Assembly (NCBI GenBank): GCA_963810935.1
Contig: CAWEPK010000009.1
Location: forward strand, 288,001 to 352,000
DNA length: 64,000 nt
Source: an uncultured delta proteobacterium
Lineage (GTDB): Bacteria; Desulfobacterota; Syntrophorhabdia; Syntrophorhabdales; WCHB1-27
Direction of reading: 5' to 3'
This document shows positions 1 to 64,000 of this stretch, in pieces (the first letter of the stretch is position 1; each line of letters begins with the position of its first letter). The notes beneath the pieces are model-generated. The model was given only the letters and a program-made list of their open reading frames with translations, made no database searches and had not been told where the DNA came from. The position numbers and the translations under genes are program-made.

Positions 1-324
1 CAAGATGAGGTCGGCAGGGCAGTCGAGGCGATGAACATCGCAACGACAAAGGTCGGCCAGGGAGTCAAGTACTCGGAGGAGGCAGGCAATTCGCTGGGCG
101 TTATTGTTAAGGGCGTTGATGACCTACAGCTCATGGTCCAAGAGATAGCATCGGCCACGGAAGAAATGAGCGCTACCTCCGATGAGATCAGCAAGGACGT
201 GGAAGAGATAGCTTCCATCTCCCGGGAAACGTCAACCAGTTCGGAGCAGACCGCAACGGCATCGGGCGAGTTGGCCAAATTGGCAGTTGCCCTACAGAAT
301 ATTGTCGGGGGATTCAGGATGTAA
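1..324 (+). CDS. Methyl-accepting chemotaxis protein, C-terminal part (5' end outside window)
   Basis: MCP methylation-helix pattern (IASATEEMSATSDEI...SEQTATASGELAKLA); frame open from window start. Confidence 0.9.
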   Translation, partial: QDEVGRAVEAMNIATTKVGQGVKYSEEAGNSLGVIVKGVDDLQLMVQEIASATEEMSATSDEISKDVEEIASISRETSTSSEQTATASGELAKLAVALQNIVGGFRM

Positions 325-350
325 TTGCCTGCCCGGACTCGTGTTGTTGC

Positions 351-394
351 GTAGGCAGGGCACGCTTCAGGGGCCTGCGGTTCGTCCATACGCA
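351..394 (+). repeat. 44-bp direct repeat of hflX internal segment 2087-2130
   Basis: 41/44 identical by manual alignment. Confidence 0.9.
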
Positions 395-403
395 AACGGA
401 GTC

Positions 404-1594
404 TCATGACAAATAGAGGTGCTCTCTGGTCAGGGGGAGCGTATTGTTGATGCCGTTGGTAAAGAGTATCTGGTAGAGCCTGGTGTCGCCCCATCGGAAA
501 GCCGCCGCGCTGCCCTTCAGGTACATCCTCCACATGCGCACGACTCCTGAGTCGAACATCTTTTCGATCGTCGCGGCGCGAGCCTCAAGCCGTCTCCCCC
601 ATTCATCGAGGGTGGCCGCATAATGAAGGCGAAGGTTCTCGATGTCGAGAGGGACGAGCCTTCTTTGCCCCATCTCGCGTATCACGTAGTCAAGAGCAGG
701 GATATGGGCGCCGGGGAAAATATACTTCATTGTCCATGGGTCATCAGCCGTATGGCGTTCCTTTCCGACGGTATGGAGGAGGCCGATGCCGCCTTGCCGC
801 AAGAGGTTTCCCGTTTTTTCCATGAACGCGGGAATAAAGCTTTTTCCTACATGCTCGAACATGCCGATGGAAACGAATTTGTCGAATTGACCCGTGAGGT
901 TTCGATAATCTTCACGGAGAATCGTGATGCTCTTTGTCAGTCCTTCCCGTGCTATCCTTTCTTCCGCATAGCGGGCCTGGCGTTCGGATAAGGTGCATCC
1001 GACACCGCTTACCCCGTAATGATGGGCGGCATAGAGGAGCATTCCACCCCATCCGCAACCGATATCCACCAGTGTCTCGCCTGCCTTCAGGCAGAGTTTT
1101 TTGCAGATGTGTTCGTACTTCTGCTGCTGGGCCTCTTCGAGGGTGTCCTTCTCGTTTTTGAAATACGCGCACGAATAAGTCATGCTCTCGTCCAGGTATT
1201 GCTCGAAGAAATCGTCCCCTAGGTCGTAGTGGTGCGAAATGTTTGCGGGCGACTTTTTCTTCGTGTTGAGGCATCGCAGGTATTGAAGCAGAACGGCTGC
1301 CTTTGTCTTGAGCGGCAGTTTCATATCCTGGACGTGCGGGTCCATGCCTATACGGAGAAGCTGGTCAAGGTCGCCCTCCACGTCTATATTTCCCGCAACA
1401 TATCCTTCCCTGAACCCCGTTGCCCCTCTCTTGAAAATGGCCTTTGCCCCGTCTTCCGTCGTGAAGGAGATAATAAAGGCGGGCAGGCCATGCCCGAACG
1501 CTTCTGCGTCACCATCCCAAAAACGAACTGCGAAGGGAATTTCGGGGAGATTACGGCTTAATGTTCGAAGCAACTCCTGAAGGGTTTTCTTCAT
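404..1594 (-). CDS. cfa: Cyclopropane-fatty-acyl-phospholipid synthase family SAM methyltransferase
   Basis: NISHHYDLG, MTYSCAYF, VDIGCGWGG, FVSIGMFEHVG, KYIFPG motifs. Confidence 0.9.
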   Translation of the reverse strand: MKKTLQELLRTLSRNLPEIPFAVRFWDGDAEAFGHGLPAFIISFTTEDGAKAIFKRGATGFREGYVAGNIDVEGDLDQLLRIGMDPHVQDMKLPLKTKAAVLLQYLRCLNTKKKSPANISHHYDLGDDFFEQYLDESMTYSCAYFKNEKDTLEEAQQQKYEHICKKLCLKAGETLVDIGCGWGGMLLYAAHHYGVSGVGCTLSERQARYAEERIAREGLTKSITILREDYRNLTGQFDKFVSIGMFEHVGKSFIPAFMEKTGNLLRQGGIGLLHTVGKERHTADDPWTMKYIFPGAHIPALDYVIREMGQRRLVPLDIENLRLHYAATLDEWGRRLEARAATIEKMFDSGVVRMWRMYLKGSAAAFRWGDTRLYQILFTNGINNTLPLTREHLYLS

Positions 1595-1843
1595 AACCTT
1601 ACTATGGTTTTCTTAGAATCTAACTCTCTTCAAGATACGGTATGGAGCTACCAGAATCATGATATGAGGTTCCGTCATATTTGTCAACCAAACACGCATG
1701 ATTTGTATGCAGACCGGCCCCTCCCCCGCCCATCCACCCGGCTTTGTTAGAGGAGAACCGCAGTCCATGTGATGAGTTCGGCGGCTACCTGTATTATAAT
1801 AGTCTCGGCCGTACCTTTGCGCGGTACGCGCCACGGAGGTCAT

Positions 1844-3505
1844 ATCGAAATATACGGGAACGTACAGGGCCTTAACCGCCTGCAAAAACGCAGACTCCTT
1901 AACCTCGCCGGCAAGAAGATAGAGGCAGGCGCAGTCATCACCTTCGACAGGGCAAGGAACATGATGGAGATCTCCAGGGAGATCGCCAGGCAGGTGGGCC
2001 TTGTCGTCAACCGGAGGGGCGTCGTGGAGCACGTCGTCGTCGGGACGCGGGAGCGGATCGGCCTGCCGGAGCTTTCATCCGAGAGGGTGGGCAGGGCGCG
2101 CTTCAGGGGGCTGCGGTTCGTCCATACGCACCTCGCCGGAGAATTGCTCTCTAAGGAAGACCTCACGGACCTCGCCCTGCTCCAGCTCGACCTGATTGCC
2201 TGCGTCCTTGAACGAAAAGGAGAGCCGGGAGAGCTGATACAGATCGGCCACCTGATGCCCGGCGGCGGCAAGGGGCAGGCGTGGGATTTCATAGGTCCCG
2301 TGCCTGTAGCCGAACTGGACCTCGACTTTACCGAATTCATCAACACCCTGGAGGCGGAATTCGTCAAGGAAAGGGGCACCCATTACGTTACCGGCGCGGG
2401 CGTCCGGGAGGCGTGCGTGCTCGTCGTAGTTACCCTGCCCCGGAAACCGAAGAACGTGGAGGAGAGGGTCGCCGAGCTGAAGGACCTCTCCTATTCCGCG
2501 GGCCTCTCGGTGCTCGACGTTGTGTTGCAGCGCCCCAAGGAGCTGCACCCCAAGTTCCTCGTGGGCAAGGGCAAGATCGAGGAGATCGCGGTGAACTGCG
2601 CGCAGGCAGGGGCGGACATGCTCGTCTTCGATGAGGAGCTGACGCCGAGCCAGCTCAACAGCATCTCGTCCCTCACCGGACTGAAAGTGATCGACCGCAA
2701 CCAGCTCATCCTCGACATTTTTGCAGCAAGGGCAAACACGAGCGAGGCCAAGATTCAGGTCGAGCTTGCGCAGCTACGTTATATCCTGCCCCGGCTTTCC
2801 GAGAAAGAGGCGGCCCTTTCGAGGCTCACGGGGGGCATCGGCGGCAGGGGGCCCGGAGAGACGAAGCTCGAAGTGAACAGGGCGAGGATAAGAGAGAGGA
2901 TCGCCTTCCTGGAAAAGAAGCTCAAAGAGGTGGGAAAGGCCAGGGAGAGGAAGAGGGAGAAGAGGCGGCGGATGCGCATCCCCGTCGTCTCTATCGTAGG
3001 CTACACGAACTCAGGTAAATCGACGCTGCTCAATCTCCTTACGAAGAGCGCCGTGGAGGTGCAGGAGCGCTTCTTCAGCACACTGACGCCTACGACGAGG
3101 CTCATCAAATACCCCGCCCGGAAGGGGATCGTCATGACCGATACGGTCGGCTTTATCGAGCACCTGCCCGAAGTGCTCCTGCGCGCCTTCGCCGCGACCC
3201 TCGAAGAGCTGGAAGACGCGACCCTTCTCCTCCACCTCGTCGATATCAGCTCCCCCGATTTCGAGGATAGGATAGAGTCGGTCAACCGCATGATAGGGAA
3301 GCTGGGCCTCTCCGAGAAGCCGAACCTGTTCGTCTTCAATAAGATCGACCGGGTGGACAGGGGCTTTGTCAGGCTGACCGAGGCGCGCTACGGGGCATGC
3401 TCGATCTCGTGCGTAACTGAAGAAGGCATAGAAGGCCTCGTCCATACAATAGAGGCGGCGGTAGAGGCGGTGGAGGGCCTGGGCTATATGGAGACGCGCG
3501 GATAA
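1844..3505 (+). CDS. hflX: GTPase HflX, long form; start uncertain (likely non-AUG near 1844-1850)
   Basis: LILDIFA, GIGGRGPGETKLE, GYTNSGKST, DTVGFI, NKID motifs; GGAGG at 1835-1839. Confidence 0.93.
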   Translation: MEIYGNVQGLNRLQKRRLLNLAGKKIEAGAVITFDRARNMMEISREIARQVGLVVNRRGVVEHVVVGTRERIGLPELSSERVGRARFRGLRFVHTHLAGELLSKEDLTDLALLQLDLIACVLERKGEPGELIQIGHLMPGGGKGQAWDFIGPVPVAELDLDFTEFINTLEAEFVKERGTHYVTGAGVREACVLVVVTLPRKPKNVEERVAELKDLSYSAGLSVLDVVLQRPKELHPKFLVGKGKIEEIAVNCAQAGADMLVFDEELTPSQLNSISSLTGLKVIDRNQLILDIFAARANTSEAKIQVELAQLRYILPRLSEKEAALSRLTGGIGGRGPGETKLEVNRARIRERIAFLEKKLKEVGKARERKREKRRRMRIPVVSIVGYTNSGKSTLLNLLTKSAVEVQERFFSTLTPTTRLIKYPARKGIVMTDTVGFIEHLPEVLLRAFAATLEELEDATLLLHLVDISSPDFEDRIESVNRMIGKLGLSEKPNLFVFNKIDRVDRGFVRLTEARYGACSISCVTEEGIEGLVHTIEAAVEAVEGLGYMETRG

Positions 3506-3536
3506 TTTTGTTTAGGCCGCGTCCGCTTCCTTTGTG

Positions 3537-4022
3537 TTATCCGGCTGATGACATAAAGACATCCCTGATCTCCGGAGAGATGCCCGTAAAGTCGAAGTTT
3601 TCGAGCAGCCTGGCGCGGTCGAGGCCTTTGGCCTCCCTGAACAGGGCGGTCGCCTGGGCGCAACGCTCTTTCGCGTCATTTTCGATCCAGGATTCGGCCC
3701 AGATGTCCCTGCCGTCTATGCGTTGCAGCCTTGCCCCGGCATGGTAAGCCGAATCGCACGACACGGGCTTCAGGAAATCCATATCCAGCTTGCGGGTAAA
3801 ACCGATCTTGCCCGTCTGCACGAATATCGCGTACCACATCATGGCGTCGAGGATGCCGAAAAGCATCCCGCCGTGGACTACGCCCTCGTACCCTTCGAAC
3901 GCAGTGCTAAGGCTGAAGTCCGTCCGGACGAGCCCGTCCCGGTAATGGATGCGAAGCTGCATTCCGTCGCTTCGCCGCAAGCTGGTGAAAAAAGAGTCCC
4001 TGTAGACCGGCAACAAGCTCAT
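3537..4022 (-). CDS. PaaI-like hotdog-fold thioesterase
   Basis: GYEGVVHGGMLFGILD motif; ATG overlaps rlmN stop (ATGA). Confidence 0.8.
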   Translation of the reverse strand: MSLLPVYRDSFFTSLRRSDGMQLRIHYRDGLVRTDFSLSTAFEGYEGVVHGGMLFGILDAMMWYAIFVQTGKIGFTRKLDMDFLKPVSCDSAYHAGARLQRIDGRDIWAESWIENDAKERCAQATALFREAKGLDRARLLENFDFTGISPEIRDVFMSSAG

Positions 4023-5047
4023 CTTCCCTCCTCGAGATACCTCATGCCTAGCTGCCCGCACCCCCCGCCTACGTCGCCGGCGCGGGAGTCCCGCACGATG
4101 GCCGTAAAATGCCTGTTGATCAGGTACGACTGAAACTGTTTGACCGATTCCTGGTCGGGCGTCTCGAATTCCGTATAGGGGGACGCGTTGTGCGGTATGA
4201 GGTTGATCTTGCACCTCACTCCCTTGAGAAGCTCGGCAAGGCGCGCCGCGTCCTCCATCGAATCGTTTACTCCCCGCAGCATTACGTATTCGAAGGTCAC
4301 CCTCGTCCGGCCCATGTCTCCGAGGCCTTTTACGTAGTCGATGACGTCGGCCAGGTGATAGACCCTGTTGATCGGCATGAGCCGGGTCCTTAAAGCGTCC
4401 GTGGCCGCATTGAGCGAGATTGCGATCTGCACCTTGCGCGGGTCGAGGAGGCGGAGCCTGTCTACGAGGGCCACGGTCGAGACGGTGAGGCGCCTGTGCG
4501 AAACCTTGAGGCCGAAGGGCTCTTCCATTATCTCGACGGCCCTCAGCACGTTGTCGACGTTGTCGAGGGGCTCGCCCATGCCCATGAGGACTACGTTTGT
4601 TATTGCGCTGCCTTGCGCGTGAGGCCGCATCGCCATTAACTGGCCTACGATCTCCCCGGCAGTCAGGTTCCTCAAAAAGCCGATCCTGCCGGTTACGCAG
4701 AACGCGCAGGCCATCTTGCATCCCACCTGGGTGGAGAGGCAGACGGTGCTCTTGCCGCCCTCCGGCATAAGGACGCTCTCGATGACACGGCCGTCGTTGA
4801 GGGAAAATACGAACTTAATGGAGTCGTCGGCGGAAACGCTCATCTCCTCGGCCTTAGGGCTGTTGAAATCGAACATGTTACGGAGGGTCACGCGGAAGCC
4901 TTTCGGAAGGTTGGTCATGAGGTCGAAATCGCACGTGTCGGCCTGGTAGACCCATTTGTAAATCTGGCGCGCCCGGTAAGGCTTTATGCCGAGGCTCTCG
5001 ACTATGTCCTCAAGCTCCCGTAGGGAGAGGTCAAAAAAATTGGTCAC
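4019..5047 (-). CDS. rlmN: 23S rRNA/tRNA m2A methyltransferase RlmN (radical SAM)
   Basis: STQVGCKMACAFC, MGMGEPL, INLIP, GCGQL motifs. Confidence 0.95.
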   Translation of the reverse strand: MTNFFDLSLRELEDIVESLGIKPYRARQIYKWVYQADTCDFDLMTNLPKGFRVTLRNMFDFNSPKAEEMSVSADDSIKFVFSLNDGRVIESVLMPEGGKSTVCLSTQVGCKMACAFCVTGRIGFLRNLTAGEIVGQLMAMRPHAQGSAITNVVLMGMGEPLDNVDNVLRAVEIMEEPFGLKVSHRRLTVSTVALVDRLRLLDPRKVQIAISLNAATDALRTRLMPINRVYHLADVIDYVKGLGDMGRTRVTFEYVMLRGVNDSMEDAARLAELLKGVRCKINLIPHNASPYTEFETPDQESVKQFQSYLINRHFTAIVRDSRAGDVGGGCGQLGMRYLEEGR

Positions 5048-5126
5048 CTAATTAAATAACCAGAAATGACAGGACTTTTCAAGAGAATGAGGGCGGCTCG
5101 CCTCCCCCGACTGCCCACCTTTCAAG

Positions 5127-5156
5127 AAATACCCTGCTGCAAGCAGCAGGGTATTT
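5127..5156. terminator. Perfect 14-bp inverted repeat; terminator or REP-like hairpin
   Basis: AAATACCCTGCTGC-AA-GCAGCAGGGTATTT, downstream of the 5191-5753 gene. Confidence 0.6.
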
Positions 5157-5190
5157 AAAGCAAGTGAATGCGCAGCGCCAATGGTTGTCT

Positions 5191-5753
5191 TTACCCGGTC
5201 GCCTTTTCCAATGAAACCGCCATTGCCTGCGTATAGGTGATGTTTAGTTCGTCGCCCACCTTCAGTTTCGTGATCGTGTTGGGGTTCCTGGCCTTTTGAC
5301 GGTGACCATATTCCCCTGCGGTCCCTTCAACGTTACCATGGAGTTCGGCTTATCGATCGACTCGACCGTGGCCGTAGTCGTCACCCGCTCCATCGTAGTC
5401 GCGGGCTGGCCGGGCACCGCCGTTCTTTCCATTTCCCTCGAAGACATCATCGGCTGCTCTCCGGGCTTGGCCATCTGCACGGCCACTGACTGGTAGTATC
5501 TCGCCATGATCTGGTCGCCCGGCTTCAGGTCCGACAGGTTGGCTACGTCAGGGCCGGCCTTGATGGTGAAGAGGTTGCCCCTCGGGCCCCGCAAGGTAAC
5601 CATCCGGTTCTGGAGATCGACCGATTCGATCGTCGCTTTCATAGTGATAAGCTCGGACCTCTGGGCGGTCGGCATGTTTTCCGCAGCCGGCGCAATCGCC
5701 GCAAATGCCGCCACCATAACTATGGCCAGAAATAATGCACATACCTGTCTCAT
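5191..5753 (-). CDS. Exported protein with two repeated beta-barrel (OB-like) units; frameshift at ~5295
   Basis: Signal peptide; repeats ATIESVDLQNRMVTLRGPRGN / ATVESIDKPNSMVTLKGPQGN; second repeat continues in another frame (ARNPNTITKLKVGDELNITYTQAMAVSLEKATG*). Confidence 0.75.
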
Positions 5754-5927
5754 ACGTTCCTCCTTGCTGTTTTATGGCCCGCAAGGGGCCTGGTACGCTT
5801 TTGGCGGGCTAACCGCCCGACTTGGATTGCCGTATCGCCGAGGATCGTCTACGGGGTCGTCCCGGAAATTACTTTCGGAGGAGGGAGAAGCGGAAACGGC
5901 AACCCTTTCAAGTACATCCTTGCGGCA

Positions 5928-5943
5928 TGCAAAACCTTTGCCT
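5928..5943 (-). promoter_or_regulatory. Putative sigma-54 promoter
   Basis: Minus-strand AGGCAAAGGTTTTGCA fits GG-N10-GC spacing. Confidence 0.45.
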
Positions 5944-6040
5944 AGGAAACATGCTCACCCGGGCTGAATTTGTCAATGTGGGGGCCGGGCGTCCCCGCGC
6001 CGTCTTGATTACGAGAGTTCAAATTGTTAGAATGAGGAAA

Positions 6041-6598
6041 ATGATTTCGCTGATAAAAGAGAGGCTTGCCGCGTACAAGCCGTCCTCGATCCGGGCAGGA
6101 TCGAACACCAGGGCGTCCGTGCTCATCCCGATTCTGGGAGAGGACGGCGAAGCCCGCATCCTGCTTACGAAAAGGTCCACGAACGTCACGTACCATAAGG
6201 GGGAGATCTCCTTCCCCGGCGGCATGTACGAGGACGCAGACGGAGACACGGTCCGGACTGCGATACGCGAATGCGGGGAAGAGATAGGTGTAGGGCCGAA
6301 CGATATCGAGATAGTGGGCCGCTTAAGCGACATGGAGACAATGACCGGCTTCGTAATCACCCCGTACGTGGGCCTCATTCCTTGTCCTTACGACTTCAAG
6401 CTCAACCCCGACGAGGTACGCTACCTCATCTATCTGCCCTTTACCTTCCTGATGTCCAGCCGGCCGCAAGCGACTACGGCGGAGCACAAGGGCAGGACAA
6501 TGGAAGTCTTCGAGATCCGGTATGACGGCGAGAGGATATGGGGGGCCACATGCAGGCTGCTCCTCGAGCTCCGGCAGATACTGGATGAGAAAGTTTAA
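6041..6598 (+). CDS. Nudix hydrolase, CoA pyrophosphatase type
   Basis: ILLTKRS...HKGEISFPGG motif plus Nudix box AIRECGEEIG; IWGAT. Confidence 0.88.
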   Translation: MISLIKERLAAYKPSSIRAGSNTRASVLIPILGEDGEARILLTKRSTNVTYHKGEISFPGGMYEDADGDTVRTAIRECGEEIGVGPNDIEIVGRLSDMETMTGFVITPYVGLIPCPYDFKLNPDEVRYLIYLPFTFLMSSRPQATTAEHKGRTMEVFEIRYDGERIWGATCRLLLELRQILDEKV

Positions 6599-7763
6599 CT
6601 TCAGGGTCCTGCTCCTCCTCTCGTCGGGGCACATGGTCTGCGATATTTACCAGGGCGCGCTCCCGGCGATCCTTCCGTTCCTGAAACAGCACCTCGGCCT
6701 TACCTATGCGATGACGGGCTTCATCCTGATCGTTGCGAGTTTTGCCTCTTCGATACTCCAGCCCGTCTTCGGCCTGCTTTCGGACAAAAAGGAAAAGGGC
6801 TTTCTCCTGCCTGCGGGGGTACTCGCCGCGGGGGTCGGCTATTCGCTGCTTTCCCTGCCCTCCGGGTTCTTGCCGATACTTGCACTCGTTACCTTAAGCG
6901 GCCTCGGCATTTCGTCGTTCCACCCCGAGGGCTATAAGATTGCGGGTTTTTTTACGGGAGACAAGCCGGTCACCGGGATGTCCATCTTTTCCGTGGGCGG
7001 GAACCTGGGCCTCGCGCTCGGCCCGGTCATTGCCATATGGACCATCTCCCGGTTCGGCTTCCGCTCGCTGCCGCTCGTGGTAGTGCCCTCGCTCGTCTTC
7101 ACCGCCGCGATCATCGCCCTCAAAAAGACGGTGACGCCTCCCGCGCCTGCCCGGACGGCCGTTCCCGCGGCAAGGCTAAAGGCAGTTAAAGGCGCGTACA
7201 CCTCCCTCGTTCTCACCGTCTGCGTCGTGATCATGCGGTCATGGATTCAGGTCGGGATCATGGCTTACATACCGTTTTATATCATCGACGTCGTAAAGGG
7301 CGACCCCATATACGCGGCGAAGCTCGTGACCGTGTTCCTCTTCGGCGGCGCAGTCGGCACGCTTGCCGGGGCGCCGATCGCGGACAAATGGGGCCACCGG
7401 TTCCTGCTGCGCGCCAGCATGTTTTTGAACACGCTTCTTTTTCCGCTCATATTCTTTTTTGAAGGCACCCTGCTCATGGTGCTGCTCTTTGCGATGGGCG
7501 CCATACTCGTGGCCTCCTTCTCCGTGACTGTAGTCATGGCCCAGAAACTCCTTCCTAACAGCATGGGCGTAGCCTCAGGCATCATGACGGGCTTCGCCAT
7601 AGGGGTCGGGGGCATCGGGGTAACGCTCCTCGGGGTGGTGGCCGACCACTTCGGCGTCACCGTCGCGCTGAAGTCGATAGCCATACTTCCGGTAACCGGC
7701 CTCTTGTTCAGTCTGTTTTTGAGGTACCCACCTAAGGGGGATGCGAGCGTATGCGACCGATAG
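6585..7763 (+). CDS. MFS transporter, fosmidomycin-resistance (Fsr)-like
   Basis: ~12 TM segments; QPVFGLLSD, FHPEG, GGNLG motifs. Confidence 0.85.
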   Translation: MRKFNFRVLLLLSSGHMVCDIYQGALPAILPFLKQHLGLTYAMTGFILIVASFASSILQPVFGLLSDKKEKGFLLPAGVLAAGVGYSLLSLPSGFLPILALVTLSGLGISSFHPEGYKIAGFFTGDKPVTGMSIFSVGGNLGLALGPVIAIWTISRFGFRSLPLVVVPSLVFTAAIIALKKTVTPPAPARTAVPAARLKAVKGAYTSLVLTVCVVIMRSWIQVGIMAYIPFYIIDVVKGDPIYAAKLVTVFLFGGAVGTLAGAPIADKWGHRFLLRASMFLNTLLFPLIFFFEGTLLMVLLFAMGAILVASFSVTVVMAQKLLPNSMGVASGIMTGFAIGVGGIGVTLLGVVADHFGVTVALKSIAILPVTGLLFSLFLRYPPKGDASVCDR

Positions 7764-9055
7764 TCGGCATTATAGGAAGGCCCAACGTAGGCAAATCGAC
7801 GCTCTTCAACCGCCTGATCGGGCACAGGAAGGCGATCACCGAAGACTCGCCCGGCGTAACCAGGGACAGGAACTACGGCGAGTTCGACCACGGGAGAAAA
7901 TCGTTCATCCTGGTCGATACGGGCGGTTTTGAGCCGGGGGGGACCGGGGAGATCACGTCGCTCGTCAAGCGGCACATCATGGAGGCGGTCGAGGAATCGT
8001 CGATGATAATCTTCCTCATGGACGCAAAAGACGGACTCACGCCTGACGACAGGGAGATAGCGTCAATCGTACGCAAATATGATAAGCCGGTCTTCTACGT
8101 AGTCAACAAGGTCGATTCCCAGAAACGGGGGGCGGAAACGGCCGATTTTTACGCGCTTGGCTGCGACACGGTCTACCCGATCAGCGCGTCCCACGGTCTC
8201 GGCATCGTGGAGCTACTGGATGACATGGCCCTCATCGTCGAGCCGGAAAGCCCGCAAGAGGAAGCGCAGGGCTTGAAGATCGCCGTTGTCGGGCGGCCCA
8301 ATACGGGCAAGTCGTCCATCGTCAACAGCCTTCTCGGCTCCGAGCGCATGATAGTGAGCGACATCCCGGGGACCACGCGGGACGCCATAGACTCCATCGT
8401 TCGCTATAGAGAGAAGACCTATACGGTGATCGATACCGCGGGCCTGAGGAAGAAGGCCAGGATATCGGCCAGGGTAGAGGAATTTTCGGTAATGAGCGCG
8501 GTTCGGAGCATCGAGCGGGCGGACGTTGTGAACCTGGTGATCGACGGGGCGGAAGGCGTCGGCCGCCAGGACGCGACCATCGCCCACCTCGTCGTCTCCG
8601 AGGGCAAGGGCATAGGCATCGTCGTGAACAAGAAAGACCTGATGGACCGCAGCATCAATGAAGACCGGTACCGCAAAGTGATCATGGAGACCCTTCCCCA
8701 TGCCGATTTTGCCCCGGTCGTCTTCACATCTGCCCTTACCGGCGAAAACATCGAGGAAATACTCGACATCGATACGGCTATCCACAAGCAGTTGACACGA
8801 CAGATACCCACGCCCAAGCTGAACAGGGCTTTCGAGGAATTCTTCCAAAGGCTGAGCCCGCCGGTTGTCGAAGGCAGGCAGCTCAAGATATTTTACGTGA
8901 GCCAGCTAAAAGTGACACCCCCGACGTTCCTGCTTTTTTCGAATTACCCCGACCGGATCCCCGAGCATTATAAAAGATTTTTGGAGAACTGCCTGCGGGA
9001 GAAGTACGAGTTCAAAGGGGCGCCGATCAGGTTGTTCTTCCGAAAGCGGTCATAA
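7751..9055 (+). CDS. der: Ribosome biogenesis GTPase Der (EngA)
   Basis: Two GTPase domains (GRPNVGKS, GRPNTGKS), PGVTRD/PGTTRD, C-terminal KH-like domain. Confidence 0.96.
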   Translation: MRPIVGIIGRPNVGKSTLFNRLIGHRKAITEDSPGVTRDRNYGEFDHGRKSFILVDTGGFEPGGTGEITSLVKRHIMEAVEESSMIIFLMDAKDGLTPDDREIASIVRKYDKPVFYVVNKVDSQKRGAETADFYALGCDTVYPISASHGLGIVELLDDMALIVEPESPQEEAQGLKIAVVGRPNTGKSSIVNSLLGSERMIVSDIPGTTRDAIDSIVRYREKTYTVIDTAGLRKKARISARVEEFSVMSAVRSIERADVVNLVIDGAEGVGRQDATIAHLVVSEGKGIGIVVNKKDLMDRSINEDRYRKVIMETLPHADFAPVVFTSALTGENIEEILDIDTAIHKQLTRQIPTPKLNRAFEEFFQRLSPPVVEGRQLKIFYVSQLKVTPPTFLLFSNYPDRIPEHYKRFLENCLREKYEFKGAPIRLFFRKRS

Positions 9056-9063
9056 CTCTTTTA

Positions 9064-9190
9064 GCAGCCAGGTCATTTCCGCGCCTTTCGCGTCGTTTTC
9101 TCGGCGCGGCGTGCTCACGTACCTAACTACGTACGCTGCCGCGCGCCTTCGAAAAGCAACGCGAAATGCATCGAAAATCTCTCCGGCCGC
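9064..9190 (-). repeat. ~127-bp palindromic dispersed repeat, copy A
   Basis: Long imperfect hairpin; shares a 22-nt block with 10424 and 17- and 18-nt blocks with 61416. Confidence 0.9.
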
Positions 9191-9216
9191 AAAAAAGAGC
9201 ACCATGGGCCTTACAA

Positions 9217-9921
9217 TTAAAGTGCCTTTACTGGAAATGGATGTTTTTGTGAGCAATACTGCCGATTGAAGGCAACGACCTTTTCAATCGTTTCCTGGCT
9301 CTTTCCGATAGCCACGAACATAACGTCCCGCCAACAAATTGCTGCCAAATGCACTTTCGTTAACCTCTTTCTTATCCGGGTTTCTATCCGAGTAAAGCAC
9401 GTGTCGGGCGCGATACGCTGAAAGTACTGAAAACCGGAAATAACCGACTCCGGTGATACTCGTTCCAGAATGTTATTGATATCCGAATACGAGACATGTC
9501 CCTCGTGGCTATCCCTTTCCGGCTCGAAACCGATATCTGGGTCAATAAAAAACACGTGATTTTCTTTGCTTGGAAGGCCGGAAAAATATGTTTCCCTGTC
9601 TTTGTTCGTAAAATACGTCCCCGGCTTATGTATCTTCACTTTATACGAGGCGGCCGTCACCATCGGCAATGCTTGAAGCAAGAAAAGATCCAGAATGGGA
9701 CAGGCACGTTTGATGCATCGCTCCCGCTGTAAATCACGGCAGAAATCAATGACGGGGCCCCTTGCGGGAAAGAGTGCGGGCCGTGTGTTGCCATTTCCGG
9801 TACCGTCGTCTGGGGTTAACATCGGTATGATGTACAGGGGGTATTGCAAGGCTGACGCAAGAAAGTCATGATAGTCCCATTTGAAACTGTCCTTCGAGTC
9901 CCCGAAATATTGCTTTTTCAT
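9217..9921 (-). CDS. Hypothetical protein (lower GC)
   Basis: ~234-aa ORF beginning MKKQYFGDSKD, contains FFIDPDIG; function unknown. Confidence 0.7.
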   Translation of the reverse strand: MKKQYFGDSKDSFKWDYHDFLASALQYPLYIIPMLTPDDGTGNGNTRPALFPARGPVIDFCRDLQRERCIKRACPILDLFLLQALPMVTAASYKVKIHKPGTYFTNKDRETYFSGLPSKENHVFFIDPDIGFEPERDSHEGHVSYSDINNILERVSPESVISGFQYFQRIAPDTCFTRIETRIRKRLTKVHLAAICWRDVMFVAIGKSQETIEKVVAFNRQYCSQKHPFPVKAL

Positions 9922-10141
9922 TTCTCTCACCCGTATAGTGGCAAAGCAGGCTGTTGTTCAGTCGATCAAACCGCCGCCCGTTGTCATCTTCTGGATAGAA
10001 TAGCATACGAGTTTTGTTCTTCGTGCAAAATATTTGTGAGGAGAATCAAAAAGGGAAGAACACAATAAGTGAAAAAGCGATGACGTTGCCCGCGCGACAG
10101 GTATATAATCTTACCAGTAAGAATTGAGGCAGAGGTGGGAA

Positions 10142-10405
10142 ATGGCAAACGTCGCAACGACAAGGATGTCCTCGAAGGGTCAAGTAGTGATCCCGGAGGA
10201 AATCAGGAAGCGCCTCAAATTAAAGAAAGGCACCCAGTTTGTAGTGGTATGTGATAAGGACGTGGTGATATTGAAAGCGATCTCTCCGCTATCCATTGAC
10301 GAGTTCACTGCTTTGATTGCCGAGTCGCACAGGAAGGCGAAGGAGGCAGGTATAAGGCGAAAGGACATTGAGGCTGCCGTCGTCAAGGTCCGGGGTCGTA
10401 AGTAA
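10142..10405 (+). CDS. AbrB/MazE/SpoVT-family DNA-binding protein (antitoxin-like)
   Basis: MSSKGQVVIPEEIRKRLKL signature; GAGGTGG RBS. Confidence 0.9.
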   Translation: MANVATTRMSSKGQVVIPEEIRKRLKLKKGTQFVVVCDKDVVILKAISPLSIDEFTALIAESHRKAKEAGIRRKDIEAAVVKVRGRK

Positions 10406-10423
10406 GAAATAGCGGCCTGGAGA

Positions 10424-10548
10424 GCGGCCGGAGAGATTTTCGATGATAGGCACCGTGACCGAGGAGCCGCCGCCCGGAGCGTACTCTTTGTGTACGCGAG
10501 GACTCGCGGCTTCGAGGGACAGGTGATAGCGCGAAAAGATCCCGGCCC
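10424..10548 (+). repeat. Palindromic dispersed repeat, copy B
   Basis: Starts GCGGCCGGAGAGATTTTCGATG (identical to copy A); core GGAGCGTAC-loop-GTACGCGAGGACTCGCG. Confidence 0.85.
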
Positions 10549-10636
10549 ATATCAACCAACCCCAACTTCGGGTAGACATGCCGGCCCTTCTTTGTTATGA
10601 TAGGGGCGCCGATGTCTGACCAATAAGGAGGGCCAT

Positions 10637-11803
10637 GTGAAAAAGGCAGGCCTTTTATTCTTGATGTTCGCAGCTATAGGGATACTGGTTGCCGGCTGCG
10701 GCGAAAAGAGCCCGACCACGGTAAGGGTGGGTGTTATAGCCGAGCTGACGGGCGACATGCCCGCCGTTGGCGAATCCTGCAAGAAGGCAGCCCAGCTCGC
10801 AGTAAAACAGATCAATGACGCGGGCGGGCTGAAGATAGGCGACAAGCAATACCAGGTCGAGCTTTTTGTCGAGGACAACGCAGGCAAGGCCGACCAGTCT
10901 GCCTCCGCAGCCCAGAAGCTCATCACGCAGAAAAAGGTTGTAGCCATAGTCGGCCCGAACGCGACGCGCTACGCCATACCCGCCTCGGAGATAGCGGAAA
11001 GCTCGAAAGTCGTCCTCATCACCCCGTGGTCCACGAACCCGAAAACCACCCTCGACGCAAAGACGGGCGCGCCCAAGAAGTACGTATTCCGGGCCTGCTT
11101 CATCGACCCCTTCCAGGGGAGGGTGCTCGCGCGCTTTGCGATGGACAACCTGAAGGCGCGCAAGGCGGCCGTCCTCTACGATGTTGCTTCCGACTACAAC
11201 AAGGGCATCGCGGAGGTTTTCAAAGAGACGTTCGAGAAGAACGGGGGCAAGGTAGTCGCCTTCGAGACCTATACGACGAACGACAGGGATTTCTCGGCAC
11301 AGCTCACCAAGATAAAGAAAGCGGACCCGGATGTCGTCTTCCTGCCCAATTACTACAGCGAAGTGCCCCTGCAAATCCAGCAGGCCAAGAGGCTTGGCTT
11401 CAAAGTGCCTTTCTTCGGCAGCGATTCATGGGGCAGCCAGGAGCTGACGAAGCTCTGCGGCAAAGACTGCGAGGGTTATTATTTCAGCACGCATTACGCG
11501 CCGGATACGGCCGCCCCTGCGGCGCTGAAATTTATCGAGGCGTATAAGGCGGCTTACGGCGGCATGCCGGATGACGTAGCCGCCCTTACCTACGACTCCT
11601 TCGGCCTTCTGAAGCAGGCAATACTGGACGCGGGCAAGATCGACCGGCAGGCCGTACGCGATAGCCTGGCCAAAGTCCAGAAATACGAAGGGGTGACGGG
11701 CGACATGCAATTTAAGGAAGGCTCGTCCGATCCGGTGAAAAGCGCCGTGATACTTAAGATAGTGGACGGGAAGTTTGTCTATTTTGCGAACGCTGGACCT
11801 TAG
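10637..11803 (+). CDS. livK: Branched-chain amino acid ABC transporter substrate-binding lipoprotein
   Basis: Lipobox LVAGC; YVFRACFIDPFQG, DFSAQLTKIK. Confidence 0.9.
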   Translation: MKKAGLLFLMFAAIGILVAGCGEKSPTTVRVGVIAELTGDMPAVGESCKKAAQLAVKQINDAGGLKIGDKQYQVELFVEDNAGKADQSASAAQKLITQKKVVAIVGPNATRYAIPASEIAESSKVVLITPWSTNPKTTLDAKTGAPKKYVFRACFIDPFQGRVLARFAMDNLKARKAAVLYDVASDYNKGIAEVFKETFEKNGGKVVAFETYTTNDRDFSAQLTKIKKADPDVVFLPNYYSEVPLQIQQAKRLGFKVPFFGSDSWGSQELTKLCGKDCEGYYFSTHYAPDTAAPAALKFIEAYKAAYGGMPDDVAALTYDSFGLLKQAILDAGKIDRQAVRDSLAKVQKYEGVTGDMQFKEGSSDPVKSAVILKIVDGKFVYFANAGP

Positions 11804-11887
11804 TAAACCGGCCGGGTGGACACGCCCGGCCGCGCAAAAGTTTGCGGCAGGGAGCCGACCGCTTCTCGCAGCGCAGGTTATTTTCGC

Positions 11888-12763
11888 ATGAGCTACCTCC
11901 TGCAACAGATACTGAACGCCCTCCAGCTCGGGAGCATCTATGCACTTATTGCCCTGGGCTACACGATGGTCTATGGCATCCTCACAATGATCAACTTCGC
12001 CCACGGCGATCTGTTCATGGTGGGCGCTTTCATCTGCTTCCTCTCGGTGCTCCTTTTCAATCTGCCTTTCATCGCCGTCCTTGTCGTCTCCATGCTCGGG
12101 ACAGCGGTCCTCGGAGTCACGATAGAACGGCTCGCATACAAGCCGCTGCGCCAGGCCCCGAGGGTTTCGGCGATCATCACTGCGCTCGGCGTCGGCCTCT
12201 TCCTGGAAAATTTCACCCTTGCCCTCAGCCCGTATCCCAAGCACATCCCGGCGTTCATCCCCAACATCGCCTGGACTTTCGGGGACGTGTCGATCTCGCT
12301 TTTGCAGGTCGTCGTTATCGCCATTTCCCTCGTGCTCATGATCATCCTCGATTTGATCGTAAGGCGGACGATGGTCGGCATGGCGATGAGGGCCATCTCG
12401 TGGGACAAGACAGTCGCCCCTCTGATGGGCGTACCCGTCGATTCGGTCATTTCGATAACCTTCGCCATAGGGACAAGCCTGGGGGGCGTTGCGGGAGTCC
12501 TGTACGCCCTATGCTACCCGGTAATCGACCCTTACATGGGCATAATGGTGGGCTGGAAGGCGTTCATCTCTGCAGTCGTCGGCGGCATCGGCAATATCCG
12601 CGGCGCTATGATAGGCGGCTACATCCTGGGTGCGGTGGAGATCCTCGTAGTGGCTTTTCTGCCCTCTACCTACAGGGACCTCGTGGCGTTCGGGCTGCTT
12701 CTCGGGCTCCTGATCCTGCGGCCCCACGGCATCCTCGGCAAGGCAACGGTGCAGAAGGTATAG
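11888..12763 (+). CDS. livH: BCAA ABC permease LivH
   Basis: GSIYALIALGYTMVYG, INFAHG, GGIGNIRGA. Confidence 0.92.
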   Translation: MSYLLQQILNALQLGSIYALIALGYTMVYGILTMINFAHGDLFMVGAFICFLSVLLFNLPFIAVLVVSMLGTAVLGVTIERLAYKPLRQAPRVSAIITALGVGLFLENFTLALSPYPKHIPAFIPNIAWTFGDVSISLLQVVVIAISLVLMIILDLIVRRTMVGMAMRAISWDKTVAPLMGVPVDSVISITFAIGTSLGGVAGVLYALCYPVIDPYMGIMVGWKAFISAVVGGIGNIRGAMIGGYILGAVEILVVAFLPSTYRDLVAFGLLLGLLILRPHGILGKATVQKV

Positions 12764-12764
12764 C

Positions 12765-13802
12765 ATGGCGCGCCCGTTCAAAGACAGCCGGCTTATGTCC
12801 TTTCTCCACTCCCTTTTGGCTAAGCGATGGCTGAGGCAGGCGCTGCTTGCGGCCGGTTTCGCGCTCTCGTTTATCATTCCGGCTACGGACCTCCTCGACC
12901 AATACGTCCAGCTCGTCCTGATGTACATCGGCATCAACATCATCTTAAGCGTGAGCCTGAACCTCGTGAACGGGTACATGGGCGAATTTTCCGTGGGCCA
13001 CGCAGGCTTCATGGCGATAGGGGCCTATATCGCCTCGGTCGTATCCGTGCGCGTCTTCCCCGCCGCTGCGGCAGCCTGGCTCTTTCCGGCAGCGGTGATT
13101 GCAGGGGGGCTTGCCGCGGGCCTGGCAGGGCTTCTGGTCGCCTTCCCTTCTTTCAAGACCAGGGGCGACTACCTTGCCATCGTCACCCTTGCCTTCGGCA
13201 TGATCGTCAAGTCCGCCATCGAGAACATAAGCGCCCTCGGCGGCCCGCGCGGCTTCCTCGGCATGGACAGGCTTACGACTCTGCCCTGGGTCTTTTTCTG
13301 GACGGTCCTTTCCCTCTGGTTCATCCGCAATCTCGTTTATTCGCGCTTCGGGAGAGGCATCCTCTCGATCAGGGAGGACGAGATCGCCGCCGAGCTATCG
13401 GGCATAGACACGCGCCGCGTGAAGATGCTCGCCTTTGTGGTCTCGTCGTTCTTTGCCGGCATAGCGGGGGCCCTCTTCGCCCATCTCCTCCAGTTCATCA
13501 ACCCAAGGGTCTTCGATATCGTCAAATCGACCGATATCCTGATCATGGTCTACCTGGGCGGCATAGGCTCCCTCGGCGGCTCAATCGTCGGCGCAGTCAT
13601 CTACACGGTGCTCCTCGAGTTCCTGCGCCCCTTAGGCGTCTGGCGGATGGTCTTGATGCCCCTCGTGCTCGTGCTGCTCATGCTTTACAAGCCGAAGGGC
13701 ATCATGGGCCTGCGTGAGTTCTCCTGGCTCGTGCCGGGGGCCGGGCTTATCGCTTCCCGGTCCGGCCGTAAGAAAAAGGGGGCGGTCGATGTCGCTCCTT
13801 GA
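12765..13802 (+). CDS. livM: BCAA ABC permease LivM
   Basis: SLNLVNGYMGEFSVGHAGF, RGDYLAIVTLAF, IREDEIAA. Confidence 0.92.
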   Translation: MARPFKDSRLMSFLHSLLAKRWLRQALLAAGFALSFIIPATDLLDQYVQLVLMYIGINIILSVSLNLVNGYMGEFSVGHAGFMAIGAYIASVVSVRVFPAAAAAWLFPAAVIAGGLAAGLAGLLVAFPSFKTRGDYLAIVTLAFGMIVKSAIENISALGGPRGFLGMDRLTTLPWVFFWTVLSLWFIRNLVYSRFGRGILSIREDEIAAELSGIDTRRVKMLAFVVSSFFAGIAGALFAHLLQFINPRVFDIVKSTDILIMVYLGGIGSLGGSIVGAVIYTVLLEFLRPLGVWRMVLMPLVLVLLMLYKPKGIMGLREFSWLVPGAGLIASRSGRKKKGAVDVAP

Positions 13803-14556
13803 GATAAAGGACCTCACCCAGCGCTTCGGCGGCCTTACCGCGCTGTCGGATTTCAGCCTGAACCTGGAGAGGGATGAGCTGGCCGGGATCATCGGGCCGA
13901 ACGGCGCGGGCAAAACAACGGTCTTCAACCTTATCACGGGCGTTTACCGCCCGACGCGGGGAAGCATCGCGATCGACGGAAAAAGGATCGACGGGCAGAG
14001 GCCGAACCGGATCACATCCATGGGCATTGCAAGGACCTTTCAGAATATCAGGCTTTTCAAGGAACTTTCCGTTCTGGACAACGTGAGGTGCGCCCAATAC
14101 GGGCACGCAGCCTGCGGGGTCCTCTCGTCCCTTTTCAGGCTCCAACGCTTCAGGAAGGAAGAGGCGGCAATAATCGACGCCTCTATGGAGCTTTTGGGCC
14201 TCTTCCAGCTCGACGAGTACGCGCAGGAGGCGGCCAGGAACCTGCCCTACGGCCTTCAGCGGCGGCTGGAGATAGCGAGGGCGCTGGCCACGCGCCCGAG
14301 ACTGCTGCTCCTCGACGAGCCCGCGGCCGGGATGAACCCGACGGAGATAACGCGGCTCATGGAGCTGATAGGCTGGGTCAGAAAGGCATTCGACGTCACG
14401 ATCCTGCTCATCGAGCACCAGATGCAGCTCGTCATGAATATCTGCGAACGCCTTACGGTGCTCGACTTCGGCGCCACCATCGCGGAAGGCTCACCCACCG
14501 AGGTGCGCGCTGACAAGCGCGTGCTGACTGCCTATCTGGGGGAGGAAGAGGCGTGA
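13789..14556 (+). CDS. livG: BCAA ABC ATPase LivG
   Basis: GPNGAGKT, RTFQNIRLF, LLLDEPAAGMN. Confidence 0.93.
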   Translation: MSLLEIKDLTQRFGGLTALSDFSLNLERDELAGIIGPNGAGKTTVFNLITGVYRPTRGSIAIDGKRIDGQRPNRITSMGIARTFQNIRLFKELSVLDNVRCAQYGHAACGVLSSLFRLQRFRKEEAAIIDASMELLGLFQLDEYAQEAARNLPYGLQRRLEIARALATRPRLLLLDEPAAGMNPTEITRLMELIGWVRKAFDVTILLIEHQMQLVMNICERLTVLDFGATIAEGSPTEVRADKRVLTAYLGEEEA

Positions 14557-15266
14557 GCGATAAGGTCCTGCTCGCAGTCAGAGACCTGGAGGTGACGTAC
14601 GGAAGCATCAAGGCGGTAAAGGGCGTCTCGTTCGATGTAAGGGAAGGCGAGATCGTCGCGCTGGTCGGCTCGAACGGCGCGGGCAAATCATCGACCCTGC
14701 GCGCAATCTCCGGCATGGTGCCTTACAAGGGCAGCGTCCTGTACGATGGCAAGGAGCTGCGCGGCGCAGCCTGCCACCGCATCGCTTCCATGGGCATCGC
14801 CCACGTGCCGGAAGGGCGTGGCATCTTCGGAAACCTCACGGTGCAGGAGAACCTTAAGCTCGCCACGTGGCACCGGAAGGAAAGGCGTGAGATAGAGAAG
14901 GACTATAAGCGCGTGTTCGACCTCTTCCCCGTGCTTCAAAAGCGAAAGAAGCAGTCCGGCCAGACGCTGTCGGGCGGCGAGCAACAGATGCTGGCGCTTG
15001 GCAGGGCGCTCATGGGGCGCGGGCGCCTGATGCTCCTCGACGAGCCTTCGATGGGCCTTGCCCCCGTTCTCGTCAGGGACATATTTTCCGTGCTTAAGGA
15101 GATCAACCGGGCGGGCGGGACGATCCTGCTCGTCGAGCAAAATGCGCACATGTCGCTCAAGGCCGCGTCCTTCGGCCACGTGCTGGAGACCGGCAGCGTC
15201 ACCCTTTCGGGCCCGGGGGAGGCGCTGCTTGCAGACCCGCAGATCCGCGCGGCCTACCTGGGATAG
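14553..15266 (+). CDS. livF: BCAA ABC ATPase LivF
   Basis: GSNGAGKS, VPEGRGIF, LSGGEQQML, LDEPSMGLAP. Confidence 0.93.
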   Translation: MSDKVLLAVRDLEVTYGSIKAVKGVSFDVREGEIVALVGSNGAGKSSTLRAISGMVPYKGSVLYDGKELRGAACHRIASMGIAHVPEGRGIFGNLTVQENLKLATWHRKERREIEKDYKRVFDLFPVLQKRKKQSGQTLSGGEQQMLALGRALMGRGRLMLLDEPSMGLAPVLVRDIFSVLKEINRAGGTILLVEQNAHMSLKAASFGHVLETGSVTLSGPGEALLADPQIRAAYLG

Positions 15267-15308
15267 GGGTCCGTACACTATGCAAAATTACCGAAAAGCG
15301 GAAGGTTC

Positions 15309-16478
15309 ATGAGAATACGCTCCCTGGCTATTGTCTCGATTGCCCACGGGTCTGCCGACATTCCGCAGGGGGCCATACCCGTCCTGCTCCCGTTCTTCAT
15401 CGCTGCGCACCACCTTAGCTACACGGCTGCCGCAACCATCGTCTTCGCGGTGAGCCTCGTAGCGTCCGGCTTTCAGCCCGTCTTTGGCTGGATGAGCGAC
15501 CGGCGGCCGATGCCCTGGTTGATACCTGTTTCAATGCTGCTTTTGGGCGTCGGCGTAGCAAGCACCGGAATCCTTCCGACATACGGGCTGGGGGTCGCGG
15601 CGGTGATGTTGAGCGGTCTCGGCAGCGCCATGTTCCATCCGGAAAGCGCCAAGGTAATGCTGCACCTTGCGCAGGGCAGGAAGGCAACGGCGATGAGCTT
15701 GTTCGGTATGGGCGGTCAGGCCGGTTTTGCGGTGGGTCCCATCCTTGCCACCGTCCTGCTTCTCGCGTGGGGCCTTAAGGGCACGGTATGGCTTATAGTG
15801 CCGCCCGTTCTCGTCGCAGCCATTCTGGCCTTTAAGCTGCCTGACTATACGAAGGGCTATTCAGCGCACAAAAAACTGCCGGCCGGCACATTCGGCGCTC
15901 AAGTGCCCGACCAATGGCCGCCGTTTGTCTGTCTCTCCAGCGGCCTGCTCATACGGTCGATAATCTTTTACGGGCTGAATACCTTTCTCCCGCTCTTTTG
16001 GATCAATGTCCTGCATGCCTCGAAGGTGACTGCGGGCTCCAGCCTGGCGGCTTTTCTCACTGCATGTATAGTGGGTAATTTCGCAGGCGGCTGGATGGCA
16101 GACCGCCTCGGCTACAAGATGATGGCTGTCGGCGGCTGTCTTCTCCTCGCGGTCCTTCTTCCGTTCCTGCCCATGGCGTCGACCCCGCTCACTGCTACGT
16201 TGCTTCTCGTGCTTATCGGCCTCGTCCTCTCGGTCCCCTTAAGCGCCATGGTTGTGCTCGGCCAGTCCTACCTGCCTAACAGGCTGGGACTCGCCTCCGG
16301 GATTACCCTGGGCCTGGGCTTTTCATTCGGAGGGCTGACCACGCCTGCCATCGGACGGGTAGCCGATGTTTACGGCCTCCGCGCAGCACTCATGGTGCTC
16401 GCTTTCCTGCCGGTCGCGATGACTCTGCTTATGCTGGCGCTGCCTTCAGAGAAAAGAAAAGAAGCGATGGCGCTGTAA
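15309..16478 (+). CDS. MFS transporter, Fsr-like (second paralog)
   Basis: QPVFGWMSD, FHPES motifs; multi-TM. Confidence 0.85.
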   Translation: MRIRSLAIVSIAHGSADIPQGAIPVLLPFFIAAHHLSYTAAATIVFAVSLVASGFQPVFGWMSDRRPMPWLIPVSMLLLGVGVASTGILPTYGLGVAAVMLSGLGSAMFHPESAKVMLHLAQGRKATAMSLFGMGGQAGFAVGPILATVLLLAWGLKGTVWLIVPPVLVAAILAFKLPDYTKGYSAHKKLPAGTFGAQVPDQWPPFVCLSSGLLIRSIIFYGLNTFLPLFWINVLHASKVTAGSSLAAFLTACIVGNFAGGWMADRLGYKMMAVGGCLLLAVLLPFLPMASTPLTATLLLVLIGLVLSVPLSAMVVLGQSYLPNRLGLASGITLGLGFSFGGLTTPAIGRVADVYGLRAALMVLAFLPVAMTLLMLALPSEKRKEAMAL

Positions 16479-16490
16479 ACCCTGAGCCTG

Positions 16491-16997
16491 TCAGTAGACC
16501 GCAAGCACCTGGGCATGGAACCTGCGCGCTATACGCATTGCGATGCGCTGCAACGCCGCCCTTCTGTTCGGGTCCTCCAGGTTGATGCTGCTTGCGTCGT
16601 ATACCTCGCCGTCGCCGAACGACCACGTCTTCAAAAGCTTGCCCTGCTTCCCCCGCAAAGTAAGGACGACAATCGCTGTGACGGATTTCTGGACGGTCTG
16701 GGCGGTCGCGCCGATAGCGCCAGGCGCTGTGGCCACAGTGTTGATGGTCCCCTGAAGGGTAGCATCCGCGTCAGGCTTGTTTATCTGAAACAGGCCGCTT
16801 CCGGCCAGCTCCTGGGAAAACGCCTGCGTGAAGAGGCCGGACACCATCGGCTCGAAGCTGTTGTTCTTAAAAACGGGGACGTATATGGAGGTGATATCCC
16901 CTCCATAAATGCCTTTTTCCTTGACAAGCTCGTAGCCGCAGCCACTCACCAGGACCGCGCAGATGAGAAGCGCGCAAATCGGAAGGAGTCTCTTCAT
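16491..16997 (-). CDS. lptE: LPS assembly lipoprotein LptE-like
   Basis: Lipobox VSGCGY; directly downstream of leuS (conserved context). Confidence 0.75.
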   Translation of the reverse strand: MKRLLPICALLICAVLVSGCGYELVKEKGIYGGDITSIYVPVFKNNSFEPMVSGLFTQAFSQELAGSGLFQINKPDADATLQGTINTVATAPGAIGATAQTVQKSVTAIVVLTLRGKQGKLLKTWSFGDGEVYDASSINLEDPNRRAALQRIAMRIARRFHAQVLAVY

Positions 16998-17007
16998 ATG
17001 CCCCTCA

Positions 17008-19497
<2,490 letters not shown>

Positions 19498-19505
19498 TTC
19501 TTGCC

Positions 19506-20708
19506 TTATTCTCCCTTCTGCATCGCCCTTATGCGCAGCCGGAGGGCATTGAGCTTGATGAAGCCGGTCGCGTCCCCCTGGTTGTAAACGGAGTCTTTGT
19601 CGAAGGTAGCGAAATCCTGGCTGTACAACGATTTTTCCGATTTCCTCCCTACGACTATCGTATTGCCCTTGTACAGCTTTAGGCGGACGGTCCCGGTTAC
19701 GCCTTCCTGCGTCTTATCGATAAAGGCCCGCATGGCTTCCATCTCCGGCGAATACCAGAAGCCATAGTATATCAGCTCCGATACCTTCGTGATGAGGCTG
19801 TCCCGTAAGTGCATGACCTCGCGGTCCATAGTGATCGTCTCTATGGCGCGGTGGGCCGTGTGGAGTATCGTGCAGCCCGGCGTCTCATAGACACCGCGCG
19901 ACTTCATGCCGACGAACCTGTTCTCGACGATGTCCACCCTGCCTATGCCGTTCTCGCCTGCCACCTTGTTGAGCAGCCCTATGACCTCGTGGGCCTTCAT
20001 CGCCTTGCCGTCGATGCTCGTCGCCGCCCCGTCCGTAAAGCCTATCTCGACGTAGCGCGGCTTGTCGGGCGCCTTCTCGGGGGAGACGGTCAGTATGAAC
20101 ATCGACTCGTCGGGCTCGTTCCACGGGTCTTCGAGCACCCCTCCCTCGTAGCTTATGTGCATCAGGTTCCTGTCCATGCTGTAAGGCTTGGCCTTGTTGA
20201 CCGGCACGTCGATGCCGTGCTTCCTGGCGTAATCCATCAGCTCTTCCCTCGAAGAGAATGACCAGTCCCGCCACGGCGCGATGACCTTGATATGCGGGGC
20301 CAGGGCATAATACGTCAGCTCGAAGCGCACCTGGTCGTTCCCCTTGCCCGTTGAGCCGTGGCAGACCGCGTCTGCGTTCTCCTTCTTGGCGATCTCCACG
20401 TGCCTTTTCGCTATCAGCGGCCTAGCGATGGAAGTGCCGAGCATGTAGCAGCCTTCGTAAATTGCGTTTGCCTTGATCGCAAAATAGACGAAATCCCTCG
20501 CGAACTCTTCCCTCAGGTCGTCGATGTAAATCTTCGATGCCCCGGTCTTTATCGCTTTTTCCTCGAGGCCCGACAACTCCTCTTCCTGCCCTACGTCGGC
20601 GGTATACGCGATGACCTCGCACCCGTACTGCTCGCGCAGCCACTTCACGAGTATCGACGTATCGAGACCGCCCGAATAAGCGAGTACGACCTTGTTGATC
20701 TTATCCAT
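19506..20708 (-). CDS. argG: Argininosuccinate synthase
   Basis: [29 protein letters not shown]. Confidence 0.97.
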
Positions 20709-20777
20709 TAATCTCCTCCAGAAAAAAGCAATTGCCGAAACGGCCCGCAACGCGGTCGCTCCGGCCTATTTCGCTCG

Positions 20778-21689
20778 CTACTCTGCCGACATCAACCATT
20801 CCAGGAGCGCCTTCTGCGCGTGCAGGCGGTTTTCCGCCTGCGTGAAGATCGCGTCCTGGAACCGCTCGAAAACCTCGTCCGTTATCTCCTGCCCTCTGTG
20901 GGCAGGCAGGCAATGCAGGACTATGGCGTCCGGCTTCGCCGCTTTCATCAGGGCGCTGTCCACGCGGAACGGGGAAAAGGCTCTTTCCCGCCCCTCCGCC
21001 TCGGCCTCCATGCCCATACTGATCCAGACGTCCGTATTCACCACGTCCGCATCGCGGACGGCCTCATAGGGGTCGGCGTAAAGGGTAAGCGTACCCTTTT
21101 CCTTCGCCTGCCGCACCAGCGGCTCATGCGGGCCGTAAGCAGGCGGCACTGCCAGGGCCAGGGGGAAGCCGAAGAGAATGGACGCCTCTATCCAGGAATT
21201 GGCGACGTTGTTGCCGTCGCCCACCCACGCAACCTTCACGTCTTCCAGCCTGCCCTTGTATTCAAGGACCGTGAGAAGGTCCGCGAGTATCTGGCACGGA
21301 TGGTAAAGGTCCGACAGCCCGTTGATGACGGGGACCGTGCACCATTTGGCAAGCTCTTCCACCGTCTCCTGGCCGAAGGTCCGTATCATCACCCCGTGCA
21401 CGTACCTGGACAGGACCCTCGCCGTATCCCGGACGGGCTCGCCCCTGCCCATCTGCGTATTGGCCTGGGAGAGGAATATGGCCTGGCCGCCCAGCTCGCC
21501 CATCCCTACTTCAAAGGAGATACGCGTCCTGGTCGACGCCTTCTCGAAGATCATCGCCAGGGTCATGCCCTTAAGCGGCGCATGCTCCTTGCGGGCCAGG
21601 CGCAGCTCCTTGAGGAAGCGGGCGCGGTCTAAAAGATGTCTGCACTCCTCAGCCGTTATGTCGAGGAGCCTCTTGAAGTCCCTTTTCAT
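20778..21689 (-). CDS. argF: Ornithine carbamoyltransferase
   Basis: STRTR, HPCQ, WISMG, HCLP. Confidence 0.96.
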   Translation of the reverse strand: MKRDFKRLLDITAEECRHLLDRARFLKELRLARKEHAPLKGMTLAMIFEKASTRTRISFEVGMGELGGQAIFLSQANTQMGRGEPVRDTARVLSRYVHGVMIRTFGQETVEELAKWCTVPVINGLSDLYHPCQILADLLTVLEYKGRLEDVKVAWVGDGNNVANSWIEASILFGFPLALAVPPAYGPHEPLVRQAKEKGTLTLYADPYEAVRDADVVNTDVWISMGMEAEAEGRERAFSPFRVDSALMKAAKPDAIVLHCLPAHRGQEITDEVFERFQDAIFTQAENRLHAQKALLEWLMSAE

Positions 21690-22882
21690 CGTCCACTGCG
21701 CCTTTCGAGGATTTTCTTTGCGATCTCCAGGAAGATATTGACCTCGTCCTGCCCGATGATAAGCGGAGGCAGCAGCCTTATGACGTTCCCTTTGGACGCG
21801 TAAAGGATGACCCCTTCCGCCAGGAACTCCTGCACGATGGGGGCCACGTCGGAGTCGAACTCAACGCCGAGGAGCAGGCCGAGCCCCCTCACGTCGATGA
21901 TGGACGGGAACTCCTTTTTCAGCTTGAGGAGGCCGTCCAGAAGATAGGCGCCGACGGCAGCGCACCGCCCTACGATGCCCTCGTCCATCATGGTGTCGAT
22001 GGTCGCGATGACGGCCGCAGAGGCGAGCGGGTTGCCGCCGAACGTGGAGGCGTGCGAGCCCTGATCGAATGCCTCCATCACCTTGTCTTTGGCCACGATT
22101 GCGCCCACCGGGAAGCCGCTGCCCAGCGCCTTCGCCAGGCTCATGATGTCGGGCTCGATACCGTAGTGCTCGTATCCGAAGAGCTTGCCTGTCCTGCCCA
22201 TGCCCGTCTGCACTTCGTCGAAGACGAGCAGGATGTCGCGCTCGGCCGTAAACTCTCTCAGTTCCTTCATGTACTGCTGATCTGCGACGAAGACGCCGCC
22301 TTCCGACTGGATGCACTCGATGATGACTGCGCAGGTCTTCTCCGAGACCGCTTTCTTTATTGCCTTCATGTCGTTGAACGGCACGAAGCTGAAGCCCTCG
22401 ACCATCGGGCTGAACCCCACCTGGAACTTCTGCTGCCCCGTGGCCGACAAGGTGGCAATGGTCCGTCCGTGGAAAGAGTTCTCCATGGCCACGACGTCCG
22501 CCCTGCCTTCACCGTGGTTCTTCCAGGAATAGCGCCTCACCAGTTTTATGGCGGCCTCGTTCGCCTCCGCACCGCTGTTGCAGAAAAAGACCTTGTCCCC
22601 GAACGAGTGCCTGACTATCAGCTCTGCCGCCTTTATCTGGGACTCGGTATAGAAAAGGTTCGAGATGTGAAGGAGCCTCCGCGCCTGGGCGCAGATGGCA
22701 TCGACGACGGAAGCCGGAGCATGGCCCAGGTTGCAGACGGAGATGCCGGACAGGAAATCGAGGTATCTCCTGCCGCTTAAATCCCACAGCCAGCAGCCTT
22801 CCCCTCTCGCGATCCCGATGGGAAACCGCTTGTACGTATTAGCCAGATATTTATTGCCTTTTTCGATCCACTCCTGCTGCAT
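21686..22882 (-). CDS. argD: Acetylornithine aminotransferase
   Basis: FCNSGAEANE, SFHGRT, DEVQTGMGRTG; arg operon context. Confidence 0.94.
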   Translation of the reverse strand: MQQEWIEKGNKYLANTYKRFPIGIARGEGCWLWDLSGRRYLDFLSGISVCNLGHAPASVVDAICAQARRLLHISNLFYTESQIKAAELIVRHSFGDKVFFCNSGAEANEAAIKLVRRYSWKNHGEGRADVVAMENSFHGRTIATLSATGQQKFQVGFSPMVEGFSFVPFNDMKAIKKAVSEKTCAVIIECIQSEGGVFVADQQYMKELREFTAERDILLVFDEVQTGMGRTGKLFGYEHYGIEPDIMSLAKALGSGFPVGAIVAKDKVMEAFDQGSHASTFGGNPLASAAVIATIDTMMDEGIVGRCAAVGAYLLDGLLKLKKEFPSIIDVRGLGLLLGVEFDSDVAPIVQEFLAEGVILYASKGNVIRLLPPLIIGQDEVNIFLEIAKKILERRSGR

Positions 22883-22884
22883 TG

Positions 22885-23721
22885 CTATTCTCCCGCTATC
22901 TGCGTGCCGATGCCAAGGTCGGTAAATACCTCCAGGAGCAGCGCATGGGCGACGCGGCCGTCGATTATATGCGCTTTCCTGACCCCGCCGACGAGTGCGT
23001 CGAGGCAGCACTTGATCTTCGGTATCATGCCCCCGCTGACTGTATCGCTCGCAGCGAGCTCGCTGGCCTGCTTTATGTCGAGGGACGAGATCGTCTTGAG
23101 AGAGGCATCGAGTATGCCGGGCACGTCCGTCAGCAGGACCAGCTTCTCCGCGGCCAGCTCCTTCGCTACGTGGCCTGCCGCAGTATCGGCATTCACGTTG
23201 TACGTGCTGCCGTCCGTGCCTGCTGCGAGCGGCGCGATCACGGGGATGTATCCCGATTCCGATATCTTCCTGACGAGCTCCCCGTTTACTTTCGTGACGT
23301 CGCCGACGAAGCCGATGTCCTTGCCTTTGACTTTCTCCGCAGTAATGAGCCTGCCGTCTTTCCCTGACAACCCGATGGCCTGGCCGCCGGCGTTATGTAT
23401 CGCCTGGACGATCTCCTTGTTGATCGACCCCGACAGCACCATCTCCACCACCTCTAAGGTGTCCGCGTCGGTGACGCGCAGGCCGTCGACGAACCGGGTC
23501 GGTATGTCGAGCTTCTTCAGTAGCCTCTCTATCCGGGGGCCCCCGCCGTGGACGATAACCGGGTTGATGCCGACGTATTTCAAGAGCACGACGTCCTTGG
23601 CGAATTCTTTCTTGAGCTCTTCCTGTTCCATTGCCGCCCCGCCGTATTTGACGACGAAGGTGCAGCCCGAGAATTTCTTGATATACGGAAGCGCCTCAAG
23701 TAAAACCGATATCTGTTCCAT
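22885..23721 (-). CDS. argB: Acetylglutamate kinase
   Basis: VKYGG, VHGGGP, GLRVTD, NVNAD, GGMIPK. Confidence 0.96.
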   Translation of the reverse strand: MEQISVLLEALPYIKKFSGCTFVVKYGGAAMEQEELKKEFAKDVVLLKYVGINPVIVHGGGPRIERLLKKLDIPTRFVDGLRVTDADTLEVVEMVLSGSINKEIVQAIHNAGGQAIGLSGKDGRLITAEKVKGKDIGFVGDVTKVNGELVRKISESGYIPVIAPLAAGTDGSTYNVNADTAAGHVAKELAAEKLVLLTDVPGILDASLKTISSLDIKQASELAASDTVSGGMIPKIKCCLDALVGGVRKAHIIDGRVAHALLLEVFTDLGIGTQIAGE

Positions 23722-25055
23722 CAGAGTATATACCTGCTAAGGTCCTCCTTCTCGAGGAACTCGGAAAGCCTCTCCTTCACGTATTCCTGCGTTATCACCA
23801 CCCGTTTCTCGGACATCTCCGGCGCGTCGAAGGAGACGTCGTCGAGGAGCTTCTCCATGACGGTATAAAGCCTCCTTGCGCCGATATTCTCCGTCATCTC
23901 GTTGATGCGCTGGGCGGTGTCCGCGATCTCGGCGATGCCGTTTTGCTCGAACTCCAGGTCGATGCCTTCCGTAGCGAGGAGCGCCTTGTACTGTTTTATA
24001 AGGGCGTTCTCCGGCTCCGTCAGTATCCTGAAGAAGTCGTCCTTCGTCAAGGGCGTAAGCTCGACCCTTATCGGGAACCGTCCCTGAAGCTCCGGTATAA
24101 GGTCGGAGGGCTTCGACATATGGAAGGCCCCGGCTGCGATGAAGAGCACGTGGTCGGTCTTCACCATGCCGTACTTCGTAGTGACGGTCGTCCCTTCGAC
24201 GATGGGCAGGATGTCCCTCTGCACCCCTTCCCTCGATACATCAGGGCCGTGCGCCTGGTCACGGCTCGCGATCTTGTCGAGCTCGTCCAGAAAGATGATG
24301 CCCGCCTGCTCCACCCTGTTGACCGCCTCGCTGAGCACCCTGTCCATGTCTATCAGCTTCTTCGACTCTTCCTGGATCAGGTAATCGTATGCCTCGCCTA
24401 TCCTAACCTTGCGCTTCTTAGTCTTCTTCGGAAGCATGTTGCCGAACATGTCGCGGAGCTGCATGTCCATCTCTTCCATGCCCTGGGACGAGAATATCTC
24501 GATGATCGGCAGTGAGCGCTCCGGCACCTCTATCTCGACGAACTTATCGTTGAGCTTGCCCTCCTTAAAGAAACCGCGCATCTTCTCGCGCGTAACCTCG
24601 TGAGACTGGTCTTCGCCCGGATGCGGAGCGATCTGTTTTCTAGGGGAGACGAGCAGGTCGAGTATGCGCTCTTCCGCCAGGTCCTTCGCCTTCTCTATGA
24701 CGCGCTCCTGCTCTTCCTTCTTTACCATGTTCACCGATAGCTCCGTCAGGTCTCTTATCATCGACTCGACGTCTCTGCCCACGTAGCCGACCTCGGTGAA
24801 TTTCGTGGCCTCTATCTTCAGAAAAGGCGCGTTGGCGAGCTTGGCGAGGCGCCTCGCGATCTCCGTCTTGCCCACGCCGGTCGGACCTATCATGATGATG
24901 TTCTTGGGCGCTATCTCGTCCCTGAGCGACTCCGGTATCATTTGCCGCCGCCACCTGTTGCGCAGGGCGATGGCAACAGCCCTCTTCGCATTATTCTGGC
25001 CTATGATATACCGGTTAAGCTCTTCCAGGATGGCCCGGGGTATCATCGTTTTCAT
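23721..25055 (-). CDS. hslU: ATP-dependent protease ATPase HslU
   Basis: [20 protein letters not shown]-terminal DLSRYIL. Confidence 0.97.
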
Positions 25056-25580
25056 TTATAACTCCTCTATGGCGATCCTGTCGTTAGTGTAGATGCATAT
25101 CTCGGCCGCAATAGCCATGGCCTCTTTGACCACGTCAAGGGCCGACAGGTCCGTATGCTTGACCAGCGCCTTGGCCGCGGCCTCCGCGTAAGGACCACCC
25201 GAGCCTATGGCGGCCACTCCGCCGTCCGGCTCGATCACGTCGCCCGTCCCCGAAAGGATAAACGTGTGCTCCGCGTCGGCCACAAGCAGCAATGCCTCAA
25301 GCCGGCGCAGCATGCGGTCCGTCCTCCAGTCCTTCGCCAGCTCGACGGAGGCGCGTGTGATATTCCCGTTGTATTGCTCCAGCTTCTTCTCGAAGCGCTC
25401 GAAAAGGGTGAACGCGTCGGCCGTCGCGCCCGCAAAGCCCGCCAGGCACCTGTCCTGGTAGAGCTTGCGCACTTTTTTCGCGGTACGCTTCAATATAGTG
25501 TTCTGGAACGTAACCTGGCCGTCACCGGCCAATACGACCTTATTGTTCTGCCTTACGCATAGGATTGTCGTGCTTTTCAT
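25056..25580 (-). CDS. hslV: ATP-dependent protease subunit HslV
   Basis: TTIL..., GDGQVT, AIGSGG, ICIYTN. Confidence 0.96.
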
Positions 25581-25581
25581 T

Positions 25582-26466
25582 CTATCGTCTCGGATGGGCT
25601 TTGTCATATATCTCCATGAGCTTGTCCATGGAGACGTGCGTGTATCTCTGCGTAGTGGAGAGATTCGAGTGGCCCAGCAGCTCCTGTATGCTCCTCAGGT
25701 CCGCCCCGCCGTTCAGCATGTGGGTGGCGAAGGAGTGCCTGATGCCGTGAAGCGCCAGGTCTTTGAAAAGATTTGCGCTCATCTGGTGCTTTTTCATCAC
25801 TTTCAAAAGACCCCTGTAAGAAAGCCTCGTCCCTTCCCTGTTGACGAAGAGGGCCGCAACAGACGCCTTTCTCCTGTTCCCGGCCTCCCTCATGTATGCC
25901 GACAGGGCCGAGCCCGCCTTCTCGCCGAAAGGGAGCACGCGCTCTTTCCCGCCTTTCCCTTTGACGATGGCCCACGAGCCTTCGAGGTGGACGTCGGTTA
26001 CGTCAAGGCCCAGCGCCTCGGCAGCCCGCATCCCCGTCGAGTAGATCAGCTCGAATACCGCCCTGTTGCGCAACGATATCCAGGTCTGCTCGGGCAGCGT
26101 ATCGAGGAAGTGGAACATCTCGTCAACGGTGTAGAACTTGGGCAGCCGCTTCTCGGTCCTCGGACTCTTCACGAGAAGGGCCGGGTTCTCGGCGATGTGC
26201 CCCTTCTTCTTGAGGAACTTGAAGAAGACCCTGATGGTCGATATCTTCCTCGACAAAGACGACTTCTTCAATCCCCCATAAATATCGGCGATATAGGCCC
26301 TGATCGCCTGGTGGTCCACCTCAGTGCACCCGCTCTCGCCGAGGAAGCGCAGGAAATCCCTCAGGTCGCCGATGTAGGCCCGCATAGTGTGTGACGACAC
26401 CCCCTTCTCGTCGGACAGATAACGGGAGAAGGCGGGCAGAAATGTGCTCATCGCCTGTGAATCCAT
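25582..26466 (-). CDS. xerC: Tyrosine recombinase XerC
   Basis: [36 protein letters not shown]; xerC-hslVU synteny. Confidence 0.92.
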
Positions 26467-26589
26467 GGAGTATTATTGTATTACGTTTTCGCAAATAATC
26501 AAGCCTTTTCAGCTATTCCGGCACGGCAGGGGGCATCCGAATCCGTGGATCTATTGACTTCCCCGGCCCCGCCGTGCTACACAGAAGAA

Positions 26590-28515
26590 ATGCGGTACCC
26601 CCATGTCTTTTCATCAGGCCGCATCGGCCCCCTGACTGCGAAAAACCGGATCAAGTACGCAGCCACAGAGACGAACTTCAACAGCCAGGACGGCTTCGTA
26701 ACGGACAAGGAGATCGCCTACCTTACGGCGCAGGCGAAAGGCGGCGCAGGCATCGTCACTACCCAGGGCGCCTATCCCGACCTCCCGGGTGAGGGCAAGG
26801 GCTTCCGGGGGACCATGTCGATCGCGCACGACAGCTTCATCCCCGGCCTCGCAAAACTGGCCCGGGCGATAAAAGATAACGGGGCACTCTCGTGCCTTCA
26901 GATACTCCATTGCGGGCGCGAGGGCGGCGTGGACCTCGACTATTGCCTGATGCCCTCCGTCGTGCCCCAGCGCCTCTCCTATTTCAAGCCGCCACGCGAG
27001 ATTACCGCTGCCGGGATCAGACAGGCGGTAAAGGACCATGCCGCGGCAGCACGGCGGGCAGTCGAGGCGGGCTACGACATGATCGAGCTGTCCGGCATCG
27101 TCGGCTACCTCATATCGACGTTCATCAGCCGCTACACGAACAAGCGGCAGGACGAATACGGGGGCGAGACCTTGAGGGAAAGGTGCCGCCTGATGGTCGA
27201 GATCCTGGGCGCGGTGAAGGCCGAGGCCGGGAAGGTGCCCGTCGGAATAAGGCTCTGCGGGGCCGAAATCCTGGAAGACAGGGGAGGCAACCCCCTGGAA
27301 GAGAGCATCGAGAGCTTCGCCATCGCCGAGGAAGCGGGGGCTGATTTCGTAAGCGTCACCGTCGGATGGCACGAATCGTCCATATCGGTCATCACCCGCG
27401 ACGTGCCGATGGGCCACTGGCTCTGGGTGGCCGAGCGGGTGAAAAAGGCCGTGAGCGTGCCGGTTATGATGGCTTTCCGGCTTTTCCTGCCCCATATACC
27501 GGAAAAGGCGATTGCCGGCGGCTCAATCGATTTCTGGGAGGCGTGCAGGCCGATGATAGCCGACCCGGAGCTGCCATTAAAGGCGGCCGAAGGAAGGGAA
27601 GCCGAGATCGTCCCGTGCATAGCCTGCAATCTTTGCTTCTCCCGCCTCTACTACCACCAGCCCATCATGTGCACGGTAAGGCCGACGCTGGGCCACGAAG
27701 GCGAGGAGGAGTGGGGCTATTACGGCTTTGCGCCTGTGAAAAGGAAAAAAAGGGTCGGCATTGTCGGCGGAGGTCCTGCCGGCTTGCAGTGCGCGGCAGC
27801 GGCAGCGAGGAAAGGCCACGAGGTCTTTCTATGGGAGAAGGGGTCGTCCCTTGGCGGCAGCACCCTTCTGGCCGCGAAAGTAGACGAGGGCGACGACGAG
27901 CTTTTGCGCCCGGTCCGTTACCTCGAAGGGGAGTGCCGCAAGGCAGGCGTCACCATAGAGCTGAACCGGGAGTGCTCGCCGGAGATGCTTGCCGCCTGCG
28001 GCCTGGACGCGCTCGTTATCGCAACGGGTGCAGGCTTCGTGCGGCCCCTGCCCGGCCCCTGCCTCGACCCCGAAGAAATAATATCCAAAGGCAAAAGGCC
28101 GGGAAAATCAGTACTCATCCTTGGCGGCGACGGGGCGGGCCTCGCCACGGCCGTCTACTTGCTCCGGACGGGCGATTATGACATCACGATTGCGGAGGCG
28201 TCGGGTAAGCTCGGCCGCGACGTAAGCCCCTTCTACCTGTGGCGCTATCTCAAGCTTTTCAGGGAGCGGGGCGTCGTGAGTCTGACACGGGCGCGCGTCA
28301 CGCCCGGACCGGGCAAAGGCGTCACGGTCACGACACCGAAGGGAGACAAGGCCATAGAGGCGGACGTCGTTACCGCCCTAAGGCAGACTCCGGAAAACCT
28401 GAAGTCACGCTACGAGCGGTGCGCGCCGGAGGTCTATCTACTGGGAGACGCGAAACGGCCGAGGAGGCTCCATAACGCCATCCACGACGGCTACCGCCTG
28501 GGGTTACAGCTATGA
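26590..28515 (+). CDS. NADH:flavin oxidoreductase (OYE/FadH-like) with Fe-S and FAD domains
   Basis: NKRQDEYGG, CIACNLC-x11-C, VGGGPAG. Confidence 0.88.
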   Translation: MRYPHVFSSGRIGPLTAKNRIKYAATETNFNSQDGFVTDKEIAYLTAQAKGGAGIVTTQGAYPDLPGEGKGFRGTMSIAHDSFIPGLAKLARAIKDNGALSCLQILHCGREGGVDLDYCLMPSVVPQRLSYFKPPREITAAGIRQAVKDHAAAARRAVEAGYDMIELSGIVGYLISTFISRYTNKRQDEYGGETLRERCRLMVEILGAVKAEAGKVPVGIRLCGAEILEDRGGNPLEESIESFAIAEEAGADFVSVTVGWHESSISVITRDVPMGHWLWVAERVKKAVSVPVMMAFRLFLPHIPEKAIAGGSIDFWEACRPMIADPELPLKAAEGREAEIVPCIACNLCFSRLYYHQPIMCTVRPTLGHEGEEEWGYYGFAPVKRKKRVGIVGGGPAGLQCAAAAARKGHEVFLWEKGSSLGGSTLLAAKVDEGDDELLRPVRYLEGECRKAGVTIELNRECSPEMLAACGLDALVIATGAGFVRPLPGPCLDPEEIISKGKRPGKSVLILGGDGAGLATAVYLLRTGDYDITIAEASGKLGRDVSPFYLWRYLKLFRERGVVSLTRARVTPGPGKGVTVTTPKGDKAIEADVVTALRQTPENLKSRYERCAPEVYLLGDAKRPRRLHNAIHDGYRLGLQL

Positions 28516-28706
28516 TACCGACTATCGATAAGGACATCTGCACCGGCTGTAAGAAGTGCATGGAAGTTTGCCCGCCCCTTGCCATAGCGGAAGAGGACGG
28601 AAAGGCCCGTATCGAGGAGGAGTTTTGCGAGGAGTGCGGCTTCTGCGCCGCTGCCTGTCCTGCGGACGCCATCGAGATAGCCTTCCCGAAGTCCGGGACA
28701 GCCTGA
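28512..28706 (+). CDS. 2x[4Fe-4S] ferredoxin
   Basis: Two CxxCxxCxxxCP motifs; start overlaps oxidoreductase stop. Confidence 0.9.
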   Translation: MIPTIDKDICTGCKKCMEVCPPLAIAEEDGKARIEEEFCEECGFCAAACPADAIEIAFPKSGTA

Positions 28707-28857
28707 CCCCGTAAGTACCGGTTTGGATGCAGAAGAAACCTGCTCCGGCCCGCTGCCTCAGGCGCTGCCGGGGTTGATAATTTGCCGTTTTCCGTGTATA
28801 ATAGCATGTTCACACACTAAAATATTTTCCCCCTTTTCTGATGATTGCGGAGGACGA

Positions 28858-30135
28858 ATGAAGGTAGAAGTCGAGAGTCTCGATAAGGTTCGGAAGAACA
28901 TCGAGGTAATCCTGGAGGCAGACAAGGTAGAAGAGCTGCGCGAAGGGATTTACCAGGATTTAAAGAAGCAGGCGAAGATCAAGGGTTTCCGGCCGGGAAA
29001 GGTCCCGAAGTCCGTTATCCAGGCATATTACAAGGAATTCATCGACGACGAGCTGAAGAAGAAGATGGTGGAGTCGACGATGGGAGAGGCCCTGTCCGGG
29101 ACGGACATCCGGCCCGTCAGCGAGCCGAGGGTCCAGTTCTTCGAAGGGGACGACAAGGTCGGGTACAAGATGGAGATCGAGGTCATCCCGGAAATCGACC
29201 TGCCTGCCTACGAAGGCATAGAGGTTGAGGTGGCGCCCGTCAAGGTGACGGATGAAGAGATCACCCGGCGGATCGAGGACATGCGGGAGACCCACGCCCA
29301 GATGGTGGACAAGCCCGGGGACCACGCGGCTGCAAAAGGCGATTTCGTGATCATCAAATACGAGGCTACGCACGATGGCAAGCCGGTTAAGGGCGTCGCC
29401 TCGGAATCGTACCCGCTCGACTTGAGCAGCTCCAACCTGATGCCGGAGTTCGAAGTCGGGGTTACCGGCATGAAAGTGGGCGAAGAGAAGGAAATTGAGA
29501 TTAATTTTGCAGGGGATTATCCCGATAAGGATATAGCGGGGAAGAAGCTTCTTTTCAAGGTGGCCGTAAAGGAAATCAAGGAGAAGAAGCTGCCGGAGAT
29601 CGGCGACGATTTCGCGAAGGACGCGGGTTTCACGGACATGGAGGCCTTGAAGAGCGAAGTAACGAAAGAACTCGAAAAGGGGAAAGAGGCCATGCAGAAG
29701 CAGGCGATCAAAGACGAGATCGCGAACCACCTGGTCGCCAATACCGATATCCCCGTGCCTGCCAGGCTCCTTGAAAAACGCGTGGAAGAGTTCGTACAGG
29801 AGGCCCGGTCGCGGATGAAGACGGGCGCCCTGACCGATGAGCAGGAAGGCAGCTTCAACGCGGCCCTGAGCAAAGAGTACGGGCCGGAGGCGGAGAGGCG
29901 CATAAAGATCGGCATAATCTTCGGCAAGATAGCGGAAAAGGAAGGTATAAAGGTCGATGACGCGGAGGTAGACGAGCGCTTGAGGAGAATTGCGGAAGAA
30001 ACCAAGAGGGCTTATGATTATGTAAGAGAATTCTACGACAAATACGACCTCACAGCCAACCTCAGGAATAGTATACTCGAGGAGAAGACGGTCGGTTTTC
30101 TCATAGAGAAGGCAACGGTAAAGGAGAAAGAATGA
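28858..30135 (+). CDS. tig: Trigger factor
   Basis: GFRPGKVP signature; FKBP domain; upstream of clpPX. Confidence 0.95.
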
Positions 30136-30716
30136 ACCTGGTGCCAATGGTCATTGAAAAAGACGGAAGGGGAGAGCGGGCCTTCGATATCTACTCGCGG
30201 CTCCTCAAAGAACGGATCGTCTTTTTGGGCACTGCTATAGACGACGTAGTCGCAAACCTCATCATCGCGCAGTTGCTGTTTTTGGAATCGGACGATCCGG
30301 GAAAAGACATCTACCTGTACATCAACTCGCCTGGCGGCATAATTACCAGCGGGCTGGCCATTTATGATACAATGCAGTATGTGAAGCCGGAAGTGGCGAC
30401 GATCTGCATAGGACAGGCAGCCAGTATGGGGGCCGTGCTCCTCGCGGGCGGCGCCAAGGGTAAGCGGTACGGGCTCCCCCACGCGCGGGTGCTCATCCAC
30501 CAGCCCCTGGGGGGCGTGCAGGGCCAGGCAACGGACATCGACATTCAGGCAAGAGAGATCCTGCGGATGAGAGAAGAGATCAACGCAATTTTCACGAAGC
30601 ACACAGGGCAGGACATGGAGCGCATTCGGCAGGACACGGAGAGGGATTTCTACATGACCACCGAACAAGCGCTCAAGTACGGCATCATAGATCAAATTGT
30701 GGAGAAACGAGCATGA
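30132..30716 (+). CDS. clpP: Clp protease proteolytic subunit
   Basis: [24 protein letters not shown]. Confidence 0.98.
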
Positions 30717-31972
30717 CGGTAATGAAGAAAAGCAACGGGAGAACAATGAAGCTGCATTGCTCTTTTTGCGGAAAAAGTCAGGACGAAGTAAAAAAACTGA
30801 TCGCAGGTCCTATGGTTTACATCTGCGACGAGTGCATAGAGCTGTGCAACGAGATCATTCAGGAAGAGGCGAAGCGGGAGCGGTTCGAGTATATCAAGAC
30901 TTCCATACCGAAGCCGCACGAGATCAGAAGGATACTCGACGAGTACGTCATCGGCCAGGATTTCGCCAAAAAGGTGCTTTCCGTGGCTGTTTACAACCAC
31001 TATAAGAGGATCGAGTCGAAGACGACCTTCGACGACGTCGAAATCCAGAAAAGCAACATCCTGATGATCGGGCCCACCGGGTCAGGCAAGACGCTGCTTG
31101 CCCAGACGCTGGCCAAGATACTGCACGTGCCTTTTACCATCGCCGACGCGACGACCCTGACGGAAGCGGGTTACGTTGGCGAGGACGTGGAAAATATCAT
31201 CCTGAACCTGCTCCAGTCCGCTGACTACAACATCGAAAGGGCGGAAAAAGGCATCGTCTATATCGACGAGATTGACAAGATATCGAAGAAGACGGACAGC
31301 CCATCGATCACCCGCGACGTGTCGGGCGAGGGCGTGCAGCAGGCATTGCTGAAGATCATAGAAGGCACGGTCGCCAACGTGCCGCCGAAGGGCGGCAGGA
31401 AGCACCCGCAGCAGGACTACATAAAGGTAGACACGACGAACATCCTGTTCATCTGCGGCGGCGCCTTCCACGGCCTGGAGTCGATCATCGCCAACCGTAT
31501 AGGCAGGAAGAGCATCGGCTTCGGCGTAGACGTCGAGGGCGGCAGGGACAAGATGTATGGCGAGCTGATCAAAGAGGTGCAGCCGGAAGACCTGCTCAAA
31601 TACGGCCTGATCCCGGAGTTTATCGGCAGGCTGCCCATCACCGCGACTCTGGAAGAGCTGGCGGAGGACGTCCTGGTCGAGATACTGAAGAAGCCTAGGA
31701 ACGCCATCGTCAAGCAGTACAAGAAGCTCTTCGAGCTTGAGAACGTGAAGCTTACCTTCACGGAAGGGGCCATCCGAGGCATCGCGAAAGAGGCCATGAA
31801 AAAGAAGACGGGCGCCCGCGGCTTGAGGTCGATCATGGAGAAAGTCATGCTCGACGTGATGTACGAGCTGCCGTCGATCTCCAACGTGAAGGAGTGCGTG
31901 GTAAGCGAGGAGGTCATCTCGAACCACGAGAAGCCGATCCTGATTTATGAGGAAGAGGCTGAAATCGCGTGA
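30713..31972 (+). CDS. clpX: Clp protease ATPase ClpX
   Basis: CSFCGK zinc finger, [19 protein letters not shown] loop. Confidence 0.98.
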
Positions 31973-32019
31973 CGCGCTTTACAATAGGCGCAGGAATTGA
32001 TAGACTTGCGCGAAGCAAA

Positions 32020-32094
32020 GGGCGGGTAGCTCAGCGGGAGAGCATCGGCCTTACAAGCCGGGGGTCACAGGTTCAATCCCTGTTCCGCCTACCA
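32020..32094 (+). tRNA. tRNA-Val(TAC)
   Basis: Cloverleaf; anticodon loop CT-TAC-AA; GGTTCAATCC; encoded CCA. Confidence 0.95.
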
Positions 32095-32111
32095 TAAAGG
32101 AGCAAAAAAGC

Positions 32112-32188
<77 letters not shown>

Positions 32189-32255
32189 AAATATCGAAAA
32201 GAATTATAGGGGGTTGGATGTTTCCTTCCCCCTATTTCTTTATAGTCGGTAACTG

Positions 32256-33110
32256 ATGGTCTCAGTAATCATAACCACTTATAACAGGCGCCGCTTCCTC
32301 GCCGGGGCGCTTAAGTCCGTCCTCGACCAGGACTACGCCGACAAAGAGGTTATCGTCGTCGACGACGGCTCGACGGACGGGTCCGCCCATGATGCCGAGG
32401 GATTGCCGGTCACCTACCTGTGGAAAGAAAACGGGGGTATCAGCTCGGCCCGGAACGCAGGTATTGCCGCTGCCAGGGGGGACCACATAGCCTTCCTGGA
32501 CGTCGACGACCTCTGGAAAAAGGGAAAGCTGCGCAGCCAGATGGAAATGATGGCGCGAGACGGGCAGGCGATAAGCTACACGGACGAGATCTGGTTTATG
32601 AACGGCCGCAGGATCAACCAGAAAAAGAGGCACGCCAAATACTCAGGGTTTATATACGAGCGGTGCTTGCCCCTGTGCATCATCAGCCCTTCTTCGGCAG
32701 TCATCAAGAGGGAAGTATTCGACGACGTCGGCCTTTTCGACGAAACGCTGCCCGTGTGCGAGGACTATGATATGTGGCTGCGCATCACGTCCCGGTACGC
32801 CGTGCAGTTCGTTCCCCGGCCACTCATCGTAAAAAGGGGCGGCCACCCCGACCAATTGTCGCGCACCTTCGATGTGATGGACGCCTACCGGATAAAGAGC
32901 CTTACGAAGATGATCGAGTCGGGCAGGCTCCCCGAAACGCTTGTGCAGGCAACGCTTTCCGAGTTGCAAAAAAAGTGTGCTATCGTGGCCCAGGGCGCGC
33001 AGAAAAGGGGGAAACCGGAAGAGGCCGCCGACTACCTGGCGCTCCCCGGGACGCTCGCTGCCCGTTTCTTTGCCGACGATGAAGAACGCGACAAACCGGA
33101 CGGCCGGTGA
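32256..33110 (+). CDS. Glycosyltransferase family 2
   Basis: VSVIITTYN, VDDGSTD, ARNAG, FLDVDD, CEDYD. Confidence 0.92.
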   Translation: MVSVIITTYNRRRFLAGALKSVLDQDYADKEVIVVDDGSTDGSAHDAEGLPVTYLWKENGGISSARNAGIAAARGDHIAFLDVDDLWKKGKLRSQMEMMARDGQAISYTDEIWFMNGRRINQKKRHAKYSGFIYERCLPLCIISPSSAVIKREVFDDVGLFDETLPVCEDYDMWLRITSRYAVQFVPRPLIVKRGGHPDQLSRTFDVMDAYRIKSLTKMIESGRLPETLVQATLSELQKKCAIVAQGAQKRGKPEEAADYLALPGTLAARFFADDEERDKPDGR

Positions 33111-33884
33111 TTATATAGTTTTTCCTTTGGAAAGGAAGGGCGACAAGCTGATGCTTATCTGCTCGGCAGTGGCTTTCACCTGGTCGATCACGACAGGCAT
33201 CTTCGCGTCGCTTATCGAGTCGGCAAATCCGACGACCCAGACGCCGGCTACCGGGAAGTGGCCGGAGTAAATGAGGCTGCCGACGGCCCTCACCCCTTTC
33301 ATATACTCCTCCAGGTCTACGGCGTACCTCTGCTCCCGTGTCTTCTCCAGCTCTGCAAGGAACTGGTCGGGGTCCGTGATGGAGTTCTCCGTGTACTTGC
33401 GAAGCCCTTTCTGGGCTATCAGGGCGCTCACCTCGCCATTGTTCATGGCGGAGAGGAATATCTTGCCGATAACCCCGGCGACGAGGGAGGAGTGCGAGCC
33501 GATGGAGGACGATATCTTGAACTCCTTTTCCGGCTCCAGCACGTCCAGCACCTTGACCACTTCGTCTTCCCTGATTCCCAAAAAAACCGTCTCATCGACC
33601 GCCCGCAGAAGCTTTTCGAGGTATGGCCTGGCGGTCAGGGCGACGTCGGTGGTGCGCAGTATCTTCTTCGACAGCTCGAAGAGCGTGCTGCCCGTGCTGT
33701 ATTTCTTGCTCGACGGGTCCTTTACGAGGAAGCTCTCTTCCTCCAGCGACTTGAGTATCCCGAACGTGGTACTCTTGCTGATGGAGAGCGTCCGCGCAAT
33801 GTCCGTAACGCCGAGAGGCTTGTTCTCTTTGACTATAAGCTTTATGACCTCTACGGCCTTTTTAAGTATCGGTGCATTATACAT
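33111..33884 (-). CDS. IclR-family transcriptional regulator
   Basis: N-terminal HTH (LGVTDIARTLSISKSTTF); C-terminal effector domain (YTENSITD, DLEE..GVRAV). Confidence 0.92.
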   Translation of the reverse strand: MYNAPILKKAVEVIKLIVKENKPLGVTDIARTLSISKSTTFGILKSLEEESFLVKDPSSKKYSTGSTLFELSKKILRTTDVALTARPYLEKLLRAVDETVFLGIREDEVVKVLDVLEPEKEFKISSSIGSHSSLVAGVIGKIFLSAMNNGEVSALIAQKGLRKYTENSITDPDQFLAELEKTREQRYAVDLEEYMKGVRAVGSLIYSGHFPVAGVWVVGFADSISDAKMPVVIDQVKATAEQISISLSPFLSKGKTI

Positions 33885-33916
33885 GATTCACTATAATGAA
33901 AAGATCGGAAGTACTT

Positions 33917-33945
33917 ATGATAGCGTTTCGCCCGGCCGCTGTCAA
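33917..33945 (-). promoter_or_regulatory. Sigma-70 promoter for the IclR gene
   Basis: TTGACA-N17-TATCAT on minus strand. Confidence 0.65.
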
Positions 33946-33969
33946 TAGAATTTTGCAGTCAGGCATGGC

Positions 33970-33997
33970 TTGACAAGCAACGCAGAAGTGATATAAT
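33970..33997 (+). promoter_or_regulatory. Strong sigma-70 promoter
   Basis: TTGACA-N16-TATAAT with TGn extension. Confidence 0.8.
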
Positions 33998-34001
33998 CTG
34001 C

Positions 34002-34127
34002 GAGCCTGGTTTAGGATAGTGAACAACCCGTCGCGACCAGGAGGTCCGGCAGACCTATCCCTTCCCGGGGCAACCCAAAGTGGCCGGCCCCGGAGACCGC
34101 GCCTTTTAGCCCGAACGGGCTTTTTTT
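34002..34127 (+). ncRNA. Structured leader RNA or sRNA ending in an intrinsic terminator (unclassified)
   Basis: Follows consensus promoter; several stems; AGCCCG-AA-CGGGC-T7 ends 4 nt before the ATG. Confidence 0.55.
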
Positions 34128-34131
34128 CATT

Positions 34132-36127
34132 ATGAGCGAATACAGGATCACCTTCCTTCCGATGGAAAGAACCTTCCCCGCCGGGGAAAACGAGACGGTC
34201 CTCGAAGTGGCGATGAGGAGCGGCATACACATCAACGCAAGCTGCGGCGGTAACGGGGCGTGCGGGAAGTGCAGGATCGAGGTGCGAGCTGGTAAGGCAG
34301 ACTCGCAGAGCCATCCAAAAATATCGAACCGGGAATACGATGAGGGCGTGCGCCTCGCCTGCATGACCCGGGCCCGGAGCGACCTGATCGTAGAAATACC
34401 TTTCGAGTCCCAGGTAGACAGGGCAGCGCTCAAAAAGAGAAGGCCTCCCCATATCCTTTCGGCGGTCGACGTCGACCGCCTCGTGAAAGACTGGTCGGTC
34501 GACCCGCCGGTCTTCAAGAAGTACGTCGAGCTCCCACTGCCTTCCGCACACGACAATATCAACGACCTCGACAGGCTGACCAGGGAGACTGCGTAAAACG
34601 CACAGGATGAAAGAAGTCTCGGTCGATTTCAGGATGCTCAAGAAGCTTTCAGCGGTCCTGCGGGCCGCTAAGTGGTGCGCTACCGTAACAATCGCGCTCA
34701 CAGGGAAAGGCTATACGCTGATCAACATCGAGCCCGGCAACACGGAGGAGCTGAACTACTCCATCGCGATCGACATAGGGACCACCACGGTATGCGGCCA
34801 GCTACTCGACCTGGCGCGCTGCAAAACCTATGGCCGTCCGGGGGGCGTGGAGGGCACGCAGGTGTGCACCCTGGCAGAGACTGCCGATTACAACGCCCAG
34901 ATAAGCTATGGAGAAGACGTCATCACCAGGATCGTCTTTTCCCAGAAGGGCGAAGGCCTGAAAAGGCTCCAGGAGGTGGTCGTCTCCACCATCAACGGCG
35001 TCATCGGCGAGCTTCTGTCGATGAGCGGCGTTTCGGCCGATCGGGTGTCCCATCTAGTTTTAGCGGGCAATACCACGATGACCCACCTGGTCCTCGGCCT
35101 CGACCCCAAGTACATCATGCTCGACCCCTACACGCCGACCGCCAATTTTATCCCTCCCGTACGGGCCGTCGATATCGGCCTGAACGTCAAAGACCACGTG
35201 TTTACGTACATATTCCCATGCGTGGCCTCATACGTCGGCGGGGATATAGTGGCGGGAGTTCTCGGCTCCGGCGTCTTTCAGAGAGAGGAGGTCACGCTTT
35301 TCATCGACGTAGGGACCAACGGCGAGATTGTGGTGGGCAACAAGGACTGGTTGACCTGCACCTCATGCTCGGCCGGGCCTGCCTTCGAAGGCGGCGGGAT
35401 CAAGTTCGGCATGAGGGCGGGCAAAGGGGCCATTGAGCAGGTGAAGATCAATCCATCGACCTGCGAGCCGATGATCCTGACCATCGGGAGGGAGCAGCCG
35501 GCGGGCATCTGCGGGTCTGGGCTTATAGACGCGGTCGCCGAGCTTTTCGAGGCGGGCGTGATAGACCAGAACGGGAAGTTCGACCGGGAGCTTCCCACGG
35601 GTCGGGTCAGACAGGGAGAAAGCGGGTGGGAATACGTTCTCAGCTACGCTGCCGAGAGCCGCATCGGAAGGGACATAGTCCTGACGGAAGTCGATCTCGA
35701 CAACCTGATACGGGCAAAAGCCGCGATCTATGCCGGCTGCAAGACACTTCTCGACAGCGTGGGGCTTGCCTTCGAGGACGTCCAGCGGGTGATCATAGCA
35801 GGCGGGTTCGGACACTCGGTCGATCTGGAGAAGGCCCAGACCATCGGCCTTTTGCCCGACGTTGCCCCGGAAAAGTTCCTCTTCGTGGGGAACGGTTCTC
35901 TGCTGGGGGCACGGCTGCTTTCATTTTCGCGCGACCTGTTGAAGGAGGCGGAGCGGATAGCCAGGACGATGACAAATGTCGAGCTGTCGAACAACCCGGG
36001 CTTCATGGATGAGTTCGTTGCGGCGCTTTTCATTCCGCACACGAACGAAAGCGCCTTTCCCCGCGTGACGGAACAGTTGCGCAACAGGAAGGGGCAGAAC
36101 AAAAACCTGAAGGACGACGCGCCCTAA
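34132..36127 (+). CDS. ASKHA/DUF4445 reductive activator of corrinoid proteins (RACo/RamA-like) with N-terminal 2Fe-2S; split by frameshift at ~34588
   Basis: CGGNGACGKC...RLAC; DIGTTT; YVGGD; DVGTNGE; SAGPAFEGGG; GICGSG; removing one base gives RELRKTHRMKEV. Confidence 0.88.
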
Positions 36128-36333
36128 AGGTCCAGCTTCTCGATCTGCTCTTTGAGTGTCTCAATGTCGGTTTCTTCGAGCATGGGGCGGATCGCGTTGC
36201 GCGACCCCCGGAAAAACTGATACCTGCCCGTCGTCCTGTTCTTCCTGATATTGCCCTTGATCGAGTCCCCCTTGCGCACTTCCAGGATCCATCCGCCCAA
36301 AGGTTCCTTGCCTATATAATCATATTTTGACAT
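36124..36333 (-). CDS. Small hypothetical protein (69 aa)
   Basis: GGAG RBS, ATG, plausible globular composition. Confidence 0.6.
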   Translation of the reverse strand: MSKYDYIGKEPLGGWILEVRKGDSIKGNIRKNRTTGRYQFFRGSRNAIRPMLEETDIETLKEQIEKLDL

Positions 36334-36382
36334 GATCTCCGCCCAGCCTGCCTTTTTTGCGTTCTGCCGTGGTCCCCTTCGG

Positions 36383-37177
36383 TTACCGGCCCTTCCCCGA
36401 AAAAAGCGATTCGACGAGCCACCCGAGCCGGTGCAGGCGACGGCGAGCGCCCCCCCGGCCCACGCACCCACTCAGGTCGCAGCCGGAAAGGCGCCTGTAT
36501 TCTTCTACGAATAGGGCCTTTTCCGCTCCGTCCACCGCCTGCCGGCCCTGCCATACCATTTTGTCCGCGAAGCGAAAGAGCCGACCAACCATCGATTCGA
36601 CATCCCTTTGCGATAATTCCTTCCTGGCGGCCCTGTCGAAGTCGAGAAGCATGAGAGCTTTCGCCTTCGTGACGAGCACGTTCTGGAAATGGAGGTCTCG
36701 ATGATAGACGCCCGCCTGCTCCATTTGCCGCAGAATCCGGGCAAGGTCCTGCATCGCGTGCGCCCTTTCGTCTTTCCCGGCCGTTTTCAGGTACTCGAGA
36801 AGGTTTACGGCGCCCTCTTCAAAAAACGTAACCAGATACAGCCTCTTGAAAAGGAAACGCCTTTCAGTAACCGCGGCAAAAGGGGCCGGCACCGGGACGC
36901 CGCGTTCGAGGAGGTGCGCCAGCGTCTCGCCCTCGGATATCGCGCGGCGTGAGTCGAGGAAAAGGCTGCCTGTAAAGGCCCGGAAAAGCCCGCCGTGCCT
37001 GTATGCCCGCACGGCCAGCTTGCGGCCGGCCGCTTCCATGACCCTTATGCCGCCCCTGCCGCCCGCATCTACCGCCTCCGATTCAAAAAGCCCCCGGACG
37101 AGCGCGTCCGGCTCGACAAACGAAGAAAAATAGAAGATCGTGAACCGCCCGGCCTCTCTTTTTTCGGATGGCGCCAT
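36383..37177 (-). CDS. Lipopolysaccharide/Kdo kinase family protein
   Basis: YRHGG, GVPVPAP, YHRDLHFQNVLV, LLDFD. Confidence 0.8.
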   Translation of the reverse strand: MAPSEKREAGRFTIFYFSSFVEPDALVRGLFESEAVDAGGRGGIRVMEAAGRKLAVRAYRHGGLFRAFTGSLFLDSRRAISEGETLAHLLERGVPVPAPFAAVTERRFLFKRLYLVTFFEEGAVNLLEYLKTAGKDERAHAMQDLARILRQMEQAGVYHRDLHFQNVLVTKAKALMLLDFDRAARKELSQRDVESMVGRLFRFADKMVWQGRQAVDGAEKALFVEEYRRLSGCDLSGCVGRGGARRRLHRLGWLVESLFSGKGR

Positions 37178-37257
37178 CTGATCAACAGTCTAAACAATCC
37201 CGCCTGTTTTTTCTATATGAATGGGGCTTACCCGGCTCTCATGCACGACTTTCGGCC

Positions 37258-37292
37258 AAAAAAGAAGGGCCGCTTGAGTTGAGCGGCCCTTC
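37258..37292 (-). terminator. Intrinsic terminator after acs
   Basis: GAAGGGCCGCT/AGCGGCCCTTC stem followed by T6 on the minus strand. Confidence 0.75.
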
Positions 37293-37316
37293 CCTACTGT
37301 ATGCGTTATTGTGTAG

Positions 37317-39329
37317 TTACTTTATCCTGTTCTCCACGATCTCCGTGACGACGGAAGGATCGGCCAGCGTGCTCGTATCGCCCAGCTCATCGAGGGCGCC
37401 CGATGCAACCTTCCTCAGAATCCTTCTCATGATCTTGCCCGACCTCGTCTTCGGCAGGCCCGGGACGAACTGAAGCTTGCCGGGGGAAGCGATGGGGCCG
37501 ATCTCTTTTCTTACGTGTGCAACGAGTGCCTTACGCAGCTCGTCGTTCCCCGTCTGGCCCAACTTCAGGATGACGTAGGCGTACAGGTCCTCACCCTTCA
37601 CGTCGTGCGGGAAGCCGACAACAGCCGCTTCCGCAACGGCCGGATGGGAGACCAGGGCGCTTTCGACCTCGGCCGTCCCGATGCGGTGGCCGGATACGTT
37701 CACAACGTCGTCCACGCGGCCGAGGAGCCAGAAGTAGCCGTCCTCGTCTCTCCTGGCGCCGTCGCCGGAGAAATAGAAGCCGGGCTGCTGGATAAAATAG
37801 GTGGTGAAGAAGCGTTCCGGGTCCTTATAGACGCCCCTCATGATACCGGGCCACGACCTTCTGATGCAAAGCTCGCCGCCTTCATTCACGCCTGCCTCAA
37901 CGGCCGGGCTGTCGGCGGAAGACCTGGGCTTCAAAACTACTGCATCGACGCCGAAGAACGGCAGCGTCGCAGAGCCCGGTTTCGTCGGCCATGCGCCGGG
38001 AAGCGGAGCGATCAGGTGGCCGCCGGTCTCCGTCTGCCACCATGTGTCGGCAATCGGGCACTTCTCTTTTCCGATGTTCTTGTGATACCACATCCAGGCT
38101 TCAGGGTTGATCGGCTCGCCCACTGAGGCAAGGAGCCGGAGCGACGAGAGGTCTCTCTTGGCCGGCCACTGATCGCCCTCTCTCATTAGTGCCCTGATGG
38201 CTGTCGGGGCGGTATAGAAGATGTTGACCTTGAACTTCTCGACGATCTGCCAGAACCTGTCAGGCTGCGGGTAGGTAGGCACTGACTCGAATATGATCGA
38301 GGTGCCTCCATTGCAGAGCGGGCCGTAGACCACGTAGCTGTGGCCCGTAACCCAGCCGATGTCCGCAGTACAGAAATAGACGTCCTGGGGCTTGTAATCG
38401 AATACATATTTTACCGTCGCATAGGCGAATACCATGTAGCCGCCCGTCGTGTGGAGGACGCCTTTCGGTTTCCCCGTGGAGCCCGAGGTGTAGAGGATAA
38501 ACAGAGGATCTTCCGCATCCATCTGCTCGGCCGGGCATACGTCGCTGATGTCGGAAGCCGATATCTCGTCTTCCCACCACGTGTCCCTGCCGGCCTTCAT
38601 CGGCACTTCAAAACCTTCGAGCCTCTTGACGACGATCACGTCCTTTAACGGGTTCCCCTGCTTCTCGCAAAGGTCGCAGGCCGTATCCGCGCTCGCCTTT
38701 GAGCTTACGTGTTTTCCTGAGCGCCAGTAACCGTTGGTTGTAACAAGAAGGGTCGCGCCGGCGTCTAAAATCCTGTCCCTCAAGGCTTCCGCCGAGAAAC
38801 CGCCGAAGACGATCGTATGGATTGCGCCGATCCTTGCACACGCCATCATGGCGACGGCCAGCTCCGCAATCATGGGCATGTAAATGGCGACCCTGTCGCC
38901 TTTCTTTACGCCCTTCTTCTTAAGGACATTGGCGAACCTGCTTACCTGCTTAAGCAGCTCTTTATACGTGATCTTCTTCACATCCTCGTCGGGCTCTCCC
39001 TGGAAGATGATGGCTACCTTGTCGCCGTAACCTTTCTCTATCTGATAGTCGAGGCAGTTGTAACTGATGTTCGTTTTGCCGTTGATGAACCACTTGATGT
39101 CGCCCTTCGCAAAATTTTCCTCGTTAACCTTGTCCCACTTCTTGAACCAGTGCAGCTCCTCTGCGAGGGGCCCCCAGAACTTTTCCGGGGTTTCGACGGA
39201 CTCTTTCCACATCTTCTCGTACTGTTCCCTGCTCTTCACGTACGCCTGCTTGACGAACTCCGGTGACGGCGGAAACCGCCGCGTCTCCTCCATCATGCTG
39301 GTAATTGTGCCGCTTTTCTCGTCAGCCAT
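37317..39329 (-). CDS. acs: Acetyl-CoA synthetase (AMP-forming)
   Basis: YTSGSTGKPKG, DTWWQTETGG, PKTRSGKIMRR. Confidence 0.97.
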   Translation of the reverse strand: MADEKSGTITSMMEETRRFPPSPEFVKQAYVKSREQYEKMWKESVETPEKFWGPLAEELHWFKKWDKVNEENFAKGDIKWFINGKTNISYNCLDYQIEKGYGDKVAIIFQGEPDEDVKKITYKELLKQVSRFANVLKKKGVKKGDRVAIYMPMIAELAVAMMACARIGAIHTIVFGGFSAEALRDRILDAGATLLVTTNGYWRSGKHVSSKASADTACDLCEKQGNPLKDVIVVKRLEGFEVPMKAGRDTWWEDEISASDISDVCPAEQMDAEDPLFILYTSGSTGKPKGVLHTTGGYMVFAYATVKYVFDYKPQDVYFCTADIGWVTGHSYVVYGPLCNGGTSIIFESVPTYPQPDRFWQIVEKFKVNIFYTAPTAIRALMREGDQWPAKRDLSSLRLLASVGEPINPEAWMWYHKNIGKEKCPIADTWWQTETGGHLIAPLPGAWPTKPGSATLPFFGVDAVVLKPRSSADSPAVEAGVNEGGELCIRRSWPGIMRGVYKDPERFFTTYFIQQPGFYFSGDGARRDEDGYFWLLGRVDDVVNVSGHRIGTAEVESALVSHPAVAEAAVVGFPHDVKGEDLYAYVILKLGQTGNDELRKALVAHVRKEIGPIASPGKLQFVPGLPKTRSGKIMRRILRKVASGALDELGDTSTLADPSVVTEIVENRIK

Positions 39330-39432
39330 ATAAAGTTCTCCTTCTATTGATGGTTTTTGGGTAACAACTTTGTGAGGAGGCCCCGACCCCCGTGCATAGT
39401 GTGCTTCGAAAATAAGCCCTTTGTCAACATAA

Positions 39433-39450
39433 TTGTGCCTAATCTCACAA
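39433..39450. promoter_or_regulatory. Palindromic operator (CRP/FNR- or Rex-like)
   Basis: TTGTG-CCTAATCT-CACAA beside a minus-strand TTGACA upstream of acs. Confidence 0.5.
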
Positions 39451-39495
39451 GCTTTTCGAAAAGTAGCCCTCCGCCCGGCGATTTGCCAATTTGCC

Positions 39496-39525
39496 TTGAC
39501 AGGGGCCGTCCCGGACGGGTATACT
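39496..39525 (+). promoter_or_regulatory. Sigma-70 promoter for rpmB
   Basis: TTGACA-N18-TATACT. Confidence 0.6.
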
Positions 39526-39580
39526 TTATGTTCATTACTCAAGCAACGGAAGTTATTTCAGGAGAAGAGCGGAGTTTATT

Positions 39581-39772
39581 ATGGCCAGAGTTTGTGACAT
39601 ATGCGGGAAGGGCAAGCAGATCGGCAACAACGTCAGCCATGCGAATAACAAGACGAAGAGGCAGTGGCTCCCCAACCTGCAGACGGTGAGGATCGTGAAG
39701 GACGGCGCCACGAAGAAGGCGTCTGTCTGCACAAAGTGTATAAAGAAGGGGTTCGTCCAGAAATCCGCCTAG
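39581..39772 (+). CDS. rpmB: 50S ribosomal protein L28 (zinc-ribbon form)
   Basis: [10 protein letters not shown]...[13 protein letters not shown]...PNLQ...CTKC. Confidence 0.97.
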
Positions 39773-41913
39773 CCGCCCGTGCTCCTCAGCCGGTCGACCG
39801 ACTTCACCCCTTTCAGCTTCAATATCGATTTCACGATTTTTTGTAACTGAGAAGCGTTCTGGATCTCTATCTCGAAAATGCTCGTCGCCGATTTGTCGGG
39901 CGACGTGGTGATCCGGGCGCTCACGATGTTGGCCTTGCTTGCCGAAATGCTCGAGCTTATGTCGGACAGAAGGCCCTTCTTGTCGTCCGCCGACACCCGC
40001 AGGCGCACCGCGTACGCGTAGTCCTTGTCCATCTGCCACGAGACCGCCACCTTCCTCTGCTCGTCGTACGTGTGGACGTTAGGGCACTCTTCCATATGGA
40101 CGGTGAGCCCCCTTCCCCTCGTTATGAAACCCATGATCTTATCCCCGGGGATGGGGTTACAGCACTTCGCGAATTTGACGAACAGCCCGTCGATGCCCTT
40201 GATCTTGATGGCATCGTCCTTGCTTTTCGTTATCGAGCTGATCATCTTCTGGATCCTGCCCACCTTCGGGGTCTCGGGGATGATCTTGCCCAGTATCTGC
40301 AGCGGCGTGTACAGGCCGTACCCGATTGCCGCATAAAGGTCGTCAACCGCATCGAATGAGAAGTCTTTCGCCAGCGCCTGGACATCTCCAGCCTTGAGCA
40401 TGGCGGGCAGGCTGAAATCATGCTTGGCCAGCTCCTTTTCCAGGAGCGTGCGGCCCAGGTCGATGCTCTGCTCCCTCTGCTCCTCCTTCACCCACTGGCG
40501 TATCTTGGACCGTGCCTTCGAGCTGACGACGAACTTCAGCCAATCTTTGCTCGGCTTATGCGTGGGGTTCGTCAGGATATCTATGGTATCCCCGCTTTTG
40601 AGGGGCGTCCGAAGCGGCACGAGCCGGCCGTTCACCTTTGCGCCAACGCACTTGTGGCCCAGCGCGGAATGGATCGAATATGCGAAATCGACTGCCGTCG
40701 CCCCCTTGGGAAGCTCCTTCACGTCCCCTTTCGGCGTGAAGACGTATATCTCGTCGGGGAATAGGTCGATCTTGACGCTTTCAAGGAACTCCTTGTCGTC
40801 CTTCAGTTCCTCGTGCTGCTCGATGATCTGCCGTAAGGGGGCGAACATCCTGTCTTCTTTCGGGTCAAAGACCTTGCCCTCCTTGTACTTCCAGTGGGCC
40901 GCGATCCCCTCCTCGGCCACCTTGTGCATCTCGTGCGTCCTGATCTGCACCTCGATTTTTTCGCCGTAAGGACCGATGACCGCCGTGTGGAGCGACTGGT
41001 ACATGTTCGCCTTCGGCAGCGCTATGTAGTCTTTGAATTTACCGGGTATGGGCTTGAATAGATCGTGGCCGTGGATGTAGCCCAGGGCCTCGTAACACTC
41101 CTTCTCCGTGTCTACCGTCACCCTGAACGCGGTAAGGTCGTAAAGCTGGTCTATGTTCAGGGCGTCCTGTATCGTTTTCCTGTAAATGCTGTAAAGTCTT
41201 TTGGCCCTTCCCGAAACGTGGCACGACAGGCCGACCTGGTCGAACCGCTTTTTCAGCAGTTCCTTCACCTCTTCGATGTAGGCGTCCCGCTCCCTTTTCT
41301 TTGCTGCAATATTTTCGCTTATCAGGCGGTACTCAACCGGCCTCAGGTACTTGAACGAGAGGTCTTCCAGCTCCCCCTTCATCCACTCGATGCCCAGCCG
41401 GTGCCCCAGGGGGGCGTAGATCTCAAGCGTCTCGCGCGATATCTCCGTCTGCTTCTCGGGGGAGAGGAACCTGAGGGTCTGCATGTTATGCAGGCGGTCG
41501 GCCAGCTTGATGAGGATCACCCTGATGTCCTTGCTCATGGCAAGGATCATTTTTCTTAGGCTCTCAGCGTGGGTGTCTTCGGAGCCGGACATCTTGATCC
41601 GGCTGATCTTCGTAACCCCGTCGACCAATTCGGCCACTTCTTCTCCGAAATACTCCTTCAGCTCTTCCTTGGTCAGGTAAGAGTCCTCGAGCGTGTCGTG
41701 GAGCAGCCCCGAGGCGACGGTATGGGCGTCGAGGTTCATCTTCGTCAGGATGTACGCCACCTCCAGGGGATGGATCAGGTAGGGTTCGCCCGAGAGCCTT
41801 ACGGTCCCTTTGTGCGCCTTTGCGGAGACGACGTAGGCGCGCTCCAGCATGTCAACGTCCGCCTGGGCGTTGTACTTCAGGATTTCTTCCACGATATCGT
41901 TAAACCGCACCAT
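39769..41913 (-). CDS. spoT: Bifunctional (p)ppGpp synthetase/hydrolase
   Basis: [30 protein letters not shown] and ACT domains. Confidence 0.95.
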
Positions 41914-42030
41914 TGTACATAGTATACTATAAAATGGTCCCACCTTAGAGCAAGGCTGAGCCGGGCGGGATATGGTGTTGAAAATGCGGGGTTCTTGTGT
42001 AATACTCCTATCAACCGAGAGGAGATCGCT

Positions 42031-42393
42031 ATGACGCTGATGGACGACTTCAGGAAAAAGACGGAAGACGGTTTGAAAACGCTCAAGGAGACCGCCGAGG
42101 GGATCGCCTTCAATGTCGAGAAACAGGCCAAAATAGCCCGGAAAAAGATGGACATCATGCGGATCCAGAGGAAGGTCCAGAAGCTTTACGGCGAGATAGG
42201 CGAGTATGTTTACGGCGAATGCGCCATGGAAAGGCAAGTATCGATGGAATCGCCTTTCCTCAATGAGAGGGTGATCGCCGTCTCTGCAATGAAGGCGGAG
42301 ATCAGGGATATAGAAAACGAGATCGAAGAGACGAGGAAATCACAGCCGCCCAAGCAGGCGGACACCTCAGGAGATGGAGAGACAAAGCCGTAA
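42031..42393 (+). CDS. Hypothetical coiled-coil protein
   Basis: AGGAG RBS; helical, charged sequence. Confidence 0.75.
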   Translation: MTLMDDFRKKTEDGLKTLKETAEGIAFNVEKQAKIARKKMDIMRIQRKVQKLYGEIGEYVYGECAMERQVSMESPFLNERVIAVSAMKAEIRDIENEIEETRKSQPPKQADTSGDGETKP

Positions 42394-42447
42394 GGCTTTT
42401 CACTCACCTGACGCATGGGCCTAAAGAAGACTGAAGGAGGTTTTTTC

Positions 42448-42687
42448 ATGGTCAGCCAGTTCAAAAACAGTCAAATGTATGTCGAATTGAGGCCCCGTTG
42501 CCCCAAATGCAAAAAAGAGTTCATTCTGGACCTGAAGAAGTTCCTGCCCGGCGCCGTGCATAACTGCTTTTCGTGCGGCTCCGTCACGCAGTTCGACGGC
42601 ACCCTCTCCGAAAAAGTGCAGGGGCTCATGCGCGAGCTCGAATCGACGGTAAATGAAGTAATGAACAGCTTTTCGAGCGGCCGCTAA
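42448..42687 (+). CDS. Small zinc-ribbon hypothetical protein
   Basis: AAGGAGG RBS; CPKC...CFSC. Confidence 0.7.
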   Translation: MVSQFKNSQMYVELRPRCPKCKKEFILDLKKFLPGAVHNCFSCGSVTQFDGTLSEKVQGLMRELESTVNEVMNSFSSGR

Positions 42688-42700
42688 GGCCGCCTGGGCG

Positions 42701-43717
42701 TCACAGGTATTTTTCGCCCAGTATCTCGGCGATCTGGACGGCGTTCAAGGCCGCCCCTTTTCTGATGTTGTCGGCCACGACCCACATATTAAGGCCGTGC
42801 TCCACCGACTCGTCGCGCCTTATACGGCCGACAAATGTCTCGTCTTTGCCTGCGACATAAATGGCCAGCGGATAGATGTTCTTTTTCGGGTCGTCGGCAA
42901 CGATCACTCCGGGGGCCTTCGACAGTATCCTGCGGGCGGCATCCGGCGTAAGCTCGTTCTCGAACTCCACGTTGATCGATTCCGAGTGGCTGTAGAAAAC
43001 AGGCACCCTCACCGTCGTCGCGGTCACCCTTATGCCTTTGTCCTCCATGATCTTGATCGTCTCATTGACCATCTTCATCTCTTCCTTGGTGTAAGCGTTC
43101 TCCATGAAGACATCGATATGGGGCAGGCAGTTGAACGCGATCTGGTGCGGGTAGACGCTGTGCGTTATTTCCTGGCTGGTGTAAATCGCCATAACCTGCG
43201 ACTCAAGCTCGGCTATCGCCCTCTTCCCGGTGCCGGAGACGGCCTGGTACGTGGAGACGACCACCCTCTTGATCCGCGCCGCGTCGTGGAGCGGCTTTAA
43301 AACAACCACCATCTGTATTGTCGAGCAGTTGGGGTTCGCTATAATGCCCTTCTTTTTATACTGCTTTATGGCGTGGGCGTTCACTTCCGGCACGACGAGC
43401 GGCACGTCCGGGTCCATCCTCCAGGCGTTCGTGTTGTCGATCACTACGCAGCCGCTCGCAGCGGCAATGGGCGCGAACTTCTCGCTGACCGAGCCGCCCG
43501 CAGAGAACAGACCTATCTCGACGCCCTTGAAAGAGTCTTTCTTGAGCACCTCGACCTTCACATCATGACCTTTATAATTTAAGACCGTCCCGGCGCTCCG
43601 CTCGGACGCAAGCAGCTTCAGGTCCCGCACCGGGAAATTCCGCTGCTCCAGCGTCTCTATCATCTCGTTCCCTACTGCTCCCGTGGCGCCGACCACGGCG
43701 ACGTTGAATGTCTTCAT
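42701..43717 (-). CDS. asd: Aspartate-semialdehyde dehydrogenase
   Basis: VGATGAVG, ANPNCST, YQAVSGTG, DNIRKGAALNAVQIAE. Confidence 0.97.
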   Translation of the reverse strand: MKTFNVAVVGATGAVGNEMIETLEQRNFPVRDLKLLASERSAGTVLNYKGHDVKVEVLKKDSFKGVEIGLFSAGGSVSEKFAPIAAASGCVVIDNTNAWRMDPDVPLVVPEVNAHAIKQYKKKGIIANPNCSTIQMVVVLKPLHDAARIKRVVVSTYQAVSGTGKRAIAELESQVMAIYTSQEITHSVYPHQIAFNCLPHIDVFMENAYTKEEMKMVNETIKIMEDKGIRVTATTVRVPVFYSHSESINVEFENELTPDAARRILSKAPGVIVADDPKKNIYPLAIYVAGKDETFVGRIRRDESVEHGLNMWVVADNIRKGAALNAVQIAEILGEKYL

Positions 43718-44202
43718 CGCCCTTCCTCCAGTTGTTTTTTCAGATGGTTCATAAGTCCGCCCTCGTTTATCAGCTCCAGCATGAACGGGGGTATCGGCTT
43801 CGAGTGCGCCTCGACGCGGGCCGTCTTGATCAGGCCGGAAGCGAGGTCCACCTCTATGGTCTCCCCCTCATCGACCGCATCGTAAATGTCCGCCTCCAGA
43901 AGCGCGAGGGCCTTATTGAAAGAGTTACGGTAGAATATGCGGGCGAAGCTCTTCGCGATAACTACCTGTATGCCGATGGCCAAAAGGGCCACCGGGGCAT
44001 GCTCCCTGGAGGAGCCGCAGCCGAAATTGGCGCCGGCCACGATAATGTCCCCCTTTTTGACCTTTTTCGCGAAGCCGGGCGCCAGGGGCTCCATGCAGTG
44101 CTCTCCCAATACCCTGGGATCGGTATGCCCAAGGTAACGGGCGGGTATGATGATGTCCGTATCAATGTTATCTCCGAATTTCCAGACCCTTCCGCTCAAC
44201 AT
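43714..44202 (-). CDS. leuD: 3-isopropylmalate dehydratase small subunit
   Basis: [31 protein letters not shown]. Confidence 0.94.
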
Positions 44203-45464
44203 CACGCAACCTCCCTCGGGTGGACTATCTCGCCCTTGACCGCGCTCGCCGCAGCCACCGCCGGTCCCGCGAGGTAGACCTCGCTTTCGGGGTGGCCCAT
44301 CCGTCCGACGAAGTTCCTGTTGGTCGTCGATACCGCCCGCTCGCCCCGGGCCAACACGCCCATGTGGCCGCCCAGGCAGGGTCCGCACGTAGGGGGCGAT
44401 ATGATGCAGCCGGCCTCAAGGTAGATGTCGAAGTAGCCGCGGCTGAGGGCCTCGCGATAAATATCCGGAGTGGCCGGGATGACGATGCAGCGCACGCCTT
44501 TGGCCACCTTTTTGCCTTTCAGGATTTTGGCGGCGGTCTCCAGGTCTTCCAGCCTTCCGTTCGTGCACGAGCCTATGACCGCTTGGTTGATGGCAATATG
44601 CCCCGCGTCTTCCGCGCCCTTCACGTTGGACGGGAGGAACGGGAGGGCAACCTGCGGCCCTATCTTGCTCACGTCGATTTCTATGACATCGCGGTAGCGG
44701 GCGTCCGCATCCGCCTCGACGGGTCTCGGCTCTCTTTTTGCGCGGCCTGCCATATAATCCATTGCCTTCTTGTCCGCCCTGAATACGCCGTTCTTGGCGC
44801 CCGCCTCGATGACCATGTTCGCCACGGTCAGCCTCGAATCCATCGAGAGATCGCCTATTGCTTCTCCGTCGAATTCCATCGCCTCGTAGCGGGCCCCCTC
44901 GACGCCTATCAGGCCGATGATGTAAAGGATCAGGTCCTTCCCCGCGACCCACTTCTGCCATTTGCCGGTGCAGACGAACTTGACGCTCTCCGGCACCTTG
45001 AACCAGAGGGAGCCACGCACCATTGCGTAGGTGAGGTCCGAGCTGCCGACGCCCGTCGAGAAGGCGTTCAGCGCGCCGTACGTGCACGTGTGGCTGTCTG
45101 CGCCCACCACTACGTCCCCCGCACAGACGAGCCCCTGCTCGGGCAGAAGGGCGTGCTCGATGCCGCAGGCCCCGCCTTCGTAAAAGTGCTTTACGCCGTG
45201 CCTCTGCGAGAACTCCCGTATTGTCTTGCAGTTCTCCGCAGAGAGGATGTCCTTGTTCGGCGTAAAATGGTCCATCACGAAGACGACCCGCTCGGGGTCG
45301 AAGACGGAGCTTGCCCCTGTCTTGTCGAATTCCTCCAGCGAGAGAGGCCCCGTGATATCGTTCGCCAGGGCGAGGTCCACCTTTGCCTCGACTATCTCCC
45401 CCGCCTCCACTGCGGTTTTGCCCGCGTGGGCCGCCAGTATTTTCTCACTAATCGTCATCCCCAT
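44202..45464 (-). CDS. leuC: 3-isopropylmalate dehydratase large subunit
   Basis: ADSHTCT, IGSCTNGR, TCGPCLG, TNRNFVGRMG. Confidence 0.94.
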   Translation of the reverse strand: MGMTISEKILAAHAGKTAVEAGEIVEAKVDLALANDITGPLSLEEFDKTGASSVFDPERVVFVMDHFTPNKDILSAENCKTIREFSQRHGVKHFYEGGACGIEHALLPEQGLVCAGDVVVGADSHTCTYGALNAFSTGVGSSDLTYAMVRGSLWFKVPESVKFVCTGKWQKWVAGKDLILYIIGLIGVEGARYEAMEFDGEAIGDLSMDSRLTVANMVIEAGAKNGVFRADKKAMDYMAGRAKREPRPVEADADARYRDVIEIDVSKIGPQVALPFLPSNVKGAEDAGHIAINQAVIGSCTNGRLEDLETAAKILKGKKVAKGVRCIVIPATPDIYREALSRGYFDIYLEAGCIISPPTCGPCLGGHMGVLARGERAVSTTNRNFVGRMGHPESEVYLAGPAVAAASAVKGEIVHPREVA

Positions 45465-45466
45465 CT

Positions 45467-46996
45467 TTAAAACCCCTTCGCCTTTCTCTTTTTTACGAAC
45501 TCAAGCTTGTTGAGCGCGTTGATGTATGCCTTCCCGGAGGCGACTATGACGTCCGTGTCGGCACCCTTACCTATGACGGTCGATCCTTTCTCCTCTAGCT
45601 TTACGAAGACCTCGCCCTGCGCGTCGGTGCCGCCGGTGATGGCGTTGACGTAAAACCTCACGAGCTTGGCGTTCGTCTTGATGATCTTCTTTATCGCCTT
45701 CAGCGTGGCGTCGACCGGCCCGTCCCCGAAGCCGGCCTCCTGGAGCATCTGCCCTTCGCTCTCGATCTTCACCGTCGCCGTCGGGATGGCCATGTTGCCG
45801 CAGACGACGCTCAGGTAAGCCAGCCTGTATTTCTCGGGGACACGGACAATCTCGTCCATAATGATCATCTCGACGTCCTCGTCGTAGACGTCTTTTTTCA
45901 TATCCGCCAGGACCTTGAACCTCTTGAAGGCAAGGTTCAGCTCTTTATCGTTCAGTGAATATCCCAGGTCCTCTATCCTGTCCCGGAAGGCGTGCCTGCC
46001 CGAATGCTTGCCCAGGATCAGCGAGCTTTTCTGTATGCCGACCGACTGGGGCGTCATTATCTCGTAGGTCAGCCTATCCTTGAGCAGACCGTCCTGGTGG
46101 ATGCCCGACTCATGGGCAAAGGCGTTGGCGCCCACGATCGCCTTGTTGGGTTGCACCGGCGCGCCCGTCACCGACGTGATGAGCCTGCTCGTCGGGTAGA
46201 TCTTCTCGCTCACGACACGCGTGTCGAGGGAAAAGAGGTCTTTGCGCGTCCTCAGGATCATGACGATTTCTTCCAGGGCCGCGTTGCCGGAGCGCTCGCC
46301 GATGCCGTTGATCGTGCACTCCACCTGCCTCGCGCCCGCGCCGACGCCCGCAATCGAGTTAGCCACGGCAAGCCCCAGGTCGTTGTGGCAGTGCGTGCTG
46401 ACTATGGCCCGCGATATGTTCGGCACGTGCTCTATCACGTAGCGGATCATGGCCGCAAACTCGTCCGGGACCGCGTAGCCGACCGTATCCGGGATGTTTA
46501 CCGTAGTGGCCCCTGCGTCGATCGCAACGGCCAGCACGTTGCAGAGGTAATCGAGGTCGGTCCTCGTCGCGTCCATCGCCGAGAACTCCACGTTGTCTGT
46601 ATACTTCTTCGCCCTTTTAACCGAACCCTCGACGATCTTGACCACCTCGTCCCTGGTCTTTTTGATCTGGTACTTCAAGTGGATGTCGGAGGTGGAGATG
46701 AACGTGTGTATCCTCGGGTTCGCAGCGTGCTTGACTGCCTCCCAGGCCCGGTCTATGTCGTCGTGGTTAGCCCTGGCAAGTCCCGCTATCTGGCTGTTTC
46801 TCACGGCCTCGGAGATCTGCCTGACCGATTCGAAGTCCCCGTCCGACGCGATAGGGAAACCGGCCTCTATGATATCGACGCCGAGGGCCTCAAGCTGCTT
46901 CGCGACGCGCAGCTTCTCCTGCGCGTTCATCGTGTTGCCCGGCGACTGCTCGCCGTCCCTCAGGGTAGTGTCGAAAATATATACGTGGTTTGTCAT
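45467..46996 (-). CDS. leuA: 2-isopropylmalate synthase
   Basis: [25 protein letters not shown], regulatory domain GPVDA. Confidence 0.95.
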
Positions 46997-48036
46997 TTGC
47001 TCCTCACCTTCTCGCAAACCAGCTCAAGCAGGGCCTCCGGCCGGTCGAACTCTGCTTCTATGGAGAGGTAAAAAATATTGCCGACTGTCTCCATGCCCTC
47101 GATCCTGACCGCGTCCTTCTCGGTAGTTACCGCCATTTCCACATTTTGAAACGACTCTATGTGCCTAAGGTCGGCCGGGCGGTACCGATGGTGGTCGGGG
47201 AATTCAAGCGTCTCAACCACGTCCGCGCCGATATCGCGAAGCAATTCGAAAAACGAGCTATTGTCGCCCAGCCCGGAAAATGCGAGCACTTTTTTGCCCC
47301 GCACAGACCGGTAATCGGCCATCGCGCGGTCGCTCAAACGGCACAAATGCTGCGGCCGGTACCGGACGTGAAAGACCGGCAAGTCCGCTATAAGGCCCTT
47401 CACGCGGCCGTCCGGCTCGCCCTTGTTGACCAATATTATATCGGCTTTTTCCGCCATTTCAAGCGGTTCCCGCAAGACGCCCAGGGGAAAAAGGCGCAAC
47501 GAAGCAGCAGGCGCGCTTCCGTCGAGCACGAGCATCTGCACGTCTTTGCGTACGTTCCTCACCTGCGCCCCGTCGTCGAATATCACCAGATCGATGCCGA
47601 AATCAGCGACCCCTTTTTTTATCCCTTCCATCCTGTCTTTGCCTACAACCACGGGAAGACCCGTCCTCCTCGCCAGCATCACCGCCTCGTCGCCTGCATC
47701 GCGCGCCCCGTCCTCACGCGCATCGACTGCAAAAGTGCCTTTCCTGCCTTTGCCGTACCCGAGCATCACGATCCCCGGCTGGAAGCCTTTCGCCTTCAGC
47801 TCCCTCGCAAGCCGCTCCGTGACGGGCGTCTTGCCCGTCCCGCCCAGCGACAGGTTGCCCACGCTTACGACAGGGACGGGGGAACTCTCGGCCCTCGCGA
47901 TCCCAGTTGCGTAGCAAAGCTCCCTGAGAGCGAGGCCCGCCCTGTAAAGCCCGGAGAGCGCAAAAAGAGGCAGGAAAAGGATGCCCCTCGCAATGGGCGC
48001 TTTTCCTTTCCAGACGCGGACGATAAACTTTCGCAT
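46993..48036 (-). CDS. lpxK: Tetraacyldisaccharide 4'-kinase
   Basis: VSVGNLSLGGTGKTP, GDEA, GVLREP, FPDHH, TTEKDAV. Confidence 0.92.
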   Translation of the reverse strand: MRKFIVRVWKGKAPIARGILFLPLFALSGLYRAGLALRELCYATGIARAESSPVPVVSVGNLSLGGTGKTPVTERLARELKAKGFQPGIVMLGYGKGRKGTFAVDAREDGARDAGDEAVMLARRTGLPVVVGKDRMEGIKKGVADFGIDLVIFDDGAQVRNVRKDVQMLVLDGSAPAASLRLFPLGVLREPLEMAEKADIILVNKGEPDGRVKGLIADLPVFHVRYRPQHLCRLSDRAMADYRSVRGKKVLAFSGLGDNSSFFELLRDIGADVVETLEFPDHHRYRPADLRHIESFQNVEMAVTTEKDAVRIEGMETVGNIFYLSIEAEFDRPEALLELVCEKVRSK

Positions 48037-48281
48037 TAACATAGCAATCTATCCCAACAACGTATCAAAGTCAAAGCGGCTATTATTGGGGTTCAGCACC
48101 CCCTCGCCGGGCAAAGCCCGGCGAGCCTCCCCGCTCGGCGCGGCGCATTCGCTTGCTTTATTACTGCCGGCGCTCGGCGCTCGCTCTGGCAGTAGTCGGG
48201 TTCAACGCCACCTACACCGGCATCAGCCGCATGCTGCGACGCGGCACGTCGCTCTCGCCAGTTCCCAACCGGGAGGGTACG

Positions 48282-48310
48282 AAAAAAGGCGCCCGGAACG
48301 GGCGCCTTTT
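48282..48310. terminator. Bidirectional-type intrinsic terminator after iscU
   Basis: AAAAAAGGCGCCCG-GAA-CGGGCGCCTTTT. Confidence 0.8.
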
Positions 48311-48331
48311 GTTTGATCTGCCGCAGCGGAT

Positions 48332-48718
48332 CTATGCGCCCTGTTGCTTCTTTTTGTAGTCCTCTAGCGCCGCCCGCAGCGCGTCCTCGGCAAGGACCGA
48401 GCAGTGCTCCTTCGCCGGAGGAAGCCCGCCAAGCGCCTCGGCGACCGCCTTGTTCGATATCTCAAGGGCCTCGTCAATCGACTTGCCCTTTATCATCTCC
48501 GTCGTCATACTGGAAGACGCAATCGCCGCGCCGCACCCGAACGTCTTGAATTTGGCGTCTACGATCTTACCGTCTTCTATCTTGAGATAGAGCCGCATGA
48601 CGTCGCCGCAGGCGGGGTTCCCCACCTCGCCCACCCCAGACGCGTCCTCTATCTCTCCCATGTTCCTCGGGTGCATGAAGTGATCCATGACCTTGTCGCT
48701 GTAAGGTCCCTGTGCCAT
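48332..48718 (-). CDS. iscU: Fe-S cluster scaffold IscU/NifU-N
   Basis: GNPACGD, FKTFGCGAAIASSS, LPPAKEHCS. Confidence 0.94.
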   Translation of the reverse strand: MAQGPYSDKVMDHFMHPRNMGEIEDASGVGEVGNPACGDVMRLYLKIEDGKIVDAKFKTFGCGAAIASSSMTTEMIKGKSIDEALEISNKAVAEALGGLPPAKEHCSVLAEDALRAALEDYKKKQQGA

Positions 48719-49917
48719 TACTTACCTCCTAGCGCTTTTTGATAAAGGGGAGACATCTCTCTCAATTTTTGTACTATGCCCGGCAGGACGGAGAGCGTGA
48801 AATCGACCTCGCTTTCCGTGTTCTCTCTGCCTAAGCTGAAGGCGATGGAGCCGTGGCAAATCTCCGGCGGCACGCCCACCGCAGTCAGCACGTGCGACGC
48901 CTTGAGACCGGTCTCGTCCGCCGCCAGCACGTTCGAGGCGCAGGCGCTGCCGCTCGCCGAGGCAATGCCGTTCAGGTTGAGCCACATAAGCAGCGATTCG
49001 CCCTCTACGAACTCTATCCAGAAGCTGACGTGGCCGGGGAGCCTCTTGACCGGGTGGCCGGTGAAGTGCAGGTAATCGATCTCTTTCTCTATCCCCTTCC
49101 ACAGCTTCCGGCCAATCGCCGTGAGCCTCTCCACTTTTTCAGACATCTCGGAGGCCGCTATGCTGCTTGCCTCGCCGAAACCGACGATGGCAGGCACGTT
49201 CTCTGTGCCCGCCCTGTAGCCCATCTCCTGGAAACCGCCCTGTATTACCGGACGCAGGGGCACCCCCTTGCGCAGGTAAAGGGCTGCCGCGCCCTTAGGG
49301 CCGTTGAACTGGTGGGCGGAGACGGTCATCGAATCGACGAGGAGATCACGGACGTCGACCGGCATCTGGCCGCACGTGCCCGCCCCGTCCGAGTGAAAAA
49401 GGATATCGCGCTCTTTAAGAAAAAGTGCGATCTCCCGGACGGGCTCTATGGTCCCTATCTCCAGGTTGGCATGCATGATCGACACCAGTACGGTGCCGGG
49501 CACGGCTTTTTTCTTCAGGTCTTCGAGATCGACCACGCCGTAATCATCGACTTTCACGTAGTCCACGTCGAAGCCGAGGGCTTTCAGGAAATCGGCCTGG
49601 TGCATGATCGAATAGTGCTCGATATCGGAAAAGAGGATTTTGTTGCCCTTCTTCCTGTTCGCAAGGGCAAGCCCCTTTACGGCGAGGTTGTTCGACTCCG
49701 TCGCCGACCCGGTGAAAATGATCTCATCGGGCGCGGCGCCAACAAGGGCCGCCACCTTCGCTCTCGCTTCCGCGAGGGCCTTCTGCGGCTCGCCCCCTTC
49801 CTCCAGGAGCACGGACGAGGGGTTCCCGAAATGCTCCGTGAAATAAGGGCGCATCGCCTCCATGACTCTTGGGTCGACGGGCGTCGTCGCTGCATGATCG
49901 AAATAGATTCTATCCAT
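48718..49917 (-). CDS. iscS: IscS/NifS-family cysteine desulfurase homolog (PLP lysine replaced by Gln)
   Basis: DHAATTP, FGNPSS, SATESNN, AGTENV, SGSAC; SAHQFNGPKG where SAHK is expected. Confidence 0.88.
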   Translation of the reverse strand: MDRIYFDHAATTPVDPRVMEAMRPYFTEHFGNPSSVLLEEGGEPQKALAEARAKVAALVGAAPDEIIFTGSATESNNLAVKGLALANRKKGNKILFSDIEHYSIMHQADFLKALGFDVDYVKVDDYGVVDLEDLKKKAVPGTVLVSIMHANLEIGTIEPVREIALFLKERDILFHSDGAGTCGQMPVDVRDLLVDSMTVSAHQFNGPKGAAALYLRKGVPLRPVIQGGFQEMGYRAGTENVPAIVGFGEASSIAASEMSEKVERLTAIGRKLWKGIEKEIDYLHFTGHPVKRLPGHVSFWIEFVEGESLLMWLNLNGIASASGSACASNVLAADETGLKASHVLTAVGVPPEICHGSIAFSLGRENTESEVDFTLSVLPGIVQKLREMSPLYQKALGGK

Positions 49918-50235
49918 TGTTCAAATATAATACCATATCATGCGGCAATGCACGGTAAATTTGTTCCGCGCCGCAACTCACGCGTACCCTCTATCTTTTG
50001 TATACAAGATCGTAGCGTGCAAAAACAGCCTGTTTCTCTCCGCTTTGAGGCGCACGCGCGTCCCGACTTTCCGTTTTTGCCTGTTTTCCTTGACCTTTTC
50101 GGTCAAAATCGCTTAGAATATATCAGCTATACATGCCTGAGAAAACCGGGGGCTAAGCGAACCGGTGACACCGTGTTATCCTTCCGGGGCGTTCTTCGGC
50201 AACCGAGATAGCAATTGATATAGAAGGAGGAGTCA

Positions 50236-51384
50236 ATGGAGAAGAGATACCTGCTGGCGCCCGGCCCTACCGCCATCCCCCCCGAGATACTCTTGAAGAT
50301 GGCCGAGCCGATTCTCCATCACCGCAACCCGATGTTCGAGGCGGTCATGGAAGAGGTGAGGGCAAACCTGAAGTACGTTTTCGGCACGAAGAACGAGGTA
50401 CTCATCTTCGCCTCGTCCGGCACCGGTGCCATGGAAAGCGCCGTAACCAACGCCCTTTCCGCAGGCGACAGGGCGATCTGTATAAGAAGCGGTAAGTTCG
50501 GAGAGAGATGGGCCAACATATGCAAGGCCTATGGGGTAGAGTCGATCAATATAGACCTTCCCTGGGGCGATGCGCTCGACCCTGCGCTCGTCGAGAAGAC
50601 CCTGAAGGCGAACCCCGGCGTGAAGGCGGTTTACATGCAGGCGACGGAGACCTCCACGGGTGTCAAATTCCCCGTGAAAGAGGTCGCGGCAATCGTAAAG
50701 AATTATCCTGACACGCTCATGGTCGTAGACGGCATCACGGGCATAGGCGTCTTCGAGCTGCCCGCGGACGCCTGGAATATCGACGTGCTCGTCGGCGGCT
50801 CGCAGAAGGCGATGATGCTGCCCCCGGGGCTGGCCTTCGCCGCAGTCAGCGACAAGGCATGGGAGTTCAACAAGGCATCGAAGCTGCCCAAGTTCTACTT
50901 CAACTGGGCGAAAGAGCGCACGAACCTCGAGAAGAACCAGACGAACTTCACGCCAGCCATCTCGCTGATCGGCGGCCTGATGCAGTCGCTGCGCATGATA
51001 AAAGAGGAAGGTCTGGAGAACGTCTACAAAAGGATCGACAAGCTGGCGACCGCAACGCGCGTAGGCGCGAACGCCCTCGGCCTTAAGGTCTTCGCGAAAT
51101 CGCCCAGCCCGGCAGTGACTGCGATAGTCGCGCCCGAAGGCATCGACGGGCAGGCCATTTACAAGACCCTGTGGAAGAAGTATGGGGTCACGGGCGCGGG
51201 CGGCCAGGACCAGCTCAAAGGGAAGATCTTCAGGATCGCCACGCTGGGATACGCCGACAAGTACGACGTAATCACCGCGATCGCCGCCCTCGAATTCACG
51301 CTGCGCGACCTCGGATACAAGTTCGAGATGGGCAAAGGCGTGGCGGCCGCGACCGACTCCCTGAAAGACGAGGAGACCCCATGA
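50236..51384 (+). CDS. Class V PLP aminotransferase (alanine-glyoxylate/phosphoserine aminotransferase-like)
   Basis: [30 protein letters not shown]; coupled to serA. Confidence 0.88.
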
Positions 51385-52961
51385 AGATACTGATCGCAGA
51401 CGCGATGTCCGATAAGGCGGTCGATATACTCAAGTCCAACAAGCTGGACGTCGACGTGAAGACCGACCTGAAGAAGGAAGAGCTCCAGGCCATTATCGGA
51501 GAATACGACGCCCTCATAGTGCGGAGTGCGACCAAGGTCACGAAGGATATCATAGAAAAAGCCGACAAGCTGAAGGTGATCGGCAGGGCGGGCATCGGCG
51601 TGGACAACGTCGATGTCGAGGCGGCGACGGAGAAGGGGATCGTTGTCATGAACACCCCTCAGGGCAACGCCCTGGCTGCGGCGGAGCATGCCGTGGCCCT
51701 CATGTTCGCCCTCGCCAGAAAGGTGGCGCTCGCCGACCGCACGATGAAGGAAGGCAAGTGGGAGAAAAAGCTGCTTATGGGCGTCGAGGTCTACGACAAG
51801 ACGCTGGGCGTCATCGGCATAGGGAACATAGGGATGATCGTCGCCGAGAAGGGAGTCGCCCTCGGCATGAAGGTGCTGGCTTATGACCTTTATGTGACGA
51901 AGGAAGTGGCTGTTCAGAAGGGCATAGAGCTGGTCGACCTGGACACGCTCCTTTCGAAGAGCGATTTTATTTCCGTCCACGTGCCCATGATTAAGGAGAC
52001 GAAGAACCTTATTAACAAGGACAACCTGGGCAAGACCAAGAAGAGCGTCTTCATCGTCAACACGGCACGCGGCGGCATCGTGAACGAGAAAGACCTGTTC
52101 CAGGCCCTCGAGGATGGTCAGGTCGCGGGCGCTGCACTGGACGTCTTCGAGCAGGAGCCGCCGCCGAAGGACCATCCTCTCGTCCTGTCCGAGAAGGTAG
52201 TCGCAACGCCCCACCTCGGCGCATCGACGAAGGAGGCCCAGAGCAAGGTTGCCATCGACATAGCAAACCAGATCGTCGACTACGCCCTGAACGGCGTGAT
52301 AAAGAACAGCGTGAACGCGCCGGGCGTCTCCAGGGAGGTGCTCGCGCAGATCTCGCCGTACCTAGCCCTGTCCGAGAAGCTAGCGCGGTTCGTCTCGCTT
52401 ATCACCGAGCCGCCCATCAAACAGGTGGTGATAGAGTACGCGGGCGCCATTGCCGAGGTGGAGACGAAAATACTGACCCAGGGCATCGTCAAGAACATCC
52501 TGTCTCCCCACGTGTCGGACGCCAACTACGTGAACGCCCGCCTGATGGCCCAGGCGCGCGGCATCAAGATCAAGGAGATCAAGGAGAAGGAGCACGAGGA
52601 CTTCACCACCCTGCTCGGCATAAGGCTTACGGGCAAGAACGGCGACACAACGGCGTACGGGACGCTCTTCGGCAAGAAAGAGCCGAGGCTCATCAAGGTG
52701 AACAAGATCGCCGTCGATTCCGAGCTGTCCGGGAACGTGCTCTATATCCTGGCTAACGACAAACCGGGCACGGTCGGCGGACTCGGCACGACGCTCGCCA
52801 AGAAAGGCATCAATATCGCAAGGATACATTTGGGCAGGGAACAGGAAGGCGGCCTGGTGCTCTGCATGATCGACGTCGACGGAGAGATCGATGACGGGCT
52901 GCTCAAAGAGATATCGAAAGTGCCGAACGTCATCGAAGTGAAAAGGATCGACCTCTCATAG
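51381..52961 (+). CDS. serA: D-3-phosphoglycerate dehydrogenase
   Basis: [33 protein letters not shown]-terminal ACT domain. Confidence 0.95.
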
Positions 52962-54629
52962 GACGGACAGCCGATCTCGTTATCAAGGACGCCGTCCTCG
53001 TTGACCCTGTAAACGAGAAGGGCGTAAAGACCGATCTTTCCATCGACGATGGGAAGATCGCGTCTTTTTATGGAGGCGACGCGCGGGAGGTAATCGACGC
53101 GAAAGGCGCTTACGTCTCGTGCGGCTTCATCGAAAGCCACTTGCACGTCGAGGGCCTGCACCTCCTGCCCGACCGCTACTTCAAGGCATTCCTCGCCCAC
53201 GGCACAACAACGATCGTAACCGACCTCCACGAGACGGCCAACGCAGGCGGCATGGAAGGGCTTCACTGGTACCTCTCGATGGTGGAGCACCTTCCCCTCG
53301 ACATTTTCGTCATGGCCCCATCATGCGTGCCCTCCTGCCCCTGGGAATCGGGAGCAGGCGTCATAGGCCCGCGGGAGCTTAAGCGGCTTAAAGGGGCCAA
53401 GGGTGTCATAGGGCTCGGAGAGGTGATGGACGTTCCTGCCGTTTTGGGGCGGAGCAAGGCGATCATGAAAAAGATCGCGCTTTTCGCAGGATCGCCTGTG
53501 GACGGCCACGCCCCGGGCGTCTCCGGGGACGACCTCGACCGCTACCTGTCGGCAGGCATCTACTCCGACCACGAGACGACCCAGGCCGCTGAAGGCGAAG
53601 AGAAGCTGAAAGCAGGCATGCACCTGTTCCTCAGGGAAGGCTCTGTCAGCAGGGACCTTGCCAACCTGGCGGGCCTTATCAGGCCGGAGAATCTGTCGAG
53701 CCTCTCGCTGTGCACGGACGACCTGTCCGCCCGCGACCTGTTCGAGTCAGGCCACCTCGACCGCCTGGTGAGCCTGCTGGTTACACTCAAAATCCCCCTC
53801 TTCCGGGCGCTCCGCCTCGTCACTGCGAGCCCCGCCGCCTACTTCGGCCTCGTCGACCGGGCGCGCCTCGCCATAGGAAGGCGGGCGGACCTCGTGATCT
53901 TCGAAAGGCCGGAGCAGATGCGCGTGCTTGCAACGATCAAGGACGGGCGCGTTGTCTACCGGGAGGGAGATGACGTGAGCGCGGCAGGCGGCATGACTGC
54001 GCCCGCCCACCCCTCATCGAAGCTCAATCTGGCGCCTTTTCCAGGAAACGGGTTGCGCAGAAAGGCAGCGGCCCGGAAGATGCGCGCCATAGGTGTAAGG
54101 GAAGGCTCCATCGTGACGGACGACCTCGTAGTCGATACCCCTTGCGAGGACGGTTATCTTGTCTGCGACCATGAAAGGGACCTCGTCTTCGCGTATGTTT
54201 TCGACCGCTACAGGGCGCAAAGCGAGTACGGCTTCTGCCTCGTCCACGGGTTCGGCCTCAAGGGCGGCGCCATCGGCACAACGTATGCCCACGACAGCCA
54301 CAACCTTGTCATCGTGGGCGACAATCCCGGAGGACATCAGGAAGGTGTTCGGCCTTTTGAAGGCGTCCGGGGGAGGCATGGCTGCGTCCGGCAAAGGGTC
54401 GGCCGTCGTCTTCCCGATGCCCTATTTCGGCATCATATCCGACCTCGACGCCCCCTCATTACTTGCGCGCGAGCGTGAGCTTGACCGGCTCGCCAGGCAA
54501 ATGGGCATCGGGATGAAAAACCCCTTCTTCCAGATGTCATTCCTCTCGCTGCCCGTGATCCCCAACCTCCGCCTGACTACGAAGGGGCTCTTTCACATCG
54601 GGACTGCCAGCTACGCCACGGACGTCTGA
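52958..54629 (+). CDS. ade: Adenine deaminase; no canonical start codon; frameshift at ~54329
   Basis: GFIESHLHVE, GTTT, APSCVP, DGHAPG, REGS, CTDD, AHDSHN, SFLSLPVIP. Confidence 0.85.
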
Positions 54630-55303
54630 TGCTCCGGGCAGCGATCTTCGATTTCGACGGCACCCTGACCGAGCTGACCCTCGATTTCGGCCAAATGAGA
54701 CGGGAAGTCGAGGCCATAGCGGAGGGGTATGCCTCAGCAAGCGCGATCCGCGGCCTCGACGGTCTCTATACTCTTGAGATGATCGACGAGCTTAGCCGGC
54801 TGCTCGACCGCCAAGGGCCGCCTTTCAGGGCGGAGGCCCTTGGCGTGCTCTGCGAGATGGAAGTGAAGGCAGCCGTTGGCAAGGAGGTCTACTCGTACAC
54901 CAGGGACGTACTCACGGCCCTGCGGGCCGAAGGCCTTAAGGTAGGCGTGATTACCAGGAACTGCACCGGCGCGATTGAGACGGTCTTCCCGGACTTAAGG
55001 GCCTACGTCGATGCCGTCGCGACCAGGGACGACGTCCGGGAGGTAAAGCCCGACCCGGAACACGTAAGGGCAATGCTTCGCTCACTGGGCGTGGACGCAC
55101 CTGGCGCCCTGCTCGTAGGCGACCACCCGACCGACATGATGGCGGGCATCGCGGCGGGAGCGCACACGCTCGGCCTGCTTGCGGGCAGGACGTCCAGAGC
55201 GGACCTCGAACAGGCAGGCGCCGAATACGTGGCCGACGACATAAGGGCAGTCCCCGGCATAGTCCGGCGGCTTCGCCTTTCGCCCTCCCCTGAAATAAGA
55301 TAG
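54629..55303 (+). CDS. HAD-family phosphatase
   Basis: FDFDGTL, ITRN, KPDP, VGDHPTD. Confidence 0.9.
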   Translation: MLRAAIFDFDGTLTELTLDFGQMRREVEAIAEGYASASAIRGLDGLYTLEMIDELSRLLDRQGPPFRAEALGVLCEMEVKAAVGKEVYSYTRDVLTALRAEGLKVGVITRNCTGAIETVFPDLRAYVDAVATRDDVREVKPDPEHVRAMLRSLGVDAPGALLVGDHPTDMMAGIAAGAHTLGLLAGRTSRADLEQAGAEYVADDIRAVPGIVRRLRLSPSPEIR

Positions 55304-55397
55304 CCGGGCCGTCAGCAGCCGGGAATTTCTTTCCCTGATGCGGAATTATTTTCCGCCTCAGCACCTACATTTTGCCCGTTTTTCCTATTGAATCTCA

Positions 55398-55413
55398 TGG
55401 CCTGGGGTTTGCA
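55398..55413 (+). promoter_or_regulatory. Putative sigma-54 promoter
   Basis: TGGCCTGGGGTTTGCA (GG-N10-GC). Confidence 0.55.
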
Positions 55414-55471
55414 TTAGACAGCTCAAGGCCATCCATCACCAAAGGAGCGGACGGCCCGAAAGGAGGTCCAC

Positions 55472-55915
55472 ATGGTAAGCGGCATTACAAGCGCGACCAA
55501 CAATTGGAGCTCAACGTCCCAGTTGAAACAAGCTCTGTTCAACAAGCTCGACTCGAACAAGGACGGTGTGATCGACAAAACAGAGATCACGGCTGCCATG
55601 AGCGCCGGCAAGAAACGCTTGCACGGCTCCTCGAAGAACAGCCCCACCCTCGACCAGGCGTTCTCGAAGGTAGACACGAACGGAGACGGGGTAATCAGCC
55701 CCACCGAGCTCTCGGCCGCCCTGTCGAGCGGCGCGGCATCGGGCCTTTTCGGCGGCTCGACCGCCTCCTTCGTAAACATGATCTCACCGGCAACCGGCAG
55801 CGCGAGCACCAACAGCACGGCGGCGGCGCAGAACAGGTCGACGAACAGCCTGCTGAAGAATTATCTGACCCAGGTCGGCCAAATGGTGAAACAGGGTTTC
55901 ACAGCAACCATTTAG
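55472..55915 (+). CDS. EF-hand calcium-binding protein
   Basis: EF loops DSNKDGVIDKTE and DTNGDGVISPTE; AGGAGG RBS. Confidence 0.85.
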   Translation: MVSGITSATNNWSSTSQLKQALFNKLDSNKDGVIDKTEITAAMSAGKKRLHGSSKNSPTLDQAFSKVDTNGDGVISPTELSAALSSGAASGLFGGSTASFVNMISPATGSASTNSTAAAQNRSTNSLLKNYLTQVGQMVKQGFTATI

Positions 55916-55927
55916 GCGCGTTCTGTT

Positions 55928-56575
55928 TTAGAACCCCAGCGTCTCTCCCACCAGCAGGACGGTCATGTCCGTCCGCAGCGGTTTCTTGGCTAGAATAATG
56001 TAAATATTGCATATCCTCTGCGGCGAGGCGCAGTCCGCGCATTCACCCGTCTCGGCGCACGGCGTCTTATACGAGAGCCTGCGGGCGTTCATGGGTGACG
56101 TCCAATCCCGCGTCCGCGCCTCCGCCTCGGCAACGTCCTTGACGATCTTGTTCACCCCGCACACGAGGATCACCTTTTTCGGGCCGAAAGTCATTGCGCA
56201 CACCCGGTTTCCCGTGGCGTCTACGTTGAACAGCTCCCCCTCCTCGGTAACCGCATTGCTGCTTGCGAGGAAGACGTCCGCAGTCAGTATCTCTTTGCGC
56301 ATCTTCAGCCCGTCCTCGGGCGAAAGCCCGGGCGTTCCGGGGTTAAGGAGCGTCACCTTATGCTTTTTAACTTCGTCGAAAAAGCCGATCTGGGCAAGCG
56401 TCACGGAACCCCCGACGCCGACAGTCGCCCCTTCAGGCACCCTCGAAAAAATCTGCTTCAACGCGTCGGCCGTATCCGGGGCATACACGGCGTCGAAATT
56501 ATTCTTCTTCAAAGCTTCAATAGTCCTCTTTACCTGCAAGTCGCGATACCATTTCTCATATTCAGTCGTCGCCAT
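55928..56575 (-). CDS. LUD-domain (lactate utilization YkgG-like) protein
   Basis: GGSVTL, SSNAVT, NVDATGNRV, GVNKIV, C-terminal Cys cluster. Confidence 0.85.
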   Translation of the reverse strand: MATTEYEKWYRDLQVKRTIEALKKNNFDAVYAPDTADALKQIFSRVPEGATVGVGGSVTLAQIGFFDEVKKHKVTLLNPGTPGLSPEDGLKMRKEILTADVFLASSNAVTEEGELFNVDATGNRVCAMTFGPKKVILVCGVNKIVKDVAEAEARTRDWTSPMNARRLSYKTPCAETGECADCASPQRICNIYIILAKKPLRTDMTVLLVGETLGF

Positions 56576-56662
56576 GTCTCCTCCTTTTGCGGTGGGATAC
56601 AATAGTTTAAAATGGCGGGAGTCAAAATACAATGAAAGTGCAAATGCGGACGAGAGAGTATG

Positions 56663-56995
56663 CTATTCCCAGGCCTTCCACACGTCGGGTTGATAGCCTA
56701 CCGTCGCATCCCGGCCGTTCCGCACGACGGGCGTTTTGAGAAGCAGGGCGTCCTTGAGGATCTCGTCTTCGATGTCGTGGGTCAGGTACTTCAGGTTCTT
56801 ACGGCCGTACGCCTTACCCTCGCGGTCGATAAGTTTATCAATGCCCACTGCAGCCTTGAGGACGTTCAATTCTCCCCTGCTCAGACCCTTCTGCGCGATA
56901 TCCACAAACTGGAAGGGGATCCTTCTTTCTTTGAAGTATCTTTGTGCTTTCTTCGTCTCCCGGCATTTGAGGGTGCCGAAAATTTGTATGTTCAA
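56663..56995 (-). CDS. ArsC/Spx-family thioredoxin-fold protein
   Basis: IFGTLKCRETKKAQRYFKER, LLKTPVVRNG. Confidence 0.85.
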   Translation of the reverse strand: MNIQIFGTLKCRETKKAQRYFKERRIPFQFVDIAQKGLSRGELNVLKAAVGIDKLIDREGKAYGRKNLKYLTHDIEDEILKDALLLKTPVVRNGRDATVGYQPDVWKAWE

Positions 56996-57077
56996 GGAAC
57001 CCCACTCACCCCATGATCACAGGGTTACTATCTCGTATCAACGGAGATTAGTGCGCATCGAGCCGGGGTGAAACCCA

Positions 57078-57833
57078 TCACCCTCGCCCTATGTAAGGCA
57101 TCCTGGTCGCCATAATGGTCATGAACTGCACATTCGCATCGAGCGGCAGACTTGCCATGTAGACAACGGCTTTCGCGGCATGCTCGACGTCCATGGTAGG
57201 CTCCGGCGCGACGGCCCCATAAGGCTGGAGCATACCGGCATCGAACGGCGTCAGGTCGGTCGCCACGTTGCCGATATCGATCTGGCCGCACGCAATATCA
57301 TACTTTCGGCCGTCAAGGGCCGTCGACTTGGTAAGGCCCGTCATAGCGTGCTTGGTGGCGGTATAGGCCACGGAGTGGGGGCGCGGGACGTGCGCGGAGA
57401 CGGAACCGTTATTTATGATGCGCCCGCCACGGGGCGTCTGGTTCTTCATGAGCTTAAAGGCCTCCTGCGTGCACAGAAAGGCCCCGGTCAGGTTGGTGTC
57501 AACGGCGGCTTGCCATTGCTCGTACGTGAGGTCCTCCAGCGGGACGGGCGGCACGAAGATCCCGGCGTTGTTGAATAATAAGTCGAGGCGGCCGAAAGTC
57601 TCCCGGGTCTTTGCGAAGAGGGCGCGCACCCCGTCTCGATCGCGCACATCGGTCGGCGCCACCAACGCCCGCGAGGCAAGCGGCCCGGCTTCCGTTACAG
57701 TCTTCTCCAACGATTCCACCCTTCGTCCGGCCAGGACAACGCAGTAGCCTTCCCGCAACAAAGCAAGCGCCGCACACTTGCCGATCCCGCTTCCCGCTCC
57801 CGTCACGATCGCTACCTTTCCGGATTCGCTCAT
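57078..57833 (-). CDS. Short-chain dehydrogenase/reductase
   Basis: [17 protein letters not shown]. Confidence 0.92.
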
Positions 57834-58212
57834 AGGGTCTCTCCCCCACAGTATTATTGACCGTACGTCATTGGGCGAACATCATCATTCGCTCCCATTT
57901 TATGGTCATGAACAAGGGCAGGTCAAGAAATAGTTGCGTGTTGAATGGCTTGAGGCGCGCCTCCGGCCGCAACCGCCGCTAACGAATAAAGAGCATTATT
58001 GGGCGGTGGTAAGAGCGGGTGGTACTATATTTGCGGGGTGGGATACTAAATGCACAGGTCGGGATTCGACCTGTCGGACTGTGCCGGCTCGCGTAGTGAT
58101 TTCTTCATGAAGTATTGACTTTGAATTACTTTCGATTCATGCAATAGTATAAGTGACAATCGATAGGCGGACCGGCCGCGCTGCATAGTTGTTGTTACCC
58201 ATAGGTACGCTG

Positions 58213-58817
58213 ATGAAGATGAAGATCGCTATACTTGGCTGGGGGTCGTTGATATGGGATAAACAACCCGAATTCGACAACCAGCACGCGGATGATTGGC
58301 AATATGATGGCCCGTGCTTGAAGCTCGAGTTTTCGAGGGTTTCAGAGCGGCGCAACAACGCCTTGACTCTGGTGCTCGATCCTGACAATGGGAAATGCTG
58401 CCGAGTCGCTTACACGTTAAGCCGACGCGAAAACCCCGACGACACCATCTGCGAAATCTGCGGTGCCGTGAAGGCACGATACTCAAGAATGTTGGTTTCT
58501 GGTTTGCCGACAAGAGCAAGGAAAACAGCCGTGATCCAAAGTCGCTGGAGGCGATACAACGATGGGCCTCGGAGAAAAAACTCGACGTCGTTATCTGGAC
58601 AGACTTGGAGAGCAATTTCAAAGAGAAGGGCAAGTTCCCCAAGAAGAGCGAGGATAACGGCCTGTTCTCTTGTTGAAAATGCTCTTGCTCATCTTCAAGC
58701 TCTCGACCCCGAGGGAAAGACGAAAGCCGCAGAGTACGTACGGCGTGCCCCTGATTTGTCAAAACCCCGCTTCGTGAGGCATTGCAGTTATGGCCATGGT
58801 TTCACGAAAATGGTTAA
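58213..58817 (+). pseudogene. Hypothetical protein with gamma-glutamylcyclotransferase-like N-terminus; apparently several frameshifts
   Basis: IAILGWGSLIW; protein-like reading switches frame at ~58454, ~58670 and probably ~58757. Confidence 0.5.
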
Positions 58818-58873
58818 CCAAACCTTGTATCGAATGAACACCTTGGAAACTCTCTAAGAGGAATGGCACTACG

Positions 58874-60622
58874 ATGAAATCGTTTCCCATACGAGTCAAC
58901 CTGATCATTATTCTACTGGTTTTATTTATTCCCCATCTCGTATCCGCTCAATCAAAAACCTTCATCAAAGAATATACCTACCAGGCCAGCGAGGCCGATA
59001 GCAAACTATCATGCAGGACAATCGCCCTTGAACAAGTAAAAAGATTACTCCTTGAGGAACTTGGAGTTTACCTTATAAGTAAGACTGAAGTGAGAAATTA
59101 TCAGCTCGCCACGGATACAGTCACTTCTATAACAGCGGGTATAGTCAGCACTCAAATCATAGATGAAAACTGGAACGGTGAGAAGTATTACCTCAAGGCA
59201 AAAATAACGGCAGACACGGATGAAGTATCCAAAGCGGTCAAAAACATCGGCAGCGACAGCGAGGATAGGAAGGCGTTACAAGAAACCCGAGAGAGGGCGG
59301 ATAAAGCATTACTGGAAATCGAAAGGCTCAAGAAAGAATTGGCCACTCTCAAGCAAGACAAGGACAAGCTAAAGGCGTACGTGAAGGCAGTAGACGAGTT
59401 AAAATCAACCGACCTATTCCTGAAAGGCTACGCGTTATTGGAGTCCAAGAAGTGGGCCGAAGCAGTTGATGCTTTCGACAAGGTTCTGGGCATGGACCCC
59501 CTCTATGTGCACGCTTACAACTATAGGGGCGTGGCTTACCGTGCACAGAAACAATATGATAGGGCTCTTAAAGACTTCGACCGTACCCTTGAATTAGACC
59601 CCAGTTATGCTAAGGCCATATTCAATAAGGGTTCGCTTTACATGGCTCAAAAGAATTACGATAAGGCCATAGAGAGCTTCAGCCGTGTGATAGAGATAGG
59701 TTATGGTAACCACTCCGACTTGGATCGGAAGGCTGCCGTGTTGTACGTTGCTTATGTCCACTACGGTAGGGGGTGTGCTTATCTTGCTCAAAAAAAATAT
59801 GCAGTGGCTATAGAAGACTTCAGCCAAGCTTTGGAGATCGCCGCGCCGTTCCTTCCGAAGCTGCATGCGCTTCCCTCGGAGAGATCGCCGCTACAACACT
59901 TCACCGGGGATTTTCGCTTGGCCCCGACAAGGCCTAACGATGACGAGATATTGTTTTACTGGGCTGAGGTCTATATGTTCAGGGGTGGCGCCTATCGTAT
60001 GCTCAAGCAATGCGACAAGGCCATCGACGACATCGGCCGCGCACTGGAAATAGACCCAAAATTTGCCCTTGCCTACCAGGAGAGAGGACAAGTCTATCTT
60101 AACTTAGGTAAGGTCGCCCCGGCCTGCGCGGACCTGAAAACGGCCTGCGATTTGGGTGTCTGTAAAGGCAACGACTTGGCAAGAGATAAGAAATATTGCG
60201 ACAATGGGGTTCCGAGTCAGCACATGCTTGTCAGACAGGATTTCCTAAAATATCTGAGAGCAATAGCTATACCAGAACAGAAAGAGGCCATTGATGCCTA
60301 TGCGAGTATCTCTGGAAAGAACTACAGAGGCGATGATGCTTTTGCTGATGTCCTCGCCAGTTCCGTACTGCCCAAATACGGGATTGTTATCCGGGCAATG
60401 GGCAACATTGCGCCAGAAACTACCGAAGTCCGACAGCTTCACTCATTGCTTCTTGAAGGGGCAAACAATCAAATGGAAGGCTTTACAACGATGCTATCCG
60501 GTGCGCAATTGCATAGCAAGGAGACAGTAGACTTGGGCAATGAGAAACTGATCCGAGGGAAACAAAAGATTCAGCTGTTTAACGACGAAGTGAAAGCGAT
60601 GAAGGAACAGTATTTAAATTAA
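58874..60622 (+). CDS. Exported TPR-repeat protein
   Basis: Signal peptide; coiled coil; several TPRs (AYNYRGVAY...ALKDFDRTLELDP). Confidence 0.85.
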   Translation: MKSFPIRVNLIIILLVLFIPHLVSAQSKTFIKEYTYQASEADSKLSCRTIALEQVKRLLLEELGVYLISKTEVRNYQLATDTVTSITAGIVSTQIIDENWNGEKYYLKAKITADTDEVSKAVKNIGSDSEDRKALQETRERADKALLEIERLKKELATLKQDKDKLKAYVKAVDELKSTDLFLKGYALLESKKWAEAVDAFDKVLGMDPLYVHAYNYRGVAYRAQKQYDRALKDFDRTLELDPSYAKAIFNKGSLYMAQKNYDKAIESFSRVIEIGYGNHSDLDRKAAVLYVAYVHYGRGCAYLAQKKYAVAIEDFSQALEIAAPFLPKLHALPSERSPLQHFTGDFRLAPTRPNDDEILFYWAEVYMFRGGAYRMLKQCDKAIDDIGRALEIDPKFALAYQERGQVYLNLGKVAPACADLKTACDLGVCKGNDLARDKKYCDNGVPSQHMLVRQDFLKYLRAIAIPEQKEAIDAYASISGKNYRGDDAFADVLASSVLPKYGIVIRAMGNIAPETTEVRQLHSLLLEGANNQMEGFTTMLSGAQLHSKETVDLGNEKLIRGKQKIQLFNDEVKAMKEQYLN

Positions 60623-60870
60623 GTATTTCATTTGGCTCCGTCATCGGCAAGTGGACAAAGAGGGTAAAAGTGCACACAAGCAGGATCATCATCTTAAGCA
60701 TGTGAATGTTGTTTTATGTATGCCTTCCAGAAATAGGAATCAAGCCGATGTAGAGCTATTGACTGATCGAGCAATCGTAGAGGAATTGAAATTGTGAAAT
60801 AATAAAGTCGAAGGAGTTACTCTCAAGACAGGTTGTATTCCTACGCTTCTTAAGGAAAAAGGGGCCGATC

Positions 60871-61146
60871 ATGATAGCACAAGCAAAAATAGACGCTGTT
60901 AAAGAATACCTGCAAAGTGAGTTTCCGGGTTTTGCGGTGGACGATAAGGACGATTTTGAACGCCAGTCCTGGAAGTTCAGCGTGGCAGGCGGTTCTGCCA
61001 TCTATATTGTAAAATTTGAAAGGCCGTTCTGGGACGACACTGACGATGTAAAAAACATTTTGGAGCTCTTTGAACTCAGCAAGTTCATGAAAGATAACCG
61101 GGGTCAACAAGTCTTTGTGACAAGACATGGCTTGACGGTGTTCTAA
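60871..61146 (+). CDS. Hypothetical protein (91 aa, low GC)
   Basis: Purine-rich RBS; plausible globular sequence. Confidence 0.6.
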   Translation: MIAQAKIDAVKEYLQSEFPGFAVDDKDDFERQSWKFSVAGGSAIYIVKFERPFWDDTDDVKNILELFELSKFMKDNRGQQVFVTRHGLTVF

Positions 61147-61415
61147 CTATTGCCGGAGCGTGAGCAATGATCCTGGATATGGGATAAGAAAAACTGGCCT
61201 CTCTGTCGAGTCGTGTCCGTCGCTTAGTCATTCTTTCAATCGCAAATCGGTAATTATGAATACCGACCGTTGCTAACCCTTCGTTGTCAGTAACAGTAAA
61301 TCCTAAATATTCTTACATTCTCCGTAATATCGAGTTTCAGTTTTTACAATTATCACGGTGTTAGTGACCATTCCGAAGTGGATAGTGCATATAGGGCTTT
61401 GGTCTATACGGGCCT

Positions 61416-61542
61416 GCAGCCGGGAGATTTTCAGTGGAATTCGCGTTGCTTTTCGACGAAGCGAGCCGGAGCATACGGTTTGTGTATGTGAGGACTCGCG
61501 CCCGAGAAAACGACGCGAAGGCCGCGAAAATATCCCGGCCGC
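61416..61542 (+). repeat. Palindromic dispersed repeat, copy C
   Basis: Shares TTCGCGTTGCTTTTCGA and CCGAGAAAACGACGCGAA with copy A, and GAGGACTCGCG with copy B. Confidence 0.9.
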
Positions 61543-61597
61543 CCTCTTAGTTGACAACCGGACGGCTCTGTTGTACAAGATAGTAGAACATTATAGC

Positions 61598-61760
61598 GTT
61601 CAGGTGCACGCTGCTTAATAGGGAATCCCGTGAAAATCGGGAGCGGTCCCGCCGCTGTGATCCCGTTAGTGTGCCTCTGCCTTCTAAGGCCACTGTCCGC
61701 AAGTGAGCGGGCGGGAAGGCGGGTAGGGGTCGGGAGAGCCAGAAGACCTGCCTGCGACGC
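61598..61760 (+). ncRNA. Cobalamin riboswitch
   Basis: GGTG...AATAGGGAATCCCGTGAAAATCGGGAGCGGTCCCGCCGCTGT...GCCACTG...GGGAAGGC...AGCCAGAAGACCTGCC; upstream of cob genes. Confidence 0.95.
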
Positions 61761-61817
61761 AAGAAGATAAGTGCCTTCTCGTGGCTTGGAAGGCGGGGAT
61801 GAAGTAAACCAGGGTGC

Positions 61818-61852
61818 AATCCCCAAAGGCATTATGCCTTGGGGATTTTTTT
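61818..61852 (+). terminator. Riboswitch expression-platform terminator
   Basis: AATCCCCAAAGGCA-TTA-TGCCTTGGGGATT plus T-tract; upstream GGGGAT (~61795) can sequester ATCCCC. Confidence 0.8.
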
Positions 61853-61864
61853 ATGGGTGATCGA

Positions 61865-62384
61865 ATGGCCAAAGTGATTTTCGTTACAGGGGGCTCGCGG
61901 AGCGGAAAGACCTCGTTCGCCCTGATGGAGGGCGCAAAAGCGGCAGGCGGCGGCCGCAAGGTCTACATAGCCACTGCCCAGGCCCTCGATGCGGAAATGG
62001 CTGATAGGATCGACAAACACAAGTTGGAGAGGGGCAGCGCCTGGGAGACCGTCGAGGAGCCCATCCACCTGGACAGGGCGCTCGGCGAATGCGGCCCCGC
62101 CTCGGTAGTCGTGATCGACTGCCTTACCCTCTGGCTTTCCAACCTGCTTTGCGGATCAGTTGCCGTCGAGGAGGCGCAGGACGCGCTGGTCGCGGCCCTG
62201 GCTGCGTGCGACGGGCAGGCTCTGTATTTACATCGTATCGAACGAAGTCGGCATGGGGATAGTGCCTGAGAACGAAATGGCAAGGCTCTTCAGGGACGCG
62301 GCGGGCAGGCTGAACCAGGCGGTCGCACGAGCCTCCGATGAAGTCTACCTGATGGTCTCTGGCCTGCCCGTAAAAATAAAATAG
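61865..62384 (+). CDS. cobU: Adenosylcobinamide kinase/guanylyltransferase; frameshift at ~62215
   Basis: [34 protein letters not shown] continues in a second frame. Confidence 0.9.
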
Positions 62385-62422
62385 AGACGCCCCCGGATGG
62401 GGGCCGATATGGAGGCGTGCAA

Positions 62423-63484
62423 ATGAAAGCGAAAGGGATTGTGCCGGACATCGTACCCGTCGGGGAAGAGCTTATCGCAAAGGCGCAGGCGCGGCTCGAC
62501 GATCTGACAAAGCCCGTCGGCAGCCTCGGAAGGCTGGAAGAGTTCGCCCGCAGGGTCGTCGCCATAACGGGCGAGGCGATGCCCGCCATCGATAAAAAAG
62601 TCATATTCACCTTTGCGGGCGACCACGGCGTCGTCGCGGAAGGCGTCTCCGCATACCCGAGCGAGGTGACGCCCCAGATGGTTTTCAATTTCTTAAACGG
62701 CGGCGCGGGGATAAATGTGCTTGCCCGCCACGCCGGGGCGGACGTTGTCGTCGTCGATATCGGCGTCGATTATGTCTTCGAAGAGACGCCCGGCCTCGTT
62801 ATGCGCAAGGTGATGCGGGGCACGAGGAACATGCTCGCCGAGCCTGCGATGACGAGGGAAGAGGCGGAAAGCTGCCTGAAGGTCGGCATCGACCTGGCCT
62901 ACGAGTACGCGGGAAAGGGCTATAAGTTTTTCGGCACGGGCGACATGGGCATCGGCAACACGACCCCGTCTTCCGCCATCGCCGCAGTCCTGACAGGCAA
63001 AGGCGCAGCAGAGGTGACGGGCCGGGGCACGGGCATATCGGACGGCGTGCTTGCGAGGAAGGTAGAGGTAATAAACGAGAGCATAAGGCTGCGTAAGCCT
63101 GACCCGAAAGACGCGATAGACGTGCTCGCAAAGGTGGGCGGCACGGAGATAGGCGGTATCGCCGGCCTGATCCTCGGCGCTGCCGCAAAAAGGGTGCCGG
63201 TCGTCATAGACGGCCTCATATCGACCGCCGGAGCGGCTATCGCGTACGCCCTCGCGCCGGAGACCGCCGATTATATGTTTGCGGCGCATGCCTCCGTCGA
63301 GATAGGCCAGAAGGCGATGCTCGACAAAATGGGGCTTGTCCCCATACTCGACCTCCGGATGAGGCTCGGCGAAGGCACGGGGGCGGCGCTGGCGATGCTG
63401 CTGGTCGAGGGAGGCATTAAGATATACAAAGAAATGGCTACGTTCAGCGAGGCGGGTGTCTCGGGCGAGCTGCCCAACTCGTAA
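62423..63484 (+). CDS. cobT: Nicotinate-nucleotide:dimethylbenzimidazole phosphoribosyltransferase
   Basis: [33 protein letters not shown]. Confidence 0.95.
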
Positions 63485-63498
63485 GGAGCGCACGTATA

Positions 63499-64000
63499 GT
63501 GAAAGGCAGGACTGCAAAATCCCTGATGGTGCAGGGCACCGGGTCGGGTGCGGGCAAGAGCCTCCTCGTCGCGGGCCTGTGCAGGATATTCAGGGACGAA
63601 GGCGTGAACGTGGCGCCTTTCAAGGCGCAGAACATGGCCCTCAATTCCTACGTCACCGCTGACGGAGGCGAGATGGGGCGCGCGCAGGTGCTCCAGGCGG
63701 AAGCGGCGTGCATCGACCCGACGATAGACATGAACCCTGTGCTCCTGAAGGCCTCCGGCGATATGGGGTCGCAGGTGATTATCCACGGTCGCCCCTTGCG
63801 GCACATGTCCGCAAGAGAATATTACAGTTACAGGGAGACGGCGTGGGATGCAGTAAAGAAGTCCTACGCCCGCCTTTCGAAGAGATACGACCTGATAATT
63901 ATGGAAGGGGCGGGAAGCCCGGCAGAGATCAACCTGATGGACGTTGACATCGTCAATATGGCCTCCGCGCGTCTCGCCCGCGCGCCGGTGCTCCTTGTGG
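63499..64000 (+). CDS. cobQ: Cobyric acid synthase (3' end outside window)
   Basis: [48 protein letters not shown]. Confidence 0.93.

Follow-up and report, generated by a model that had tools for sequence, protein, structure and literature searches.

The window analysed here, 64,000 nucleotides of DNA from an uncultured delta proteobacterium, carries three copies (A, B and C) of a repeat that folds into one long rod, and raises the question of what kind of element sets such structures between host genes and foreign DNA. A sequence-only reading had proposed structure-selected mobile elements, attC-like recombination sites or an unclassified non-coding RNA. Its coordinates, strands, ends and apical stems for the three copies all held, and each copy folds as a single rod on the strand that it had named (DNA z-scores of -4.27 for A, -2.29 for B and -5.89 for C), with 0, 6 and 0 of 200 shuffles, respectively, folding as well. 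A covariance model run over the 64 kb returns exactly these copies (105-127 bits), the best unrelated match reaching 21 bits.

Table 1. Rod copies and neighbouring features in the window
Feature	Position	Strand	Remarks
der/engA GTPase, host flank	7751..9055	+	conserved in G001-G004
rod copy A	9064..9191	-	114.6 bits with the covariance model; 3' end faces the der/engA stop codon, 9 bp away
cargo gene 1, 233 aa	9217..9918	-	no Pfam, NCBIfam or PADLOC family; patchy distribution
cargo gene 2, AbrB/MazE-type antitoxin or regulator	10142..10405	+	PF04014, TIGR01439
rod copy B	10423..10549	+	105.4 bits with the covariance model; second mid-arm type
periplasmic binding protein (Peripla_BP_6), host flank	10637..11803	+	conserved in G001-G004
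low-GC strain-specific block 5' of C	57962..61413		222-aa ORF, 582-aa TPR protein
rod copy C	61414..61542	+	127.1 bits; 3' end 44 bp ahead of the cobalamin riboswitch
cobalamin riboswitch, conserved host flank of C	61586..61769	+	RF00174, 96.6 bits

The proposed location at junctions was likewise confirmed, since A separates der/engA from the low-GC gene for a 233-aa protein, B the abrB/mazE-type gene from the periplasmic binding-protein gene, and C a block of GC 0.46-0.49 from the cobalamin riboswitch and cob operon. Rods A and B diverge, the 3' end of B facing the binding-protein operon, and thus form a pair around two foreign genes, with different rod variants at its two ends. At all three copies (3/3), the DNA on the 5' side is absent from the corresponding site of G002, a 94%-identical strain; a deletion seems to have removed the A/B cargo from G002, X2 and X4. 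Several homologues of cargo gene 1 elsewhere have integron-cassette-like flanks, and none of 48 homologue loci has a rod, so the rods do not move along with this gene family. The far end of the block 5' of C, at about 57950-58110, is occupied by a different repeat.

With regard to the whole 4.06-Mb genome (G000), the model gave 89 family matches, or 85 once split halves were merged, which makes A, B and C three of about 85 copies of a 127-base repeat, 63 of them near full length; in the reversed-genome control, the best E value was 1.8. In an alignment of 70 copies drawn from three genomes, the paired fraction of cells is 95.7%, and two-sided changes occur in 13 of 21 pairs, counts that are inflated by kinship among copies; none of 500 shuffles scored as high, and slid registers reached at most 54.5%. 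One strand folds better in 63/63 copies and, with RNA parameters, in 62/63, G-U pairs favouring one strand, and only 22 of 69 rods have this better-folding strand on the leading-like side (p 0.0035). Orthologous copies keep the base and differ in their inner helices, on both arms; one such pair (C5:70232 and L053) has interiors 74% alike, the same rare base and 3' flanks 96% alike. The proposed symmetric helix exchange rests on 16 orthologous pairs and on the pair counts of the 70-copy alignment. According to a simple, purpose-made gene caller, 82 of 86 non-edge matches overlap no gene and four overlap one, and the orientation of rods relative to neighbouring genes is even (24/22/20/20). The covariation, together with presence or absence between strains, supports the view of a structure-selected, non-autonomous element resembling mobile ones.

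The rods are polar. At strain breakpoints, the gap to conserved DNA is 15 bp or less for the 3' end of 31 of 37 rods and for the 5' end of 5, with medians of 4 bp and 169 bp, respectively. A stop codon lies within 15 bp of 26 of 43 3' ends and of 4 of 42 5' ends, and the GC content of the 1-kb flanks is 0.538 on the 5' side versus 0.594 on the 3' side (lower 5' in 64 of 82). The 5' flank is thus GC-poor; it is also strain-variable, often carries toxin-antitoxin or defence genes, and accumulates other repeat families. In distant taxa, the GC polarity is not significant (38/67, p 0.14). For 37 of the G000 rods, the G002 data contain the orthologue of the 3' flank; G002 has a full rod at 19 of these sites, part of one at 3 and none at 15, with a different 5' flank at 28. 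The enrichment at edges of accessory DNA that the three copies had suggested extends to the genome, where a rod is found at 15 of 65 large breakpoints versus 31 of 752 gene junctions. Most copies are single; neighbours closer than 5 kb tend to diverge (13 of 22 in G000, p about 9e-5, and 6 of 9 in G355), without such an excess in distant taxa (one diverging, one converging and two tandem pairs in G353), and back-to-back pairs with spacers of 58-160 bp occur at L404 and L397. A literature search, mostly outside subscription journals, found no description of the family or of its polarity.

Six sites are informative for the comparison of G002 with G000. Beside the rod they carry 35-106 extra bases on the 5' side and 1-39 on the 3' side, and none is a clean empty/filled pair; given these extra bases, some 'empty' sites may be deletions. 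Deletion products that begin within rods are seen at C12:159935, where a collapsed rod of 33 bp remains, and at the G002/X2/X4 join at A/B, and short homologies of 4-6 bp are present at three junctions.

As for the enzyme involved, a linked HUH/RAYT transposase or integrase had been envisaged, and none was found near the copies. Neither clustering of the 5'-side ORFs of G000, G001 and G002 copies nor a Pfam scan of 120 5'-side proteins disclosed a recurring mobile-element enzyme, the scan giving single Y1 and HNH matches. No partner gene recurs near the copies, no transposase lies within rod pairs, no IS200-type Y1 gene is adjacent to rods, and no autonomous IS that shares the terminal repeats stands beside the copies.

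The apical hairpin, about 29 bases whose structure is conserved, turns up again in rods that are otherwise unlike these, in Alphaproteobacteria, Nitrospira, Bacillota and other groups, with cultured non-pathogens among the carriers. An IS110 lineage inserts at the rod apex, which serves as its landing site across one bacterial family. No mobile-element enzyme recurs around the apex at 80 loci on genome contigs and 76 viral ones. In 77 IMG/VR stretches, the apex mostly accompanies clusters of tail, portal and head genes, which we take to be alphaproteobacterial gene-transfer-agent loci; read in this way, they point to chromosomal insertion rather than phage origin. Plasmid and phage collections searched with copy C gave no match.

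On balance, we favour the explanation that the approximately 85 copies form a mobile, non-autonomous element of the same type as RPE-1 of Rickettsia, which a putative enzyme probably moves while its DNA is single-stranded and folded. This enzyme would recognise the apical hairpin of the folded strand and leave a nearly precise 3' junction and a ragged 5' end; with such ends, extra DNA would arrive with the rod or enter later, on its 5' side. A small island would lie between two outward-facing rods and would then be eroded by deletions at short homologies, while copies would exchange inner helices among themselves. A bolder proposal, which we put forward tentatively, is that the rods are gene-capture sites, the analogue of an integron lacking IntI. 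An enzyme present in many phyla would read the folded tip and fix the 3' end at gene boundaries, foreign DNA, often defence or toxin-antitoxin genes, would be pulled in on the 5' side, and outward-facing pairs would be movable mini-islands. Were this proposal true, Rickettsia RPE-1 would have its missing mover in that enzyme. The conserved apex offers a ready bait for seeking the mover of RPE-type repeats, and the IS110 lineage landing on the tip gives a third handle on them. Their measurable polarity is directed at recently gained genes for defence and toxin-antitoxin systems, so that rods mark, and perhaps make, hot spots of gene gain.

Several other explanations have to be weighed against the RPE-1-like element. 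The divergence of close pairs, the 3' ends that point outward and form the sharper edge, the back-to-back pairs and the single copies with 35-106 extra bases 5' would all suit rods that are the ends of larger cargo-carrying transposable units, of the IMU/TIME-like composite type, in which an outward-facing pair is mobile and singlets are decayed. We find this doubtful: none of 13 diverging pairs has a direct repeat of at least 5 bp, the two rods of a pair often belong to different variants, as with A and B, and most copies are single, with no pair enclosing a transposase. It is unlikely, in our opinion, that the rods are fragile sites whose insertion is indifferent to foreign DNA, the hairpin being cut or skipped at replication and one-sided repair then deleting DNA and admitting foreign DNA on the 5' side, so that the link with islands would be a consequence and not a function. 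The deletion products that begin within rods, the short homologies at junctions and the pile-up of other repeats in the same 5' flanks are consistent with it, as is the scarcity of the better-folding strand on the leading-like side, which is expected if exposure of the single strand is selected against; yet it leaves unexplained both the 5'-sided loss and gain in either orientation and the conservation of the apex from phylum to phylum.

A cassette system of the integron type, in which the rods would be attC-like sites recombined as folded single strands, would account for their fixed bulges and the asymmetry between strands, for the bias with respect to the replication strand and for cargo of the cassette kind. 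In the genome, the best IntI score (TIGR02249) is 66.5 versus a cut-off of 265, and on contigs holding rods the nearest rod is at least 15 kb from any tyrosine recombinase. Moreover, there are no arrays, close pairs diverge rather than run head-to-tail, and orientation is random, which together largely rule out the attC analogy for IntI and make such a system very improbable. A structured non-coding RNA or RNA-stability element, to which the covariation and the strand preference of G-U pairs could belong, is hardly credible either: of the 37 orthologous sites in so close a strain as G002, 15 lack a rod, and rods lie on either strand relative to transcription and match no Rfam family at the gathering threshold or with E up to 10, which also disposes of a known Rfam family as their identity.

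Among known systems, REPINs and REPtrons resemble the rods as non-autonomous hairpins with compensatory changes in both arms, decayed copies and use as an IS110 target (PMC3116915, PMC3733652). The rods differ in keeping the tip rather than the ends, with no invariant terminal 16-mer, and are not REPINs proper. The best RAYT match of the whole genome (NF047646) scores 63.6 versus a cut-off of 80 and belongs to a gene 14 kb from a rod, with its own short inverted repeat. A GTAG/CGTC-type tag stands at the hairpin foot at 2 of 63 5' ends and, in reverse form, 8 of 63 3' ends; YTAR is found near 9/63 and 5/63 rod ends. The integron mobilization unit and the NFM2-MITE also have captured genes flanked by small structured repeats; according to passages in PMC3184786, these are identical copies of 288 or 439 bp with transposase-type TIRs and a 5-bp duplication. 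Rod ends differ from copy to copy through paired changes, and no target duplication turned up, which argues against the classical MITE that had been considered. Like attC, the rods are folded single-strand structures beside cassette-type genes, but they lack IntI, arrays and orientation to the upstream gene. The CIR, as outlined in passages of PMC2229807, is two-armed, unlike the rod.

RPE-1 is described, in passages of PMC2229807, PMC3733652 and PMC3767692, as a single long stem-loop of 105-146 bp with 5'-3' pairing, whose mobilising enzyme is not known. The rods, too, are single long stem-loops whose ends pair, some 105-150 bp in length, but their outer arms are unrelated and GC-rich, they are intergenic, and in-frame gene insertions were not seen; the same passages contain no description of polarity or of pairing around accessory DNA. 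In the genome studied here, the RPE1 profile (TIGR01045) gives at best 12.2 bits versus a cut-off of 30, with none of 24 in-frame peptides matching. Its best matches in 301 alphaproteobacterial genomes fall on same-apex rods, which score up to 29.6 bits with the cut-off at 30 in this profile-based comparison; at nine such loci, the apex is exact in three, and six have the same geometry with paired substitutions. Gmet_R4001-R4006 of Geobacter metallireducens, a palindromic intergenic repeat of about 140 bp (PMC2700814, supplementary Fig. S8b) listed there without mechanism or genomic polarity, has, on the reverse strand and by eye, the same 6-bp apical stem, and differs in its six copies, one extra base past the apex and IS-like outer ends. 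The possibility that the family is one already described therefore stands for the apex, common to the RPE1-profile rods and the Geobacter repeat, and falls for the full rod, which matches none of those compared. The palindromic-repeat kind is thus already known.

The window's three copies (A, B and C) of a folded repeat of about 127 bases, hereafter the rod, have the positions and strands given by the sequence-only reading, and each folds as a single rod. A profile built from them and iterated returned 89 matches at E ≤0.01 in the source genome (4.06 Mb), against a best E of 1.8 in the reversed genome. Merging split halves leaves 85 copies, of which 63 are near full length (contamination of the assembly is given as 7%, and a few copies may be double-counted). 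Alignment of 70 copies from this genome and its close relatives G001 and G002 gave 21 consensus pairs, with 95.7% of cells paired, a value that none of 500 shuffles and none of six slid registers came near, and two-sided change at 13 pairs; since the copies are kin, the covariation figures overstate independence. One strand folds better than the other in 63 of 63 rods, and longer variants (~155-170 bp) carry an additional side or tip hairpin. The rods are a real, abundant family.

Coordinates of the features (bare numbers, window positions; C number with colon, source-genome contig positions; L numbers, individual DNA stretches compared)
Feature	Position	Strand	Remark
Rod A	9064-9191	-	
Cargo gene 1	9217..9918	-	233 aa
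Rod B	10423-10549	+	
Second repeat family	57950-58110		12 sites in source genome, many in G001 and G002
Rod C	61414-61542	+	
Cobalamin riboswitch	61586-61769		head of cob operon; 44 bp past C
Mosaic repeat-rod chimeras	C7:150534, C8:304903		
Near-identical rod-bearing regions	C12:278386, C14:3253		on two contigs
324-aa gene	L033:433-1404 (C7:376173-377147)		no Pfam or PADLOC family
XerD-like gene	C10:167401		apparent frameshift close to its end
Sister rod families	C3:42684, C5:218648, C7:107602, C7:127435, C8:479100, C12:193962, C17:90511, C17:106077		apex variant, other arms
Apex-inserting IS110 lineage	L446:179-1687 (C17); L459-L480	either, varying by genome	
Y1 transposase gene	L447:499-1446 (C8)		315 aa, C-terminal HTH; own short inverted repeat on both sides; RHS-like gene adjoining
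Apex-bearing rods, G137	L422-L425	listed copies all - in contig's first part, all + in second	head-to-tail arrays, period 355-646 bp
190-bp rod, G236	L414-L421		same apex
Apex-bearing rods, IMG/VR	L107-L182		between genes of putative gene-transfer-agent clusters; junction differs from contig to contig

The flanks are polar. In the source genome, mean GC of the 1-kb flanks is 0.538 on the 5' side and 0.594 on the 3' side (whole genome, 0.583), the 5' value being lower in 64 of 82 rods, and by our own gene caller a stop codon falls within 15 bp of the 3' end in 26 of 43 cases, compared with 4 of 42 for the 5' end. A breakpoint comparison took 764 kb of G002 (~3.6 Mb), of which 603 kb aligned, with 152 breakpoints; for the 37 single rods at breakpoints, the median gap to shared DNA was 4 bp from the 3' end versus 169 bp from the 5' end, and a source-genome rod stood at 15 of 65 breakpoints of at least 500 bp versus 31 of 752 gene junctions. 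Neighbouring rods within 5 kb (n = 22) diverge in 13 cases, converge in 3 and lie in tandem in 6; 6 of 9 diverge in G355, which may overlap with previously searched relatives and which we do not treat as independent evidence. Genes on the 5' side include RelB/ParE, PemK, an Xre-type antitoxin, Fic, AbiTii, Dsr1/SIR2, Abi_alpha, KAP NTPase and PDC-S19, with PADLOC matches in 9 of 26 proteins (hand-picked, without a control set); ordinary core genes also account for many 5' neighbours. By a codon-skew proxy, 22 of 69 rods have their better-folding strand as the leading-like one. In rods outside the family, GC polarity was not significant, and gene ends were closer on the 3' side (descriptive medians, 71 versus 123 bp from the apex, the conserved apical hairpin). 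The rods may cause gene gain or may only mark it.

In the window, A and B face outward with two low-GC genes between them; der lies beyond A and a binding-protein operon beyond B. In G002, whose identity at this locus is 94-96%, only a 102-bp remnant is left, G001 retains A and the abrB gene (cargo gene 2), and position 9069 is joined to 10487 in contigs from two of four soil runs, all of one study; the remnant reads as a deletion running from the foot of A into the tip of B. Cargo gene 1 has a patchy distribution, with matches in 2 of 300 further genomes of the phylum and at 44 metagenome loci, and several homologues have integron-cassette-like flanks (2 of 30 by a strict pattern, more by eye), with no rod at any of 48 homologue loci. 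On the 5' side of C, a 3.4-kb block is absent at the orthologous site in G002, and G001 has no long match to it. At the block's far end lies a second repeat family, belonging to a longer, mosaic repeat which has a short arm segment in common with the rods and makes chimeras with them. Elsewhere, a 324-aa gene absent in G002 lies between an outward-facing rod pair, 42-56 bp off; on visual inspection its sequence looks like that of a class III nucleotide cyclase, a putative assignment by motif.

At 37 rods with an orthologous 3' flank, G002 has 19 full rods, 3 partial and 15 none. Rod-less sites are not clean, with 35-106 extra bases 5', 1-39 bases 3' and some host loss; three show short homologies of 4-6 bp. 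Target duplications, which the sequence-only reading proposed to look for, did not appear: none of at least 5 bp borders the 13 diverging rod pairs. Among 16 listed full orthologous pairs, several keep a site-specific base while their inner helices differ on both arms (in one, 74% identity inside the rod versus 96% in the 3' flank), which suggests an exchange of inner helices between copies.

The sequence-only reading proposed to look for a linked integrase or RAYT transposase; profile searches of the source genome found no IntI and no RAYT above cut-off, no enzyme recurs beside the copies, and the closest rod to the XerC-type gene of the window lies 15 kb away. An IS110 is at the apex motif in all four of its source-genome copies (assigned by PF01548 and PF02371): one within a rod of this family, two within rods of a sister family and one outside any rod. 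Rod halves lie on both sides at 7 of 15 IS110 loci examined across the family; in genus g3, all three IS110 copies occupy other, unrelated sites. Because G001 and G002 have many rods and zero matches to the apex-inserting IS110, we read it as a passenger, as are IS110 elements on REPs.

Besides the source genome, 20 of 21 genomes of the same family match the rod model; in one neighbouring family 10 of 34 do, and in two others none of 5. Another uncultured delta proteobacterium stretch (L213) has copies at 138 bits. A search with the apex alone matched 14 of 301 genomes of the phylum, with zero control matches. A cross-phylum search gave at least 124 stretches; among the 80 listed, the apex tops different rods in Mesorhizobium, Brucella/Ochrobactrum, Nitrospira, Paenibacillus, Listeria, Alistipes and Myxococcota. 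The G236 copies are 86-95% identical, which suggests a recent burst.

The profile of the Rickettsia palindromic element RPE-1 (TIGR01045) did not score the rods of our family. Among 301 alphaproteobacterial genomes it gave matches in four at E ≤0.001, none over the cut-off (best 29.6 versus 30), and the best fall on rods with our family's apex. Across nine such loci (three further ones of an unpublished genome omitted), the apex is exact in three; in the other six its substitutions are paired and its geometry is unchanged. Going by these matches, the same tip may be present in Rickettsia RPE-1 itself. A six-copy repeat family of G. metallireducens appears related by eye (PMC2700814). Within the searched literature, which included portions of that paper and of PMC2229807, PMC3733652, PMC3116915, PMC3184786, PMC10969869, PMC3767692 and PMC2996986, we found no description of a cross-phylum tip, a 5' bias to acquired DNA or inner-helix exchange. 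We regard the rods as a variant, not found described there, of an already known type of element, and class them as operating like RPE-1 and REPINs while belonging to neither.
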